This document shows positions 1 to 64,000 of a stretch of 64,000 nucleotides of DNA, piece after piece (positions within the stretch are counted from its first letter, which is position 1; each line of letters opens with the position of its first letter). The notes under the pieces are model-generated. The model searched no databases. It was given only the letters and a program-made list of their open reading frames with translations, and was not told the DNA's origin. Source of the DNA: Laetmonice hystrix (taxonomy: Eukaryota); the NCBI GenBank assembly GCA_965235115.1, contig OZ249436.1, forward strand, positions 19,904,001-19,968,000. The letters run 5' to 3'. The position numbers were made by a program, and so were the translations under genes.

Positions 1-3000
1 AATAATGCAGTTCATATCTACTAAGCAATTAGTGGTTGGATTTTGATGATAATCTCCATTGTCAAGATGTATCTGCAAAGCTTCAGCAAACAGTCTAAAA
101 ATGTATCAAAACGTGTGTTTTTTAGCCCCCAACCCAAAGGAGTGGGGGCTTCTGATTCACCCTCCGTCTTGACGTCCGTTTCTCAGAAGTGTATTGGGTT
201 TTTTTATATAGTTCAAAATGGTCACTCAACAGCTGTCTTGGATGTAAACTCATTTCGAGCAGTAACTTAGACAAAAGATTCCGATTTCTTTCAGATTTGG
301 TGCAGAGAAGAAGCACATGAGGGGCAATTTATAACCTACTCAGCAGAAAAACCCACAAAGTTACATGACATGACATGACAGACATTTGACATGAAATTTC
401 AAGGGGAGGACCCCCTCCCCCCGCATGCACGCCTCGAGCCCTCGGCGCTGGCAGTACGGTCACATGATTTCCAGTTCCCCCCCCCCATTTTTTTGAGCTT
501 CCGACATCCCTGAAATGGTGGACATAAAAGATACTAGCTACTGAAATTCGGACTCCTGACCCCGACTGTGTTTCATCATTGACTCAATAATCACCAATAA
601 TGCTCAGTATTCTGAGCAAACTTTGCAAACATATTGGCCAATGCATATACTGAAAGATTGATTTCATTATGTGTCCCAAAGGGCAATTAAAATGTTCACT
701 TTCTTACTTTGTGCGTTTATATTTTTGTTCAGTATATATGGTAATGTATGCTTAGTTCAGAGCAAATAATTATGGCAACATGGCAGCCATATTTCTTTTT
801 TGACCCTCGAAATAACACTGTTTTGGCTCATATCTTGAAAATAATGTAAGATAACACAATAGTTACTATTATTGACAGACATGGGTGTGTGGTAACTCTT
901 TGGGTTAAGAGGTGCAGAGGGGTTGATTTGCCCGAAATTTCTCCGTCCGATTTGTTTTCTTTTTGCTCTGCCTAAATTTTCACCACTGTTTTGCCTGAAT
1001 TTAGGGGGGAGGGGCCCCCCGCCTCGTACGCCTATGTTGACAGATAGGAAGTCATATATTAAGTCCGTTTGAGGCCATTTTCCAAGACCTTTACAGGTCA
1101 ATCCAAGGTCATGAATATTTTCAATGGCCTGTAACAGTTCATGATAATGACATTAAGGGACAATCTAAGAACCAGGCAGGTCAAACATATTTTTTATATC
1201 ATTCAAAATGGCCCCTTGGTGGCCATCTTGGATATAAACACATTTGGAGTAACAAAATTGTCTGAATTTCTTTCAAACTTGGTGACAAAGGAAGGCATAT
1301 GAAAGGCAGCAAGCGTGCATTTTTTTGCGTTAGTGTTCAAGACAAACGAAGGTGAGCAAGTCATATTATAAAGTTTCATTTGTCAGTATTTCCCTTTACA
1401 TTGAGTGACCTTGTGAGGTCAATCAAGGTCAGAGACATTTTCGACAATTCATATCTAGAAAACACTTCAAGGTAACCACTTACTACAAATGGTGGATGAA
1501 AACATATATGAAGTTTCTTTGTGACTTATGTATCAAAGATGTTCTCACATTGTCTGTATCTCAAAATTGATTTCTGGACCCACAGATAATTAGGCCTAGT
1601 GCCTACCCAGTTGGAGACTGTGACTACGACGTTTGCTTGTTTTATCATCTTTCTCGTGATATTTATTAGGCTAAATAGTTAACTGTCCTCACCGCACTTT
1701 GAAAAGGTAGCTGATTATTTGAGTAAACTTAAAAATACATTGTACGTAACTTCGAAAATAAAACACTTACCTGTCACCTATAGTAACCTATTGACATGTG
1801 AAGACACACTGTTCCTACAGTACTGCAGTATGATGATATTTGTTAACTAGGATTTGGGCCGAAGCTATTAACAGATAACAGCAGGAGTTTGAATTTGCCT
1901 CGGGGCGCTGCAACTGACGTCCCATAATAGTCCCAAGTCCTGGGGAATCCCATGCTAACTTCTGGTATAGCTCCACCATATTTGATCATCATCATAGGCT
2001 TGCTTTGTAAATGCAACAGAATCAGCTTAAAAGCTGAGAAAGAAGGAGTTGGACAGAACACGTGACAGTGCTTGTCTGTCGGCACTATCATGGATCGGTG
2101 GATGACCCTGAAAACCCACACTCCGATCAGCCTCAACTTTGAGCCACTAAAACTCAGCGTGTGAAAAACTAGCTTTGGTGCTCAACAGGCGCGCATCAGG
2201 GAATTCCCCTGTTGCCAGGTTCTCCAAAATGGCCAAGCGGTTCGAAGATAGGAGTATAGATTGCAACGGAGTCAGCTGAGAGTTCTTACATTACAATTGA
2301 TTGGTCTCACTTCAATTTATTTGAGTTTTACATGTGACTCTAAGCTGATTTATATGGCAGGGGGTCGATATTACAGGTTTTAAAAAACATTGTCCACGTA
2401 CGGTTTGTTATAGGGCAGCTTTTATTGTCAGATGAAAATAAATTTATCAACCAGATATCATGTGAGGTTACTTTACTCCTGGGTTACACGGTGCCTGCCA
2501 AATCTGCAGAGCTACATTCCAGAACAAGAGTAACCTACATCAGCACCTTCGAAATCAAATGTGCGAGTCCTAGTCAAGTATAGCCTCAAAGCTCATACAC
2601 GGGGTGGGCACACCAAACTGTCAAGTTAAACCGATCATTTCCAGCCAAACCTTTGACAAGCCTCTTAGGGAATGTACTTGCCACGCCACTGGCAAAAAAT
2701 AAGACATTGAGTAGAGAGCTCTGACCACAGAGGGCTAGCGGTCCACAGAATCAATAAAATAATGCAAATCCATTTCTGCCATAAAAGGCCACACTTTTTC
2801 ATCGTTTGGTTTATGGGCACCCTGCAAAGTTACCAAAATACGGAGGGCAAATAAACTTCCTTCCGCTTTACTCCCCCCCTCAACTTTGATGATACTTACA
2901 TTAACATGTCGGCGGGGAAAAGAAATTGCACACCTAAACCACTAGTAATACACTTAAACCCCTCCATAGGGCTCCTGGGGCCTTAATATTGATTACTGGC

Positions 3001-3852
3001 TAGGGCATAGGCCTAGACGGTCCCTGGCATAGGCCTAGAGTATAGGCTAGGCAAAGACACTGGGGAATGTCGAACGAGCTGGAAACAGATTTTGTTCCAA
3101 TCTGTAAAAAGTAAAAGTAAGTAAGGTCTAACATGCAGATACTTACGCCAGCTGATGTGGGCAGGATTAAAAAAAACGTAAATTTATTTTCTGTGTGTTT
3201 TGACTGGCACATCGGGAAGTTCCGCGGGAATAAAAAAGTGATTTTTTCCAATTTTATTTTTTTTTCTACTTTTGCATTTTCCCATGTCGGCGGGCCCATA
3301 AACCAAACAATAAAAATGTGTGGCCTAAGTAATGAATCGTAAGGATTTTTATAATAATTTCCTTTGTAAAGATAAGGCTTTTTATTGGATGTGTATGTGT
3401 GGTACATTGAGCAATACATAATAAAATTCTTAATTTCAGAATGACAGGCCTTCTTTAATTTTTTTTGTTTTTTTTGCATGCTGAGACGAAGGGTAGCTGG
3501 TTATTCTAGTAAACGATTGAAGATTTCAAAATTATGAATCCTGCATGACATAACAAATCAGTAGCCCCTTTAGCAGACTGTATTTATGTAGGCCTACTAG
3601 TAATTTAAGGACTCAAGAGGGATGGCTTTTACTCTGAAGTGATTTTTTGCCGATTCTCCTACTTGGTGTATCCAACCCCTTGGAGGCTTTATACAGATAC
3701 AGCAGGACGACAGCCCGCTTTCTAGTTAACACTCCCACATTTCGGGAGCCGAGTGGAACACACCGTTCCCGGCCAATAAAATGGTCACGGAAGGTCCACT
3801 GACTACAAGAATGTATATAAATATGATTACCAAATTGCTGGTTATGTTTCAG

Positions 3853-4269
3853 AGCTTGCAGCCGAAGTTGGAAACCCTGGATCACAGTGAGCAATTGACT
3901 TCTTCCGTACACCAGGTAGGAGAGTGTTGGCAATTGTACAGATTTAAAGTGGAGAATCAGTTCCAGCCTAGCCCGATTCGTCCCCCTCACTGGGTTCTTT
4001 CAAGTCCATACTCCATACCTGTTGCAGACAACGGTCAGAGGCAAAACCCTCCGATGCTGACACCTGGCACCGCATCACCAGGCCAGGCAAAATTTACGTG
4101 TGTCATTTGTGCAAGGACTTTCAAACTTTATGAATACTTGAGGATCCATCTGCGAACACACACAGGTGAAAGGCCATACACCTGCAGCGTGTGTCGCATG
4201 GCTTTTAAAACTAAGAGTCATCTCAACAGGCACTTCAAGTGTAAACACACGCCAGACGATAATGGCTGA
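3853..4269 (+). CDS. Terminal exon encoding 2 C2H2 zinc fingers (no own N-terminus)
   Basis: Acceptor ttatgtttcag|AGC at 3852/3853 in phase 0; [25 protein letters not shown]; stop at 4269; AATAAA at 4274-4279. Confidence 0.8.
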
Positions 4270-4733
4270 TTTCAATAAACACTGGCAGATCTAGGATGGC
4301 CAAGGACGTAGGCCTAATCAACAAAGGGAGACCAGTCTAGGCTGAACGTCGTAGCCAGTGGAGGCATCGCTCTTGTAAAACCAGGAGGACCAATCAGCAA
4401 GGGCAAGAGATCTGACCGAATGGTTTGGCCAAAGACAAGAAATTCTCGATTCATAGTTTCACTATGTCTACTTGATGTTCTGGAGGAAATCTAACAGGAA
4501 ATGTGAACATATTCAGAAAACTCTTTATGACTGTTAGGTCTCCAGTGCATTTATTTAAAGTACACGTATTCATATCCTGCTTATACTGTAGGCCTTTGTT
4601 TATTTTTGGTGGCCTACTGCAGTGCATCATGTTCTTCATTAAAGTATTGCTGTAATGTACTCTATAGAGTCATGGTGCAGACAAGGATCAAACACTTGTT
4701 TAGTGACAAAAAGCTGTATGGCAAATGTTGCAG

Positions 4734-5037
4734 GCAAGAGGCAATTGGATGGAACCCACACATCCCCAGACGCAGAAATCGCAAATCTTGTTCAGCACGT
4801 ATCAGTACCAAAGTATAAATTGTTCTGAGAGTCTGCAACACCGAGTCATGAAAACGTTAACGGTTTGCCTGCCAAACGTGCGGCGCCACATTCTCAAACA
4901 AGAGTAACCTTCAGCGGCACCTTCGGACCCACACGGGCGAGAAACCCTATGTCTGTAGTGCCTGTGGTACAGCTTTCTCCCAGTCCAATAATCTCAAGGC
5001 TCATATATGGCGCGGGCACACCCAACTACCCAGTTAA
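4734..5037 (+). pseudogene. Decayed C2H2 zinc-finger terminal exon (2 fingers)
   Basis: 4861-5037 reads [53 protein letters not shown]; preceded by in-frame TAA (4858-4860) and out of frame with the candidate acceptor gttgcag| at 4733; AATAAA at 5051. Confidence 0.7.
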
Positions 5038-5148
5038 AACGGGTTTTTACAATAAACCTTTGACAGGCCTCTGATGGAATAAATTTGCCTCAACACTTGC
5101 AACATAATGAGGCAGTGCCATGACAACAAAGAGCAATTGGAGCAGCGG

Positions 5149-6980
5149 AATAATGCGGTTTATATCTACTAAGTAATTACTGGTTGGATTTTGATGATAA
5201 TCTCCATTGTCAAGATGTATCTGCAAAGGTTGACCAAACATTCTTTACAAATGTATCAAAAGGGGGGGATTATACATTTCTTCATGCGGTATACCTTGAA
5301 CTAGGTATAACCCCTTAACATCAAAATAACAGGCCTTCTTTAGTTTTATTTTGCATGAATGTGGAAATGAAAATCCGTGTTTTAATTATTAAATAGCTAA
5401 CTGTCCTCACTGCACTATGAAAAGGTAGCTGATTATTTGAGTAAAGTTAACGATTGGAGATGGATGAAATGCCCTTTTTGTTATAGGACAACCTGTATTA
5501 TCAGATGAATATTTATCAAACAGATATCGTGTGGAGTTACTTTACTCATGAGTTATTCATGAACATTTAAACGTTGCATTCAGCGCTGTAGTCCTGCTAC
5601 ATCAGATCGAATTCCTGCTTGGGTAATTTAGGAAGCACATTGCATTATGGTACTCGAGCAGTTACAGTGCCCGTTATTTCCAGCCAAACCTTTGACACGC
5701 CTCTTAGGAAATGTACTTACCACGCCACTTCCGAAAAAATAAGACATTGAGTAGAGAGCCCTGACCACAGAGGGCTTGCAGTCTGCCAAATCAATAAAAT
5801 AATGCAAATCCATTTCTGCCATAAGTAATGACTCGTTTCCATTTTATGACAATTTCCATTGTCAAGATATATCGCTAAAGGGTGAGCGAGTGGATTGTAC
5901 AAATTTGACAAAACAGCCTTTTATTGGATGTGTATGTGTGGTACAATATAATACAATACATAATAAATTAAACTCTTAATTTCAGAATGACAGGCCTTCT
6001 TTATTTTTTTGCATGCTGAGACCAAGGGTAGCTGGTTATTCTAGTAAACGATGGAAGATAGACAGTGCCCTGTTAGTCATAAGAAAGCTTTTTCATAAGA
6101 AATACACTCATTGAAGATACCGCGTGAGATCTTCTCTGTCTGGGGGTTCAATGGCATAATGATATAATAATTAGTGAAAACTTGGGACTCCGTTTCAAAA
6201 TCATGAATCCTGCATGACATAACAAATCAGTAGCCCTTCTAGCAGACCGATTTCATGTACTGGTAATTTAAGGATTCAAGAGGGATGACTTAGTATACCC
6301 TGAAGTGATCGTTTGCAGGTTCTCCTACTTGGTGTATCCAACCCCTTGGAGGCTTTATACAGATACGGCAGGACGTCAGCCCGCTTTCTAGTTAACACTC
6401 CCACATTTCGGGAGCCGAGTGGAACACACCGTTCCCGGCCAATAAAATGGTCACGGAAGGTCCACTGACTACAAGAATGTATATAAATATGATTACCAAA
6501 TTCCTGGTTATGTTTCAGAGCTTGCAGCTGAAGTTGGAACCCCTGGATGACAATGAGGAAATAACTTCTTCCGTGAACCCAGTTCAAGAAGCGTGTCAGC
6601 AATTATACAGAGTCAAAGTGAAGAATCAGTGCCAGCCTAGCTTGATTCATCCCCCTCACTGGGTTCTTTCAAGTCCTCCCCGTTTCCTGTCACAAGACTC
6701 CATGCCTGTTGCAGACAATGGTCAAAGGCAAAACTCTTCAATGCTGACACCTGGCACCGCATCACATGATCCACACCAGGCAAAATTCATGTCTTTCAAG
6801 TGTTTCGTTTGCACGAAGACTTTCAAACTTGCCGAGTACCTGAAGACCCATCTGCGAACTCACACGGGTGAAAGGCCATACACCTGCCGCCAGTGTGGCA
6901 TGGCTTTTAAAACAAAGAGTAATCTCAACAGGCACTCCAAGAGTAAACACGCGCCAGACAATGATGGTTGGTTTCAATAA
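5149..6980 (+). repeat. Second copy of a segmental duplication (first copy 1-4280, interrupted by insertions)
   Basis: Collinear matching blocks: 1-120~5149-5260, 1670-1730~5390-5450, 2400-2790~5480-5825, 3380-3520~5920-6060, 3525-4280~6195-6980. Confidence 0.85.
6519..6980 (+). CDS. Terminal exon encoding 2 C2H2 zinc fingers (paralogue of 3853-4269)
   Basis: Acceptor ttatgtttcag|AGC at 6518/6519 in phase 0; [25 protein letters not shown]; stop at 6980. Confidence 0.8.
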   Translation, partial: SLQLKLEPLDDNEEITSSVNPVQEACQQLYRVKVKNQCQPSLIHPPHWVLSSPPRFLSQDSMPVADNGQRQNSSMLTPGTASHDPHQAKFMSFKCFVCTKTFKLAEYLKTHLRTHTGERPYTCRQCGMAFKTKSNLNRHSKSKHAPDNDGWFQ

Positions 6981-7536
6981 GGTTGATGTTTTTACCAAAT
7001 CAATGATTTTAGCCATTTGTATTTACACAACAGTCGCCGTATAGAAACGTCAAAACCTCTTTCACGAAAATACGCATAGTTATGTATCTCTGTCTCTATT
7101 TCTTGAACTCTCTCTGGTCCGTGTTCATTTTGCTATGACTGTAGGGTTTTGATATAGATAGATCTATAGGCCTACATTTATTTAGAATACCTGTTACCTG
7201 CCTCTGTTTTTTTTCTAGGCGACATCTTTTTTTTATTTTTTGCTTTTCTGATTTCTAATCTGCACAGTCCATCTAGGCCGGTAGAATGGACAGGACCCGG
7301 CTAAAACATGATAAAGCGTTGCAAAGAACATCGATTGAACTTGATTACAAGACGTATGACCTGCTACTGCATGTGACACGCCACTTGTCATGATGCATTA
7401 GGAAAGGGATATAATACACCATGCTCAAATGACGGACCTCGTACATCCCGACATGCAGCACAGGAAACCAACGACTGAGTTGGTTGACTACACTTTAAAA
7501 AGCGTTGATGGTTCTCTATTTCCTTGTGTGTTGTAG

Positions 7537-7878
7537 GCGTTACTTGGACAATGCCAACGGCCCAACATGAGGAGCATGGAAGGAGGAGCTCACTGGAGTG
7601 AAGTTGGCCTGCTTCGTCCGTTTAGATGTAGCCTCTGCCCACGTGTCTTCAGAAGGAAAGAACAGCTAAAGCTGCACTTCAGGACTCATACCGGCGAACG
7701 GCCACACAAATGCCGAATTTGTTTTGCCTCATTTTCAAGGCCGAGTAACCTAAGTGCGCACATGCGCATTCATACGGGGGAAAGGCCCTTTGTTTGCAAC
7801 ATCTGCCACATGAGATTTTCACAGTCTAACAACCTTAAAAGACATATGAAATGTCACGTTGATGAACATATAACTTGA
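7537..7878 (+). CDS. Terminal exon encoding 3 C2H2 zinc fingers
   Basis: Acceptor tttccttgtgtgttgtag|GCG at 7536/7537 in phase 0; three canonical fingers with HTGERP linkers; stop at 7878. Confidence 0.85.
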   Translation, partial: ALLGQCQRPNMRSMEGGAHWSEVGLLRPFRCSLCPRVFRRKEQLKLHFRTHTGERPHKCRICFASFSRPSNLSAHMRIHTGERPFVCNICHMRFSQSNNLKRHMKCHVDEHIT

Positions 7879-7921
7879 AGTTATGTCTATCTGAGAAGGC
7901 CACCTAGCGTCATTAAGTGTT

Positions 7922-7990
7922 GAGAGAGAGAGAGAGAGAGAGAGATAGAGGTAGAGGTGAGAGAGAAAGAGAGAGAGACAGAGAGAGAAA

Positions 7991-8021
<31 letters not shown>

Positions 8022-8035
8022 GGAGAGAGAGAGAA
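7922..8035 (+). repeat. (GA)n microsatellite, imperfect
   Basis: Direct reading of gagagaga... tract. Confidence 0.95.
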
Positions 8036-8901
8036 ACAGAGCAGGCCTGCCAGTGCCCCTCTTCCTCAATAGATTTTTCATAGGTTTCGAAAACAAAATA
8101 TTTTTTAAAGGTTTTTAATGTGGCAAAATAAAGGTTTTTAGGGTTAAATTTTTCAGAATGAAGTAGTGAAAATACAGCGAATTGCTCACCCGTGCTGTGA
8201 ACATTTGAAAATGGGAAACCAGAACATCTTCGGGGGCTAACAGAAGAAGTGGAAATCGCCAAGCGCGGAAGGCGCTACGTCCGCAACAGTCGTAGGCTGA
8301 CGCGTGGTGTGCCAAACACGAGAAACCTTATGGCAGAGTAAAAATATAGGTTTTTATAGGTTAGGTATATAGGTTTCGCTGGGAGGCCTGAGATAGAGAT
8401 CGAGATATTCCGCATTGCTTTGGATTTGTATGAATGCGAGGCAGAGAGATTCCGCATTGCACGTGTATGAATGCGAGGCAGAGAGATTGCACATTGCTTT
8501 GGACGTGTATGAATGCGAGGCCGTTCAAGTCAGCAGGCTGCCGAATAGTCCGGTGGAAGGCCTTTTCTTTTTGTAACGCTATGGGGTGGAAGTGGTCCGG
8601 CCGCGGGGGATTCTTCTATATTCTTACGTGTGACGTCACGGCAGTTTCCCGACTTGAGCCTGCAAGACGCAGGATGGGGCGTTGGCCTTACTGACACCCT
8701 TCGAGCCCCTGTGGATTCCCATCATAGGGGAATGCATTTAATACTCGATACATGTTCCATTCTCTGGTCAGCGTCAATTTAAATCTGCTGTGTTGACGCT
8801 GATCCAACGAGCGGGTAAAGCTATATTTAATTGTAATCAGTGACATCATTTTGAACCAATCATAGACGGGCACTGGAACTTCTTAGGTTTACCGGTGTTT
8901 A

Positions 8902-9245
8902 CCGGTGTCGTAGTCTGAAATCTCCGCCGGTCTGCAATCTCCGGGTGTAGATCTATGGGTTCCTATTTAGAGACCGAACCTGACTAAGTGAGCACGTGCA
9001 TGTCGCAGTTTGGACTGACACCTCCGGTCGTCTGCTACCTGATGGGCTTTCTTCCAGACAATAATAAACGACAGCCTGGATAGGAAAATTATGGACCAAA
9101 GCTGACGGAGGAGAAAAGGGTTACGTGGGACTCAATCCAGGCCTAATATTTCGGATAGTTTACCGAGAACGATACAAATACCCACGACTCTGCAGCAAAC
9201 CTCCCAGAGATTTCAGACCGCAGCGAAAACAGACCACGACACCGG
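8902..9245. mobile_element. MITE-like element, unclassified
   Basis: Terminal inverted repeats CCGGTGTCGTAGTCTG (8902) / CAGACCACGACACCGG (ends 9245), 1 mismatch. Confidence 0.55.
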
Positions 9246-9301
9246 CAACATATCATCGTGGTCTGGTAACTGTCAAAACTACTGAGTGCACTGAAACATA
9301 A

Positions 9302-10135
9302 GGACGTCATCCACTTGCGTTGCGATGGCTTCCGCGCGTCTGCGATTTTCTCTCTCTCGGAAGCTTCAGAAGTACGTACAAGTGCTTGTAAGACTGCATA
9401 AGGAATCGTAGGCTTGCGTAACCCGCATTAGCACTTGTAAGAAAATTGGAAAGCATAATCCACTTGTATAGGGTTTTGAGAGCTCTTCCGATCGTCAGAG
9501 GACATCAAAATGGAGGCCGAGGAAGTTTTACTGGTTGCCCTCACCTTCGCCTTTTTGGCCGAAGGTGAGGAACAAGAAATGGAAGAAGAGGAAAGAGGAC
9601 AAAAAAGAAAACATAAAATTTGGGTCCGGGAATGGATCAACAATTGAACAAACGGGAATTTGGAATCGCTTCCAAAATTTTCTTTGTGGGTTTTTCCTCT
9701 GATGAAGTCGCCTTTCGCCTCGTGGCTGTCGCCATCTTGAAAGTTCAAGGCTGTTGCACGGAAATACGCGATTTGATTGGTCAGTTATCATTTGATGGTG
9801 CTGCCCCCTAGGTTTTTGGGTTCGCTTTAGACCTTCCGCACTCTTCCGAGTGCTTACGAACTCTTTATGCATCTCCCGATATCTTATGCGAGGCCACACA
9901 CTATGCACTCTTCCGATAATATCAAACATTTTTGATCTGCTCGTAAGGAGGTCCCGAGAGCGCTCTGGCACTCGTAAGACGTCTGAAGCCCTCGGAACAC
10001 TCGTAAACTCTTGTAATGCGTGATTCACGTAAAATGAATGCGTGCCTTCCCGATTTGGAATTTTTCGCTCAGAACAGCTTGTAAGACCGCGCAAGGGGTG
10101 AATCGGAAACATCGCAACGCAAGTGGATCAGGTCC
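9302..10135 (+). mobile_element. Non-autonomous PIF/Harbinger internal-deletion derivative
   Basis: TIRs GGACGTCATCCACTTGCGTTGCGATG / CATCGCAACGCAAGTGGATCAGGTCC with TAA/TTA-like flanks; ATG at 9510 gives MEAEEVLLVAL...KRKHKIWVREW, typical of a Harbinger transposase N-terminus. Confidence 0.7.
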
Positions 10136-12467
10136 ATTAGGCTCATGTTGCTCGATAGCTGATTAAGCTAATTGAATAAAGTTTTCTGTACAGGAACCTT
10201 AACTTGTTGTCTTTCAGACAATGTCAAACTCATTTGTGGGAAACTATTTTTATTAGGGAAAAAGACCACTGGCGGATCCAGGGGGGTCACATGGGGTCCG
10301 GACCCCCTAAAATTTCATGGCGCCCCTCCTGTCGATCATGAATTCGGACCCCACACCCACAGCAAACTCTAAAATAGGCGACAGCATTGTAGGCCCAGTG
10401 GCGGATCCATTGGGGCCGTCGCAAGATAAAAACCACCTAAAAATATTTTTGCCTTGCGTATGTTCATGCCGATATCGTACTTCTGCACATAGCAGGATTA
10501 CTCAATTATTTACATTTACATGTGTTTGTGTGGGTATGAGATATTTAATATATCTAGATGTAGTGTATATAGAACAAGTTTTATACCTCAAAGTTTTATC
10601 CTTTATAATATACAAGATCTCAGTAACTCCAGAGAACCCTCATTATATATTCATACACTCTTCCTCTAGAGGCTATTCAGGGACAACACTCCACTGGACG
10701 TAGTCCTCCAGCCAACTCGCTCCTTATACATGTGTATGTCGATCTGATATGTTCTATACTGGTCATCATCCGTGCTGTAGACTCAAGTCCCCTTGGTCTG
10801 CAGCATAGATTTGCCACACCCAGGCGGAAATTTCCAATCACTCTTTCCCCCAAATAAGGGCATGATTTTGAGTGCGGTGTGTGCACCCCAGCAACACACC
10901 CTGTACCCTACCTGATATAAAACCCCCCAAACCTAGAGTGTAGGGGAGAGACGGGACTTTACACCACTGGCTTACGGTCACGTTAGTATAGGAGGTGGCG
11001 GCCATTTACGATGGTCCACACCATCCTACTCCCGTCTTCCACTATATTTCCTTCTGCCGCCTGGGTGAGTGACTGAGATTTTATATCCATTTGTTCAGCA
11101 GAGATCTTGACCGGTGACTATACTTTTGGTGCCTTCCTTCCGCATTTTTATATTACTTCATTTGTACGGTTTGTTATACGGACGGTGTTTCCACATGTGC
11201 CCCGATACATTTTTATCTTCGTTAAAGTAACCGCTCTCCCAAAACTCCCCATTCTTGTGGTTATTTTAATACCCAGAGGTCGTACTCGTACGTCACCTAG
11301 AGGCAAAGTTGTGTTGCTGTTGAACTTGAAGTCCTTTTTGGGGGGCCCAATGTTAGCCTACTATCTCGTACAGAAGGCTTTTTTAAATAATTTTGTTGGA
11401 ATCCTATAGTGTCGGGGGCATCTTCATCCCCTCCAAAAAAAGAGGAAAATTTTGGGGGCCTGCATGGGCAGGATCCCCCAGTGAATGGAGGAAATGTAAT
11501 GAAATTGTCTGTGATTGAATTTTTGCGCTGTGGCACCGCCACTGATGCCTACTTCAGACTTTTGACATTGGTCATTGAATAGCTTATTCTTGTCTCCAAA
11601 ATGCATCGGATTTCACCAAATTACACCTTGAATTTCAAAATTTTCCCGGGGGCATGCCACCGGGCCCTCCGACAATGCTTTGCGCCTTCGGCGCTTGCAG
11701 ACTTCGACTTTGGCGCTCGTACAGTCACACCCCTAAAAACGTTGGCCCTCCCCTACTTGAAAACCCTGGTTCCGCCCTTGCCTCTTTGATAGGCCTCACA
11801 ATACTCGGCCTATTGCCAAAGCTACACAAATGAGAGAATTGTAAAACGCACAGAATGGGATGCTATAGCACACATGGCCCATCATTTCAAATGCGGGTTT
11901 GCCTTTAACTTCAACCATTGAGTCCACTGAATTTAGCTCAAGTCCTTCTGCAAAGCATATTCAGGTAATTTTTCAAAACAAGCGGGCACTTCAACATCGT
12001 CACGGCCGGCAGCCATTTTAAATAAACGATGGCAGCGGCTATTATCTAAGAAGGGGGTCTGGATCTCGGGCCATAATGGAGGAGTGCTTGGCTTCGTGTG
12101 TGACAATATGCTCCCCTTCTGGCCTTCAGTGCACATGCGCATTATGACTAACAACATTGCAGGCAATGGAAATCAAACTGCTCTGTTGCCATTTTCAAAC
12201 TGATTTATTAAAAATATGGGATAAAAACCAAGAAAAAGTGAGCAGCACCAAAAATCGTGTTTCTTTTTCGGAGGAAATAACAGGACGACAATCTCCCAAC
12301 CACACACCCCCTCCCCCCCCCCCCCAAAAAAAAATTATTTTTGTTCTCATCCTGTCTTTTATGGGTTTTTCTTTTTTATTTAATTCTTTCTTTTTAATTT
12401 TTTATATTTTTTTTCTTTCATTGATTTTTTTGGGGGTGTCATTTTTTTTCTTTCGTTCGTTTCAGGC

Positions 12468-13740
12468 TCATGGGGTCACCATTCTTTCTTGCCAAGGGAC
12501 AGCGCCAGCAGGGGACATATAATAATGTGACAGGTACTCTCGCTGATCCTTGGCCTCCTTCTGGGTATGGTGGCCGGATAGAGGCATCAGGCCCTGCATG
12601 TAGCCTACGTGTCTTGCCTCCATGCACCAGGGATCAGAGTATGTGTTGCTGGATCTTCGTGGTCCACATTTGTAATTGCGTGTGGGTATCTGGTCAGGAT
12701 GAGGTTGTGTAGGACACAGATGGTGATCAGGTTGATGTTGTTGGGGTGCAGTTGCATCGTTGTCAAGAAACAACGGAACCTGTGAGACTTGATTCCAAAG
12801 GTATTCTCGACAACAAGACGGGCATGAGACAACCTGTAAACATGATATAAATGTAAATATGATTTCTTGGTGGTTCTGTGATCGATGGGAGAATGGTTTC
12901 ATCAGCCAGGTTCTGAGTGTGAATGCGTCATCCCCTACGAAGTGATAGGGCACTGGCCTGTCATTAGGGAGCGGGTCTGGTTGAGGCAGTCCAGCTCCGT
13001 GCTCGTCTACAGCATCATGCAGGGTACAGTTCTTCCATGTTCCTCCATCTGAGGCACCACCCTCTGCCCCAACATCCACATACAGGAACTTATAGCCACC
13101 ATCTGCCACTGCTATGAGTACAATGCTGTGGAAGCCCTTGTAATTATAATAGTAAGAGCCAGCATTGGGTGGCTTCTTCATGGCGACGTGCTTGCCGTCC
13201 ACAGCCCCCCCCCCCCCCCCCCCCCCAGACAGTTGCGGTAGTTCCATCTGGAGCTGAACTTGGCAGCAACTTCCTTCCACTCCTGTTTTGGGGCAGCAGA
13301 GCACTTCGTCCTTGTAGACCTCGATGATGGCTTTACACACCTCAGGTAAAAACTTGCAGATTGTGCTTGACTCAACCCTGAAGCTGAACTGCAGACTTGG
13401 ATAGGAATTTCCAGTGGCTAGGAAGCGGAGGGTGGCAGCCAGCTTGAGTCCAACTTGAAGCGGTTCTCTCATGAAGGTGGACTGTTTCTGGAGGCGAGGG
13501 GTTAACTTCTCAACCATCTCTTGGAACAGGTCAGTTGTGATTCTGAGGAGTTCTGTCAGTCTCCGAACTCATGTCTTCTGTCCAACCATTCCCTGACCCA
13601 CACTTTTCTTGCTGACCTTCTTCTAGGTGGGATTGTCTCTTCTTCTTTCTCATCCTCTTCCTCTTGCAGCCTTTTCTCCCTGTCAGAGAACAGTGTGCAT
13701 GGGATGCTTCACGATCCACTTCATGGCACCAAAATGGCAC
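12468..13740 (-). pseudogene. Degenerate PIF/Harbinger (HARBI1-like, DDE_Tnp_4) transposase
   Basis: Motifs KVWVREW, LAATLRFLATGNSY, GAVDGKHV, YYNYKGFHSIVL, GDDAF..LMKPF, ARLVVENTFGI, CVLHN, GAVPWQ, spread over several frames (frameshifts). Confidence 0.9.
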
Positions 13741-14545
13741 GCCTTGCCACGACTTTTCTTGCCATTGCGTGGCCAAAATCGTGCAATTGTCAAGGTGGCA
13801 TTACCGAGGACAGAGGGAACAAAGGGCTGTAACTTCAGAAATATTTATTCTTTTTACGTACATGGTGAAGACAGGTAGATTCTACCAGAAACAACCTGCA
13901 GAACAGCTCAGTCAAGTAGAGTGAGCGAAATGTGTACGTGTTCTCTTGTGTTTCTAAACCGGCCATGCCTGACAAGTGTGGATGAAAGCAGGTAGCTGAT
14001 TGGTTGTTGAAAGTGTGTTGCATGTGATCAACATTCGACCCACATAGGAGTCTATCCCTAACCTTGGACGTCTACACAACGTCTTCCCTGTTAATGCAAT
14101 GTAAAGCTAGTGTTGTGACTTGTGACCTTGATGGGGGGGGGGGGGGGTTCGTGGCGTGTCCAGTTTGTTTACTTTAATAGCCCCTGGGTTGTCCTTCCGT
14201 TTTAGTGAATGTCCTCGTGCCCTTGTTTTGTGCGCTGGCTGGCTGGGAGCTGGTGTTGTGCCTGGGGTCAGAATTTCGATTCGGGTCATCGGCTAATTTT
14301 AAGTCCGGGTCCCTTGTCCACCATAGGGGCAGCCCTCTTGGAAAGTGGTTGGGGCAACATTTATGTCGTGACGTCATTAGGAGGTTGACTCGGTTCACTC
14401 TACATTTATTTCTCTCATGCCTACAAAGTGAGCTTTTGGCCCGTCTAGCAAATTCGAATATAAAATGAAGAACAAAATGTCCTCTCTAGTAGAATAGCAG
14501 CCATCTGAATTAATCAAATCAAAAAAGCGAGTGCAAGTAACTATT

Positions 14546-15205
14546 TCACCGAGACACAATCTCTACATAGAGTCCCTTTTCCGAAAGTTCGTCCCGGAAA
14601 GGTGCTAACAATTTGATAGTTTCACTCTCCCTAACATGAAGTTTGATGATGGGATAGTTGTGTCCCTTCTCTCCCAGACATTGTAGCGCACTCGCCTGCA
14701 CCATGCGTGGTACACACCCATCCATGGCATCCTTCACGACCAGCTGTAGGCTGTTTATAATGTGTTTCTCTTCCTGCTGATATGGCTGTACCAGCAGCTT
14801 TAGGTTCGCACTCAGACGGTTTTCTTGCATCGTCATAAAAAGGCGCCGCTGATCAAAAGACACGTCTGGAGACGATACGACCCAGTAACCGACCGCGGGA
14901 TGAACGTGGTAATGACTGCTCGACGACACTTTCTTTGACACTGTCGATTTTGTGGCGGTCAAAGCGGACACAAAGAAAAGTACGCCAGGCAGGTCATAAA
15001 CGATGTTGTCCAGCTCTTCCCGGAGTTCGACCAATCTCTCCTTGATGACCTCCGACGAGGCAGAGTCCCTCCCGGACCATCCCATCCGGAAGGCACACAC
15101 TTTCCAATTACTGCTGAGGACTGGTTCCGCCAGTTTCTTCGTGAAAACCTGTCTGATAGCTGAACTTCGGAGTTGAGGCGCAGGAAGGATAACGTCCGCT
15201 TGGAT
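14546..15205 (-). CDS. Alternative terminal exon V19, ~215-aa array domain
   Basis: Acceptor ttgttacttcag|ATC, phase 0; family motifs AFRMGW, VSALTAT, HPAVGYW, KLLVQPYQQ, VKDAMDGCVPRMV; stop at 14546. Confidence 0.85.
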   Translation of the reverse strand: MQADVILPAPQLRSSAIRQVFTKKLAEPVLSSNWKVCAFRMGWSGRDSASSEVIKERLVELREELDNIVYDLPGVLFFVSALTATKSTVSKKVSSSSHYHVHPAVGYWVVSSPDVSFDQRRLFMTMQENRLSANLKLLVQPYQQEEKHIINSLQLVVKDAMDGCVPRMVQASALQCLGEKGHNYPIIKLHVRESETIKLLAPFRDELSEKGLYVEIVSR

Positions 15206-16349
15206 CTGAAGTAACAATGGTCACCAGTTAGGCAGTCCGTTTCGTTTAGCATTCCGTTTTTACAGTCCACTGTTTTGAGATGTATGACATATAGAATATA
15301 TTGTACAAGACAGACACCGCGTGTTCTAGAAGTCCAATACATATTTTATTATTCCGTTTGTCACCAAGACAATATGCCATGAACTAATGGAAGTGAAGAA
15401 CAGGAACAGACAATCCAGGATGAAAACATAGGAACACTAGCAAGAACATCTTTGGCTGTCAGTCGACACCCCCGCAAAACGTAGAGGTAAACACAATAAA
15501 ATTGAAAAAACTCCGGTCCTATATATCCATCCATACATGTACCCACAAAGGCCTTTCCAAATGGTCATCAATAGCAAAGATAATGTTTATGTTTAGAATT
15601 GGTCTCTCTTCATAAGGGTGTGAACCAGCATCAGGAGGCGAGGGACTGTAAGACTTGGTCTGACGAAATATTGACCTGATGCTACCACATGGTCATTTCG
15701 TTAAAGGAAAGAATTTATAAACTTTACATCTGTTCCAAATATCTTCAAGCTGAATAAATCTTTAAAAAAGTAAACAACTGCAAGGGGCTAGTTCATCATA
15801 GCCTTACATGGTGCCTTGCAGTAGCTTACCCAGGGGAGGTGCTTGGGTTGCTCAAGCACCCCCATCAATTTTTTTTAAAGGTCAATGGGGGAACTGCCCA
15901 CAGCCCCCTCCCAATTTGCAGTGCGTATACGACGTTGGTTATTTTCAGCCCCCCCCCCCGGTCCAGTTTCTGGGTACGCCACTGCCTTGCCTCCATATTT
16001 TTCAAACTCTAGATTAATATTTGAAATAAAAATAAATAGAAACTTAATATAAATTTACTGATAACCTAGAAGATATGTTTTACTGAACATAAACAATACA
16101 ATTCATGTCTTTATCATCACTATAGAGTGTGCTCGGAAGAAAGTGGGCCTACTCGTTTTAGGCGCCTTGACGCAAATTTGGGCGCACCTAAAAGATAAGG
16201 CCTGACAAAAGATAATCTCTATCTATCGGTTAACAATCATCATCACAGAAATGCACAATTAAAACTGTCGAAAGCAAAAATGTGGTCTCTACATTTTTAG
16301 AAGGCAAGTTCTGTTACGATGCCGACGCCTTTCTCTGAAGTGTGCCATT

Positions 16350-17024
16350 TTAATCCTCATCTTCACTGCCGTGTGTCGTCAGAAAAATTTCGGAGTGAAA
16401 CCTTCCTTTCTCCAGTTCATATGTGGCTGCCTGCAAAAGTTCTGTGAGACTTTTGTCTGAATTGTACATCCTTACAAGGGCGTGAGGTTTATCGGCAACA
16501 GCGCTTGGACTGGTATCAACCATGTGTCGTACACATCCTTCCATGTTGTCTTTAACGACGGCAAATAAAGCATTGCGGATATCGTCATCCGACTGCTGGT
16601 AGGGTTGAAGCTGCAGCTTCAAAGTCGCACCTACACTGTTACTCTGAAGTACAGTACAAAATCCATGGCGGTCGGCAATTGGATTGTATGTTACAAGCCA
16701 ATATGACACGCCTGGTACGACCTTGTAGTAGTTGCCTGCAGGACTTTTTACTACAGAGTGCGTGGCATTTATTGCAGAGACGAAGAAGACAGTTCCCGGA
16801 ATGGTTTGCACGAGGGTGTCCAGGTTTTCGCGCAGTGTGACGATATGATCCCAACGGCTCCGCGTGGCGCTGTCGTCTAGCTTGCCCCAACTCATACGGA
16901 ATGCCGACACGTTCCAGCCTCTGTCCAGGACTGGGCGGACAATGTGGTCCGACAGGGTTTTTCGCACTTGCTGAGATCGCAGTGACCCGGCTGACCGCAC
17001 TGGTTCACTGGGATAAACTGACAC
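16350..17024 (-). CDS. Alternative terminal exon V18, array domain
   Basis: Acceptor cttttccactgcag|GTG, phase 0; AFRMSW, VSAINAT, PGVSYW, QPYQQ, VKDNMEGCVRHMV. Confidence 0.85.
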   Translation of the reverse strand: MSVYPSEPVRSAGSLRSQQVRKTLSDHIVRPVLDRGWNVSAFRMSWGKLDDSATRSRWDHIVTLRENLDTLVQTIPGTVFFVSAINATHSVVKSPAGNYYKVVPGVSYWLVTYNPIADRHGFCTVLQSNSVGATLKLQLQPYQQSDDDIRNALFAVVKDNMEGCVRHMVDTSPSAVADKPHALVRMYNSDKSLTELLQAATYELEKGRFHSEIFLTTHGSEDED

Positions 17025-18405
17025 CTGCAGTGGAAAAGTGAGGGATACCGGTGAAATGCATGTTTTACATGCCAGCAATGAAACTTTAACTTAGAGGGGC
17101 CTACAAGACAATGTAGGTGTCCTAAGATGCTGTTCTGCAGATTCCTTAAATCAAGGGCACGCTGTAGGATTTTTTCAGAGACCTCACACGTTTCAAGACA
17201 CAGCAGCCCTTTGTCGTAAAGCCTCAGCTGAAAAACGTCGAAGTGATTTTAGCTAGACCTACTGTTACGTTGCAAAGGTGTATTAGTACCCTATGATAGG
17301 TTTGTCTTAAAGGTTCAAAAAAAAAATGCCTTTACGTTCAACGGTTCAAGTCGGGCCTCCCTGCTCCTGTACCTATTAGAACTCACAGAGTTTTAGAAAA
17401 GTAACCATGTTTGTGCCTTTAACTAATCCTGCTGTCAATATTAATGGGTGTTAGAGAACGATTGCCCACTGGCACCAGTACAAATACTTCTCAGGTGGGG
17501 TGGGAGGTAAAACAGGCAGCTGTATCGTCTTCTGCATGCGTCCATGTATTAGTTTACGAAGTCCTACAGTTGTTTTATCTTTAGGGGGTACGCGCCCTTC
17601 ACAATGTCTACAGTTTGTTTTATCTCTCTTAGCAGTGTACTCCTTGTCATATAATACAACACATATGTGCTGGGATATGGTATTCTTTATTGCTAACTAC
17701 ATTACAGACTGAGTTGGACAAATTGTGATACATGTATTAATATGCGTTTTCAAGCAACAGTAACTAAAGCAACAATACACTGTACATGTCTGTTCAACCA
17801 ACTTGATAAACAACAGTGATCTTTGAGTGTGCAGCGTGATTCCCATTCTTTCATCATCAACGTCCAATGTACTTTCTTCTGAACTTTATCAAGGGAGTCT
17901 CATTGTTGGAAAATAACATTACAAAAAGGCTTGTGCAGATAACCAAACATTTACTTTCTCTTTTAAACCATAAAGCTACATTTTACTCATCATCTAAAGG
18001 TCAGGAGGCGCATTCCGAGACCTTTCTCTTGTTTAGGTCATGTCTTGACTACTGCATGGGGATCCTCAAATGTCATCACTAAAGGTAACCTATAATCTCA
18101 TATCACCGGACTGCCTGCACAAGGTTTACAAAATGTCATCTTTCACATTCACCTAGCATTTCTCACTGGAGACATATATGCCGACTCTCACTAAGTGCAT
18201 GGCCTGGTCAATGTAACGTTCAACTCTAACTGAACCAACTTATTTATGAATCATGTATGTCATAATAACCAGACAGGGATGTATCATGATAAGAATAATA
18301 AAATATAATAATTTTTCCCACCCATTCAATCACATAGCCCAACACTATTGAGAAACATGAATAAACACTCAATGTAAGAGAACTACATTATTCTTAACTT
18401 TATAA

Positions 18406-19083
18406 TTAGATGTACTGCACCTCCAAGTAAAAACCTTGCTGACAAAGGTTAGCCACACACTGTTGAGCATGGTCTTGATTCATTCCTTTCTTCACGTATA
18501 CTATTGCAATAGGGTATTTCCCATCAAAGTTTTTTAGATGGGCCTGCGCACTGAGATCAACGTGTCGCCTCACACAGCCTTCTGCGTTGTCCTTTACAAC
18601 GTGGTAAAGTTCATTAAGTATGTGCTTGTCGTCCTGCTGATAGGGCTGCAACATTAGTTTCATGGTGGCTCCGAACCTGTTGGCATGTATGTGATTGAAG
18701 AGCTCCCTTTCATTCAAGCCGCCTTCCCCGGTTGCTATAAAGTAAGACACTGCTGGGTACAGCCTGTACTGGCCGCTTCCAGAACTCGCCTTTAGTTTGG
18801 CTGACTGTGTTGCCGTGATAGCGGAGATAACAAAGTTCATGTTTCCAGCCTGTTCAAGAACTAGCTGATCGAGCTCCGCACGCAAACTCACGATACGATT
18901 CCATATGTCCTGAAGGTAGTCGTTGTCTTGTCCAAACCAAATGAGCCTAAAGGCTGAGACTTTGCCATCGTTGGAGTGAATGAAGGGATCCACCAAATCT
19001 TTCAAGCCGATGCGTGCCTGAACGGAGTGCACGGTTCGCAATGGAAGGATACCCTCTGTCTGTGAGTAATTCAATGCTGGCAT
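18406..19083 (-). CDS. Alternative terminal exon V17, array domain
   Basis: Acceptor ggtttacgttccag|ATG, phase 0; AFRLIW, ISAITAT, YPAVSYF, QPYQQ, VKDNAEGCVRR. Confidence 0.85.
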   Translation of the reverse strand: MPALNYSQTEGILPLRTVHSVQARIGLKDLVDPFIHSNDGKVSAFRLIWFGQDNDYLQDIWNRIVSLRAELDQLVLEQAGNMNFVISAITATQSAKLKASSGSGQYRLYPAVSYFIATGEGGLNERELFNHIHANRFGATMKLMLQPYQQDDKHILNELYHVVKDNAEGCVRRHVDLSAQAHLKNFDGKYPIAIVYVKKGMNQDHAQQCVANLCQQGFYLEVQYI

Positions 19084-19384
19084 CTGGAACGTAAACCAGA
19101 CACTCACGCATAATTCAACCGAGTTGAAAATATACATGTTAACAATTTATTATAGACTATAGATGCCCCTGCCTACGTTCACCCTATGCACATCGAAACA
19201 TCCTATACATCTATGACGAAGGTTGAAACATCCTAACCCTTCATATATTTTCCCATCAAGATGCTTGCAAGAAAGATCTAATACACAGGCCTGTTGGCAC
19301 ACATTAGCTAACAGTATCGTCCAATTCGGTTTCGGGTTATCTTGCAATGTTGAGTCATAATATGGCTCCTCGTTCGGGACCACA

Positions 19385-20041
19385 CTAAACAATAACTGAG
19401 CTCAAACCATTTTCGTTTAGTGCCGCCTGGACTATAGCCAAAATAGATACTGTGCTTTTATCCACAGCATACATTTTCATGATCGGATAATTATTGCCCT
19501 CTTGGCCAAGACAGTTCAGTGCGCTTGATTGGACCATCCGAGGAACACAACCCTCCATGGTGTCTCTTAAAACAGTATGCAAACTGTTGATAATGTGTTT
19601 TTCCTCTTGTTGATATGGCTGTAGTAGCAGCTTCAAAGTTGCACACAACCTATTCTGCTGCATCGTAGTAAACAACTGTTGCTGATCGAAGCCGTCGTTG
19701 AGTGCAGTGACGACCCAATAGGCGACTCCAGGATGCACGAAGTGTTTATATGTCGATCCTTTGATGCGGTTTTTGCTGGAAGTGGCTGTGATGGATGACA
19801 CAAAGAACAACACGCCAGGCAGGGTCTGAACCATTCTGTCCAATTCCTCACGAAGTTCCACAAGTCTGGCTCGCACCACATCAACGGTCGCACTATCTCT
19901 ACCCGACCATGTCATACGGAAGGCACACACCTTCCAACCCTTGGCTAGAACTGGTTCCACCAAATCTGTCGCAAGAACCTGCTTTACTGCTGTGCTTGAT
20001 AGGTTACTGGCTGGTAGCCTGGCTTCTATTCTGTTGGACAC
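19385..20041 (-). CDS. Alternative terminal exon V16, array domain
   Basis: Acceptor tgttttgtctacag|GTG, phase 0; AFRMTW, VSSITAT, HPGVAYW, QPYQQ, GCVPRMV. Confidence 0.85.
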   Translation of the reverse strand: MSNRIEARLPASNLSSTAVKQVLATDLVEPVLAKGWKVCAFRMTWSGRDSATVDVVRARLVELREELDRMVQTLPGVLFFVSSITATSSKNRIKGSTYKHFVHPGVAYWVVTALNDGFDQQQLFTTMQQNRLCATLKLLLQPYQQEEKHIINSLHTVLRDTMEGCVPRMVQSSALNCLGQEGNNYPIMKMYAVDKSTVSILAIVQAALNENGLSSVIV

Positions 20042-21603
20042 CTGTAGACAAAACATAGTCCGTTAACGCACTATTTTTCTTTTCTCTTCACTTACACACC
20101 CACTGGGCAGAAAGAACACACACTGTGACAGTTGGGCTTGCATACAGATGAAAGTTGTTACAATGGCCTATGACTGGCTGTGGTGGCTCCACTCGAATAC
20201 GGGATAACCCAGTGGTGGTGACTGGAGGGGTAGAAGTTGGACCACCAGGAGATAGTCTCACACTGCGGGTGTGAATCGAGTATTGTAAGGAATTCCCCCA
20301 TCAGGTATAAATTTAACTCTGCATTGATGATCGGGTGAAGGATTGCCCCGTGCTTATCCGGTAAATTCCGGTCTGTGAAAAATGATTCCTGAAACTGTGC
20401 AAAGTTTTTATAATGGAATAACTGACATGAGATAACAAGGACAGGATTGTCTCAAACTTGCACCACAGAATGCGACTTTTGTTACTTTAGGTGCGACATC
20501 CCCCGGCCTCTATTTTTTGGTAATATTCTGTTTCAACCTGTACATCAGGGTGTTCATTTTGTTCCGTTAAACTTCTTAATATGTGCTCCTCGTTTCATTC
20601 ACCAGTTTTTGGAGATAGGGTCACGACTTTCTACACGCTGGTGAATAGTAACAAAAAAAAAATCTCAAAAGCCAATTCTGGTTGTAAAAATGTTCAAGAC
20701 TATATATTTCAATTCATGTTATAATTATGTTGTAGTTTTTATGATTAAATTCATAAGCGTCTACTGATATCCATGCATGAATTTGGAGACAAAACATCCA
20801 ACACATTTGCGGAAAAATAAGAGGGTAAGGCAGAAAAAGAATATAAGTTCTATATTTCTGTCAAATTCATAAGGGTTGGGAGGTTTGTAGTCACCCAACA
20901 GATTCTAAGTCACTTTCTAGCAAAACCAATGTAATGCTGCATATTGTGGGGGACAGAAAAAAACAAAAGAACCATCTGTTTTGTTACATATGTTTTAATG
21001 ATTTTATTTACAAACTTGAACACAATATTAGTCTACTGTCATCAAGTACGGCCGCTCTGTTGACGGCACACATGGTTGGTCCTTGGAGAACTCAACTGTT
21101 TTATATTATCAAACCAAATACAACTGAAGGAATGGGTTCTGTGCGCACCACTCGTTCATGACAACCTCCCCAGTGTGGGCTGTGACAAAAGAACTTCATT
21201 TAACAATGTCAAGCGTAATTCTTGCACCAATAAAAATACATTTCAAGAAATTATAAAGGATTTGAACGAGCGTAATTACTCTCTACTGATCTTTTACAAT
21301 AGAGTTTGGACCCTCTGTTTTTCATTCGTTTGACCAACAAATAAGCAGAATTAAATGGACTAAACCTACGACCTGACCCGGCTATGCCGAGTGTAAACTA
21401 CCGTAAGAGCTCTTCACAGTGTAAAGCATTTGAGAAAAAAATCATTTACAAATATGAAAATATTTTTAACACTGTATCCCTTGATCCTTGTTCCTAATCT
21501 GTCATTCCGACCTCTGAATGATAAACAGCACTGATGACTTCAAACAAAAATGCAACAGAAAGAGTGTTCCTTTCTTTTCAAGTATCACTCACTTCGAAAT
21601 CCT

Positions 21604-22272
21604 TCAAGGGAGCAGTACAACTTCACTGGTTAAACCATTTTCCTCGAGAGCTGCCTGGACTGGTCTCAGAAGTTTCAACATGCTTTCCTCCAATGCATAA
21701 AATTTCAAAACCGGATAGCTTTCACCCTTTTCACCCAAACAATGAAGTGCACTTGCCTTAACCATCCGAGGAACACAACCATCCATTGTGTTCTTAAGTA
21801 CCAAATGTAAACTGTTAATTATATGTTTCTCCTCAAGCTGATATGGCTGCAACAGCAGCTTCAGCGTTGCACTGAAGCGATTATTTTGCAAAGTTGTGAA
21901 TAATTCCCGCTGGTCAATGCCAGAACCTGGGGAATACACCACCCAATATCCCACTGCTGGGTGAACAAAGTAATGGGTTGTTCCCTCGATCCTTTCTCTA
22001 CTCGTGGTGGCTGTGATGGCTGACACAAAGAACAACACACTAGGCAGGGTCTGAACCATTCTGTCCAATTCCTCTCGCAGTTCCACAAGTCTGGCTCGCA
22101 CCACATCAACCGACGCATTATCTCTACCTGACCATGTCATACGGAAGGCACACACCTTCCAACCATTGGTGAGCACTGGCCCCACCAAATCTCTTGCAAG
22201 AATCTGCTTTACTGCTGGGCTTCGCAAGCATGAGGCTGGCAGACTGCTCTCTGATACTGACATGCTGGACAC
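21604..22272 (-). CDS. Alternative terminal exon V15, array domain
   Basis: Acceptor tgttctgtctgcag|GTG, phase 0; AFRMTW, VSAITAT, HPAVGYW, QPYQL, GCVPRMV. Confidence 0.85.
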   Translation of the reverse strand: MSSMSVSESSLPASCLRSPAVKQILARDLVGPVLTNGWKVCAFRMTWSGRDNASVDVVRARLVELREELDRMVQTLPSVLFFVSAITATTSRERIEGTTHYFVHPAVGYWVVYSPGSGIDQRELFTTLQNNRFSATLKLLLQPYQLEEKHIINSLHLVLKNTMDGCVPRMVKASALHCLGEKGESYPVLKFYALEESMLKLLRPVQAALEENGLTSEVVLLP

Positions 22273-22447
22273 CTGCAGACAGAACATAAACTGTTAGCTG
22301 ATGTTTTCCATGCATGCACCTCACAACTGCCATACTAAACTGGCAGGCAAGAAAAGTATAGCTTCATGTGTCATAAGCATCTGGTTGGCGACCTTCACGG
22401 TTGGTTGAACAGTATGGGCAGCCATGAAAGATAAAAATGGGAGGATA

Positions 22448-23098
22448 TTAGACGAGGACTACTTCCGAATGGAAACGTGCCGCCCGCAGCTGGTTTACTG
22501 CCAAGGACACCATGTCTACTGCATCACCACATCCTACACAGATCTTCACTATCGGATGTGGAGAAGCTGCCAGTGTTATTGCACTGGCATGGACCATTCT
22601 TCCCACACAGCCCTCCATGTTGTCCTTTACCGTGATGTAAAGCGCATTACATATAGCCTTCTCGGTTTTCTGATACGGCTTCAGCTGCAGCTTCAGCGTT
22701 GCTCCTACCTGGTTGTTATGCATGTGTGTAAAGAGTTGGGAGTCTGTTAGTGGGGTTTCAGTAACAACCCAATAGGCCACACCCGGGAATACTCTGTATC
22801 TGGTAACACTGGGGCCCTGTTTTTGGTGCGACTGAGTTGCTGTGACAGCAGAAAAGCAAAAGACCATTCCATCAATCTGTTGCACAAGGCTGTCAAGACC
22901 GGTACGCAAATGTACTATCTGCTCCCAGAGGATTTGGTTCTGGCTTTCATTTTGCCACTGCCAGTTCATTCGAAATGCAGCCACGCTCCAACCACGTTGC
23001 AAAACTGGGCCTACAATTTGCTGTGAGAGAATCTTTCGTACTGGTTCACACCTCAATCCAGGTGATGGCATTTTGGTTTCTCCTGAGGAGTTACTCAT
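22448..23098 (-). CDS. Alternative terminal exon V14, array domain
   Basis: Acceptor gttttttcttcag|ATG, phase 0; AFRMNW, SAVTAT, FPGVAYW, KPYQK, VKDNMEGCVGRMV. Confidence 0.85.
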   Translation of the reverse strand: MSNSSGETKMPSPGLRCEPVRKILSQQIVGPVLQRGWSVAAFRMNWQWQNESQNQILWEQIVHLRTGLDSLVQQIDGMVFCFSAVTATQSHQKQGPSVTRYRVFPGVAYWVVTETPLTDSQLFTHMHNNQVGATLKLQLKPYQKTEKAICNALYITVKDNMEGCVGRMVHASAITLAASPHPIVKICVGCGDAVDMVSLAVNQLRAARFHSEVVLV

Positions 23099-23444
23099 CT
23101 GAAGAAAAAACACAAGAGTGCTTCAGCAAAACGGTGGTCAAATACAACGGTTCACAACCAACAAATCTATTCGTAACATGGTTCCTACATCGGGTACTTT
23201 TAACGCCTTTCTACTAGTATATAGATGTTATCTCAGCTTTATCATTGTTGCTTTCAGCCCTTGTAATTTATATTCTGTCACACAATATTACTTTTGCAAA
23301 GCCATTCATCAACATAATCAACGTATACTCCATATGAAACTACAACTCGTTTTGATGTCAAAAGATTTGACCTGCTCCGTTCAAAATGTCCTTTACCGGC
23401 ACTTGCTAACCCTTTTCTCTGTCACACTGACCTTTCCCTAAGTT

Positions 23445-24107
23445 TTATGAGATGACCTCTATTTCAGCATAAAAGCGTGCAGCTCGTAACTGTTCTATAA
23501 CTTCTGACAGCATGCTGTTGGCCTTCGGATCGACCACATACACCTTTACAATAGACTGGGGAACAGTTGACAGAGCTCTGGCACTGGAATCAAACAATCT
23601 TCGCACACAACCCTCCATGTTGTCTTTGACCGCATTATAAAGAGCCTGGCAGTAATGTTTCTCCGTCTGTTGGTATGGCTGCAGCTGCAGCTTTAATGTT
23701 GCACCCACTGGATTGTTTTGCATGATTGTGTAGAGATGGCGACTGTCAGACTGTGGCTGATTTGAAACCAACCAATAGGCTACTCCTGGGTGCACCTTTA
23801 AACTACTGCAGGAACTGCTGGCGACTGCTTTCTGTTGGGAGGTGGTGGCAGTCACTGCTGATACAAAGAACACTGTTCCTGGCAGTGTCTGTACTAGCTG
23901 GTCAAGGTCTAACCGAAGCTGGACGATTTGATCCCATAGGCTCCTTGTTATTATTTCATCTTGCTTGGACCAGCCCATCCGAAATGCAGATATATTCCAA
24001 CCATTTTTGACACTGGGGCTAACGATGCCCTTGGAAAGGATATTCCGCACAGGTTGAGACCTCAGTCCAGGAGCAGGCCAAATGGGATCATTTGAAGAAC
24101 TGCCGAC
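23445..24107 (-). CDS. Alternative terminal exon V13, array domain
   Basis: Acceptor attttcacttcag|GTC, phase 0; AFRMGW, VSAVTAT, HPGVAYW, QPYQQ, VKDNMEGCVRRL. Confidence 0.85.
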   Translation of the reverse strand, partial: VGSSSNDPIWPAPGLRSQPVRNILSKGIVSPSVKNGWNISAFRMGWSKQDEIITRSLWDQIVQLRLDLDQLVQTLPGTVFFVSAVTATTSQQKAVASSSCSSLKVHPGVAYWLVSNQPQSDSRHLYTIMQNNPVGATLKLQLQPYQQTEKHYCQALYNAVKDNMEGCVRRLFDSSARALSTVPQSIVKVYVVDPKANSMLSEVIEQLRAARFYAEIEVIS

Positions 24108-24521
24108 CTGAAGTGAAAATGCAGAACATTTACATTGCTTCCTTGATCGTCCAGAGCAGTGTATGATTCAAGATCAGATTAGGCAATGGCTGTCCACTGA
24201 AGCAAACCACAGGAACACTTTTACAGGCCCTCACCATCCAAACCCAAATTCTTCTTGCAATCTTTCGTACTGATATCTTTTATTTGTAAATCAGATCTCA
24301 GCTACGGATTGCAATGTCATAACATGATGGCTGGTCTGCACAGGTCAACCTATAAAGTGAGCAATGATGGTTCTACGACGTGTCTGCATTTTCTGGGATG
24401 GAATATTGCACAGTCAATGGGACCCGTCTCCTGTGTCAACAATTCAATTGGAGTTCTAGAACCAGGTTTAACCCTCACCTGGTTGGTTGGAGGGGATTGT
24501 TTTAAGATTTAATTTTCAGCT

Positions 24522-25190
24522 TCAGACTCCAGCTTTCGTTGGTTTTAGTTCTACCAATTTGACAGGAAACTTGACTTTGTCCAGATCAGAGCACACCTGC
24601 TGAAAGCGTCTCTTTGCTTCACATCCCCTAACATAGATTTTGACGAGAGGGCATTCACCCCCTGCCTGCCCTGCCCTCTCATGCACAGCAGCCTGGGCTA
24701 TGCTGCGGGAGACTAAACCTTTCAGGTTGTCTTTGACAATCTGGAACAAAGAGGCAGCTATTACTTTCTCCTCGGTTTGGTGTGGTTGCAGGGTGGGTTT
24801 CACAACAGCTCCCAGCTCATTCTTCTGCATGACAGAATAAAGGAACCTTTCATCAAAATCGCCATCAAATGATATGACCCAAAAACCAACACATGGGTAC
24901 ACATTATACTTCTTGTTTAGGACAGCTGTGGCTGTCAAAGTTGAGAAAAAACACTGAATGCCAGGGACATTCTCCATTTCATCATCCAGGACTCTCTGGT
25001 AGGATATAATATTTTTCCATACAAGTTCTCTGGTTTCAGGTTCCTGGGTGTTCCAGCTCATACGAAAGGCCATCATTTTGCAACCATTTTTGATACTGGG
25101 CCTCACGATCCCCTTGGAAAGGATATCCCGCACAGGTTGAGACCTCACTCCAGAAGCAGGCCAAATGGGACCATTTGAAGAACTGCCAAT
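24522..25190 (-). CDS. Alternative terminal exon V12, array domain (chimera of the V13 5' end and the pseudo-exon body)
   Basis: Acceptor attttcacttcag|ATT, phase 0; open to stop at 24522; 25081-25597 matches 23998-24482, and 24506-25085 matches 28209-28680. Confidence 0.8.
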   Translation of the reverse strand: MGSSSNGPIWPASGVRSQPVRDILSKGIVRPSIKNGCKMMAFRMSWNTQEPETRELVWKNIISYQRVLDDEMENVPGIQCFFSTLTATAVLNKKYNVYPCVGFWVISFDGDFDERFLYSVMQKNELGAVVKPTLQPHQTEEKVIAASLFQIVKDNLKGLVSRSIAQAAVHERAGQAGGECPLVKIYVRGCEAKRRFQQVCSDLDKVKFPVKLVELKPTKAGV

Positions 25191-25582
25191 CTGAAGTGAA
25201 AATGCAAAACATTTACATTGTTTTCTTGTTCGTCCAGAGCCGTGTATGATTCAAGATCAGACTCGGCAATGGCTGTCCACTGAAGCAAACCACAGAAAAA
25301 CTTTTACAGGCCCTTGCCATCCAAACCCAAATTCTTCTTGCAATCTTTCGTACTGATATCATTTATTTGTAAATCAGATCTCAGCTACGGATTGCAATGT
25401 CATAACATGATGGCTGCTCTGCACAGGTCAACCTATAAAGTGAGCAATGATGGTTCTACGACGTGTCTGCATTTTCAGGGATGGAATACTGCACAGTCAA
25501 TGGGACCCGTCTCCTGTGTCAACAATTCAATTGGAGTTAACAAGTTAACTCTAGACCTGCGAATGTAATCTCCACATTGGGT

Positions 25583-26254
25583 TTAACCCTCTCCTGGTAC
25601 CACTAATTCCACGGGAAACCTTGCAGTAGTCAGACTATCATGAGCTTCTTTTCCAAGCTGCACATCATCATCTCGTAAAATATAAATCTTGACAATTGAT
25701 GGTTGCCCTCTGGCACCAACACTGAACTGTGAGCTAGCATCCACCATTCGCCTGACATTGCCCTCTACATTATCTTTAACCACCGTGTATGCAGCATTGC
25801 AAATGTCCTTTGAAGACTGCTGGTAAGGCTGAAGCAAAAGCTTTATCGTAGCCCCAAACATATTGGCTTGCATGTGGCTGAACATCTGTCGCTCGTCAAA
25901 AGCTTCACTGTCTGCAGCCACCCAGTAGGCCATGCCTGGATGGACCCGGTACTGGGGCCTCGTGTCCTTGCCAGACTGGGTTGACTGTGTAGCAGTAATG
26001 GCCGACACATACATGCGGATTCCACTCAGTTCAGCCAGCATCTTGTCGAGCTTGTCGCGCCATCCTACAATTTGGTTCCAAACCTCCTGTATGTAGTGAT
26101 CTTCTTGTTTGATCCAACTGAGGCGGAAGGCGGACACTCTCCATCCCCGCTGTAAGACGGGCGTGATCAGGCTGCTATTGAGAGCCTCCTGAACGGTCCT
26201 TGAAGTTAGTTTCCGTGCCGGCAACGTCAACTTGCTGGGACCTAAAGCCCCCAT
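25583..26254 (-). CDS. Alternative terminal exon V11, array domain
   Basis: Acceptor ttgtcacttcag|ATG, phase 0; AFRLSW, VSAITAT, HPGMAYW, QPYQQ, VKDNVEGNVRRMV. Confidence 0.85.
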   Translation of the reverse strand: MGALGPSKLTLPARKLTSRTVQEALNSSLITPVLQRGWRVSAFRLSWIKQEDHYIQEVWNQIVGWRDKLDKMLAELSGIRMYVSAITATQSTQSGKDTRPQYRVHPGMAYWVAADSEAFDERQMFSHMQANMFGATIKLLLQPYQQSSKDICNAAYTVVKDNVEGNVRRMVDASSQFSVGARGQPSIVKIYILRDDDVQLGKEAHDSLTTARFPVELVVPGEG

Positions 26255-26581
26255 CTGAAGTGACAATTGACAGCAAACTGGAGGTTAGGTGTCAGCCAGT
26301 ATGATGTGGATGGGGATCCAGCTGAGAGAGGCATCACTTAATACTTCTAGTAACACTAACGAGAAATTTAATCCAGTCAATCACCATGAAAATACTAATG
26401 CAAGTGTCATAAAAGAAACCTCTGTCAGGCCTTCAATTCAGGTTTGAGAAGATATATTTTCTTGGGTTTCCTTTGCCCTGCCTGTTGTCAGATTTTACCT
26501 CAACCTTTCCACCATCCTCCATAAACAGTGAGAGACATGAATTCAGTCTACCAACACTTTGGCCAGGCATGAAGAACCAGT

Positions 26582-27250
26582 TTACTGATACGCTTTCTCT
26601 ACCTCTACTGTAAATCGTGCATCATCAAGCCTTCTCTGCAGATCGAGAACCAACTCCTCAACAACACCATCTAACACAATGAACCTCACAGTGGGCGCTC
26701 CCGGATTTACCTCTGTGTCAGCTCCGGTATCAACTTTCCGCCGTACATACCCGTGCATGTTATCCTTTAGAACACTAAAGAGAACATTACTCAGTGTCAC
26801 TTGTGACTGTTGATACGGCTGTATGAGCAGTTTGAAAGTTGCACCAAGAGGATTGTTTTGCATCGCATTAAATAGGTTCCTATCATTTAACGTTTCCTCA
26901 CTTGACACGACCCAGTATCCTACCCCTGGGTAAATGCTGTACTGCGGCCTGCCACAAGCCAAACTTTCCATCTCTTGTCCTTTTCTCTTTGTGGTCTTGG
27001 TTGCTGTGATCGCTGATATAGCAAAAAGGACACCTGGTACTTGTTTTATTCTGGCATCCAGTTCTGATTGAAATATCATAATCTGATTCCAAACTGACTC
27101 AAGATACCTAATGTCAGTATTGATCCAACTCAGACGAAATGAATTGATACGGTATCCCTTCTGCATGACTGGTAATACAAGGAAGGTATCGAGGACCTCC
27201 TTAGCCTGCCGATTCTGGAGCTGCTGGGCTGGCAGTTCCGCTTGGCTTAT
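26582..27250 (-). CDS. Alternative terminal exon V10, array domain
   Basis: Acceptor ttttttgcacttcag|ATA, phase 0, open frame ISQAELPAQQLQNRQAKEVL...; SFRLSW, ISAITAT, YPGVGYW, QPYQQ, LKDNMHG. Confidence 0.85.
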   Translation of the reverse strand: MSQAELPAQQLQNRQAKEVLDTFLVLPVMQKGYRINSFRLSWINTDIRYLESVWNQIMIFQSELDARIKQVPGVLFAISAITATKTTKRKGQEMESLACGRPQYSIYPGVGYWVVSSEETLNDRNLFNAMQNNPLGATFKLLIQPYQQSQVTLSNVLFSVLKDNMHGYVRRKVDTGADTEVNPGAPTVRFIVLDGVVEELVLDLQRRLDDARFTVEVEKAYQ

Positions 27251-27397
27251 CTGAAGTGCAAAAAATAGGAAAGAAGACTGAGTCTGCTTGTTTTGATAAA
27301 GCCTTAATCATTTAGACCTATACTCCACCTCAAAGTTACTCCCACCTGGAACACCAAGATATACTGCTATGTCAAATGTGGCAGTGCACCCTTTAAA

Positions 27398-28063
27398 CTA
27401 CAAGTCATTATCTGTCATAATATCCATGTGAAATCTGGCTGCGGTAAGGACTGGATAAATCCTCTGTAACACATTCTCAGTTAGGGCACTACAATAAAAT
27501 ACTCTGACAATTAGACTCTGGTTAGTGTTGGGCAGCTTGTAGCTGTCAACCGATCTCCTCACCATTCCGTCTATGTTGTCTTTCACAACACTACACAGTG
27601 CATTTGACACGGATTTTTCATCTTTCTGATATGGCTGTAAAATAAGTTTCATTGTCGCTCCCAACTGATTTGTTTGCATTTGGTTGTACAGGATTCTTTC
27701 ATCAAATGTATCATCGGTAGACTGTAGCCAGTACGCTACACCAGGATACACGTTATATTTGTTCTTCGGATGATGCGTTTTTTTCTTATGGACTGCTGTT
27801 GCAGTCAGTGCTGAAAAGTAGCACTGAATCCCCGGGATGATTTTCAATAATTCATCAAGTTTGTCTCGAAGACACATTAATTGACTCCAGATGCCCTGCA
27901 AGTATGCTGCATCTTGACTGATCCAACTCATGCGAAATGCCACTGTTTTCCCACCAGTCTGCAGCAATGCTGGAACAAGCTGGTTTGTGAGGATATCTTT
28001 TACTTGTCTGGCCTGAAGGCATGGAGCTGGGAGGGTTGTCTCGCCTTGGTAAGCTGCAGTCAT
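27398..28063 (-). CDS. Alternative terminal exon V9, array domain
   Basis: Acceptor gttctcgcttcag|ATG, phase 0; AFRMSW, FSALTAT, YPGVAYW, QPYQK, VKDNIDG. Confidence 0.85.
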   Translation of the reverse strand: MTAAYQGETTLPAPCLQARQVKDILTNQLVPALLQTGGKTVAFRMSWISQDAAYLQGIWSQLMCLRDKLDELLKIIPGIQCYFSALTATAVHKKKTHHPKNKYNVYPGVAYWLQSTDDTFDERILYNQMQTNQLGATMKLILQPYQKDEKSVSNALCSVVKDNIDGMVRRSVDSYKLPNTNQSLIVRVFYCSALTENVLQRIYPVLTAARFHMDIMTDNDL

Positions 28064-28236
28064 CTGAAGCGAGAACCAAGGACAATCAGATTGCAAGGCA
28101 TTGCCATGAATACCTTTGGACGCCTGACATATGCAGCAAAAATACTTCTTCGGTCCAATCATGTCTTGCTGCCAGGATTTTGGGTGATGAGGATCGATTT
28201 TGATTCATGATTTAATTTTCAGGTTTGGTGTCGGCT

Positions 28237-28780
28237 GTAGACTCCTGCTTTCGTTGGCTTTAGTTCTACCAATTTGACAGGAAACTTGACTTTGTCCAGA
28301 TCACAGCACACCTGCTGAAAGCATCTAGTTGCTTCACATCCCCGACATACACTTTGACGAGAGGGCATTCACCCCCTGCCTGCCCTCCCCTCTCATGCAC
28401 AGCAGCCAGGGATACTTTCATCAAAATCGTCATCAAAATGATCAAATGATACGACCCAAAAACCAACACATGGGTACACATTATACTTTGTTCCAGCAAA
28501 GTCTTTCTTCTTGAGGACAGCCGTGGGTGTCAAAGTTGAGAAAAAACAATGAATGCCTGGGACGTTTCCCATTTGATCATCCAGGACTCTCTGGTAGGAT
28601 ATAATACTTTTCCATACAAGTTCTCTGGTTTCAAGCTCCTGGGTGTTCCAGCTCATACAAAAGGCCATCATTTTGCAACCCTGACATAGAAATGCAGACT
28701 ACCAGTTTGGTCAGAATGTCCCGGGATGGACGACACTGCAGACTGGTTGATGGTTTCTCCTTATTCAGGGCAGAAATCCG
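28237..28780 (-). pseudogene. Pseudo-exon of the array domain
   Basis: Probable acceptor reads CAA rather than CAG (28781-28783); frameshifts; ~150-bp internal deletion relative to 24522-25085, with which it is otherwise highly similar. Confidence 0.8.
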
Positions 28781-29899
28781 TTGGGCAAACAAAACAAAAA
28801 ATCCCTGTAGATTGCCGATTAACTTTCTAGCGCATTTGATGTTAAGCAGATTTTCCAACTTTAATCATTGAGGTTTTTGGGATGTGAATCCTCCAGACCT
28901 TCATCATTAAAACTTATTCCTAAATGTTTTTTCTAAATTTCTTTCCACGTACAACAAAATGTAATTTACTTCAGTCCTATTCATTTTTAAATCCCATGAT
29001 ATCCATTATACCAAACTCATTACTTTTGACCAAGTCAAGAAATGAAAGGTATAGTTTTCCTCACTCTCTGGAGTACCACTTTCCTTATTGTGATTCAGTA
29101 CAGGTTTCCTCTCTCTACCAGACTACCACATGACACCAAGGCGTCTAAAAACATTTGAAAATAACCCAGTTCACTAAGCCAATAACCTAGGCGTGTTACA
29201 CCTTGAACACTTTCCTCACAGCTGTGCAACTGATTCCTTATTTACCAATCTCTGTTTCACCAAAGGCTTTAGAATCTCTGTTTCACCAAATGCTTTAGAT
29301 TAGTTTTGACAAAACTTTACTAGATATGATGTCCAGATTATGTTGTGCAAAAAGTTCTAAGCATCTTTACATGCATGCAACTCTCAGTTTCTAAGTAATG
29401 TAAATTTCAGTAGATACATGAAGTAAGCTTTCTTCAGCAGGCACTTACATACCACATCTTGTGGCCAATAAAAGGAAGGAAAGCCAACATATCCTTTCGA
29501 TGGGCAAGTACCTTTTTTAAAGTTTCTATTAAGGTGAGCGTTGAATGATTGGTTTTGTCCACATGCCAGTATATACCATACAGATTTAGCACCCTATTCA
29601 CACGGAACTTAAAGTCAATTTGTATACACTTTATTGTGCACACCAGAGATAAGTAATACTATAATGATTCACTCATACTGACAGCCTCGGAAGTTTGAAA
29701 CTCAAAAAAAGGCATTTCCAGTGACACACAGGTTCAGTCTGAATGTATGAGCCCCCATATATAACACACACATCAAATATTTCCACTATGTTAGAATGAC
29801 CTTCAGGTTATCTGCATACAACCTTGCGCTGTATACCATGTTTGAACTGCTACACATGGCACTTGCAACCATTTTGCTGAAGTAATTGGAATTCGCCAT

Positions 29900-30556
29900 C
29901 TACTCTACAATCATATCAAACCTAGCTGTTTTTAAGTTAAGCTGTGCTTCATTCAGTGTCTCAGTAAACCTGCTATTGATAGGAAAGGCCTTCACCACTG
30001 GGCACTGACCAGCTTGTTGTCCGAGACACTGCAGAGCACTGGCGTCAACCATGCGACGCACACATCCTTCCATGTTATCCTTCAGGACCCCGTACAGGGC
30101 TGTGCAGAGATCCTTTTTCGTGTTCTGATACGGCTGCAGGAGCAACTTCATGGTCGCTCCAAACGGATTCGCCTGCATTGTGTTAAAGAGCTCACGTTCA
30201 TTAAACCCCGTGTCTGCTGTTACAATCCAGTACGACACTCCGGGATAGATTTTTCTCTCGGATGGATCCTGCAATTTCTTGAGTCCAGATTTGGTTGCTG
30301 TTATTGCCGATATACAGACGTCTACTCCAGGTAAATTGGTAACCATGTCGTCCAACTTCACTCTGAGGTGCACGATCTCACTCCATACTTTGTGCAGATA
30401 GTCCCCAGCCTGACTAAACCAGCTCATGCGAAAAGCAGACACTTTATAACCTGGTTCTTGGAATGGAGACACTAAGTATCTCTCGAGCATTGTCCGAGCT
30501 TCTGGCGACTTTACACTGCCACTTGGCAGTGTGGATTCACTATGGTGGGTGAGCAT
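29900..30556 (-). CDS. Alternative terminal exon V8, array domain
   Basis: Acceptor gtttttacttcag|ATG, phase 0; AFRMSW, ISAITAT, YPGVSYW, QPYQN, LKDNMEGCVRRMV. Confidence 0.85.
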   Translation of the reverse strand: MLTHHSESTLPSGSVKSPEARTMLERYLVSPFQEPGYKVSAFRMSWFSQAGDYLHKVWSEIVHLRVKLDDMVTNLPGVDVCISAITATKSGLKKLQDPSERKIYPGVSYWIVTADTGFNERELFNTMQANPFGATMKLLLQPYQNTKKDLCTALYGVLKDNMEGCVRRMVDASALQCLGQQAGQCPVVKAFPINSRFTETLNEAQLNLKTARFDMIVE

Positions 30557-30661
30557 CTGAAGTAAAAACGGAACACATCGGTGAGAATTTAGACTATATC
30601 TGGTGTAGACGAGTAATAATCACACATTCACGGTGCTGTCCATGTAATGCCCGCAAATCTC

Positions 30662-31306
30662 TTATAGCACAGTGATATCAAACTTTGCAGCCTGAAGACT
30701 TGCTTGTGCTGCATACATGACCGATCTATACTTCATGTCCTTCACATATACCACAACTACTGAAGCGTGTTCTTCTTCTAAAGGGGGGAAAGATTCAGCA
30801 CTAGCAAAAACTAGTCGTCTCATCCAACCATTTGAGTTGTCCTTGACAACAATGTTCAGCGCCGCACCCGTTTCTTTCCTCGACTGCTGATATGGCTGCA
30901 GCAAGGGCTTCAGTGTGACACCAAAGGGCAATTTACTGGTCAAATCACGCAGGCATAATACACCAGTAGTCTGGTCAGTACCAATCCAGTAGGATAATCC
31001 TGGATACACATTGGGCTGAGAGGGGTCAGCCTTTTTGTTCTTGCCAGTATTTGTAGCCGTTATAGCCGAGATGCACACTTGTACCCCAGAGAGGTCCTTC
31101 ACAATGCAGTCCAACTCGTTTCGGATTTGTACAATTCGTGACCAAATATCCACAAGTTGCGAACTTTCCCTCCTAGGCCAACTCAAACGGAAAGCTGAGA
31201 CCATGCTGTTTTCAAGCAAAGGACACACTATATCCCTGTCGAGGAGGTCTCGGACCTGTCTGGACTGGACGGTTGGGGAGGGATTGTGCGCCTCACATGT
31301 TAATAT
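30662..31306 (-). CDS. Alternative terminal exon V7, array domain
   Basis: Acceptor ttttgttttacttcag|ATA, phase 0, open frame ILTCEAHNPSPTVQSRQVRDLL...; AFRLSW, ISAITAT, YPGLSYW, QPYQQ, VKDNSNG. Confidence 0.85.
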   Translation of the reverse strand: MLTCEAHNPSPTVQSRQVRDLLDRDIVCPLLENSMVSAFRLSWPRRESSQLVDIWSRIVQIRNELDCIVKDLSGVQVCISAITATNTGKNKKADPSQPNVYPGLSYWIGTDQTTGVLCLRDLTSKLPFGVTLKPLLQPYQQSRKETGAALNIVVKDNSNGWMRRLVFASAESFPPLEEEHASVVVVYVKDMKYRSVMYAAQASLQAAKFDITVL

Positions 31307-31791
31307 CTGAAGTAAAACAAAAGGTACTTGTCAAACTGCTAGTCCCGACAACGATCCACTGTTCTGGCAATAGTACTACTGAAATGTATACTTTCAAAAA
31401 CAAAAGTGCAACATCATCAAAACTAGGAACATAGCACTTTACACAAGGCAACATGCCCAAGAAGACCGAAAAGGCGTCAAAGTCTTTACCTTGTTAGAAC
31501 CACGTCTGATGAAAGCCAAGAAGGATAGTACTAGAAACACTTTATTTTCACTGATCTGTAGAAAATATTCTGGCCAGTACACTTATAAGTATAAGTTGAA
31601 AGCCGATATTCTATCATACCTAACCTATTAGATAAACCTCATGATGTAGTGTATTCATCATCATACGTCATTAGATGCTACTCATACCAGTAAACATAGT
31701 CAAACTCGAGTTTCTTTTGCTTGAACACTTAAAAATAGAATTACTGGTCAGACTAAGCATGAAACTACATTCATTCCTCAATAGTATGGTT

Positions 31792-32457
31792 TTATTTGTG
31801 ATGGTTCCAGGCACAGATGTCCATGCTCAATTTTACATTGTTGAGGGCCTCCTGTGCCTCCTGCAGCCTCTGCATCTCTGCAGTGCTGTCAGCCACATAC
31901 ACTTTCATTATTGGATGTATAAACCCCTTCTGCTCTTGTTGGAGCTCACTTGCCCTTTTGACCATACGTCTGACACAACCGTCAATGTTGTCCTTGAGAG
32001 CAGTGCACAAAGCACTACAAATATCTCTCTCATTCTGCTGATAGGGCTGCAGCAGCAGCTTCATCGTGGCCCCGGCTGTGTTGGTGTTCATGTGATTAAA
32101 CAAGGCGCGTTCACTGAACGCACTGTCTCGGAGAGCAATCCAATATGCCACCCCAGGATATACCCTACGTTGCTGACTCGCTTTGTCGACGGCTGAAATG
32201 GTGCCAGTTATTGCTGAAACTGCTATATGGATGCCCGAGATTTCTTGCACTCTGTTATCCATAATTTCTTGCAGTGATATAATCCTATTCCACATTTCGT
32301 CCAGGTAGAGTGGATCCTGACTAAACCAACTGAGGCGAAATGCTGTCACTTTGTAGCCCTGTGCCAAATACGGTGAAACAAATACTTGTTGCAGCAAACG
32401 CTTGACTGCAGGGGAGGAGATGGCAGGGGCTGGCAGTGTCATTAATGCAGGGGCCAT
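31792..32457 (-). CDS. Alternative terminal exon V6, array domain
   Basis: Acceptor tttcttctactgcag|ATG, phase 0; AFRLSW, VSAITGT, YPGVAYW, QPYQQ, LKDNIDGCVRRMV. Confidence 0.85.
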   Translation of the reverse strand: MAPALMTLPAPAISSPAVKRLLQQVFVSPYLAQGYKVTAFRLSWFSQDPLYLDEMWNRIISLQEIMDNRVQEISGIHIAVSAITGTISAVDKASQQRRVYPGVAYWIALRDSAFSERALFNHMNTNTAGATMKLLLQPYQQNERDICSALCTALKDNIDGCVRRMVKRASELQQEQKGFIHPIMKVYVADSTAEMQRLQEAQEALNNVKLSMDICAWNHHK

Positions 32458-32594
32458 CTGCAGTAGAAGAAATAAGATGACTAGTTACTACTGATTGAAA
32501 TGCAATGACACGTCCTGTTGCTGTGAAAATAATTTCAAGCGGGTTTTCACACAAACTACGCTAAAGTTCTTGTCATGAAATTTCAGTCTGAAAC

Positions 32595-33230
32595 TCAATA
32601 GGTTTCCACTTCCATGTGAAATTTAACAGAACGGACTTTTTCTCGGAACTGCTCTAGTTGCGCTACATCTGTCATGTTTTGAATGAAGAGCTTAACAATG
32701 GGGTATACTCCAGGGTCTTGGCCCATTGTTGCCACAGCACTGTCAATCATTCTCCGAACACAACCCTCATTATTGTCCTTCACGGTGCTGTAAAGGGCAT
32801 TACAAATATCTTCCTTCGACTGCTGGTATGGCTGAAGTAGCAGCTTCATGGTCGCTCCCAGTTGGTTTTCATGCATCCTGTTGAATATATCTCTTTCCAC
32901 CAGACTACTCTCTCCAGCAACCCAATAAGCAATGCCAGGATAAACAAGTTTTTTTCTTTTTCCAGAAGTTGTGCCAGTTACAGCTGACACAAATCTTCTC
33001 ACCCCGAGAATTTGTTTCATAGATGAATCAAGCTGGTGTCTAAGGACTGTGATGGTGCTCCATGTTGCCCGAAGCCTGTCCAAATCATCTATAAACCAGC
33101 TCATCCGAAAGGCAAAGATTTTCAGGCCTTCTTCAAGGGTTGTCTCCACAATATTTTCGCACAGCACCTCTCTTGCAGCCTTTGACTGAAGTGTTGGATT
33201 CGGTCTTGTCATCAGCAGCTCGACATGCAT
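32595..33230 (-). CDS. Alternative terminal exon V5, array domain
   Basis: Acceptor ggtttcgacttcag|ATG, phase 0; AFRMSW, VSAVTGT, YPGIAYW, QPYQQ, VKDNNEGCVRRMI. Confidence 0.85.
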   Translation of the reverse strand: MHVELLMTRPNPTLQSKAAREVLCENIVETTLEEGLKIFAFRMSWFIDDLDRLRATWSTITVLRHQLDSSMKQILGVRRFVSAVTGTTSGKRKKLVYPGIAYWVAGESSLVERDIFNRMHENQLGATMKLLLQPYQQSKEDICNALYSTVKDNNEGCVRRMIDSAVATMGQDPGVYPIVKLFIQNMTDVAQLEQFREKVRSVKFHMEVETY

Positions 33231-33424
33231 CTGAAGTCGAAACCAAAGGAGAGTTCAGCCATCTCTCCAGGAAATATTTCCTACTCAACAACTAATGTAA
33301 ATGTAAAAATGTAAAAAAAGGTTCACTCCGTATTTTAACGGTAGGCATCATTAGACATCAACTAATGGGTTATTCCCATCATACTGGATGATTAGTTCAC
33401 TACGTGTACCATTATGATAAGGGG

Positions 33425-34087
33425 TTAAGAATTGACGAGTTCAATGTGAAATCGCAGCTCAGTCAAAGAATCCATGGCTTCTGAAATGCCTTGCACATCT
33501 TCCACGCACTTCAACAATTTGGCTACTGGACAATACTGGTATTGTGCAAGACTTCCCTGTAAGCTCTTGTCGACCATTCTGCGAACACATCCCTCCATAT
33601 TGTCCTTGAGAACTTGGTACAGACCATTGGCTATGGATTTATCTGTTTGCTGAAACGGCTGTAATAGAAGTTTCATTGTGGCTCCCAAACCATTGTTTTG
33701 CATGTGATTAAACAGATTACATTCTGAAAAATCAGCTGAGGATACTAGCCAATAGGCCACACCAGGAAACATGAGCCTCTTCTGAGTGGGAGCATCCTTT
33801 TTCTTGCCCGATGTTGTGGCTGTGATGGCAGAGATAAAATACACAAAGCCACTCATCTCTTGCAGTCTCTCATCGAGCCGGTTACGAAGCTGAACAATCT
33901 GGTCCCATACTGGATTTAGCTGCTCAGTGCTCTGTCCGAACCAGCTTAAGCGGAATGCAGAGATCTTATGACCTGCCCTCAAGGCTGGCCTCACAAAATG
34001 TGACATCAGCACATCTCTCACTGGGCGAGACTGCAGGGTGGGACTTGGCCACATCATGTCCCTTTCCTCAGGAGCAACCAAATATTG
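33425..34087 (-). CDS. Alternative terminal exon V4, array domain
   Basis: Acceptor ttcatctggtttcag|CAA, phase 0; AFRLSW, ISAITAT, FPGVAYW, QPFQQ, LKDNMEGCVRRMV. Confidence 0.85.
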   Translation of the reverse strand, partial: QYLVAPEERDMMWPSPTLQSRPVRDVLMSHFVRPALRAGHKISAFRLSWFGQSTEQLNPVWDQIVQLRNRLDERLQEMSGFVYFISAITATTSGKKKDAPTQKRLMFPGVAYWLVSSADFSECNLFNHMQNNGLGATMKLLLQPFQQTDKSIANGLYQVLKDNMEGCVRRMVDKSLQGSLAQYQYCPVAKLLKCVEDVQGISEAMDSLTELRFHIELVNS

Positions 34088-37000
34088 CTGAAACCAGATG
34101 AAGAAGTATCAGTATCTGGTAGCCGCGGTTTTGAACTGCACATTAAAGAAGAATGGGCACTAAATAAATACTTTCATTTCAATCATGGAAATGCTTGACC
34201 AAACTACTAAACCGCAATGTCTTGCCTCAGGCATGCGACCTACAAATGAGGGTAAACATCCCACAGGATAGGGTATAGCTTCATGGCAGATCTGATGGCA
34301 CTATGAAAAAATTTAATTATGGTTCATCCTGTCATATATTTCAGTGAAAATCAGATTCTATGTGGCTACGCGTTTTCTTGTAATCAGCTTCAAGTGCGTT
34401 GTACAAATGTACACAAGATCACAGACTCAAAATTCTTGCGCCAGTATTCTATAGTCAAAAAGTCTCTCATCTTTCTGGACTGCCGGTATTTCCCGGCACC
34501 TGCCACAAGTGTTACGGATACATCCTTACATATCTTTCACTTCATGCATAATAATATATTTCCTCTCCTTAATGTTATAGTTCCTTAATACTGAACTATA
34601 TTATATATATTCCCTAGTTGGAGGCATATTGTATATTTTAGTATTTTGTAAGGGTTTGGAGAAAAGCTGTCATAATATTCAGGGTGCTTAATGTCACCAA
34701 TGACACCTATTGTGTTACATGGCTAGCCGGTAAATGCCACTGTGGCTGGTCTACCTGTGAAGGCCTGCCAAGGTTCTGTCAGCTTCTGAGTGTGAAAGCT
34801 GTTAAAGCCAAACCCCTGAATAGTTTGTTAATCCTTTGTTTAACCTCAACAAGGATATATAGAGAGTCCCCAAAGTGATGTGGGGGAGAGAATTGTATTT
34901 ATCGTTGCAACTGTACCTCTGGAGGGTAGGGTGGATATCCCCCTACAATAAAGCGCATATTGGAATACCACAGCTACAAGTCTACAAGTCTTCACTACAA
35001 CTCAACATTCAAGTTGTAACACAAGCTACTCGTCATAACTCATCCAATGATGGATGTGCATGGCTCAATGGGTTCCCCTACTTGTCTGGCACAGGAAAAT
35101 TTGTTTGACTACCATATTTTGCTGCCCAAAAGACGCTCAAGTAAACTGTTCGGGTGTGCTAAGAATATACTGTGAAATATAGAGATTGGTGACCAGAGCT
35201 GTTACCATATAGTTAATATTTCAGCCTTTTCTTTACTCTTCAATCATTAATTACCTGCATGCATTATTCCTCGCGAACGTACCTTTGAACACCCACAACA
35301 CTATGTAACGTAAACGTGCTGCCACATAAAAAATGATCTGATATCAACCGAACCAACAAAAAAGTGAAGAAAGAAGGCCCTTGATATGCTTGGGATATCC
35401 AGGATTAGTATAGCCTATTAGGTGACGAGATCGAGCGTTGTAGCGAGTTCTGTAAGGACCATTTCATTACTGCCCAAACAGATGTTGCGCATCTGCTTCT
35501 GGACATTTGAGCCCTTTTTATTGTAGCCTAGGCAAACTAAAGTATTTTTAAGCTTTTCTGTAAAACTATGACACCTAGAGATAACGTTAAGAAACACAGT
35601 TTTAGGCTTTTAGGGGTAATATCCTGGCCAAGAAATCGAGCAAGGCTGGAACCAGCAGGCTGGTCAGAGACAGAGTGCATGGGGTTAGGCATTGGAAATG
35701 CCAGGTGGTCCTCTTGATAATTCTTTTATTACAGTAATATCCTATTTTCTCCATTATCACACTGGTTCTGTCTTATCCTAGCTGCACAGAAACATGTAAT
35801 CTTACCAGATTTAACTGAAACACCATTTATATACCCGCAATTCTTGCGAATTTTGGCGAGCAAACTGTGCCCCATAATTGGCTGTGAAAAACGCGTGCTG
35901 CGTTTTTGTAGTGTTTACAATCATCCACTCATGAAAATGCGACGTCATACACAGTTTCTCTTCAAGCCAGGCACTCTCGCTCAGGTTGCACATGGACGGG
36001 AAGGGCTTTCCCAACCAACATTTATAAACATCATGCCGTGTCCACGTACAACTGAATCAATGAAGAAACGTAAGAAGTTCGCTCGGGCTCAGAGTAGATC
36101 AAAACCCTGAGTTTATATCGGGTCTGCTTTTGATCGCTGGTTGCATTTACGGGAAGTCTGGGCTTTCGAGCAGCTAACAATGCTTTCAGTGCTTCTACAG
36201 CTGCTAAAAACGTTGGGGCCCAGGTACAACGGGAGATTGCAAACGGTGAAACCCTTCCATTCTGGATTGTCAACAGCAAAAAATATCACCCTTGGAGGCC
36301 CACTCGTCCCCACTCCTGTCTACATAATGTGAATGCGACAGATGTAATTCATTGTAATATAAAATACGAGATAAATCTACTTCTGTTGGGTGATTGCTAT
36401 GAATGGCTCGCTGAAATTCACGTGAGGGAATTCCATTCTTCCAGTTCAAATCCAATGGCGGTGGAATCATGGCATGTTTTACTTTCTATTGGTCGCGATT
36501 TTCTGTGTCCCTATTGGACATTGCAAATATTTGTACACGTCTTTGGTAACATGCAGGAAGTAATATAAGAAAATCGCTAAAATTCTCCTACATTCAACGC
36601 TATTATATTGCTTTAAAGCTCAAGTTACTCCAGAACTTCACAGGACTGTAGGTAACAAGCTTGTTCACCCTATATTATTTTGAATTAATCATGCACATTT
36701 AAGTTTCAATCTAAAAATTAAAACATCATTATAGAATGTTGTCACTGAAATTTCTTTTTAGTATAACTTAAACTACTTCCTCCAAACATACTCGGAGCAA
36801 TACTCTATACATACATAGATTGGCCAGCTTGGGTAAAACAGTAGCATCTGAGAATATCAGAGATTATCATACCTAAAATTTACACCTTAAATTTGATGGT
36901 AGCAAACTGAGAAAAAAGCACAAATTTTATTAATTTTTGTGTGTTTTATTGGTTTCATTTATTAAGTTAACAAATTACTGTAAATCTGCACAAGCATAGC

Positions 37001-37166
37001 CGTCATTTATTCAAAATGAGCTCCTCATACATATTTCAAGCCTCAAGTCGGGTTTTGATCAATACAACTTCAACTCTATCTGATGATTGGTAGCCCATCA
37101 GAGGAGGGGTTTGCATAGCTTGTGCTGTCACCCAGTTAAGGAGGCATCTTTTAACACATTATCCTT

Positions 37167-37691
37167 TCATCTGTGATGTTTACCTTGATATGCTTTCACA
37201 ACACACTGCCACGCATTTTTAACGACTTGTAGTTCCTCTGGTCCTAATGCCATTGTTTCCAGAGGGAAGTCATTGGTATCATAGGGACAATTCCTCATAA
37301 GCATCCCAACGTAAGCAGGCCAGTTCTGGGGTGCACGGTTTGCCGGTTTGCCACAACCGTAAAATGTTCTATGATATTGTTCGCGGCTTATACCGTATCG
37401 TTCTAGTGCTTGCTGCTGGATTCTCTCTGGCAAGCACTTGTAGAAGACCTTGTCTCTACCTGATCGTTGGTAAAACTCACCAACATAATACTTGCTACTG
37501 GAAGTTCGTGTCATTGCATACATAGCATCGATAACACGACTGACACATGTATTCTTCCACCGAGCTAGAAAGCGTGGAATGACAACGCAACCACCAGATT
37601 CGAGGATGGAGATTTGCAGTTCAAACTCTGTGTTCTCATCCACCAGTCGATCAGGCAAACTCTCATCGTCACTCTGGGGCTGCAGACCCAT
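37167..37691 (-). CDS. Alternative terminal exon V3, orphan 174-aa domain
   Basis: Strong acceptor tttccatttccctccag|ATG, phase 0; 174-aa open frame with globular composition; AATAAA downstream (plus-strand tttatt near 37006 and 36945). Confidence 0.7.
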   Translation of the reverse strand: MGLQPQSDDESLPDRLVDENTEFELQISILESGGCVVIPRFLARWKNTCVSRVIDAMYAMTRTSSSKYYVGEFYQRSGRDKVFYKCLPERIQQQALERYGISREQYHRTFYGCGKPANRAPQNWPAYVGMLMRNCPYDTNDFPLETMALGPEELQVVKNAWQCVVKAYQGKHHR

Positions 37692-37997
37692 CTGGAGGGA
37701 AATGGAAAGCCAATGTTAGCAGAGTGACGGAATCTCACTTCCATGTTTCCATCTTCCTTATCTCTTCATCACGTTTGGATCTCTATGGCTGTAACTTGTA
37801 GGATCAGACATGTCCTGTCCAACACTGCATATCTAATGTGATGTTACAAAAAGTACATAGAACTTTCTTTTTTAGCTAGCATTTTAAGATTCAATGTTCA
37901 ACAGTGGGATTACAGAATTCCGAATCATCTTCCCAAGAGCCACTCGGACTCATGCTAAATCAATTCATTTTGAAGGGCATAGTGGTACTGTGAAATG

Positions 37998-38288
37998 TTA
38001 TGTGAATGAATGAAAGTTCAAGCTTTGATTCTGCACTGATATGTTTCGCTGCAGTTTCCAACAAAGGCAATAAACTACAGCAATAGACATACCAACACTA
38101 TGTCCTTTTGCAGGTTCTCCTACTTTCCGTTTTCGATGATATCGGAAGCGATGCACATTGAGAGCATTACGGTTCTTGCACACCTTACCACACTCTAGAC
38201 AAGGCTGTGGGTAATGAACCACTCGAATGTGCCTCTGCAGCGCCCAAGCACTAAAGTCCCTCCCACACATGGGACACTGCTGGGTCAT
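37998..38288 (-). CDS. Alternative terminal exon V2, 2 C2H2 zinc fingers
   Basis: Acceptor gtttctattgccag|ATG, phase 0; CPMC..HIRVVH and CLEC..HRFRYH. Confidence 0.8.
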   Translation of the reverse strand: MTQQCPMCGRDFSAWALQRHIRVVHYPQPCLECGKVCKNRNALNVHRFRYHRKRKVGEPAKGHSVGMSIAVVYCLCWKLQRNISVQNQSLNFHSFT

Positions 38289-38804
38289 CTGGCAATAGAA
38301 ACACAGCAATATAAAGTCTCAATTTTTGAAAGCCCACCCATACAAATCTACCTTAACTAAAGCAACCAATCATATCACCTCGTTTGCCATTTATTCAAAA
38401 TTCATATAATAGTACTGCTTTAGAGACAAGCATATGTATACCGGTATCAACTCGATAAAGTGCTCACTAAATACCTCCAAAAACCTCGAGCCCGAAGCTT
38501 CACGCGATGAAACTGAAACATTCCTAGGGAGTTACCCAGGAAAAATTCAATGCGGGTCAGTCGTATTTTTCTCATTTTGAAGCCAGGAAATATTTATAAA
38601 ATCTTTCTACCCCCATCGTTGTTAGTACCATAGGAAGGAACGAACATGAGAAGTTATTATGTACACACATCCGATGATGGGCCTAATAAAAATTCCTGCT
38701 GGGCAGCACTTGAACCTTTTGGGCCTTGTGCCGGGTGGCTGGATTGGCTTTACAAAAGTTCAGCTAATACTGGTTTTTATATCCATTCATAGGCAGATCT
38801 GATC

Positions 38805-39005
38805 CTATGAGCCAGGAGAGCCACACACGCTTGGTTTGATGCGATGCTGATGAAAGCGATGTTCCCGCAGAGCCTTTGAATTCCTACAAGTCTTGCCACA
38901 ATGCGGACAGACTTTTGTCGTATGATAACCCGCGATGTGTTTCTGCATGTAGGAGGCACTTGTTAACACCTTACCACAGATCGCGCATTCGTTTCCATGC
39001 ATTAC
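38805..39005 (-). CDS. Alternative terminal exon V1, 2 C2H2 zinc fingers
   Basis: Acceptor gtttgctctgccag|GTA, phase 0; CAIC..HIAGYH and CPHC..HRFHQH; paralogous to V2. Confidence 0.8.
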   Translation of the reverse strand, partial: VMHGNECAICGKVLTSASYMQKHIAGYHTTKVCPHCGKTCRNSKALREHRFHQHRIKPSVCGSPGS

Positions 39006-41797
39006 CTGGCAGAGCAAACATGAAGACATGGCCTTGACTATAGACCTCAGCCTAAACATCCTCATAACCAATATCAGACAATGTAAATATTATAACTTAA
39101 ACAATGTCTAGACCACATTTGCAACTTTGACTTTGTGTGTGTTTAAAACTACGTGAAAATTGCCCCACCATCATGTGCCTGTTGCCTTTCGATCATATAA
39201 AATACCCGAGAGTGCGTGCGTACAAGGTCTTGTTATCCCTGGAGTAAACACTGAAGCACATCGCAAGGCATGTGCTTGCCTTCGACCGTTAAAGTCATGT
39301 CACTGAGAATGATGATCATTTTGCCACGTTTGTAAAATTATTTCAATGCAAAGGTGCATCAGAGAGACAGCAAAAGAAAAATAAAAAAGAACATCAAGAC
39401 CTATATCCTAAATGAGAGGTTGTACAACAAGGAATTCTTGACTAGTTACCTTGAGATTTACAAATAAAACAAGGCTCTGGGAAGGTATATTTAAACATAA
39501 GTTTAGCACTACTTTTGTCAAGTGCTGTTACATATTGCTGTACATGGTGGTTCATTATTTTTTCACATTCTTGCAGCAATATCCTTTCCGAAGAAAGTGA
39601 GAAGGAATCCATCAAGATTTAGTATTATTCAAATTAACATTCTCACTGGACAGTCCATGATTTCTTAGGTATAATGCTATGTCACAGAGTGCAAAGCACA
39701 AGATTTGTCAGGTTAATATGCAGGGAGCCACACCTTGCAATTTATTTTATATCTTTTTCTTTTTGTAAATTTCTTATAAAATTATTTCTAACTACTGACT
39801 AACTACATTCTTGGAATTTTGATTGATATTATAAAGTTTCCAAAATAAATAAAAAAAGATTAAGAAGCTGCCATCAAATTGAGCATCCACTGAATTTCCA
39901 ACCATTAGGCATTTATAAGCCTAAGAGTAGGCCACTGTTAGGATGTTACACTGGTCGCTATCACAACATTTGTGTCAAATTTTGTGTCAAAATTCTGTTA
40001 CCAGATATGGTTAGCACGCAGGACATTAAAGTGGAGCAGTGGAAGTGTTCAACTATCTCTATTAAAGTGTAATTTTATCTTAGATGCCAAGATAAGTTGC
40101 ATTGACAGCTTAAAATTCTTTAAACGAATGCTGTGTATACGAAATAAACTCATTTCCGGGAACTTTAATTTGGGGTAAATATATTTGCAACATTCTAGTT
40201 CAGGGTTTTCATCACACGTACAGCAGTCTTTCAGGAACATTGAGATCAGACAAAATGTCTAATGTTGAAATGCTTGTTTAAAAATATACATCCACAGTCA
40301 CAGAGGAAACCTTTTCTGGTATGTAAATGAAATACCGGTATGTACACTGGACATTGCAAATAAATGCTAATGAAGTAATGTCTGACGGTCTGATGACTTT
40401 TCACTCAGACTGTGACAACATTTGTAACAATTCATTATTCTAAGTCAAACTTCCAATGTCAATTTATAAAGAGTTGTCTCACAATTAATTGCTATGACAA
40501 ATCTTAGGAAAAGCTGAAATATTCAGTCAGATAAAAAAAGCACTACTGAATGACAAAAACACCTACATGTAAATAACCTATAAATTTTAACAAACGCTAA
40601 TTTGCTGTTGTGAATTATATGTTCTAAACTGAGGAAAAAAGGGCAACTGATAGCGGCAATAGCCATCGTCATGTGATGTCAAAATCCATGACAGCAGATA
40701 ATTTCATATACATGAAACATAATAGAATTCCAGTAACCTGACTGAATGCCATTTTTATTTAATCGGCATTTTTAAATATTTGTTTTAAAAACAAACTACC
40801 AGTACCTTCTGAACCTGTGAACCAATTCCTCATTTACTGCGTGCCATGTACTGGAGTTCTTCTATGAATTCATTTTGGTTTAATCAGACAACCACTTTCA
40901 ATTTACTAAGTACTGTAATGACTATCTTTTCAGGATAGCATAAGTAATCCAGTTGTTCCAGATAGGAAAGGTCAGAAGGTAGGTTTGCTGAAGTGAACTT
41001 GGCTCAACCACAAATAAATTTAAAAATCTATAGATCTAAACCATGGACTTCGTATTTTGTACTGTAAATAGTGTCAATTATTTCCAAAGATTGTATGTAG
41101 CCAAAATTTGAATTCACTTCAACAAACGTGATAAGGTTCAGTAATTATACCACCCAAGAAATTAGAGAGCAATTTGCAAGTCTTGCACATCTAGATGTAG
41201 TCAGCAGACTATCAGCATTTTTGTCAAGTTTGTGCGATGAATGCTCGGTTGCCAGAAATAATGCAGTTACCATTCCAGGCATGGATTTGGTCAATCTAAA
41301 ATTCCACAACTTTTCAGGCTTTTCCCGACATGTACAATCTATTTTCAGACATACATGCGAGTTTAAGGCAGAATTTGATGGAGTGGGCCTGCCAAATGCA
41401 TATGGCTTGGTAGCACCTTTCAAATCAAACTGACAAATCTTTATTTTAGAGATTCAGCAATGCTTACAGTGACACTACTGTGCCTACACAGTGGTGTGAA
41501 GTCGGGTACCTTTTTAGGGTATATTCAGGTTTGATGTTCTTATTCTTAAACTTTACAAAGTTGTGGGCCAGGAGAGTCATGTAATTTTGAGGCAGGCAAA
41601 ACATTATTTTAAAACAGCATTTGCAATTTTTTGATGGCTGTTTTATTTTCCATGATTGCCAGATCTGGATTTAACTGAAAATAACTTTGCTTTTTTTTTT
41701 TAAAGATACCAGTTTTAAATTGTTGGATTGTATGACACTACCATTATCACTCTGTAACTTGAAGGGTGGCAAGGTTTATCAGGATAAGATTACCCAC

Positions 41798-42382
41798 CTG
41801 TGATGTAGAACTCATGGCCGCACTGAGCATGGCTGGACTAGCTGCAAATGACTGGGCTGCTGTGGCCGGCCAATTAACTGTTTGGTCTTGGTCCCACTGT
41901 GAACAACCTGGTGCTCCTGGATCGCCCTGCATGTATTGAGCCTCTGGTTGCATTTGGTCAAAGTCGCCTCCGCCGGAGTCGCCATAGAACTCAGCTGCCA
42001 CTTCAGAGTCTGTGACTTCTTCCTTGATAACGATCACGTCACCGGTGTCTTCATGTGGCACATCAGAGCCTAAAGCTGCCTTCTTTGCTGGGGAGTCTGG
42101 GTAGTCACCATTACTACGGCGCCTGCGCCGCCGTGAGGACCCTCCCGGAGATTTAACTGGGGTTTCCGGTGTTGGGCTTTTAGGCTCCTCTGGTGGTGGC
42201 CTTTCAGCTTTCTTGATGGTTTCTTTAATGTTGACCAAAAATATATCCTCATCATCAAGGGTGATGCCCAGCAAACCTTCAATGGTAAAATTGTAGTGAT
42301 ACCCAAGACCATTTTTGCAGAGGACTGTGATTGCCTCTGTGAGGAGGGCCTTGATTCGCTGCTGTTCAGTCTTGAGAACCAT
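41798..42382 (-). CDS. Constant (common) coding exon: N-terminal globular domain plus disordered linker with NLS and IKEE motif
   Basis: Acceptor ctttctttcactccag| at 42400; ATG at 42382 (MVLKTEQQRIKALLTEAITVLCKNGL...EGLLGITLDDEDIFLVNIKE); no stop before donor CAG|GTGGGT at 41798/41797, phase 0 (195 codons). Confidence 0.85.
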
Positions 42383-43526
42383 GATGCCACTTGGAATGTT
42401 CTGGAGTGAAAGAAAGGTCACATGGAACCTACACGTTTCCAGAGTTGTATACCAGGTCTATCTTGTTTCTGATTGTAATCAGACACAAGGTTCATGTCCT
42501 GCATAGGGTCCCTAGTTAAATTAAATCCCACAAAAGGTTTATACATTACATTTCAAATTTCTGGATGATACTTTTTTGTAGCTAAGTTCTGTGAAGCTCT
42601 GCAGACATAAAAAAAAGATAGTCCTTTTTGTCCAACTTTTCAGGGAATCCCGAGGGATACGAGCCAATAAAACAAATAGCTGTAAGTGTATCTGCACCTG
42701 GCACTAAACAGATCGGCATTATCTCAGAAATTTGTTAAATAGCTGATGTGAAATGAGATCCCTGCGTTTGAGAGTTCAGCAAACATGTTTTGGCCTATTT
42801 TCCAAGCTCTTGCCTATTTTCTAGATGTTTCATGCATAAAAATAAGGTGCCCAGTGGTTATTCTGCCAGCGTATGGATGGGTCATGTGACTCAGGGCTCT
42901 CGATGACCCGAGGTCTCGGGTCAAATACGCACGAAGTGTGTAGTCTGATGCACAATAAAAACCAGCAGGAGTCAGTGCGACGCACGGAGATTCCCCCAAT
43001 TTTGACCCCCAGTTGAAAAATGATGCATTAACTATAATCATCTGGAGGTAAGCCAGGGTAAGCTACAGTCGTACAGATGACATTAAGGTGCAACCATGTT
43101 TATCTATTGACAGGATATGCAGGTGAGAGGTAAGCTGGACTAGAGAATGGTATGTTGGGTTACAACCCTCCACCGCAAAAGGCATGCATAATGACTGAAA
43201 TAAATAAAAACGCTCTCGTCGAGTGGCCAATTTCATTATCTACATATGAGCACACTCAACAACACGTTGACTACGAGTTTAGATTAGACAAAAATACTTG
43301 CATGCATTTGACTCTTCAAAGTTGTGAACTGACCATGCTTGACCCCTGACTTTTGAGGTTTGACCCCCCCAAAAAATAGACAGAAGTCTCTGACCCTTCT
43401 ACTGAAAACTCCAGTGAGAGCCCTGTGACTGCAATACTGGATTCTTATTGAATGATGTCTGATGGCAGAATCTAATTAGTGCCCAATTAACAACAATTTT
43501 GGGACGAAACTAACACTAACCCTAAA

Positions 43527-43736
43527 CAGGCCTGATTTTAAGATGCGAACGATCGTTTCGTTCGCGTGTCGTTCACCTAAAATGGAAAGGCCGAGAATGA
43601 AAATCCGTTCACCTTCAAATTTTGCAAGCCTGAGATTAACAGGCGAACGGTCGTTTCGTTCGCCTGTCGGTTACCTAAAATAAAAAACAGGAGAACGAAA
43701 AATGGGTTACGCAAATTTCCCTTAATTTCAGGCCTG
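43527..43736. mobile_element. MITE with CAGGCCTGA termini and 5-bp TSD
   Basis: CAGGCCTGATTTTAAG / CTTAATTTCAGGCCTG; CTAAA on both flanks. Confidence 0.6.
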
Positions 43737-44352
43737 CTAAACCCAAACATATTCTTTCGTGTCGTAATAAGTCAAACTAATTTACTTATTAAACACTGCA
43801 TAAAAATGCGACTGGGCTGCGACTGTTGGCAACAAACTGCGACCGGCTTTCTCGTGAGTCGCAGAGCCTTGCAATCGTGTCGCTGGAATTTTTAACATGT
43901 TCACAAATTTGTGTGCCAAATTTTCTTTCAAAATAGTCAGAGTCGTTGCAGGTGTCTCAAACCTGCCTCGAACCCTTCTCAATTTAATTTCCGTGATTCC
44001 GAAACTGCGAGAAATGTGAGACAATTTTGTGAGGGGTTGGCGACCTATGAAACTAAATTGTGACTGATTGGAGACAAAATTGTGAATCAATTGGGAATAA
44101 ATTGCAAACAATTTGCGACATAAGTAAGACACTTTGCGACTAAATTGCGACCAAAAAAACGCACCATATTCGCACGAATGTCATACGAATTTCGCAATTT
44201 ATTTGCAGTGCGACATACACAATGTGTCAATTCAGTGCGATTTCAAGTGAAAATTGTCGCTAATTTGCGCATTTTCTCTCAATTTTGTATAGATCTCTAA
44301 CTGGTCGAGAGCTGTCGCAGCCTAGTGAGATGCCTAGGATTAGACTACTAGT

Positions 44353-44570
44353 CAGTGGTGGATCCAGGGGGGTGTCGGCGACGTCCGGACCCCCCCCCCC
44401 CCATTCCATTTGCCAAATTATTTTTTTTTATAGACTCTCTACCCAAAAGGCTGAAAAGCAAAATGCCTTATTTATTGTTTTTACAACGGACCCCCCCCCC
44501 CCCCCCGATTTGCCCTTTTTATGCTGGAACCCCCTAGGACCCCCCTCCCCTGACCCTAGATCCGCCCCTG
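44353..44570 (+). mobile_element. Short dispersed MITE (CAGTGG..GATC / GATCCGCCCCTG family)
   Basis: Terminal inverted repeats, TSD CTAGT; inverted sister copy at 52511-52696. Confidence 0.7.
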
Positions 44571-44639
44571 CTAGTTACTCCTACTTTTTGGCAATTTTAT
44601 TTTGCCATCATTAATATTATGGCTATAGTCGGAGTATAG

Positions 44640-44960
44640 AGTCTATGGCTGGGGCGGTCCAGCGCGCATGAAATTGATGCATGATGCCGAGTGATGAACG
44701 CCTCAGCGTCCGCAGGTACTGCAAGACTTCATTTAAACAATCTTCCACCGGAATCTTGGTTTGATGTATTGTCTGCTAACATAGATTTTCTTTTTACTTA
44801 CCGCGTTATTATGCAACTCGGCCTAAATGTTTCTTGCACACCTCGGATAAGGCTCGCCGGCTCGTCCACAATGGTCGCTAATTGGGCAGTTCCCGGATGT
44901 TACGAGCGCGCGCACTTGTTCCCCAACCAGGCGCATAAGGTTGAGTACGACATCAGTGTA
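44640..44960 (-). promoter_or_regulatory. Candidate promoter / non-coding first exon of the multi-isoform gene
   Basis: Locally CpG-rich; strong minus-strand donor CGCG|GTAAGT at 44802/44801, upstream of the constant exon acceptor. Confidence 0.4.
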
Positions 44961-45529
44961 ATGCATACCCACTGACACTGGCAGAACTCTGAAGCCCAAC
45001 CAACTGGCAAGGGAGGTCCCACCCCTCAGTCAAACTCCTGATCAAATAAGACTAGCCTAGGCCAAGAAGGCAGAGTAAACCACACAACCAATAGAAATTC
45101 TTATAAAAGGAATTACTGACGTTAAAGCTCTAAAAATGTCTCAAATAATGTATAATTTTGTAATCATTCAAGTACGCCTGGTAGAAGTAGCACCAAATTG
45201 ACCTATATTGGATGCGATCAGGGGTGCGTTTCACAACCATCGTTATTTTCATAGACCTGAAGTATGCTCCACCCATGTAAGGCCTAGGCCTAGGGACAAT
45301 TTTAGGATGTAAACTAAGGTGCCCATAATAGGCCTAGGCCTATATTTCCTATAAATTCATATAGGCCCCCTATTTTTCTTGCCATCGTATAATTAACTCC
45401 TAATTTCTGTTCTAGCCTGGGCCTAGAGTCTATGACAATCTAAAAATATATGAAACTTTCATTGTGGAAATAGATTCCTCATTTATCAACCAGTGACGTA
45501 GCCACCATAGGGCGTACCCGCGGCGTACG

Positions 45530-45560
<31 letters not shown>

Positions 45561-46890
45561 TTTTAGCATATTGTTGAGGACTTAAAAATTTACGCCCCCC
45601 CCCTTTCATTAATTCCTGGCTACGTCACGGTCAACTTTATGTATGTTTATTCTGACGTAACCAAACCACGACCAAAGATAACGTTGTATAGATCTAAGTA
45701 ATAAATGGTATGACATTACCTGAACACACCTGAAAGTGGGGGGGGGGGGGCAACAGGGCCATGCGCAGGACTTTTCGAGGGGGATTACAGTTTGGCGGGG
45801 GGACTGGGCGAGCGCCGAAGGCGCGAGGCCATGCTAGGGGGTCCGGGGCATGCCCCCCCCCCCCCCCCGAAATTTATAGTGTAATTTAGTGACATTTGGT
45901 GCATCTTAGACTAGTTAGAGCACAAAATAAGGTCTGAAATATGAGAAAATACCCCCCCCCCCCCCCTAGACTTCCATACACTTCCAATGGCAAAAGTCAA
46001 GGGGGGGGGAAGTGGGGGGGGGGGCAAAAGATACTCTGGCCCCCCTCATTTCAAAGTGGGGGGGGGGCATGGCCCCCCTGGCCCCCGCTTTTCCTACGCC
46101 CCTGCCATCCCGTGAACTCCGCCACTGGGTCTAGAAAAACAGACTACACAGTCCGAGAACCATAATTAGGCCTAGATCTATAGGACTAGGCCTACATTTG
46201 AACTAATGAGAATGTCACTATAAGCCTACATCATCTTGAATTTGATTAATTAGAAAATCTAGGCCTTCACAACCCCTTCACCTCGAGTTGTCAAGGGGCA
46301 TCGCGGACAGAAAAACTATGGCATGGCAATAAAACGGTAGTTTGTTTTATACGTTTAAAAAAAAACTACCGTATTGTTTCTTTTATATTGATAAAATTCA
46401 TTGCAAACAAACCGTAGTTTTATTGCCATACTAGTAGTTTTTAGTTTTCTAATTTCCCTCCGAACCCTGCAAAATCTCCACCACCACGACTAGGCCTATA
46501 TAGATTTGTTGATTTAAAAACAAATTATAGGAAATTCAGAACGCAGGCCCGTACACTCTAAAAACAGATTGGTTGAAAAAACTACCAATCGTATTGGTTG
46601 AGCCTATATTGATTGTTTTAACCAATAGTTTGGTTAAGTCATAACCAATACGTCGGTTATAGGGTAACCATTCACATTGGTTGCGTTTTTGTTGCGATGA
46701 ACTGGATAACCAGCACTGTGGTCACGTGATGACGCTCACCAGCCCCTTTCTTTGTCTATACCCCCGAAGTGTCATATACCTGCGAGAGTCGGCTAATGAA
46801 ACCGTGGGCATAAATTAACAATAATGTGAATACAGTCTTTGTGATGGTGAGTAGAGTTTTATGTCAAACAGGGGCCTAATTAAATGGGAG

Positions 46891-49453
46891 TTATTATCCC
46901 ATCCCCTACGGAGGGGATGGGATTTAGAAATTGTTTGGTTTCGTCTTCTGTATTATTATTATTTTTGGCGATGTAGTAGTTGTAGTAGTAAACAGTAGTA
47001 CGTCTATCTCAGTCATTTTTCAAGATATCACATCTTGACCATGACAGGGTCTGGTAGGACAACGAGTTATGACGTGATGGGACGTCACGTCATGACGTCA
47101 TGACGTGAAATGTGGGTTTGCACGTTTAGGCCATTTTCTATGCCCATATTAGGAATTTCCAAAAACCTTCATGCCATTGTAATCGGGCAAGGGTGCTGCC
47201 TCACTCTTATACTTGATTTCACCTTTGACCTTTGACCTTGGGGATAACTGGGCCCTTGGTCACAAATCGGTAAAATCGCTACTCCTTCTTCATTTTGTCG
47301 TAAAATTTGTCAATATTGGGCAGATACACTCTCTAACGAAAGCTCCACAAGGTGATCGTTGGGATTTAGCGATTTGACGTATTTTCGCTGAACCACGTGA
47401 CTTTGAAATTTGTCAATTTTGACATTTTTTTCTAAAACTGCTTTAGTCATATAGGAATCGTGTATTTGGTCACTAGATATGTGCTGCTATTGACGATTGA
47501 TCACTTTGCATATTTCTTTTCATAAATTTACCAATATATTTTTATTTATGATGAAATATGTAATCTGACTGTTGACAGGCTCTACCTTGAAACGTGTTTA
47601 AGATAGCCATATACAAATACAACTATTACAAAGTGTATAGATTCAGGTATACCACTGATTGTTTAGTTCGTTTTTTGGAAATGTAATGTGGCCAGAATTG
47701 TAGGTTTTAATGGGAATAGTCTCCACAATAATATTTTTGCCGTCTGACAGTTGGCATCTCTGAATACACAGATCTCCCACTGTGCTGCAGCCGCCGGTCC
47801 CTGGCCAGGCCGGGAGAGAGTTGCATAAGTGCTGGTGATAAGGGCCGGCGGGCGGTTGTGACTACTCCCCCCCCCTCCCCCCCCCCCCCTCCCTTCCTCC
47901 CAGTCAAGGTGGATTGGAAGAATATGTGTATTCAGAACAGACCTAACTGAATTAGCTCTATCTTTGAACTGTAGGTGTGACTGTCTAATACATGTACATG
48001 TTTTGGGGTGTCACATAGGGGAAGAGCTGAATGAAAGGATACTTTGATTGTTGGCAGTGGAGTTCAAGTGATACAACAAACTTTTGGTCAGCTGCACTTG
48101 GTTTCAGCCTGAGCCAACAGTCTGGTGTGGATGACATTTGCACCCATCTTTTTGCGTGAAACTGCCCTGACATGGTGCTTTATGATATCTGTGATATTTT
48201 TCATGATGCCCGTAGGCCTAACAGGAATCTATCTAATCCATAAGGACTATAATATTTCATAATGTCAAAGGGATACTTAGTAACTTCCATGTGGATGAAA
48301 ATGGCCCTATTGTTAGGTCAATAATTAAATGAGAGAAAAATATTGGTAATGATCGAAAACCATTGGGGAAATGGGACCTACCTGTATTGCTTGGCAATAA
48401 GAATTTCTGGATTTAATTAGTATTTACGATTATAACGTTTCCTTCCACAATGATTAATATCAAAATAGGTAGGTATACCGTGCAGTAGACCTCTATGACC
48501 CCTTCGACATGTCAGGGGCGGATCCCCACTCTTTCTTTTTGAAGAATTGACAAAAATTAGTGTTAGGCTAGGTCCATATACAGCCGCGTGTCTAGGATTT
48601 TCAGCAGGGCGGTCTCGGGAATCTTTTTTTTTAATTAGAAGCTCTTAGATGCGATTTTTCCTCCTTTTGTGGACCCTTTTAGTGCATTATACCTTGTGGA
48701 TTCATCACTCAACCAGTTTAATCGTTTGATGTTGTTCCGTTGAATCTAAGGGGAAAAGAATCCATGCTCTGGAGGAGCATGGGGGGGGGGGGTGTCCGAC
48801 CCCCGACCCCTGCTGACATGCGCCTGAAATACTTTGAGAAACTTCACATCTAGCTCCAGAAATAACGTTCTTTGACCATCTAAATTTAAGTCGCCGCCCC
48901 CCACCATGTTCGCCTCACACCTTTGGTGCCCTTCCTTTCTTGCAGTACTATTGAACAGGAATAGGAAATCATACATTGTATGCTCTTTCAATTGACACCA
49001 AGTTTTATTATATACCGTATCATATGATGTCATAATGATGCCATTGACATCTTCCAAGGCTTCTAAGTAATAAACCATTCAAGATAGAGCCATGGTTACA
49101 AACACGAATAGGAAGTCATATATGATCTTTCGCTTGACATTTTTTACATGACGTGTCTCATGACATCATAAGGTGTCATAGATATTTTTCTCAGGGCAAT
49201 GACTTGTAAATGGTTGAGGTTGGAACTATAGTTAATATTAAACACTAATAGGAAGTACATGCTCTTTCATTTGAGACCAAGATTTATGTAGCCTGACGTG
49301 CCACCTCATAATTACGTCATTTACCTTATTTAAAGCTTGTAAGTCATTAACCTCGCAAGATTGAGCCATATTGTTTACCCACTCAGAACGTGTCATATAT
49401 GACGTGACTCCCGGGGATGGGATCAATTGTGGTATCGCCACAACGTGTCTAGT
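46891..49453 (+). mobile_element. Helentron-associated (HINE/DINE-1-like) non-autonomous element
   Basis: 5' hairpin ATCCCATCCCCT-acgg-AGGGGATGGGAT followed by short TTA/GTA microsatellites; 3' subterminal GGGGATGGGAT plus stem-loop TTGTGG-tatcg-CCACAA, then CTAGTT. Confidence 0.6.
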
Positions 49454-49587
49454 TGACATTGCTCATGAAAACACCATCTTTGGGCACTAGAGAACATAAT
49501 TATTAACTCCTCTCTAAGAGCAATAGATAGGCCCCATTATCATTCCGAGTACCCTCTTAGGTTGCAGACGTTTGAATTTTACTATAA

Positions 49588-50019
49588 GGCTGAGTTCACA
49601 TAGGAGTAGGCCTATATGGTATTCGCTATACGCTATACGGGCACGGCGAGTCACGCCCGCCAGTGTCTTAATTCCCGACATGAATTGAAAGGTGCCCCCT
49701 GCCCCTCCCCTTGAACTGATTTCCTTGAAATTTTCAGAGTCAATACCCCTATATATCGGCCCTTAGATCTGAAAATTTAGTTAAAAAATATCAAGAACTG
49801 TGTAAATGCTGAACTTTTAAACACAGGCACCCCAAGGTATACGCTGCACTAAAATCGAACACGCACGATTCCCACTATACTATACTATACGCCTTTTCGA
49901 ATAGTGCCCTCTGATGTGACCCGGTATTATAAGATCTTTTTGTACGATTTAAGCTATTCGCGTGCCCTGCAAAACGTGCACCGTATACCCGTGCCGTATA
50001 CTCCTATGTGAACTCAGCC
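49588..50019. mobile_element. PIF/Harbinger MITE
   Basis: Perfect 21-bp TIR GGCTGAGTTCACATAGGAGTA; TAA target-site duplication on both sides. Confidence 0.85.
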
Positions 50020-50402
50020 TAATGGAACTGCCTGTAATCATCAGGCCATATCCATTTAAACTAAAAAAGCCATGTGTTTGATTCTCGATTATCATAATTT
50101 CATTAGTGTTGGTATTGGTAATACCAATATGTATTGGTTGAAAAACTACCAAAACAGATTGGTTGTTTTAACCAATATATTAGTTGGACACATATCCACC
50201 AGCCAGATTGGTTGAATTTAACCAATATCTTGGTCATTTCAACCAATATGTTTTTAGAGTGTAGCCAGGGTGAAATGGGGGGCGTAGGCTATAGGCCTAG
50301 CCCCCGGCCCCTCAACGATCGAAGTCCAAAAGATCAAAAGAAAGAAATAGGCTATCGTCAGAATTTTGATCTCTAAATTAGTAATGACGGGAAATATAGC
50401 GT

Positions 50403-50835
50403 CATACCTGCCAACCTTTCCTGAACAGAAAGCGGTAGGCCTATAGGTTTTCGCGACGAAAAAGTCGCCACACCACATGTAGTCTATGTGCAAACTATAG
50501 ATTTAGGGGCTGCGGAAAAATTTCCCCTCAAATTTTTATTTAAAAAGGAAGTAAAATAATGCATTTTCCTGCTTTCTGAGACATAAATTGACTTTAATTG
50601 AAAGAGAATCAACCAATCATCCACGAGGTGAGAAAGCATCCCGGAATGAGCCGAATGTTGCGGCCAGTCATCTACCACGTATAGATCTAGGCCTAACGTA
50701 TCTAGTGTTAAAAAACTGCACGTTTCATTTTTTTTGAAATGCGGTAGGAATATTTCCAACGAAGCGGTAGGCGGTATAGTGGTCATCAAAATCGGGTATA
50801 TGCTACTGCGTAAATCGGTAGGGTTGGCAGGTATG
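50403..50835. mobile_element. MITE with CATACCTGCCAACC termini and 6-bp TSD
   Basis: TIR CATACCTGCCAACC / GGTTGGCAGGTATG; TAGCGT on both flanks. Confidence 0.75.
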
Positions 50836-52510
50836 TAGCGTTTTTGGCCGCCCAAATTGAAATTCAGTGTTACCAACCATCCAGAATTAAGCCCCCTATT
50901 CCGGAAACCTCCGGAATTTCAGGTCACCATTCCAAATGATCCGGAATCGGGGTGAGGGGGGGGGGGGTACAACGTATTTACTATATAAAGTTGAAAATCT
51001 CATTTCGGAATTCCTGAAATTACGTCTGGGGTTTCAGCATTGTTTAAATCCTCAAAGACTTGTAATACCTTTTTTCTGTAATCTCTTTGATAAATAAAAA
51101 TATTTTTGAGTCATAATAAAACATCTGTTTCTTAAAAATACTTCTGGAGAATGTATCCGCGAACAAGATAGACCAATGCGGTGTTTCCGAGTGGGTCAGG
51201 AATTTTTGGGTTCCCCAGGTTGGCAAATTAAAAAAAAGATTTCCACGGTAGGGCCCAGGAGACAACTATACGCGGAGTTTTTGTCTTCTCTCCATTATTA
51301 TATAATGCCTATAAAGTATAAAGTATGCATAAATCACAGACTTGTTAAGTCTTAACTCCACTTTGATTGGCACTGCTAATGTCGCCTATACTACACACGT
51401 ATCTCGTTAAGTATAGTTCCGTAGGTATAGCTATATTGGTCAAGTTTGACCCAGCAAATCTTTCTCGACAATGAAGTTTGACCCAAAAGTGGATTAACTA
51501 TAACAACCCAGAAAAAGTTTGTCATTGTATTTTGTATGAACTTCATTGCCTCGAGTGACGTCACGTTACATCAGCTACAGTAAAGCAATGCTGTTTCAAT
51601 GTTTCGGAATTGAATCTGATGAAGAGATTTATGTTTGCCTTCTCTGTTTCTAGCTTATTGCATAAGACATGGTTTTACTGCCTTTTTGCGCATGTTAAAC
51701 AGCATATCAGAATATGAGTGCTACAAGCAATCGAAAAAGAGTGACACAAACGTGGCTATCTCCACTGCATGGGCGCCACCTATAGCGTCAGAAGATTTTG
51801 ACCCAGCTTAATTTGACCCATATTTTCAACCCAATACTCTGGTCAGATATGACCCGGTAATGGATTATTTTGACCCAGGTTTTGACCCAATTTGCTTGAC
51901 CCAGTAATTGGGTCACGAAAATGACCCAGCCGGATTTACATTGTAGGGGTATAGGAAAGCGGGGCATAATGGGCCACATTTTTTCTTATGTTTTCTTTGA
52001 AAAATCATTAGATCTAACCACCTGGAACATGAAAATAGTACAGCAGTACACCTTACTACCAACCTTTATTACCAGTTCTGATTAAACAGTTTTAACTTCT
52101 AGGAAATAAAAAACACAACTTTTTAAAAATTAAACACTGTCCTATCGTGCCCCTTGAGTATTGGGTATTACGGGACGCTGTTAACACAGGGTCGGGGCTG
52201 ACCGGTACAGTCAGTTTACAGGCACAAATCACAGACGTAATATGCAGGGGGACTGCCCCCATTGCCCTGCCCCGGCGGACGATGAGAAAGGGACCCTCTG
52301 TCTAAACAGCCGGTCGCGCCTGTAGTCCCAGATGGCCCCGTATTTACAAGCCATTGCCCGTAAGCGTCCAGGACATCTATATAGCACCCTATAGGTGGCA
52401 GCACCTTATAGCCGCAGCTTTACACACGGCAGCATGCAGGCGCGGATCTAGATCTACAGCCGAAAGGAAATGCTGGCGTGACGTCATTGTTTACACCCTT
52501 TAGCCCATTG

Positions 52511-52696
52511 CAGGGGCGGATCTAGGGTCTATATTCAGGGGGGGGGGGGGGGGTCCGAGGGGGGTCCAGCATAAAAAGGGCAAATCGAGGGGGGTCCGTT
52601 GTAAAAACAAAAGGCATTTTGGTTATAAAAAATTAAATTTGGCAAATTTGAGGGGGGGTCTGGACGTCGCCGACACCCCCCCTGGATCCGCCACTG
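52511..52696 (-). mobile_element. Short dispersed MITE, sister of 44353-44570
   Basis: CAGGGGCGGATC / GATCCGCCACTG termini, TSD CATTG; internal similarity to 44353-44570. Confidence 0.7.
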
Positions 52697-55600
52697 CATT
52701 GGTAGGCAACATCCGGTAGGCACATTGCCTAGGGGTGGGGTGGAGTTGCGTCTGACCCCTGTATGGCCTCTGCTCCTCAGACCAATATAGGGGGCCTAAC
52801 TGTAGGGAGCAGGGCCGCATCCAGGATTTTTTAAAGGGGTTTCAGTGTAGGCCCTACACCAAAATTCTGCGTTTGCAAAATGATGAGGAAAATTCGGACA
52901 TCCCGTCCGTAATACCCCCACACTGTGGGGCCACTGTCGAGTAATTTCGGAGACTCCTGATAAATATTTCAAGTAAAATCATCAAAACTATACTACAATA
53001 AGACTTAGATCTAATTGTGTCCGATGTTCGTGTAAAGTAGGCCTATGTCTCGCAAGGTATGGACTCCCATAGGCCTACCTGTCTAGAAGGAATTCCATTC
53101 AGTCAAAACGGGGAGAGAGAGCCCACCAAATTAGTTATAACGTCCTAATTTAGCCTACACTTCCCCTATTGCCTATGTAGGCCCGTATAGGCTACAGTAG
53201 GGCAAAGCGTCCACACATGTGTGCACCAGGGAATTGGTCATGCAAGAGACTGAATTGGTCCTCATAAAATAAGACCATGCCGAAAGGCCTACCAAGGCTA
53301 TAGTCTTCGAACCGTGTCAAACTGCAACTTTCAGGACTAATATTAGGTTACTCGGACCGTTATATCTGTGCTGGAAGCTCTCATAACGACCTGTCACATG
53401 GGGGTTCCCGTTACTATTCTTGGTATAGAGGTATATAGGCGACTTTTAATCAGTTGACCCACTTGTTTGACGTTCCAGGCTGGAGATGTGCGTTTGGTGG
53501 GCCGACCCAGACCATGAAAGATCAGTGATGATATGACTCGTGTCCAGTGCTGTGGTCACATGTGCACACAGCTCGGCCTCCATGTTGATGGACTAGTTGA
53601 AATGAGCCACGCATGATGGGACCGAAAAAGGTGAGTTGCACATGGCCAACCAGGTTATTGGAGGCCTAGGCCCATAGAAATATATATCCTCGTATGACTC
53701 AGAGATCAAGTTTTCGGCTTACGGCCCAAGTATGTCGGCTTTGGGCAAACATCTGGCGTAGGCTGTAGCCATAGGCCTAGATCTATAGATATCGCCCTTG
53801 CGGGGACGTTCACGAACCTATAGCATGTCGTCGTCTGAAAATGCTGAGGCGGAAGATCCCTGGCAGGGAAAGCCGTGTAATATGGACCCCCTAAGTGGAA
53901 ATCTTGATAAAAATCACCATGATGTCGGAATCAGAATGAATGGTAAAGGTTTTTATTAGCATATAACGAAGAAAGTATCTTCTAATAGTAACTCTTACTC
54001 CAAATAACATTTGGGCTGACAGCCGTATAGGGTCTATATATAGGCCCTATCAAAATCTTGTGACCGATGGTCCATGTTAGGCCTACACAATGTTCAGTGT
54101 AATATGGACCTTTATGTTGTGTAATACTGACCACAGGTAACATTTCTTTTGGGCATAGATCGGTTGGAATTAGATAAAAAAAAATTACGCACTTACGATC
54201 CATCCCATTAAAGGGGAGTGGAAAGGGAGTGCGAGCAAGGATTATAGAGAGTACTCTCTATAATCCTTGGTGCGAGCGCATGCAGGAGAGGCGCGGGGTC
54301 AGGAGCAAAATAAGCGAGGGCAGGGTGAGGCGAAGTGGCGGGGGGGGGGGGCGAGGGGTTATAGGTGGAGGCAGGGGGGCAGATACTGTCAGCATAGGCA
54401 GGGGACAGGGCGCAGAGGTGAGATGGCAGTGGTGGTGGTGGTGGTGGTGGTGGTGGTGGGGGCGGGGGGGGGGGGGTGATACCACTGGTCCATATTCCAC
54501 GCCACAAACTGGTCCGCGCGCTACACATGAAGCCCGAAATGACGTGATATAGCATTCATGATATCACATATAGGCCAGACTGCAAACATGATACATAGGC
54601 CTACATCCGGAGTTTTTTTTAATGTTAACACGTTCATGCGTTTGGTGACATTTTGGCCCGGCACTTTTTGTTCGGAGACATTTTGTCTAGTGGATTTTGT
54701 CTGGATACCGGTGAGCAACAGTGCACTTCCCATGCATTGGCAACTAAAATGGGAAGCATGCATGCCTTTAAGTGAACACCGACTATCTCTGACTCCAAAA
54801 TGACATGGGCTGTTAGGTTATAATAGATGAGGTTAGGTTATAGGTAGTTGACTACATAAATCAATAAATCATTATACCCACAGAAATGGGGGAAATCTAA
54901 TGGAATTCAACATTCTAGTCGGACGATGAACCGATGAATTTCATTGGCTGTTCAAGTCAATGCCTTGTCAACTATTTTGTCAACAACCAGCCATAAGACG
55001 ATCGCTTCATCAGGCATTATCTAACCTAACAACCCATGCATGTCAGCATTTTGAAGTCATTAAAACAAGAGATAGTCGGATCCAGGATTTCTGAAAGGGG
55101 GGGGGGGTGGGCATCTTTTGGTGGATAATCGGTGGCCCATTTTCTGGGGCCCTTCCCCATAATTATTTTTCAGGAACGCCGGAGACGTGTTTTCTGAACA
55201 TAGAGTAGAAATTTCTCCCAAATCTTTTAACGAAATTCCATAATTTTTATGCATGAGGCAAGCGTTTGGAAAATGTTGACAGAAGAACACTATTGATCAG
55301 AACCTCATACTTGTATATAGACAGATGTATACGGGACCGTAACACCCGGTGGAAGCTATTATTTCAATAACCTGTTTTAACAATAGGTCCTAGTTTACGG
55401 GTGTGTCTTGTGGGTGTTTTATGAACAAGGATTAACCTGTAGCAAATAAATTACAACTTCGTGTAGGCATCTACTGTATATGTCAATGTAGGATTCCTTA
55501 TTTTAGGACTGCTGGTTCTTCCATACTTATCTTGGTTGTTCAGCTGGGGACCGTTGCCGTTTCCGACACAGGGAACTTCAAGACACTCGATGCCCCTATC

Positions 55601-55746
55601 ACGGGTAAGTATAGTCCAACTGATAAAAATAGTTGAATCTGCACCTGGCGCCTTGAGAATGTTTCTCTACACGTTTTCGCGATTTAATGAAAAAATTCGC
55701 TCGTGCCGCCACAATCACGAATGCTCCATGCAGGTTCACTGGCTAA

Positions 55747-55933
55747 AGCCGCTTTCACATGCATACGGTGTGCGGCGTGCGGCATGCGGCGTGCGTTTTT
55801 GTTAATAATGTAGCCAATGTAAATCGCCGCACACCGCAAACGGGCATGCGAACGGTTATATCTATTTTGAGTTGTTCCATTTCTGCAAAAACGCACGCCG
55901 CACGCCGCAAACCGTGTGCATGTGAAAGCGGCT
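55747..55933. mobile_element. PIF/Harbinger-type palindromic MITE
   Basis: TIR AGCCGCTTTCACATGCA, flanks TAA/TTA, long internal inverted repeat. Confidence 0.75.
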
Positions 55934-57211
55934 TTACTTTCGTTATACATTGTTCATACATGCGATTTTTTAAAATTGTAAATTGCAAAGTGTTGTAAAA
56001 TTAATTTTGTCTAGGCCTATAGGTCTACATTTAGCTCATGGGCTGGCATAATTTCCCCTCTCCGCTATAGGATTTCTTTATTGCACTATCATTCGTTGGA
56101 GAGAAAAAAAGCGTAGAAGAGAACATTTTTACTCCCACTGGAGAAGGAATATTGGGCTCTTGTGGAGAAGGGAAGTGTGCAGCGGAGGACATAATTCCAC
56201 CAGAATATAGGTACTTTTCGGCCACCGTATATGACCGCAGAGGCGCTGCATGCGCCGCGCATGTTGCCTGTAACTGATATAGGCCTAAACTTGGCTCTAA
56301 TCAGGACACACTTCCCTGGCTGGTTTATATATAGCCGCCACCACGGCGCTATGTTATTTTGGCAAGCGATCACTGGCATGCACGTATATGACACTATTGC
56401 AGCAAGTATCAATGGCTACAAGTTATTTCATCGTCCGCCAGGTGAGTTTGGTTGCATAATCTTTTAAGTCGACCTATCTCTGCACGGAGCAGGGTCCTGT
56501 CCCGTGATCCTTGCACTTATAACTTCGGTTAGTCGGGTTGATCCTTGTCGTATGGTCAGCAGTGCTGCCAAGGATGGCCGTATACACAACTGTAGGCCCT
56601 ACTCTTCAAAGAAAGGGTAACCACACAGTTTTAGGCATTCGGTGCTCGCCCAGGTCCGGTAACCCCCCCCCCCCTCCCTTCCCGGCAACATACGACCTCT
56701 CTGAATCCGCCTACGATGTACGCCTATACTATAATAGTCTCTATGGCGGGCATTAGCGAACACTTCAAGCGGGTGTGTTTGGATTAACATAATGATACGT
56801 AGAGTCTACATTACGCATTAAACCCATTATGTTCGCCTATACATGGGCGGATCTCGGGATTTTAAAGAGGGGTGCTAGGGGCTCGATGGGGGGGGGGGTC
56901 CAACACGGTTAATTCAGAATGTTCTATGGGAAAAGGAGAAAAAAGAGAAATTGACGCCAAAAGTTCACGAAGATCCCCCCTCCCCCGCCTGGATACACCA
57001 CTGATGTAATACTCCGGACAGCAGGCACATCCACAGGGGGGGGGGGGCGGATCTCGAGTGGCGCAGGCTGTCTTTATGTCAGAAGTAACGGATGTCCGGC
57101 AGGATTATTCGGGTCGAAACTGCTGTATCCCTGCTGTTAACCAGCTGCTATTGATACTGTGATGTACATGATGAAAGCTTTGTTTCTTTTAGGACCATAC
57201 GTGGATGTAAC

Positions 57212-57657
57212 ATGAAAGATACTTGTCTACTCGTGCACATTGACCCACCGAAGAAACGCAAGAAACGTCCCATATCTACACAGACTCGACATAAATCAAA
57301 ACACCCGCAGAGGAATGTGGACTCTAGGTACAAAGAAAAATCGACAAAAGTGTCAGGGAGTTCTAACCCCCAATTGGTGAAAGGGATCAGTGAGAACGAC
57401 CTTCTAGATGAGGCCTTACTCCCAGTAATGGACCCTAGCAAGGAGCCCAGGTACCGGTCGGACCACATGCACCAGCTGGATTACAACACCTCGAGATCAA
57501 GTCTTAGAGATACCCGCCATTCTACAGAGTGGACCAGACCAGAAGGTGCATATTACCCATGGGAAGACGAAGAACTGGGACCGACAGACTGGCCAGAAGA
57601 CTTTGAGAATCAGGACCATGGGCGTGAAAACTTTCAACAAAAGGAAGGGTGCCACAC
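57212..57657 (+). CDS. Uncharacterised gene, coding exon 1 of 6 (model ~974 aa)
   Basis: Acceptor tttcttttag| at 57192/57193; ATG at 57212; donor AC|GTAAAT, phase 2, matching the next exon. Confidence 0.6.
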
Positions 57658-57889
57658 GTAAATATAGCCATTCGTTTGTATACATGTACTTGCAGGCCCG
57701 TAATTTCCATCAAATTATTGAGGGGGCTATTGAATTATTGAGGGATCTCGACGAACAAGGTTCCCCCTGGTGAAGTAGGATAATTATTAGGCAACAATGA
57801 AAATATTTGGGGGGGGGGGGCTTAAGCCCCCTAGACCCCCCCCCCCCCCCCGAATTACGGCCCTGACTTTCCGAGAATCTGTATTTATT

Positions 57890-58729
57890 AGGTTGTACCC
57901 GTATACAAAGTCTGTCATATGTAGGGTCCATGTCAGTTGGTATCGTGAGTTACAGCCTCCACATAGGTTGTACCCGTATACAAAGTCTGTCATAATGTAG
58001 GGTCCAGGTCAGTTAGTATCACGAGTTACAGCCTCCACATAGGTTGTACCCGTAAACAAAGTCTGTCATAATGTAGGGTCCAGGTCAGTTAGTATCATGA
58101 GTTACAGCCTCCACATAGGTTGTACCCGTATACAAAGTCTGTCATAATGTAGGGTCCAGGTCAGTTGGTATCATGAGTTACAGCCTCCACATAGGTTGTA
58201 CCCGTATACAAAGTCTGTCATAATGTAGGGTCCATGTCAGTTGGTATCATGAGTTACAGCCTCCACATAGGTTGTACCCGTATACAAAGTCTGTCATAAT
58301 GTAGGGTCCAGGTCAGTTAGTATCATGAGTTACAGCCTCCACATTTATTAGGTTGTACCCGTATACAAAGTCTGTCATAATGTAGGGTCCATGTCAGTTG
58401 GTATCATGAGTTACAGCCTCCACATAGGTTGTACCCGTATACAAAGTCTGTCATAATGTAGGGTCCAGGTCAGTTAGTATCACGAGTTACAGCCTCCACA
58501 TAGGTTGTACCCGTAAACAAAGTCTGTCATAATGTAGGGTCCAGGTCAGTTAGTATCATGAGTTACAGCCTCCACATAGGTTGTACCCGTAAACAAAGTC
58601 TGTCATAATGTAGGGTCCAGGTCAGTTAGTATCATGAGTTACAGCCTCCACATAGGTTGTACCCGTATACAAAGTCTGTCATAATGTAGGGTCCAGGTCA
58701 GTTAGTATCATGAGTTACAGCCTCCACAT
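57890..58729 (+). repeat. Intronic minisatellite, 11 x ~76 bp
   Basis: Unit AGGTTGTACCCGTATACAAAGTCTGTCATAATGTAGGGTCCAGGTCAGTTAGTATCATGAGTTACAGCCTCCACAT starting at 57890, 57965, 58041, 58117, 58193, 58269, 58350, 58426, 58502, 58578, 58654. Confidence 0.95.
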
Positions 58730-59754
58730 TTACAAACATGTTTTACTGCCATTCTCTTTGTGCCAGAAATTCCTTTATAGTCATAAATGTTGTATTATGT
58801 TTCACTTCAAGGTCTACTGAGAAGCTGTCATAATTTTATAACCAACTGTGTGTTTTCACCAAGATGTTGACCACTTAGTATGTGTTTAGAGTTCTGGCCT
58901 ACGCCGACCCAGGTCTTTGATACTTAACCAGCGTTAACCATACTTCCTGCCAAACCAGTAGATCTGAGAGATGTTATCAGATTAATCAGCCGCTTTCCGG
59001 TTCTGTCTGTTTAAGGTGTAGGAGATGTGCAAGACCGCATTTCCATTTTTTTGCATGCAGTGTCCATCAGCCACGCTGAGACGGGGCTGGTGATATTGGC
59101 TACATGTATGCATAATTAATGAGGGTAGAAGTAGGGCCGTCAGGCCGTGGCTTATCCTGCGCTGGCTCCCTAATCCCTCCTCGCCCCTTATATACCCCTT
59201 TCTATCCTGATTGGTCTATTCATGGAGTATCCAATCAACCTACTCTAAATTACCCCACCCCTTAGAGTAGAGGGGTGTTCTTTTTGTAAACCTATATGTA
59301 TGCTTGCACATTTTCTCGGACCCTTCCAGCCTTGACACTTCAGACTTGACCAGTACTTGACTGATCTTTTGATCAAAACTTCTCAGTATACCAGTAAGCT
59401 ACACTTTGGATTTACTATTCTCCCACAAGCCAGGTGCACAGCAACTTTTCTAGGTAAGGTCATACCTGATCGAAGTTGTATTTGGAAACTATTTATTAAT
59501 CAGTAATATTAAAAGAACCACTTTGATCGCCATATTTGGTACCTTGCCCTACCGTTATTGTATCCATCCCCAGAATATAGCTTGCTTGCCCTATATGGTT
59601 ACCGGCAAGGTTTTCCGGTGGAGGCGGGACCATACGTGTATTGGGAACACTGACTACCGATTGAAGAACTTTCATCTCTGTTTACAAACTATACAACTTT
59701 ACTTTTTTTCATGTCCTCATACTTAAATGATGTTTGTTAATGGTGTTTTTCCAG

Positions 59755-61639
59755 GGATCGTCTGAGTTCAAGATCTAACCTTACTCATAAAGATCCGTAT
59801 GCTCGAGATCTCCGACATTTGCTGAGTCACGCTCCATGGCAGTGCTGGGACCTTCGCGAGAAGATCACAGGCACGTACAGAAGGTGGGACCCCAATGCAC
59901 AAGATCCTCGAGATAACCGTACCCTACGATATATTCCATGTACAGGAGGCCAACCGTCCATGCAGTGTGAAAATACTCGGAAAAATATGCGTTATACACG
60001 AATTGTGGAGAGGGATGGGGCGTGTGTTAAAAGTGAAACGGGCAATTCAGTGACCCGAAAGGCAAGGAAAAGTGCTCCTGGAAAGAGATCGGGAAGTTCA
60101 ACCACAAGTAAGAACCAGCGAAACGTGGTCAAGACTGAAAGGGCTAGAAATAAAAGTAATTTCTCATTCAAATTATATCAAACAGAAGGGGACCAAATTG
60201 TATCAACCAAATCCAGCAGTGGAGAGCTGACCATTGTCTCTGACAAAATCGATGAGAATGTGTTTTGTGAATCAGAAAGTGACGTCTCAGCTGTGCCTGG
60301 TAAAGTGCTGCAGAACGCTGCTAATATTTCCGAGCATTCTAGGTCACAAAGTGGGCCTACTCCTGGCAACAAGTCGTGCCTGCAGGAAGTTGTAACTAAG
60401 CATTCAGAGATTAAAGTATGCAAGGATGAACAAGGCAGGAAGTATCGGGACACCAAAATAAAGAGGCCAGGGGAAAGCGAGGTCCTCGATGCCAAGACAA
60501 GCAGGGAAGATTCACCACTGTGCCAGTCCAGCACAAAGAAACTAAACCGAACGAAAAGTTCAATCAAATGTAAATGGTTAAAGATAGTGTGTCAAAAACT
60601 TATGAAAAAGTACGCCCTTCTACAAAAACGGAGGAATAAAAAACTACTTTTAAACAGGAAGGCTGCCGAGAAACGTTTGCAACGTTCGCAACGAAGAGTT
60701 GAACATGTGTCTGCCGTCCCTAGTGTTAGAGAACAGTTTACTGTGAGAGAAAAGTCGTCGGAAAAGTTTACACCCAAGCAGGACTCGACTAAGAAGTCGG
60801 TGATTGAGGCTGTAAATATTGAGTGTCGTGTTAGAGAACAGTTTACTGTGAGAGAAAAGTCGTCGGAAAAGTTTACACCCAAGCAGGACTCGACTAAGAA
60901 GTCGGTGATTGAGGCTGTAAATATTGAGTGTCGTGTTAGAGAACAGTTTACTGTGAGAGAAAAGTCGTCGGAAAAGTTTACACCCAAGCAGGACTCGACT
61001 AAGAAGTCGGTGATTGAGGCTGTAAATATTGAGTGTCGTTCTAGTTCGACAATACCACCAGGTCATGGGAGCCCTAGGCCTACACATAGAAAACGGCCTG
61101 CACATAGAAAACGGCCTGCAAATGATGTGGATTGGATTCGGAACCCAAAAACGTCAAAACTCAGCGAACAGCCGTTTAGAGATACTGAAGTGCAAGGATA
61201 TTATAGGAGGAATAATAATTATTATAGGAGTCGACTCCCAGTTAATATCGCAGTTCCGGGGCCCAATGTCCGTCCTAAGAATTCAACATTGATGGAAAAG
61301 TCGACAGTTTGCCACAACAAGCCAACAAGATCAGCCGATGGCAACACGGAAATGAAGACATCGTCAGTTCTGCACCAGAAATTCACAGAACCTTCGCTTC
61401 GGCGACAGCGCGGCGCAAGGACGTCTTGGAATCATTGGGTGACGAGACAGGAGAGCTACAATGGAGCAAGTCAAGTCAATGGCCGTTGGCGTCAGGTGTC
61501 TCTGGAACACGGTGGTAAAACTACCGGCACTCTCTACCATAAACGGGGGTCCTCGCGCCGACACAAGAGGCTGAGCATAGATCAGTCGACGAAAGACCGT
61601 AGAGACTGTCGTAAAGCAGCTGGTTGTCAACCCGGCAAG
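59755..61639 (+). CDS. Uncharacterised gene, exon 2 (long basic, low-complexity exon)
   Basis: Acceptor gtttttccag|G (phase 2); 1885-nt open frame; donor AAG|GTAACG, phase 0. Confidence 0.65.
60723..61039 (+). repeat. Coding tandem repeat, 3 x 105 bp (35 aa), perfect
   Basis: VREQFTVREKSSEKFTPKQDSTKKSVIEAVNIECR x3; units start at 60723, 60828, 60933. Confidence 0.95.
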
Positions 61640-61895
61640 GTAACGAACCTTCATCTAAACTGTAGAGTACATGTACTCATAATTTTATTGAAAAGAATAA
61701 ATTAGCCTATTTACTCGTACATTTAGGCCAAACAATTTAGTTCACTTACAAGTGCGCCCCACGCATGGGTTCGGTGAAGGTCAGTCAAGGGGGTGAAAGG
61801 AAACATCAGGTACCCTTTAAATAGTGTTTATGTTTAGGCCTACTCCTGTTTTTATCCATTGCTTATTCCGTTTCTTCCGTTCATTATTCGTTTAG

Positions 61896-61923
61896 CTGGA
61901 ACACAGACGGACATTTACGTGTG
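61896..61923 (+). CDS. Uncharacterised gene, exon 3 (28-nt microexon)
   Basis: tcgtttag|CTGGAACACAGACGGACATTTACGTGTG|gtaaga; bridges phase 0 to phase 1 and supplies the first Cys of C-x2-C. Confidence 0.55.
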
Positions 61924-62104
61924 GTAAGAAAGTCGTTTGAACACATTTAAAAAAATCTATTTGCAGCTTCATACACTATAGGCCTACTATAGTCTATACC
62001 TTCTTACATGCACCTCTAATATACACGCATGCCTCTTTTATTGGTTCCTCCAATAAAAGAATAGTCTGACCTTACATGATGATTCTGCCCATTGTTTGCG
62101 TCAG

Positions 62105-62256
62105 GTGAGTGCTCAAAGAAGTTCTACAGGTCCAGGGTTATCTTTGAAGAAATGGTGAAACATTATCGAGACAGACTTATCCGATGTGACCCTTCCCATC
62201 TTAAAGGATATAGGTCGTTCTTCGCCAACTCCGCTTGCTGCGTACCCTGTACAGTG
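62105..62256 (+). CDS. Uncharacterised gene, exon 4 (degenerate zinc-finger-like)
   Basis: tttgcgtcag| ... GTG|gtaagt; open in phase 1: (G)ECSKKFYRSRVIFEEMVKHYRD...CCVPCTV. Confidence 0.55.
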
Positions 62257-62383
62257 GTAAGTCAGAAATAGTGCGTGGATTAGGCCTACTATATATTACG
62301 ACGATGTGAACAAACTACATTGTATAGGCTAATACTTGATAATCGTTATATTTTCCGTTTCCTCACATCTTCTTGTTTTACAG

Positions 62384-62510
62384 AAGTTTAGTGGGCCTGA
62401 ATCGATGCTTAATTTCTTCAACCATATGCGACGAACCATACATGGCGGAACCAAAGAGCAGAAAGAGAGCCACGCGTCTCTTCTCTCTCTGTGCATTCAT
62501 CCATTAGTGG
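62384..62510 (+). CDS. Uncharacterised gene, exon 5
   Basis: ttgttttacag|AAG ... GTGG|gtaaga; KFSGPESMLNFFNHMRRTIH completes a C2H2-like motif. Confidence 0.6.
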
Positions 62511-63243
62511 GTAAGATCGACTGTGACAACTAATCACTATTTTTATTTAGCTTGTATTTAGCTTGCATGCATGCATGTAGTTGCTCAAAGAGCGTAATAT
62601 GATCTCTTTGGTTTGATGAAATTTAGATTATAGAACACAGGATAAAATTTAAAGGAATCATAGCACCCTGGTTGAGCGTTCCGGGAAGCCAGTTCGGCCT
62701 GGTTTCACGCTTACCTCGTCAAAATATATGCACCTTCTGTCCTGAGGATACTTCCTAGGTTTAATATAGGCCTACATTATGTATTGTAAACAGACAGCAG
62801 CGAAATGCACTGTCACCTTCCCATTTCACATTTTGTGTCGAGAACACTCAAAACCAACGCTGCATTCCGCCATCGGGAATGTCTGACTGCAGGCATAGCG
62901 TTGCAACGGGTGAGATGATCACGCAAAACGGGTGTAAAGTCGCCCGGCCAAAACTCTATCGCGTAGGTGGGCTGCAGGTCTCGAAAAAGACGCGCGTCAT
63001 TCCAAATTTGCTGGTTTTTAAATATTTTTAAAAAATAGTCGCGAAATCCAACCAGGCAGGTAGGCAGTGCTACGGAACATAATTACCAGACTATATACAG
63101 GCAGTATTTTCGCCAATTTGTAAAATCTATATGAAATAGGTGACATGATTTTTTAAAGTTAAGAATTAAACAAAGCCAGGATAATGGAGCCAGGGATGCA
63201 TTATTAATGTTATGTCACTGTATATTATCACATGTGGATCCAG

Positions 63244-63530
63244 GCACAGGAAGAGTAAAAATCTCGGCTCCATTATTTACAGAACGTGACCTCGGTTTGC
63301 TGACGTCAGACGAGGCGGAAGAGTTATTGGCGATGATTTTGTTAGGAGACGAGTCGGGCAGCAGGGAGCGGGAAGGTGCGGCAGCCACCCTTGATGATGC
63401 TATCAAAGTGCTTCGTTCGACGGGAAAATTTGAGCTGTCTACTTCAATAGATACCATGGATTTTAACACGCTCAGTGACCTCTATGAAAGATTGACAAGG
63501 CTTCAACAGAATGCCCTGTTAGGGAGATAA
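63244..63530 (+). CDS. Uncharacterised gene, terminal exon 6
   Basis: ccag|GC is phase-1 compatible with exon 5 (weak pyrimidine tract); stop at 63530; AATAAA at 63610-63615. Confidence 0.5.
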
Positions 63531-64000
63531 TTATTACATGGAATGATACGAACATCTTTTACCATGTATAATTATACATGTTTTGTTGTTATTGATTTAG
63601 AAGCCAGACAATAAAGTATCGTTTATTATTGTTACCCACCATATATCGCAGTTCTTATGTGAAAGAATGTGTCAAACAGCAGCCAATATAAAGTAAATGT
63701 AGCCTATTATTAAGACAAACTCCCCCCCCCCCAAATGGGGGTATTTATAGACCCTTTCTGTGAATGATTATGCCACGGGTTTTTGAAAACCGGTCTGTAA
63801 TATCTTAATTGACCAACGGACTACCTCACTGTAGTGTTTGCATGGCTAGAAGGCCAGCCGATAAGATGTAGGGATTTCTCACTCTACTGAATGGCCTCCC
63901 ACACTGCTTGGCCCCACAGTGTATACTGTTTGGCCTCACTGTACTCTTTGGCCTCACTGTAGTGTTCGCTGGGGTGCTAGACCAGCCAGTATACCTCGTA

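Follow-up and report, generated by a model that had tools for sequence, protein, structure and literature searches.

The window analysed here, a stretch of 64,000 nucleotides from Laetmonice hystrix (assembly GCA_965235115.1, contig OZ249436.1, positions 19,904,001 to 19,968,000), contains on its minus strand a non-coding first exon, a constant coding exon and, over 24 kb below the latter, 19 acceptors, each opening a putative terminal exon (tail). The features are given below in window coordinates; X1 is one of four runs whose contigs were compared with the window (X1-X4, all from one sample and one study), and the variable domain is an unnamed domain of about 215 aa.

44802..44856, minus strand: non-coding first exon, 3' part; donor G/GTAAGT (the slash marks the splice site) directly below 44802; matches the end of an X1 contig
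41798..42400, minus strand: constant exon; acceptor 42401/42400, ATG at 42382, 195 codons, phase-0 donor CAG/GTGGGT at 41798
38805..39005, minus strand: terminal exon 1, C2H2 finger pair, 66 codons; zf-C2H2 E 3.6e-9, top-scoring acceptor
37998..38288, minus strand: terminal exon 2, C2H2 finger pair, 96 codons, starts with ATG; Pfam match, X1 depth in its bin
37167..37691, minus strand: terminal exon 3, 174-aa domain (second unnamed family), starts with ATG; X1 contig 37122-37604
33425..34087, minus strand: terminal exon 4, variable domain, 220 codons; acceptor and frame, profile match; copy used for the AF2 model
32595..33230, minus strand: terminal exon 5, variable domain, 211 codons; acceptor and frame, profile match, X1 contig 32459-32916
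31548..32457, minus strand: terminal exon 6, variable domain, 221 codons, stop at 31792, 3' UTR to about 31548; junction seen
30662..31306, minus strand: terminal exon 7, variable domain, 214 codons; acceptor and frame, profile match
29900..30556, minus strand: terminal exon 8, variable domain, 218 codons; acceptor and frame, profile match
28231..28698, minus strand: decayed partial copy of the 25190 exon, no acceptor; profile positions 31-116 only
27398..28063, minus strand: terminal exon 9, variable domain, 221 codons; acceptor and frame, profile match
26582..27250, minus strand: terminal exon 10, variable domain, 222 codons; acceptor and frame, profile match, X1 depth in its bin
25583..26254, minus strand: terminal exon 11, variable domain, 223 codons; acceptor and frame, profile match, X1 contig 25730-26184
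24522..25190, minus strand: terminal exon 12, variable domain, 222 codons; acceptor and frame, profile match
23445..24107, minus strand: terminal exon 13, variable domain, 220 codons; acceptor and frame, profile match, X1 contig 23137-23788
22448..23098, minus strand: terminal exon 14, variable domain, 216 codons; acceptor and frame, profile match, X1 contig 22440-22975
21604..22272, minus strand: terminal exon 15, variable domain, 222 codons; acceptor and frame, profile match; outside the stretch compared with X1
19385..20041, minus strand: terminal exon 16, variable domain, 218 codons; acceptor and frame, profile match
18406..19083, minus strand: terminal exon 17, variable domain, 225 codons; acceptor and frame, profile match
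16350..17024, minus strand: terminal exon 18, variable domain, 224 codons; acceptor and frame, profile match
14546..15205, minus strand: terminal exon 19, variable domain, 219 codons, the last of the array; acceptor and frame, profile match

The constant coding sequence occupies one exon (195 aa). The sequence-only reading had described it as having a start codon, no stop and a phase-0 donor, all of which are present at the proposed site; however, the exon begins not at the ATG but at 42400, behind its own acceptor. On the minus strand its 5' boundary reads ...cactccag/AACATTCCAAGTGGCATC ATG... and its 3' boundary ...TCACAG/GTGGGT at 41798, a phase-0 end that the frame reaches without a stop. 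The protein begins with a domain of about 57 aa (the head domain) and also has a run of arginines, an acidic stretch and a PGCSxW motif, found as PGCSQW shortly before the Q/GTGGGT donor. The non-coding first exon, absent from the earlier description, lies approximately 2.4 kb upstream.

All 19 acceptors are in phase 0. As had been proposed, every one of the listed sites is present, consisting of CAG behind a stretch rich in pyrimidines (55-85% of the preceding 20 nt), followed by a frame that is open from the first exon base and closes with its own stop after 66-225 codons. By a crude, frame-blind score (pyrimidine count plus YAG, for all AGs between -150 and +45), the proposed acceptor ranked first in 14 of the 19 exons and second to fourth among 5-20 AGs in the remaining five. 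Many tails had been said to lack an ATG at the acceptor, and this is the case for ten, which begin with GTA, CAA, ATA (twice), ATT, GTC, GTG (three times) and ATC; most of them are one base from ATG. Stand-alone translation is unlikely because these ten have no initial ATG and, in seven of them, the first ATG lies inside or beyond the conserved core. The other nine tails have ATG exactly at the acceptor, which would also permit separate translation from internal starts. The tails are tightly packed (gaps of 105-516 nt for 13/19), and a canonical poly(A) signal precedes the next acceptor in 12 tails; in the other seven neither AATAAA nor ATTAAA was found there.

In content, the tails comprise two C2H2 finger pairs (Pfam zf-C2H2, E 1e-9 and 4e-9), one 174-aa domain and 16 paralogues of the variable domain. 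The 174-aa and variable domains, i.e., 17 of the 19 tails, have no Pfam match, and FLYWCH was found by Pfam in 0/19 tails. A variable-domain profile recovered exactly 16 copies plus one fragment in the window and nothing else; the fragment is a decayed 17th copy (about 28231-28698) that shares 91-98% identity with the 25190 exon (24516-25085). The earlier division into two C2H2 exons, 16 paralogues and an orphan domain thus stands as regards the fingers and the paralogues, but the orphan is none, as the 174-aa domain has six further copies elsewhere in the genome, and the decayed copy has to be added. The 16 paralogues share 28-69% identity, their synonymous differences are saturated (median proportion, pS, 0.79), dN/dS equals 0.25 in the closest pair, and 16 of the 17 copies are intact. 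The paralogues are thus old, and the tails are under purifying selection. Since these old, saturated copies are all still open, chance is rejected as an explanation.

The library type of X1 is not on record. Its depth was confined to 17 of 30 bins, every one over exons or repeats, while X2-X4 had depth in 30 of 30; X1 is an exon-only, cDNA-like run. One X1 contig of 1568 nt connects 41798 directly with 32457; the 9340 nt left out between them have GT..AG ends (CT..AC on the plus strand), and among the listed X1 pieces a single one exceeds this contig in depth (31.9). The same contig reaches 54 nt into the 5' exon at about 44.8 kb, beside the G/GTAAGT donor, this 54-letter end upstream of 42401 being an exact match to 44803-44832; at its other end an AATAAA is found 245 nt beyond the stop of terminal exon 6. 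Junctions from 41798 to all 19 acceptors had been predicted, and one of them, to 32457, was seen, in contigs of the single run X1, the other 18 acceptors being without a seen junction; the 41798/32457 joint occurred 0 times in X2-X4 contigs. Eight other terminal exons, of the 14 in the stretch compared, are covered by X1. Moreover, X1 contig 25129-25447 follows the genomic sequence without a break over the 25190 acceptor and seven tails have no poly(A) signal; therefore, some RNA reads through the tails, and 3' ends may be shared.

Within this genome, one gene family repeats the design of a head exon followed by a tail array, at about 10-13 loci. The variable domain has 56 copies in the 627-Mb genome, each free of internal stops, and all 56 lie 1.7-51 kb downstream of a constant-exon paralogue on the same strand, at ten loci; about 0.16% of the genome would meet this condition by chance. 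The 174-aa domain obeys the same rule in 7/7 copies, at five loci. The head exon has 36 matches in the genome, so that the head family numbers about 36 exons, at least 13 of them feeding such tails. A phase-0 GT donor terminates each of the nine paralogous head exons examined, the frame staying open for a further 4-30 codons, and in seven of them the donor is preceded by a PGCS(S/T)W-type motif; the neighbouring head L034 also combines such a motif with a phase-0 donor. In the tails of the examined paralogous loci, a phase-0 pyrimidine-AG stands at the domain start in 22 of 23, being the top-scoring AG in 17 of 23.

When the constant exon was compared with Pfam (E up to 1), BTB was not found and STN1_2 at 0.16 was the only match, and the AF2 model of the head comprises one helix and a beta-hairpin (57 residues). 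The head consensus is ..DQERV..LLT.TVTLLCKNGL.....IEGLIGITLD..DVFLVHINE, with four invariant and 12 near-invariant positions in an alignment of 21 sequences (A2). The head domain is matched by 22 longer proteins (E 4e-18 to 5e-5). In proteins of other organisms the head shares one frame with a tail domain: P0125 (444 aa, contig of 2237 nt) matches the head over residues 1-52 (E 1e-16) and the variable domain over residues 225-389 (E 4e-20), and P0268 (514 aa, contig of 1952 nt) has, besides the head, a domain related to the 174-aa one (E 7e-8); P0003, P0005 and P0263 combine the head with C2H2 fingers. Head relatives end in a '..Q V' read-through, and relatives of the tails are found in public protein sets as separate frames of 200-250 aa, owing to intron-blind gene calling. 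P0263 is the NCBI 'hypothetical protein LSH36_79g11012' of Paralvinella palmiformis. C2H2 proteins of this type have the same N-terminal domain of about 57 aa, then a long disordered linker and, at the C-terminus, a C2H2 pair, and the gene is a member of this unnamed family (LSH36_79g11012 and relatives). Those relatives have one product with one tail, in contrast to the 19 tails and two further tail families of this locus; the ancestral form of the family was probably a head with a C2H2 pair.

The locus is, with high confidence, one gene, in which a constant head is spliced to one of 19 alternative last exons. The proposal that a constant non-BTB exon feeds many alternative terminal exons is supported by four independent kinds of evidence: the X1 junction (one of 19 seen), the 56/56 pairing, the phases of the paralogues and the fused proteins. 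The transcript would start at the non-coding exon near 44.8 kb and proceed to the constant coding exon (195 aa), whose phase-0 donor at 41798 would be joined to one of the 19 phase-0 acceptors, the 18 further junctions presumably being used as well. Because every tail has its own stop, and 12 of 19 a poly(A) signal, each mRNA would encode the shared head and exactly one tail, and the choice of tail may be made in cis, with splicing and 3'-end formation competing. The head of about 57 aa would act as a shared self-association or cofactor-recruiting module, and the tails as interchangeable target-recognition modules, most likely DNA-binding.

The AF2 model of the terminal exon 4 copy is confident (pLDDT 86.7) and shows an alpha/beta fold with a weak resemblance, closest to HUH Rep nuclease domains. 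The best match among solved structures was SIRV1 ORF119 (2x3g; Z 7.2, below the tool's caution line of 8; rmsd 3.0 over 112 residues), followed by Vientovirus Rep (Z 6.4), while Helitron, RAYT, parvovirus NS1, nanovirus, circovirus, RepB and geminivirus Rep were matched at Z 5.0-5.8. In BFVD there were seven matches at E<=1e-3, and five of the six named rows among the best 50, most of which are unnamed, were replication initiators; a Foldseek search of the model against PDB gave nothing at E<=1e-3. The catalytic histidines of the HUH metal site (His-hydrophobic-His) are missing, as His occupies no alignment column in more than 5/16 paralogues or 25/69 wider relatives. HUH enzymes have a catalytic Tyr on the helix that follows the HUH strand; the conserved Tyr residues here (15/16 and 14/16) fall within the 'YW' strand and within 'QPYQ', neither of them clearly helical, and the helix position in 'LYxVVKD' is taken by Y, F, C, H, Q or N.

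A different reading of the same tails, to which we give a little short of an even chance, accepts the architecture but takes the domain of about 215 aa for a ligand- or protein-binding ferredoxin-like domain, so that promoter targeting would not be what the locus diversifies. The structure matches are indeed middling, the Rep domains being interspersed with generic ferredoxin-like ones (HMA, ACT, EF-1beta, S6), and the variable domain has no sequence match to any DNA-binding family. A protein-language-model atlas pointed to CDC45/DHHA1 (feature score 0.94, 175 shared features), with a recognition value of 1802, below the tool's line of 2300; PF02724 and PF02272 gave no match at E up to 10 in 16 or 69 members of the domain, and CDC45, DHH or DHHA1 chains were absent from the 50 structure matches listed. 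However, the longest structural alignments (95-150 residues) are to Rep origin-binding or nuclease domains, and two C2H2 finger exons are fed by the same donor while head relatives carry C2H2 fingers; the family context is therefore DNA binding.

The mechanism could also differ while the proteins remain the same: the tails may have promoters of their own, and trans-splicing would then attach their transcripts to the constant exon. The ATG right at the acceptor in nine tails and the close packing of 13 would suit this mechanism, and lola uses trans-splicing for part of its products. All mod(mdg4) mRNAs are reported to be made by trans-splicing, with separate promoters (PMC6237743, PMC12692577). 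Against it stands the arrangement of the 56 variable-domain tails at the ten loci, all co-oriented with and downstream of a head, because cis-splicing requires the same strand and a downstream position and trans-splicing does not; this fits cis-splicing, though it proves nothing. The strong U1-like motif AGGTAAGT, a stand-in for the fly element and as such a weak test, does not occur in the locus and has one match in the window (at 1765) versus 2.05 expected. On balance we consider trans-splicing improbable. That the tails are a tandem family of independent single-exon genes, with the junction as a minor read-through chimera, is scarcely credible: nine tails beginning with ATG and the separate frames in public sets would agree with it, but ten tails lack an initial ATG, in seven of these the first ATG would remove the conserved N-terminal third, every copy's acceptor is in the phase of the head donor, all ten genomic arrays lie behind a head exon, fused head-tail proteins exist in other organisms, and the joined contig ranks second in depth among the X1 pieces listed.

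The gene with one head and alternative last exons can be compared with known systems. First, lola has a constant 5' coding block and about 20 alternative 3' terminal exons, mostly zinc-finger pairs, with C2H2 in 17 of 20 isoforms (PMC11426971). The present locus is similar in having one phase-compatible constant block and many tails, each with a stop, two of the 19 being C2H2 pairs. Unlike lola, it has a single constant coding exon, its head is predicted to be a helix plus hairpin of about 57 aa rather than a TTK-type BTB, 17 of the 19 tails are not zinc fingers, and the design is repeated at about 10-13 loci. The same source reports TTK-type BTB as absent outside arthropods, including Annelida and Mollusca (PMC11426971), so the earlier description of the locus as an independent version of the lola/mod(mdg4) design is fair. 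Second, mod(mdg4) has at least 30 alternative terminal exons, mostly encoding FLYWCH, a domain thought to be derived from a mobile element, and part of its tails are encoded by the opposite strand. One recurrent domain in most tails (16/19) is a feature shared with mod(mdg4), whereas FLYWCH and BTB are missing here and the tails are all co-oriented and downstream.

Finally, Cosby and colleagues are said to have described, in 2021, host-transposase fusion genes in which a transposase frame was captured as a new terminal exon, the foreign frame having an acceptor close before its start codon and being joined by splicing to a host exon upstream. Two features of the present tails recall such fusions, namely an acceptor just before the start codon (nine of the 19) and a modelled fold closest to Rep domains of viruses or transposons; no donor element was identified. 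In transposase fusions the captured tail is not known to have been amplified into arrays, in contrast to the tail here, which would have been amplified after its putative capture. Possibly, though doubtfully, the lineage built its counterpart of lola/mod(mdg4) by capturing and amplifying a catalytically dead Rep domain of a single-stranded DNA virus or Helitron as its main tail. The ATG at the acceptor would then be a relic of the start codon of the captured domain, and amplification would have led to at least 56 alternative last exons at ten or more loci, with up to 17-19 per locus. If this is true, a small number of promoters would give the family a large combinatorial repertoire of sequence-specific DNA binders, whose targets may be mobile elements, as in the case of the KRAB and FiNZ zinc-finger genes.

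The locus lies on the minus strand and consists of a constant exon, the N-terminal ~57 aa of which form the head domain, and 19 alternative terminal exons (tails), named here by their acceptors:

42400-41798, minus strand: constant exon, preceded by its own acceptor (..cactccag|AAC), with the first ATG at 42382 in good context (ATCATGG) and 195 codons open up to a CAG|GTGGGT donor in phase 0
39005 and 38288, minus strand: tails encoding pairs of C2H2 fingers, recognized by Pfam
37691, minus strand: tail encoding a 174-aa domain
34087 to 15205, minus strand: 16 tails encoding paralogues of one ~215-aa domain (the variable domain; alignment A1)
28396-28698: fragment recently copied from the 25190 exon, 91-98% identity

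The sequence-only reading had described a constant exon with a phase-0 donor and no stop, followed by 19 frames comprising two with C2H2 fingers, one with an orphan domain and 16 paralogues. The donor, the open frame and the composition of the array were all recovered, each of the 19 frames starting directly after a pyrimidine-rich tract and CAG and meeting a stop after 66-225 codons. The domain of tail 37691 indeed has no Pfam match; the term "orphan" does not hold, as it has seven copies in the genome. By a frame-blind score, the proposed acceptor was the top AG nearby for 14 of the 19 tails and ranked second to fourth for the other five. Past the head domain, the constant exon looks disordered and contains an arginine run and a PGCSxW motif.

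A profile of A1 run against the six-frame translation of the window retrieved the 16 copies and the 28396-28698 fragment, and nothing else. Pairwise identity among the 16 copies is 28-69%. With a median pS of 0.79, synonymous sites are saturated, and dN/dS is 0.25 for the closest pair; the copies are old, and selection has kept their frames intact. Over 300 nt that span the acceptor and the first ~50 codons, the 24107 and 25190 exons (window 23959-24258 and 25042-25341, respectively) are 88% identical, whereas the two domains overall share only 40% protein identity, which points to recent gene conversion or partial duplication limited to the 5' ends.

The constant exon was found in four sequencing runs assembled into contigs (X1-X4), all from one sample of one study, none recorded as RNA and X1 being of type "?". 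Contigs of X2-X4 covered 30 of 30 bins of a 20-kb stretch; those of X1 (58 Mb of contigs) covered 17 of 30, and these bins all contain exons or repeats. A 1568-nt X1 contig aligns to 31548-32457 and then to 41798-42401. The 9340 nt it skips have CT..AC ends, that is, GT..AG on the minus strand, and its last 54 letters match 44803-44832 exactly, adjoining a G|GTAAGT donor. No X2-X4 contig contains the 41798/32457 joint. Since X1 contigs are exon-only, with a GT..AG joint and an upstream exon, X1 behaves as cDNA, and from this coverage we infer that it is cDNA. In the transcript that the contig represents, a 5' non-coding exon is followed by the constant exon and then by the 32457 tail with its 3' UTR, which ends where an AATAAA sits, 245 nt beyond the stop. 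Junctions had been proposed from donor 41798 to all 19 acceptors; the one to 32457 was seen (1 of 19), and de Bruijn contigs, which break at branch points, can trace at most one path from a donor. X1 coverage was also found over tails 38288, 37691, 33230, 27250, 26254, 25190 (partly), 24107 and 23098; its absence from tails 39005, 34087, 31306, 30556 and 28063, within the 20-kb stretch (22272-15205 lie outside it), is evidence neither way. At 34446-37113 and 38448-39114 of the window, word depth in the DNA runs X2-X4 reaches 7800 vs. ~30-85 elsewhere, so these introns hold high-copy repeats. A 516-nt deletion allele at 34503-35020 in X2-X4 contigs is probably the presence/absence of an insertion.

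The arrangement recurs across the animal's own genome (627 Mb, 35 contigs). The variable domain has 56 genome matches, none with an internal stop, in ten places:

Copies of the variable domain by place (C1, C2, C3 and C18 are contigs of the genome)
Behind the head exon of the locus studied: 17
C1:46.6 Mb: 17
C1:29.3 Mb: 7
C2: 6
C1:36.8 Mb: 2
C18: 2
C3:12.9 Mb: 2
C3:44.5 Mb: 1
C1:20.76 Mb: 1
C1:20.80 Mb: 1

The N-terminal part of the constant exon gave 41 matches at E<=0.1, of which 36 were kept; the five left out were four with E>1e-3 and a further stretch of a frame that had already given a match. All 56 variable copies lie on the same strand as, and 1.7-51 kb downstream of, a head exon from this set of 36, a rule that about 0.16% of genome positions and strands would satisfy by chance. 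The 174-aa domain, with its seven copies in five loci, follows the rule in every case. In nine paralogous loci a phase-0 GT ends each of the head exons (9/9), 4-30 codons before the frame closes, and is preceded by a PGCS(S/T)W-type motif in seven. Their tails have a phase-0 pyrimidine-AG at the domain start in 22 of 23 cases, the top-scoring AG in 17 of 23; none was seen at the domain start of tail 2836-3495 in L022, one of these paralogous loci. Contig C1 accounts for 30 of 36 matches to the head exon and 45 of 56 to the variable domain, and the head/tail family is strongly concentrated on this one chromosome-sized contig.

Several further features lie in or near the window:

3730-4269, 6396-6980 and 7537-7878, plus strand: frames with phase-0 acceptors, ending in two, two and three C2H2 fingers, respectively
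G000:C1:19879000-19882500 (L034), plus strand: head-exon paralogue ending in ..GQET|GTGGGT, 24 kb before the window start
12471-13568, minus strand: 366-codon frame matching DDE_Tnp_4 (Harbinger/PIF-type transposase; E 2.5e-14, profile positions 1-101 of 158)
59741-61705, plus strand: 654-codon K/S/R-rich frame with three exact tandem repeats of ~37 residues (REQFTVREKSSEKFTPKQDSTKKSVIEAVNIECRV..)

The three plus-strand C2H2 frames are probably alternative tails of the neighbouring L034, converging tail-to-tail on the locus studied. The DDE_Tnp_4 frame, just below the last tail and on the same strand, looks like a decayed transposon. The 654-codon frame had no Pfam family above threshold.

We propose that one promoter upstream of 44.8 kb would produce a long primary transcript, in which the lone donor at 41798 would join one of the 19 acceptors. 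The stop would come from the selected tail, and 12 of the 19 tails also carry a canonical poly(A) signal ahead of the next acceptor. In the other seven (gaps of 105-346 nt), the 3' UTR probably extends into the next tail; X1 contigs that end at 32459 and cross 25190 fit such a run-on UTR. Exon choice may be set by competition between splicing and 3'-end formation. The main mechanistic rival is trans-splicing of tails transcribed from internal promoters. Against it stands the co-orientation of all 56 tails with a head, which is a requirement of cis-splicing; a U1-like motif, AGGTAAGT, taken as an approximate stand-in for the trans-splicing element of flies, does not occur in the long intron. 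Trans-splicing of a spliced leader, named in the sequence-only reading among the outcomes that would refute it, left no sign, the sole contig reaching the 5' side entering a genomic exon and not a leader.

ATG is the very first codon after the acceptor in 9 of the 19 tails, across three unrelated tail families, and the second codon in a tenth; the other tails are mostly one base off it (ATA, ATT, ATC or GTG), and ATG at the acceptor is also found in paralogous loci. This frequency is far above chance. The codon could be the leftover start of a captured open frame, by analogy with the transposase-capture model, or it could be a sign of dual use, some tails being translated on their own.

The head domain was found in many unnamed proteins of other organisms (22 longer ones in one search, more in another). 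Several finish in "...Q V", an ending produced by reading through this donor. In P0003, P0005, P0032 and P0037, all on transcript-sized contigs, the head is followed by C2H2 fingers, and the annelid Paralvinella palmiformis has an NCBI gene model, P0263, that combines it with a C-terminal C2H2 pair. A word-indexed search gave no match to the variable domain among longer proteins; an exhaustive profile search gave 327 representatives (185 at E<=1e-10), mostly frame-sized (200-250 aa). A single frame encodes P0125 (444 aa, 2237-nt contig), which matches the head over residues 1-52 (E 1e-16) and the variable domain over 225-389 (E 4e-20); in P0268 (514 aa, 1952-nt contig), the head is joined to a domain related to the 174-aa one (E 7e-8). 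These fusions match the prediction of the splicing model, their contigs being either cDNA or intronless genes.

No Pfam family was found for the head, the variable domain (alignments of 16 and 69 members) or the 174-aa domain, and PDB sequences gave noise only (E>=0.049). The head model, from an alignment of 21 sequences, has a helix (3-23) and a beta-hairpin (31-57) with pLDDT 72; its best structural match, to pseudopilins (Z 4.1), was not informative. The variable domain is modeled as an alpha/beta sandwich (pLDDT 86.7, pTM 0.85), with no Foldseek match in PDB at E<=1e-3. In a full structural scan, where by the tool's caution Z under 8 may reflect merely a common arrangement, the first match was SIRV1 ORF119, a Rep-superfamily protein (Z 7.2, 112 residues), and the second was the endonuclease domain of a Vientovirus Rep (Z 6.4). 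Interspersed with generic ferredoxin-like domains, the matches at Z 5.0-5.8 included Rep domains of Helitron, RAYT, parvovirus NS1, nanovirus, circovirus, RepB and geminivirus. Predicted viral structures gave seven matches at E<=1e-3, and five of the six named entries in the top 50 were replication initiators. Histidine is not conserved in any alignment column, reaching at most 5 of 16 paralogues and 25 of 69 wider relatives; descent from a Rep nuclease would imply loss of the HUH site. On the modeled fold, a Rep-like nature is a tentative reading, possible rather than probable. That the tails are target-recognition modules of some kind deserves somewhat more credence, given that zinc-finger tails share the donor. 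A CDC45/DHHA1 identity, suggested by a protein atlas, was not borne out by Pfam or the fold lists.

The locus shares its design with lola and mod(mdg4); it lacks the BTB head that defines them, and its tail domains differ. It therefore works like these genes but does not belong with them, and the non-BTB character ascribed to it earlier agrees with a head outside any Pfam family. To our knowledge, terminal-exon arrays that exchange a regulator's recognition module have textbook cases in arthropods only, tied to TTK-type BTB. TTK-type BTB is reported to be absent from annelids and molluscs (PMC11426971), and FiNZ is a different, 28-aa domain of fish (PMC10547256). Literature searches found nothing on the head domain, the tail domain or lola-like arrays outside arthropods; comparable isoforms may already be modeled in RefSeq for related species.

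What is new here is the components: the lola-like design is built from an unrelated head and two tail domains that lack annotation, and within this genome it recurs at about ten loci of a single gene family. As anticipated, the relatives come out of intron-blind gene calling as individual small proteins, and the true gene structure is therefore probably missing from current annotations of such genomes. Two or three protein domains are newly defined, with confident models and relatives numbering in the hundreds. The locus makes testable whether the design for multiplying transcription-factor specificities is convergent, and how an exon is chosen where all tails are co-oriented. If the Rep-like reading is true, the variable domain would be a DNA-binding domain of viral or transposon origin, of a class new to animal regulators.
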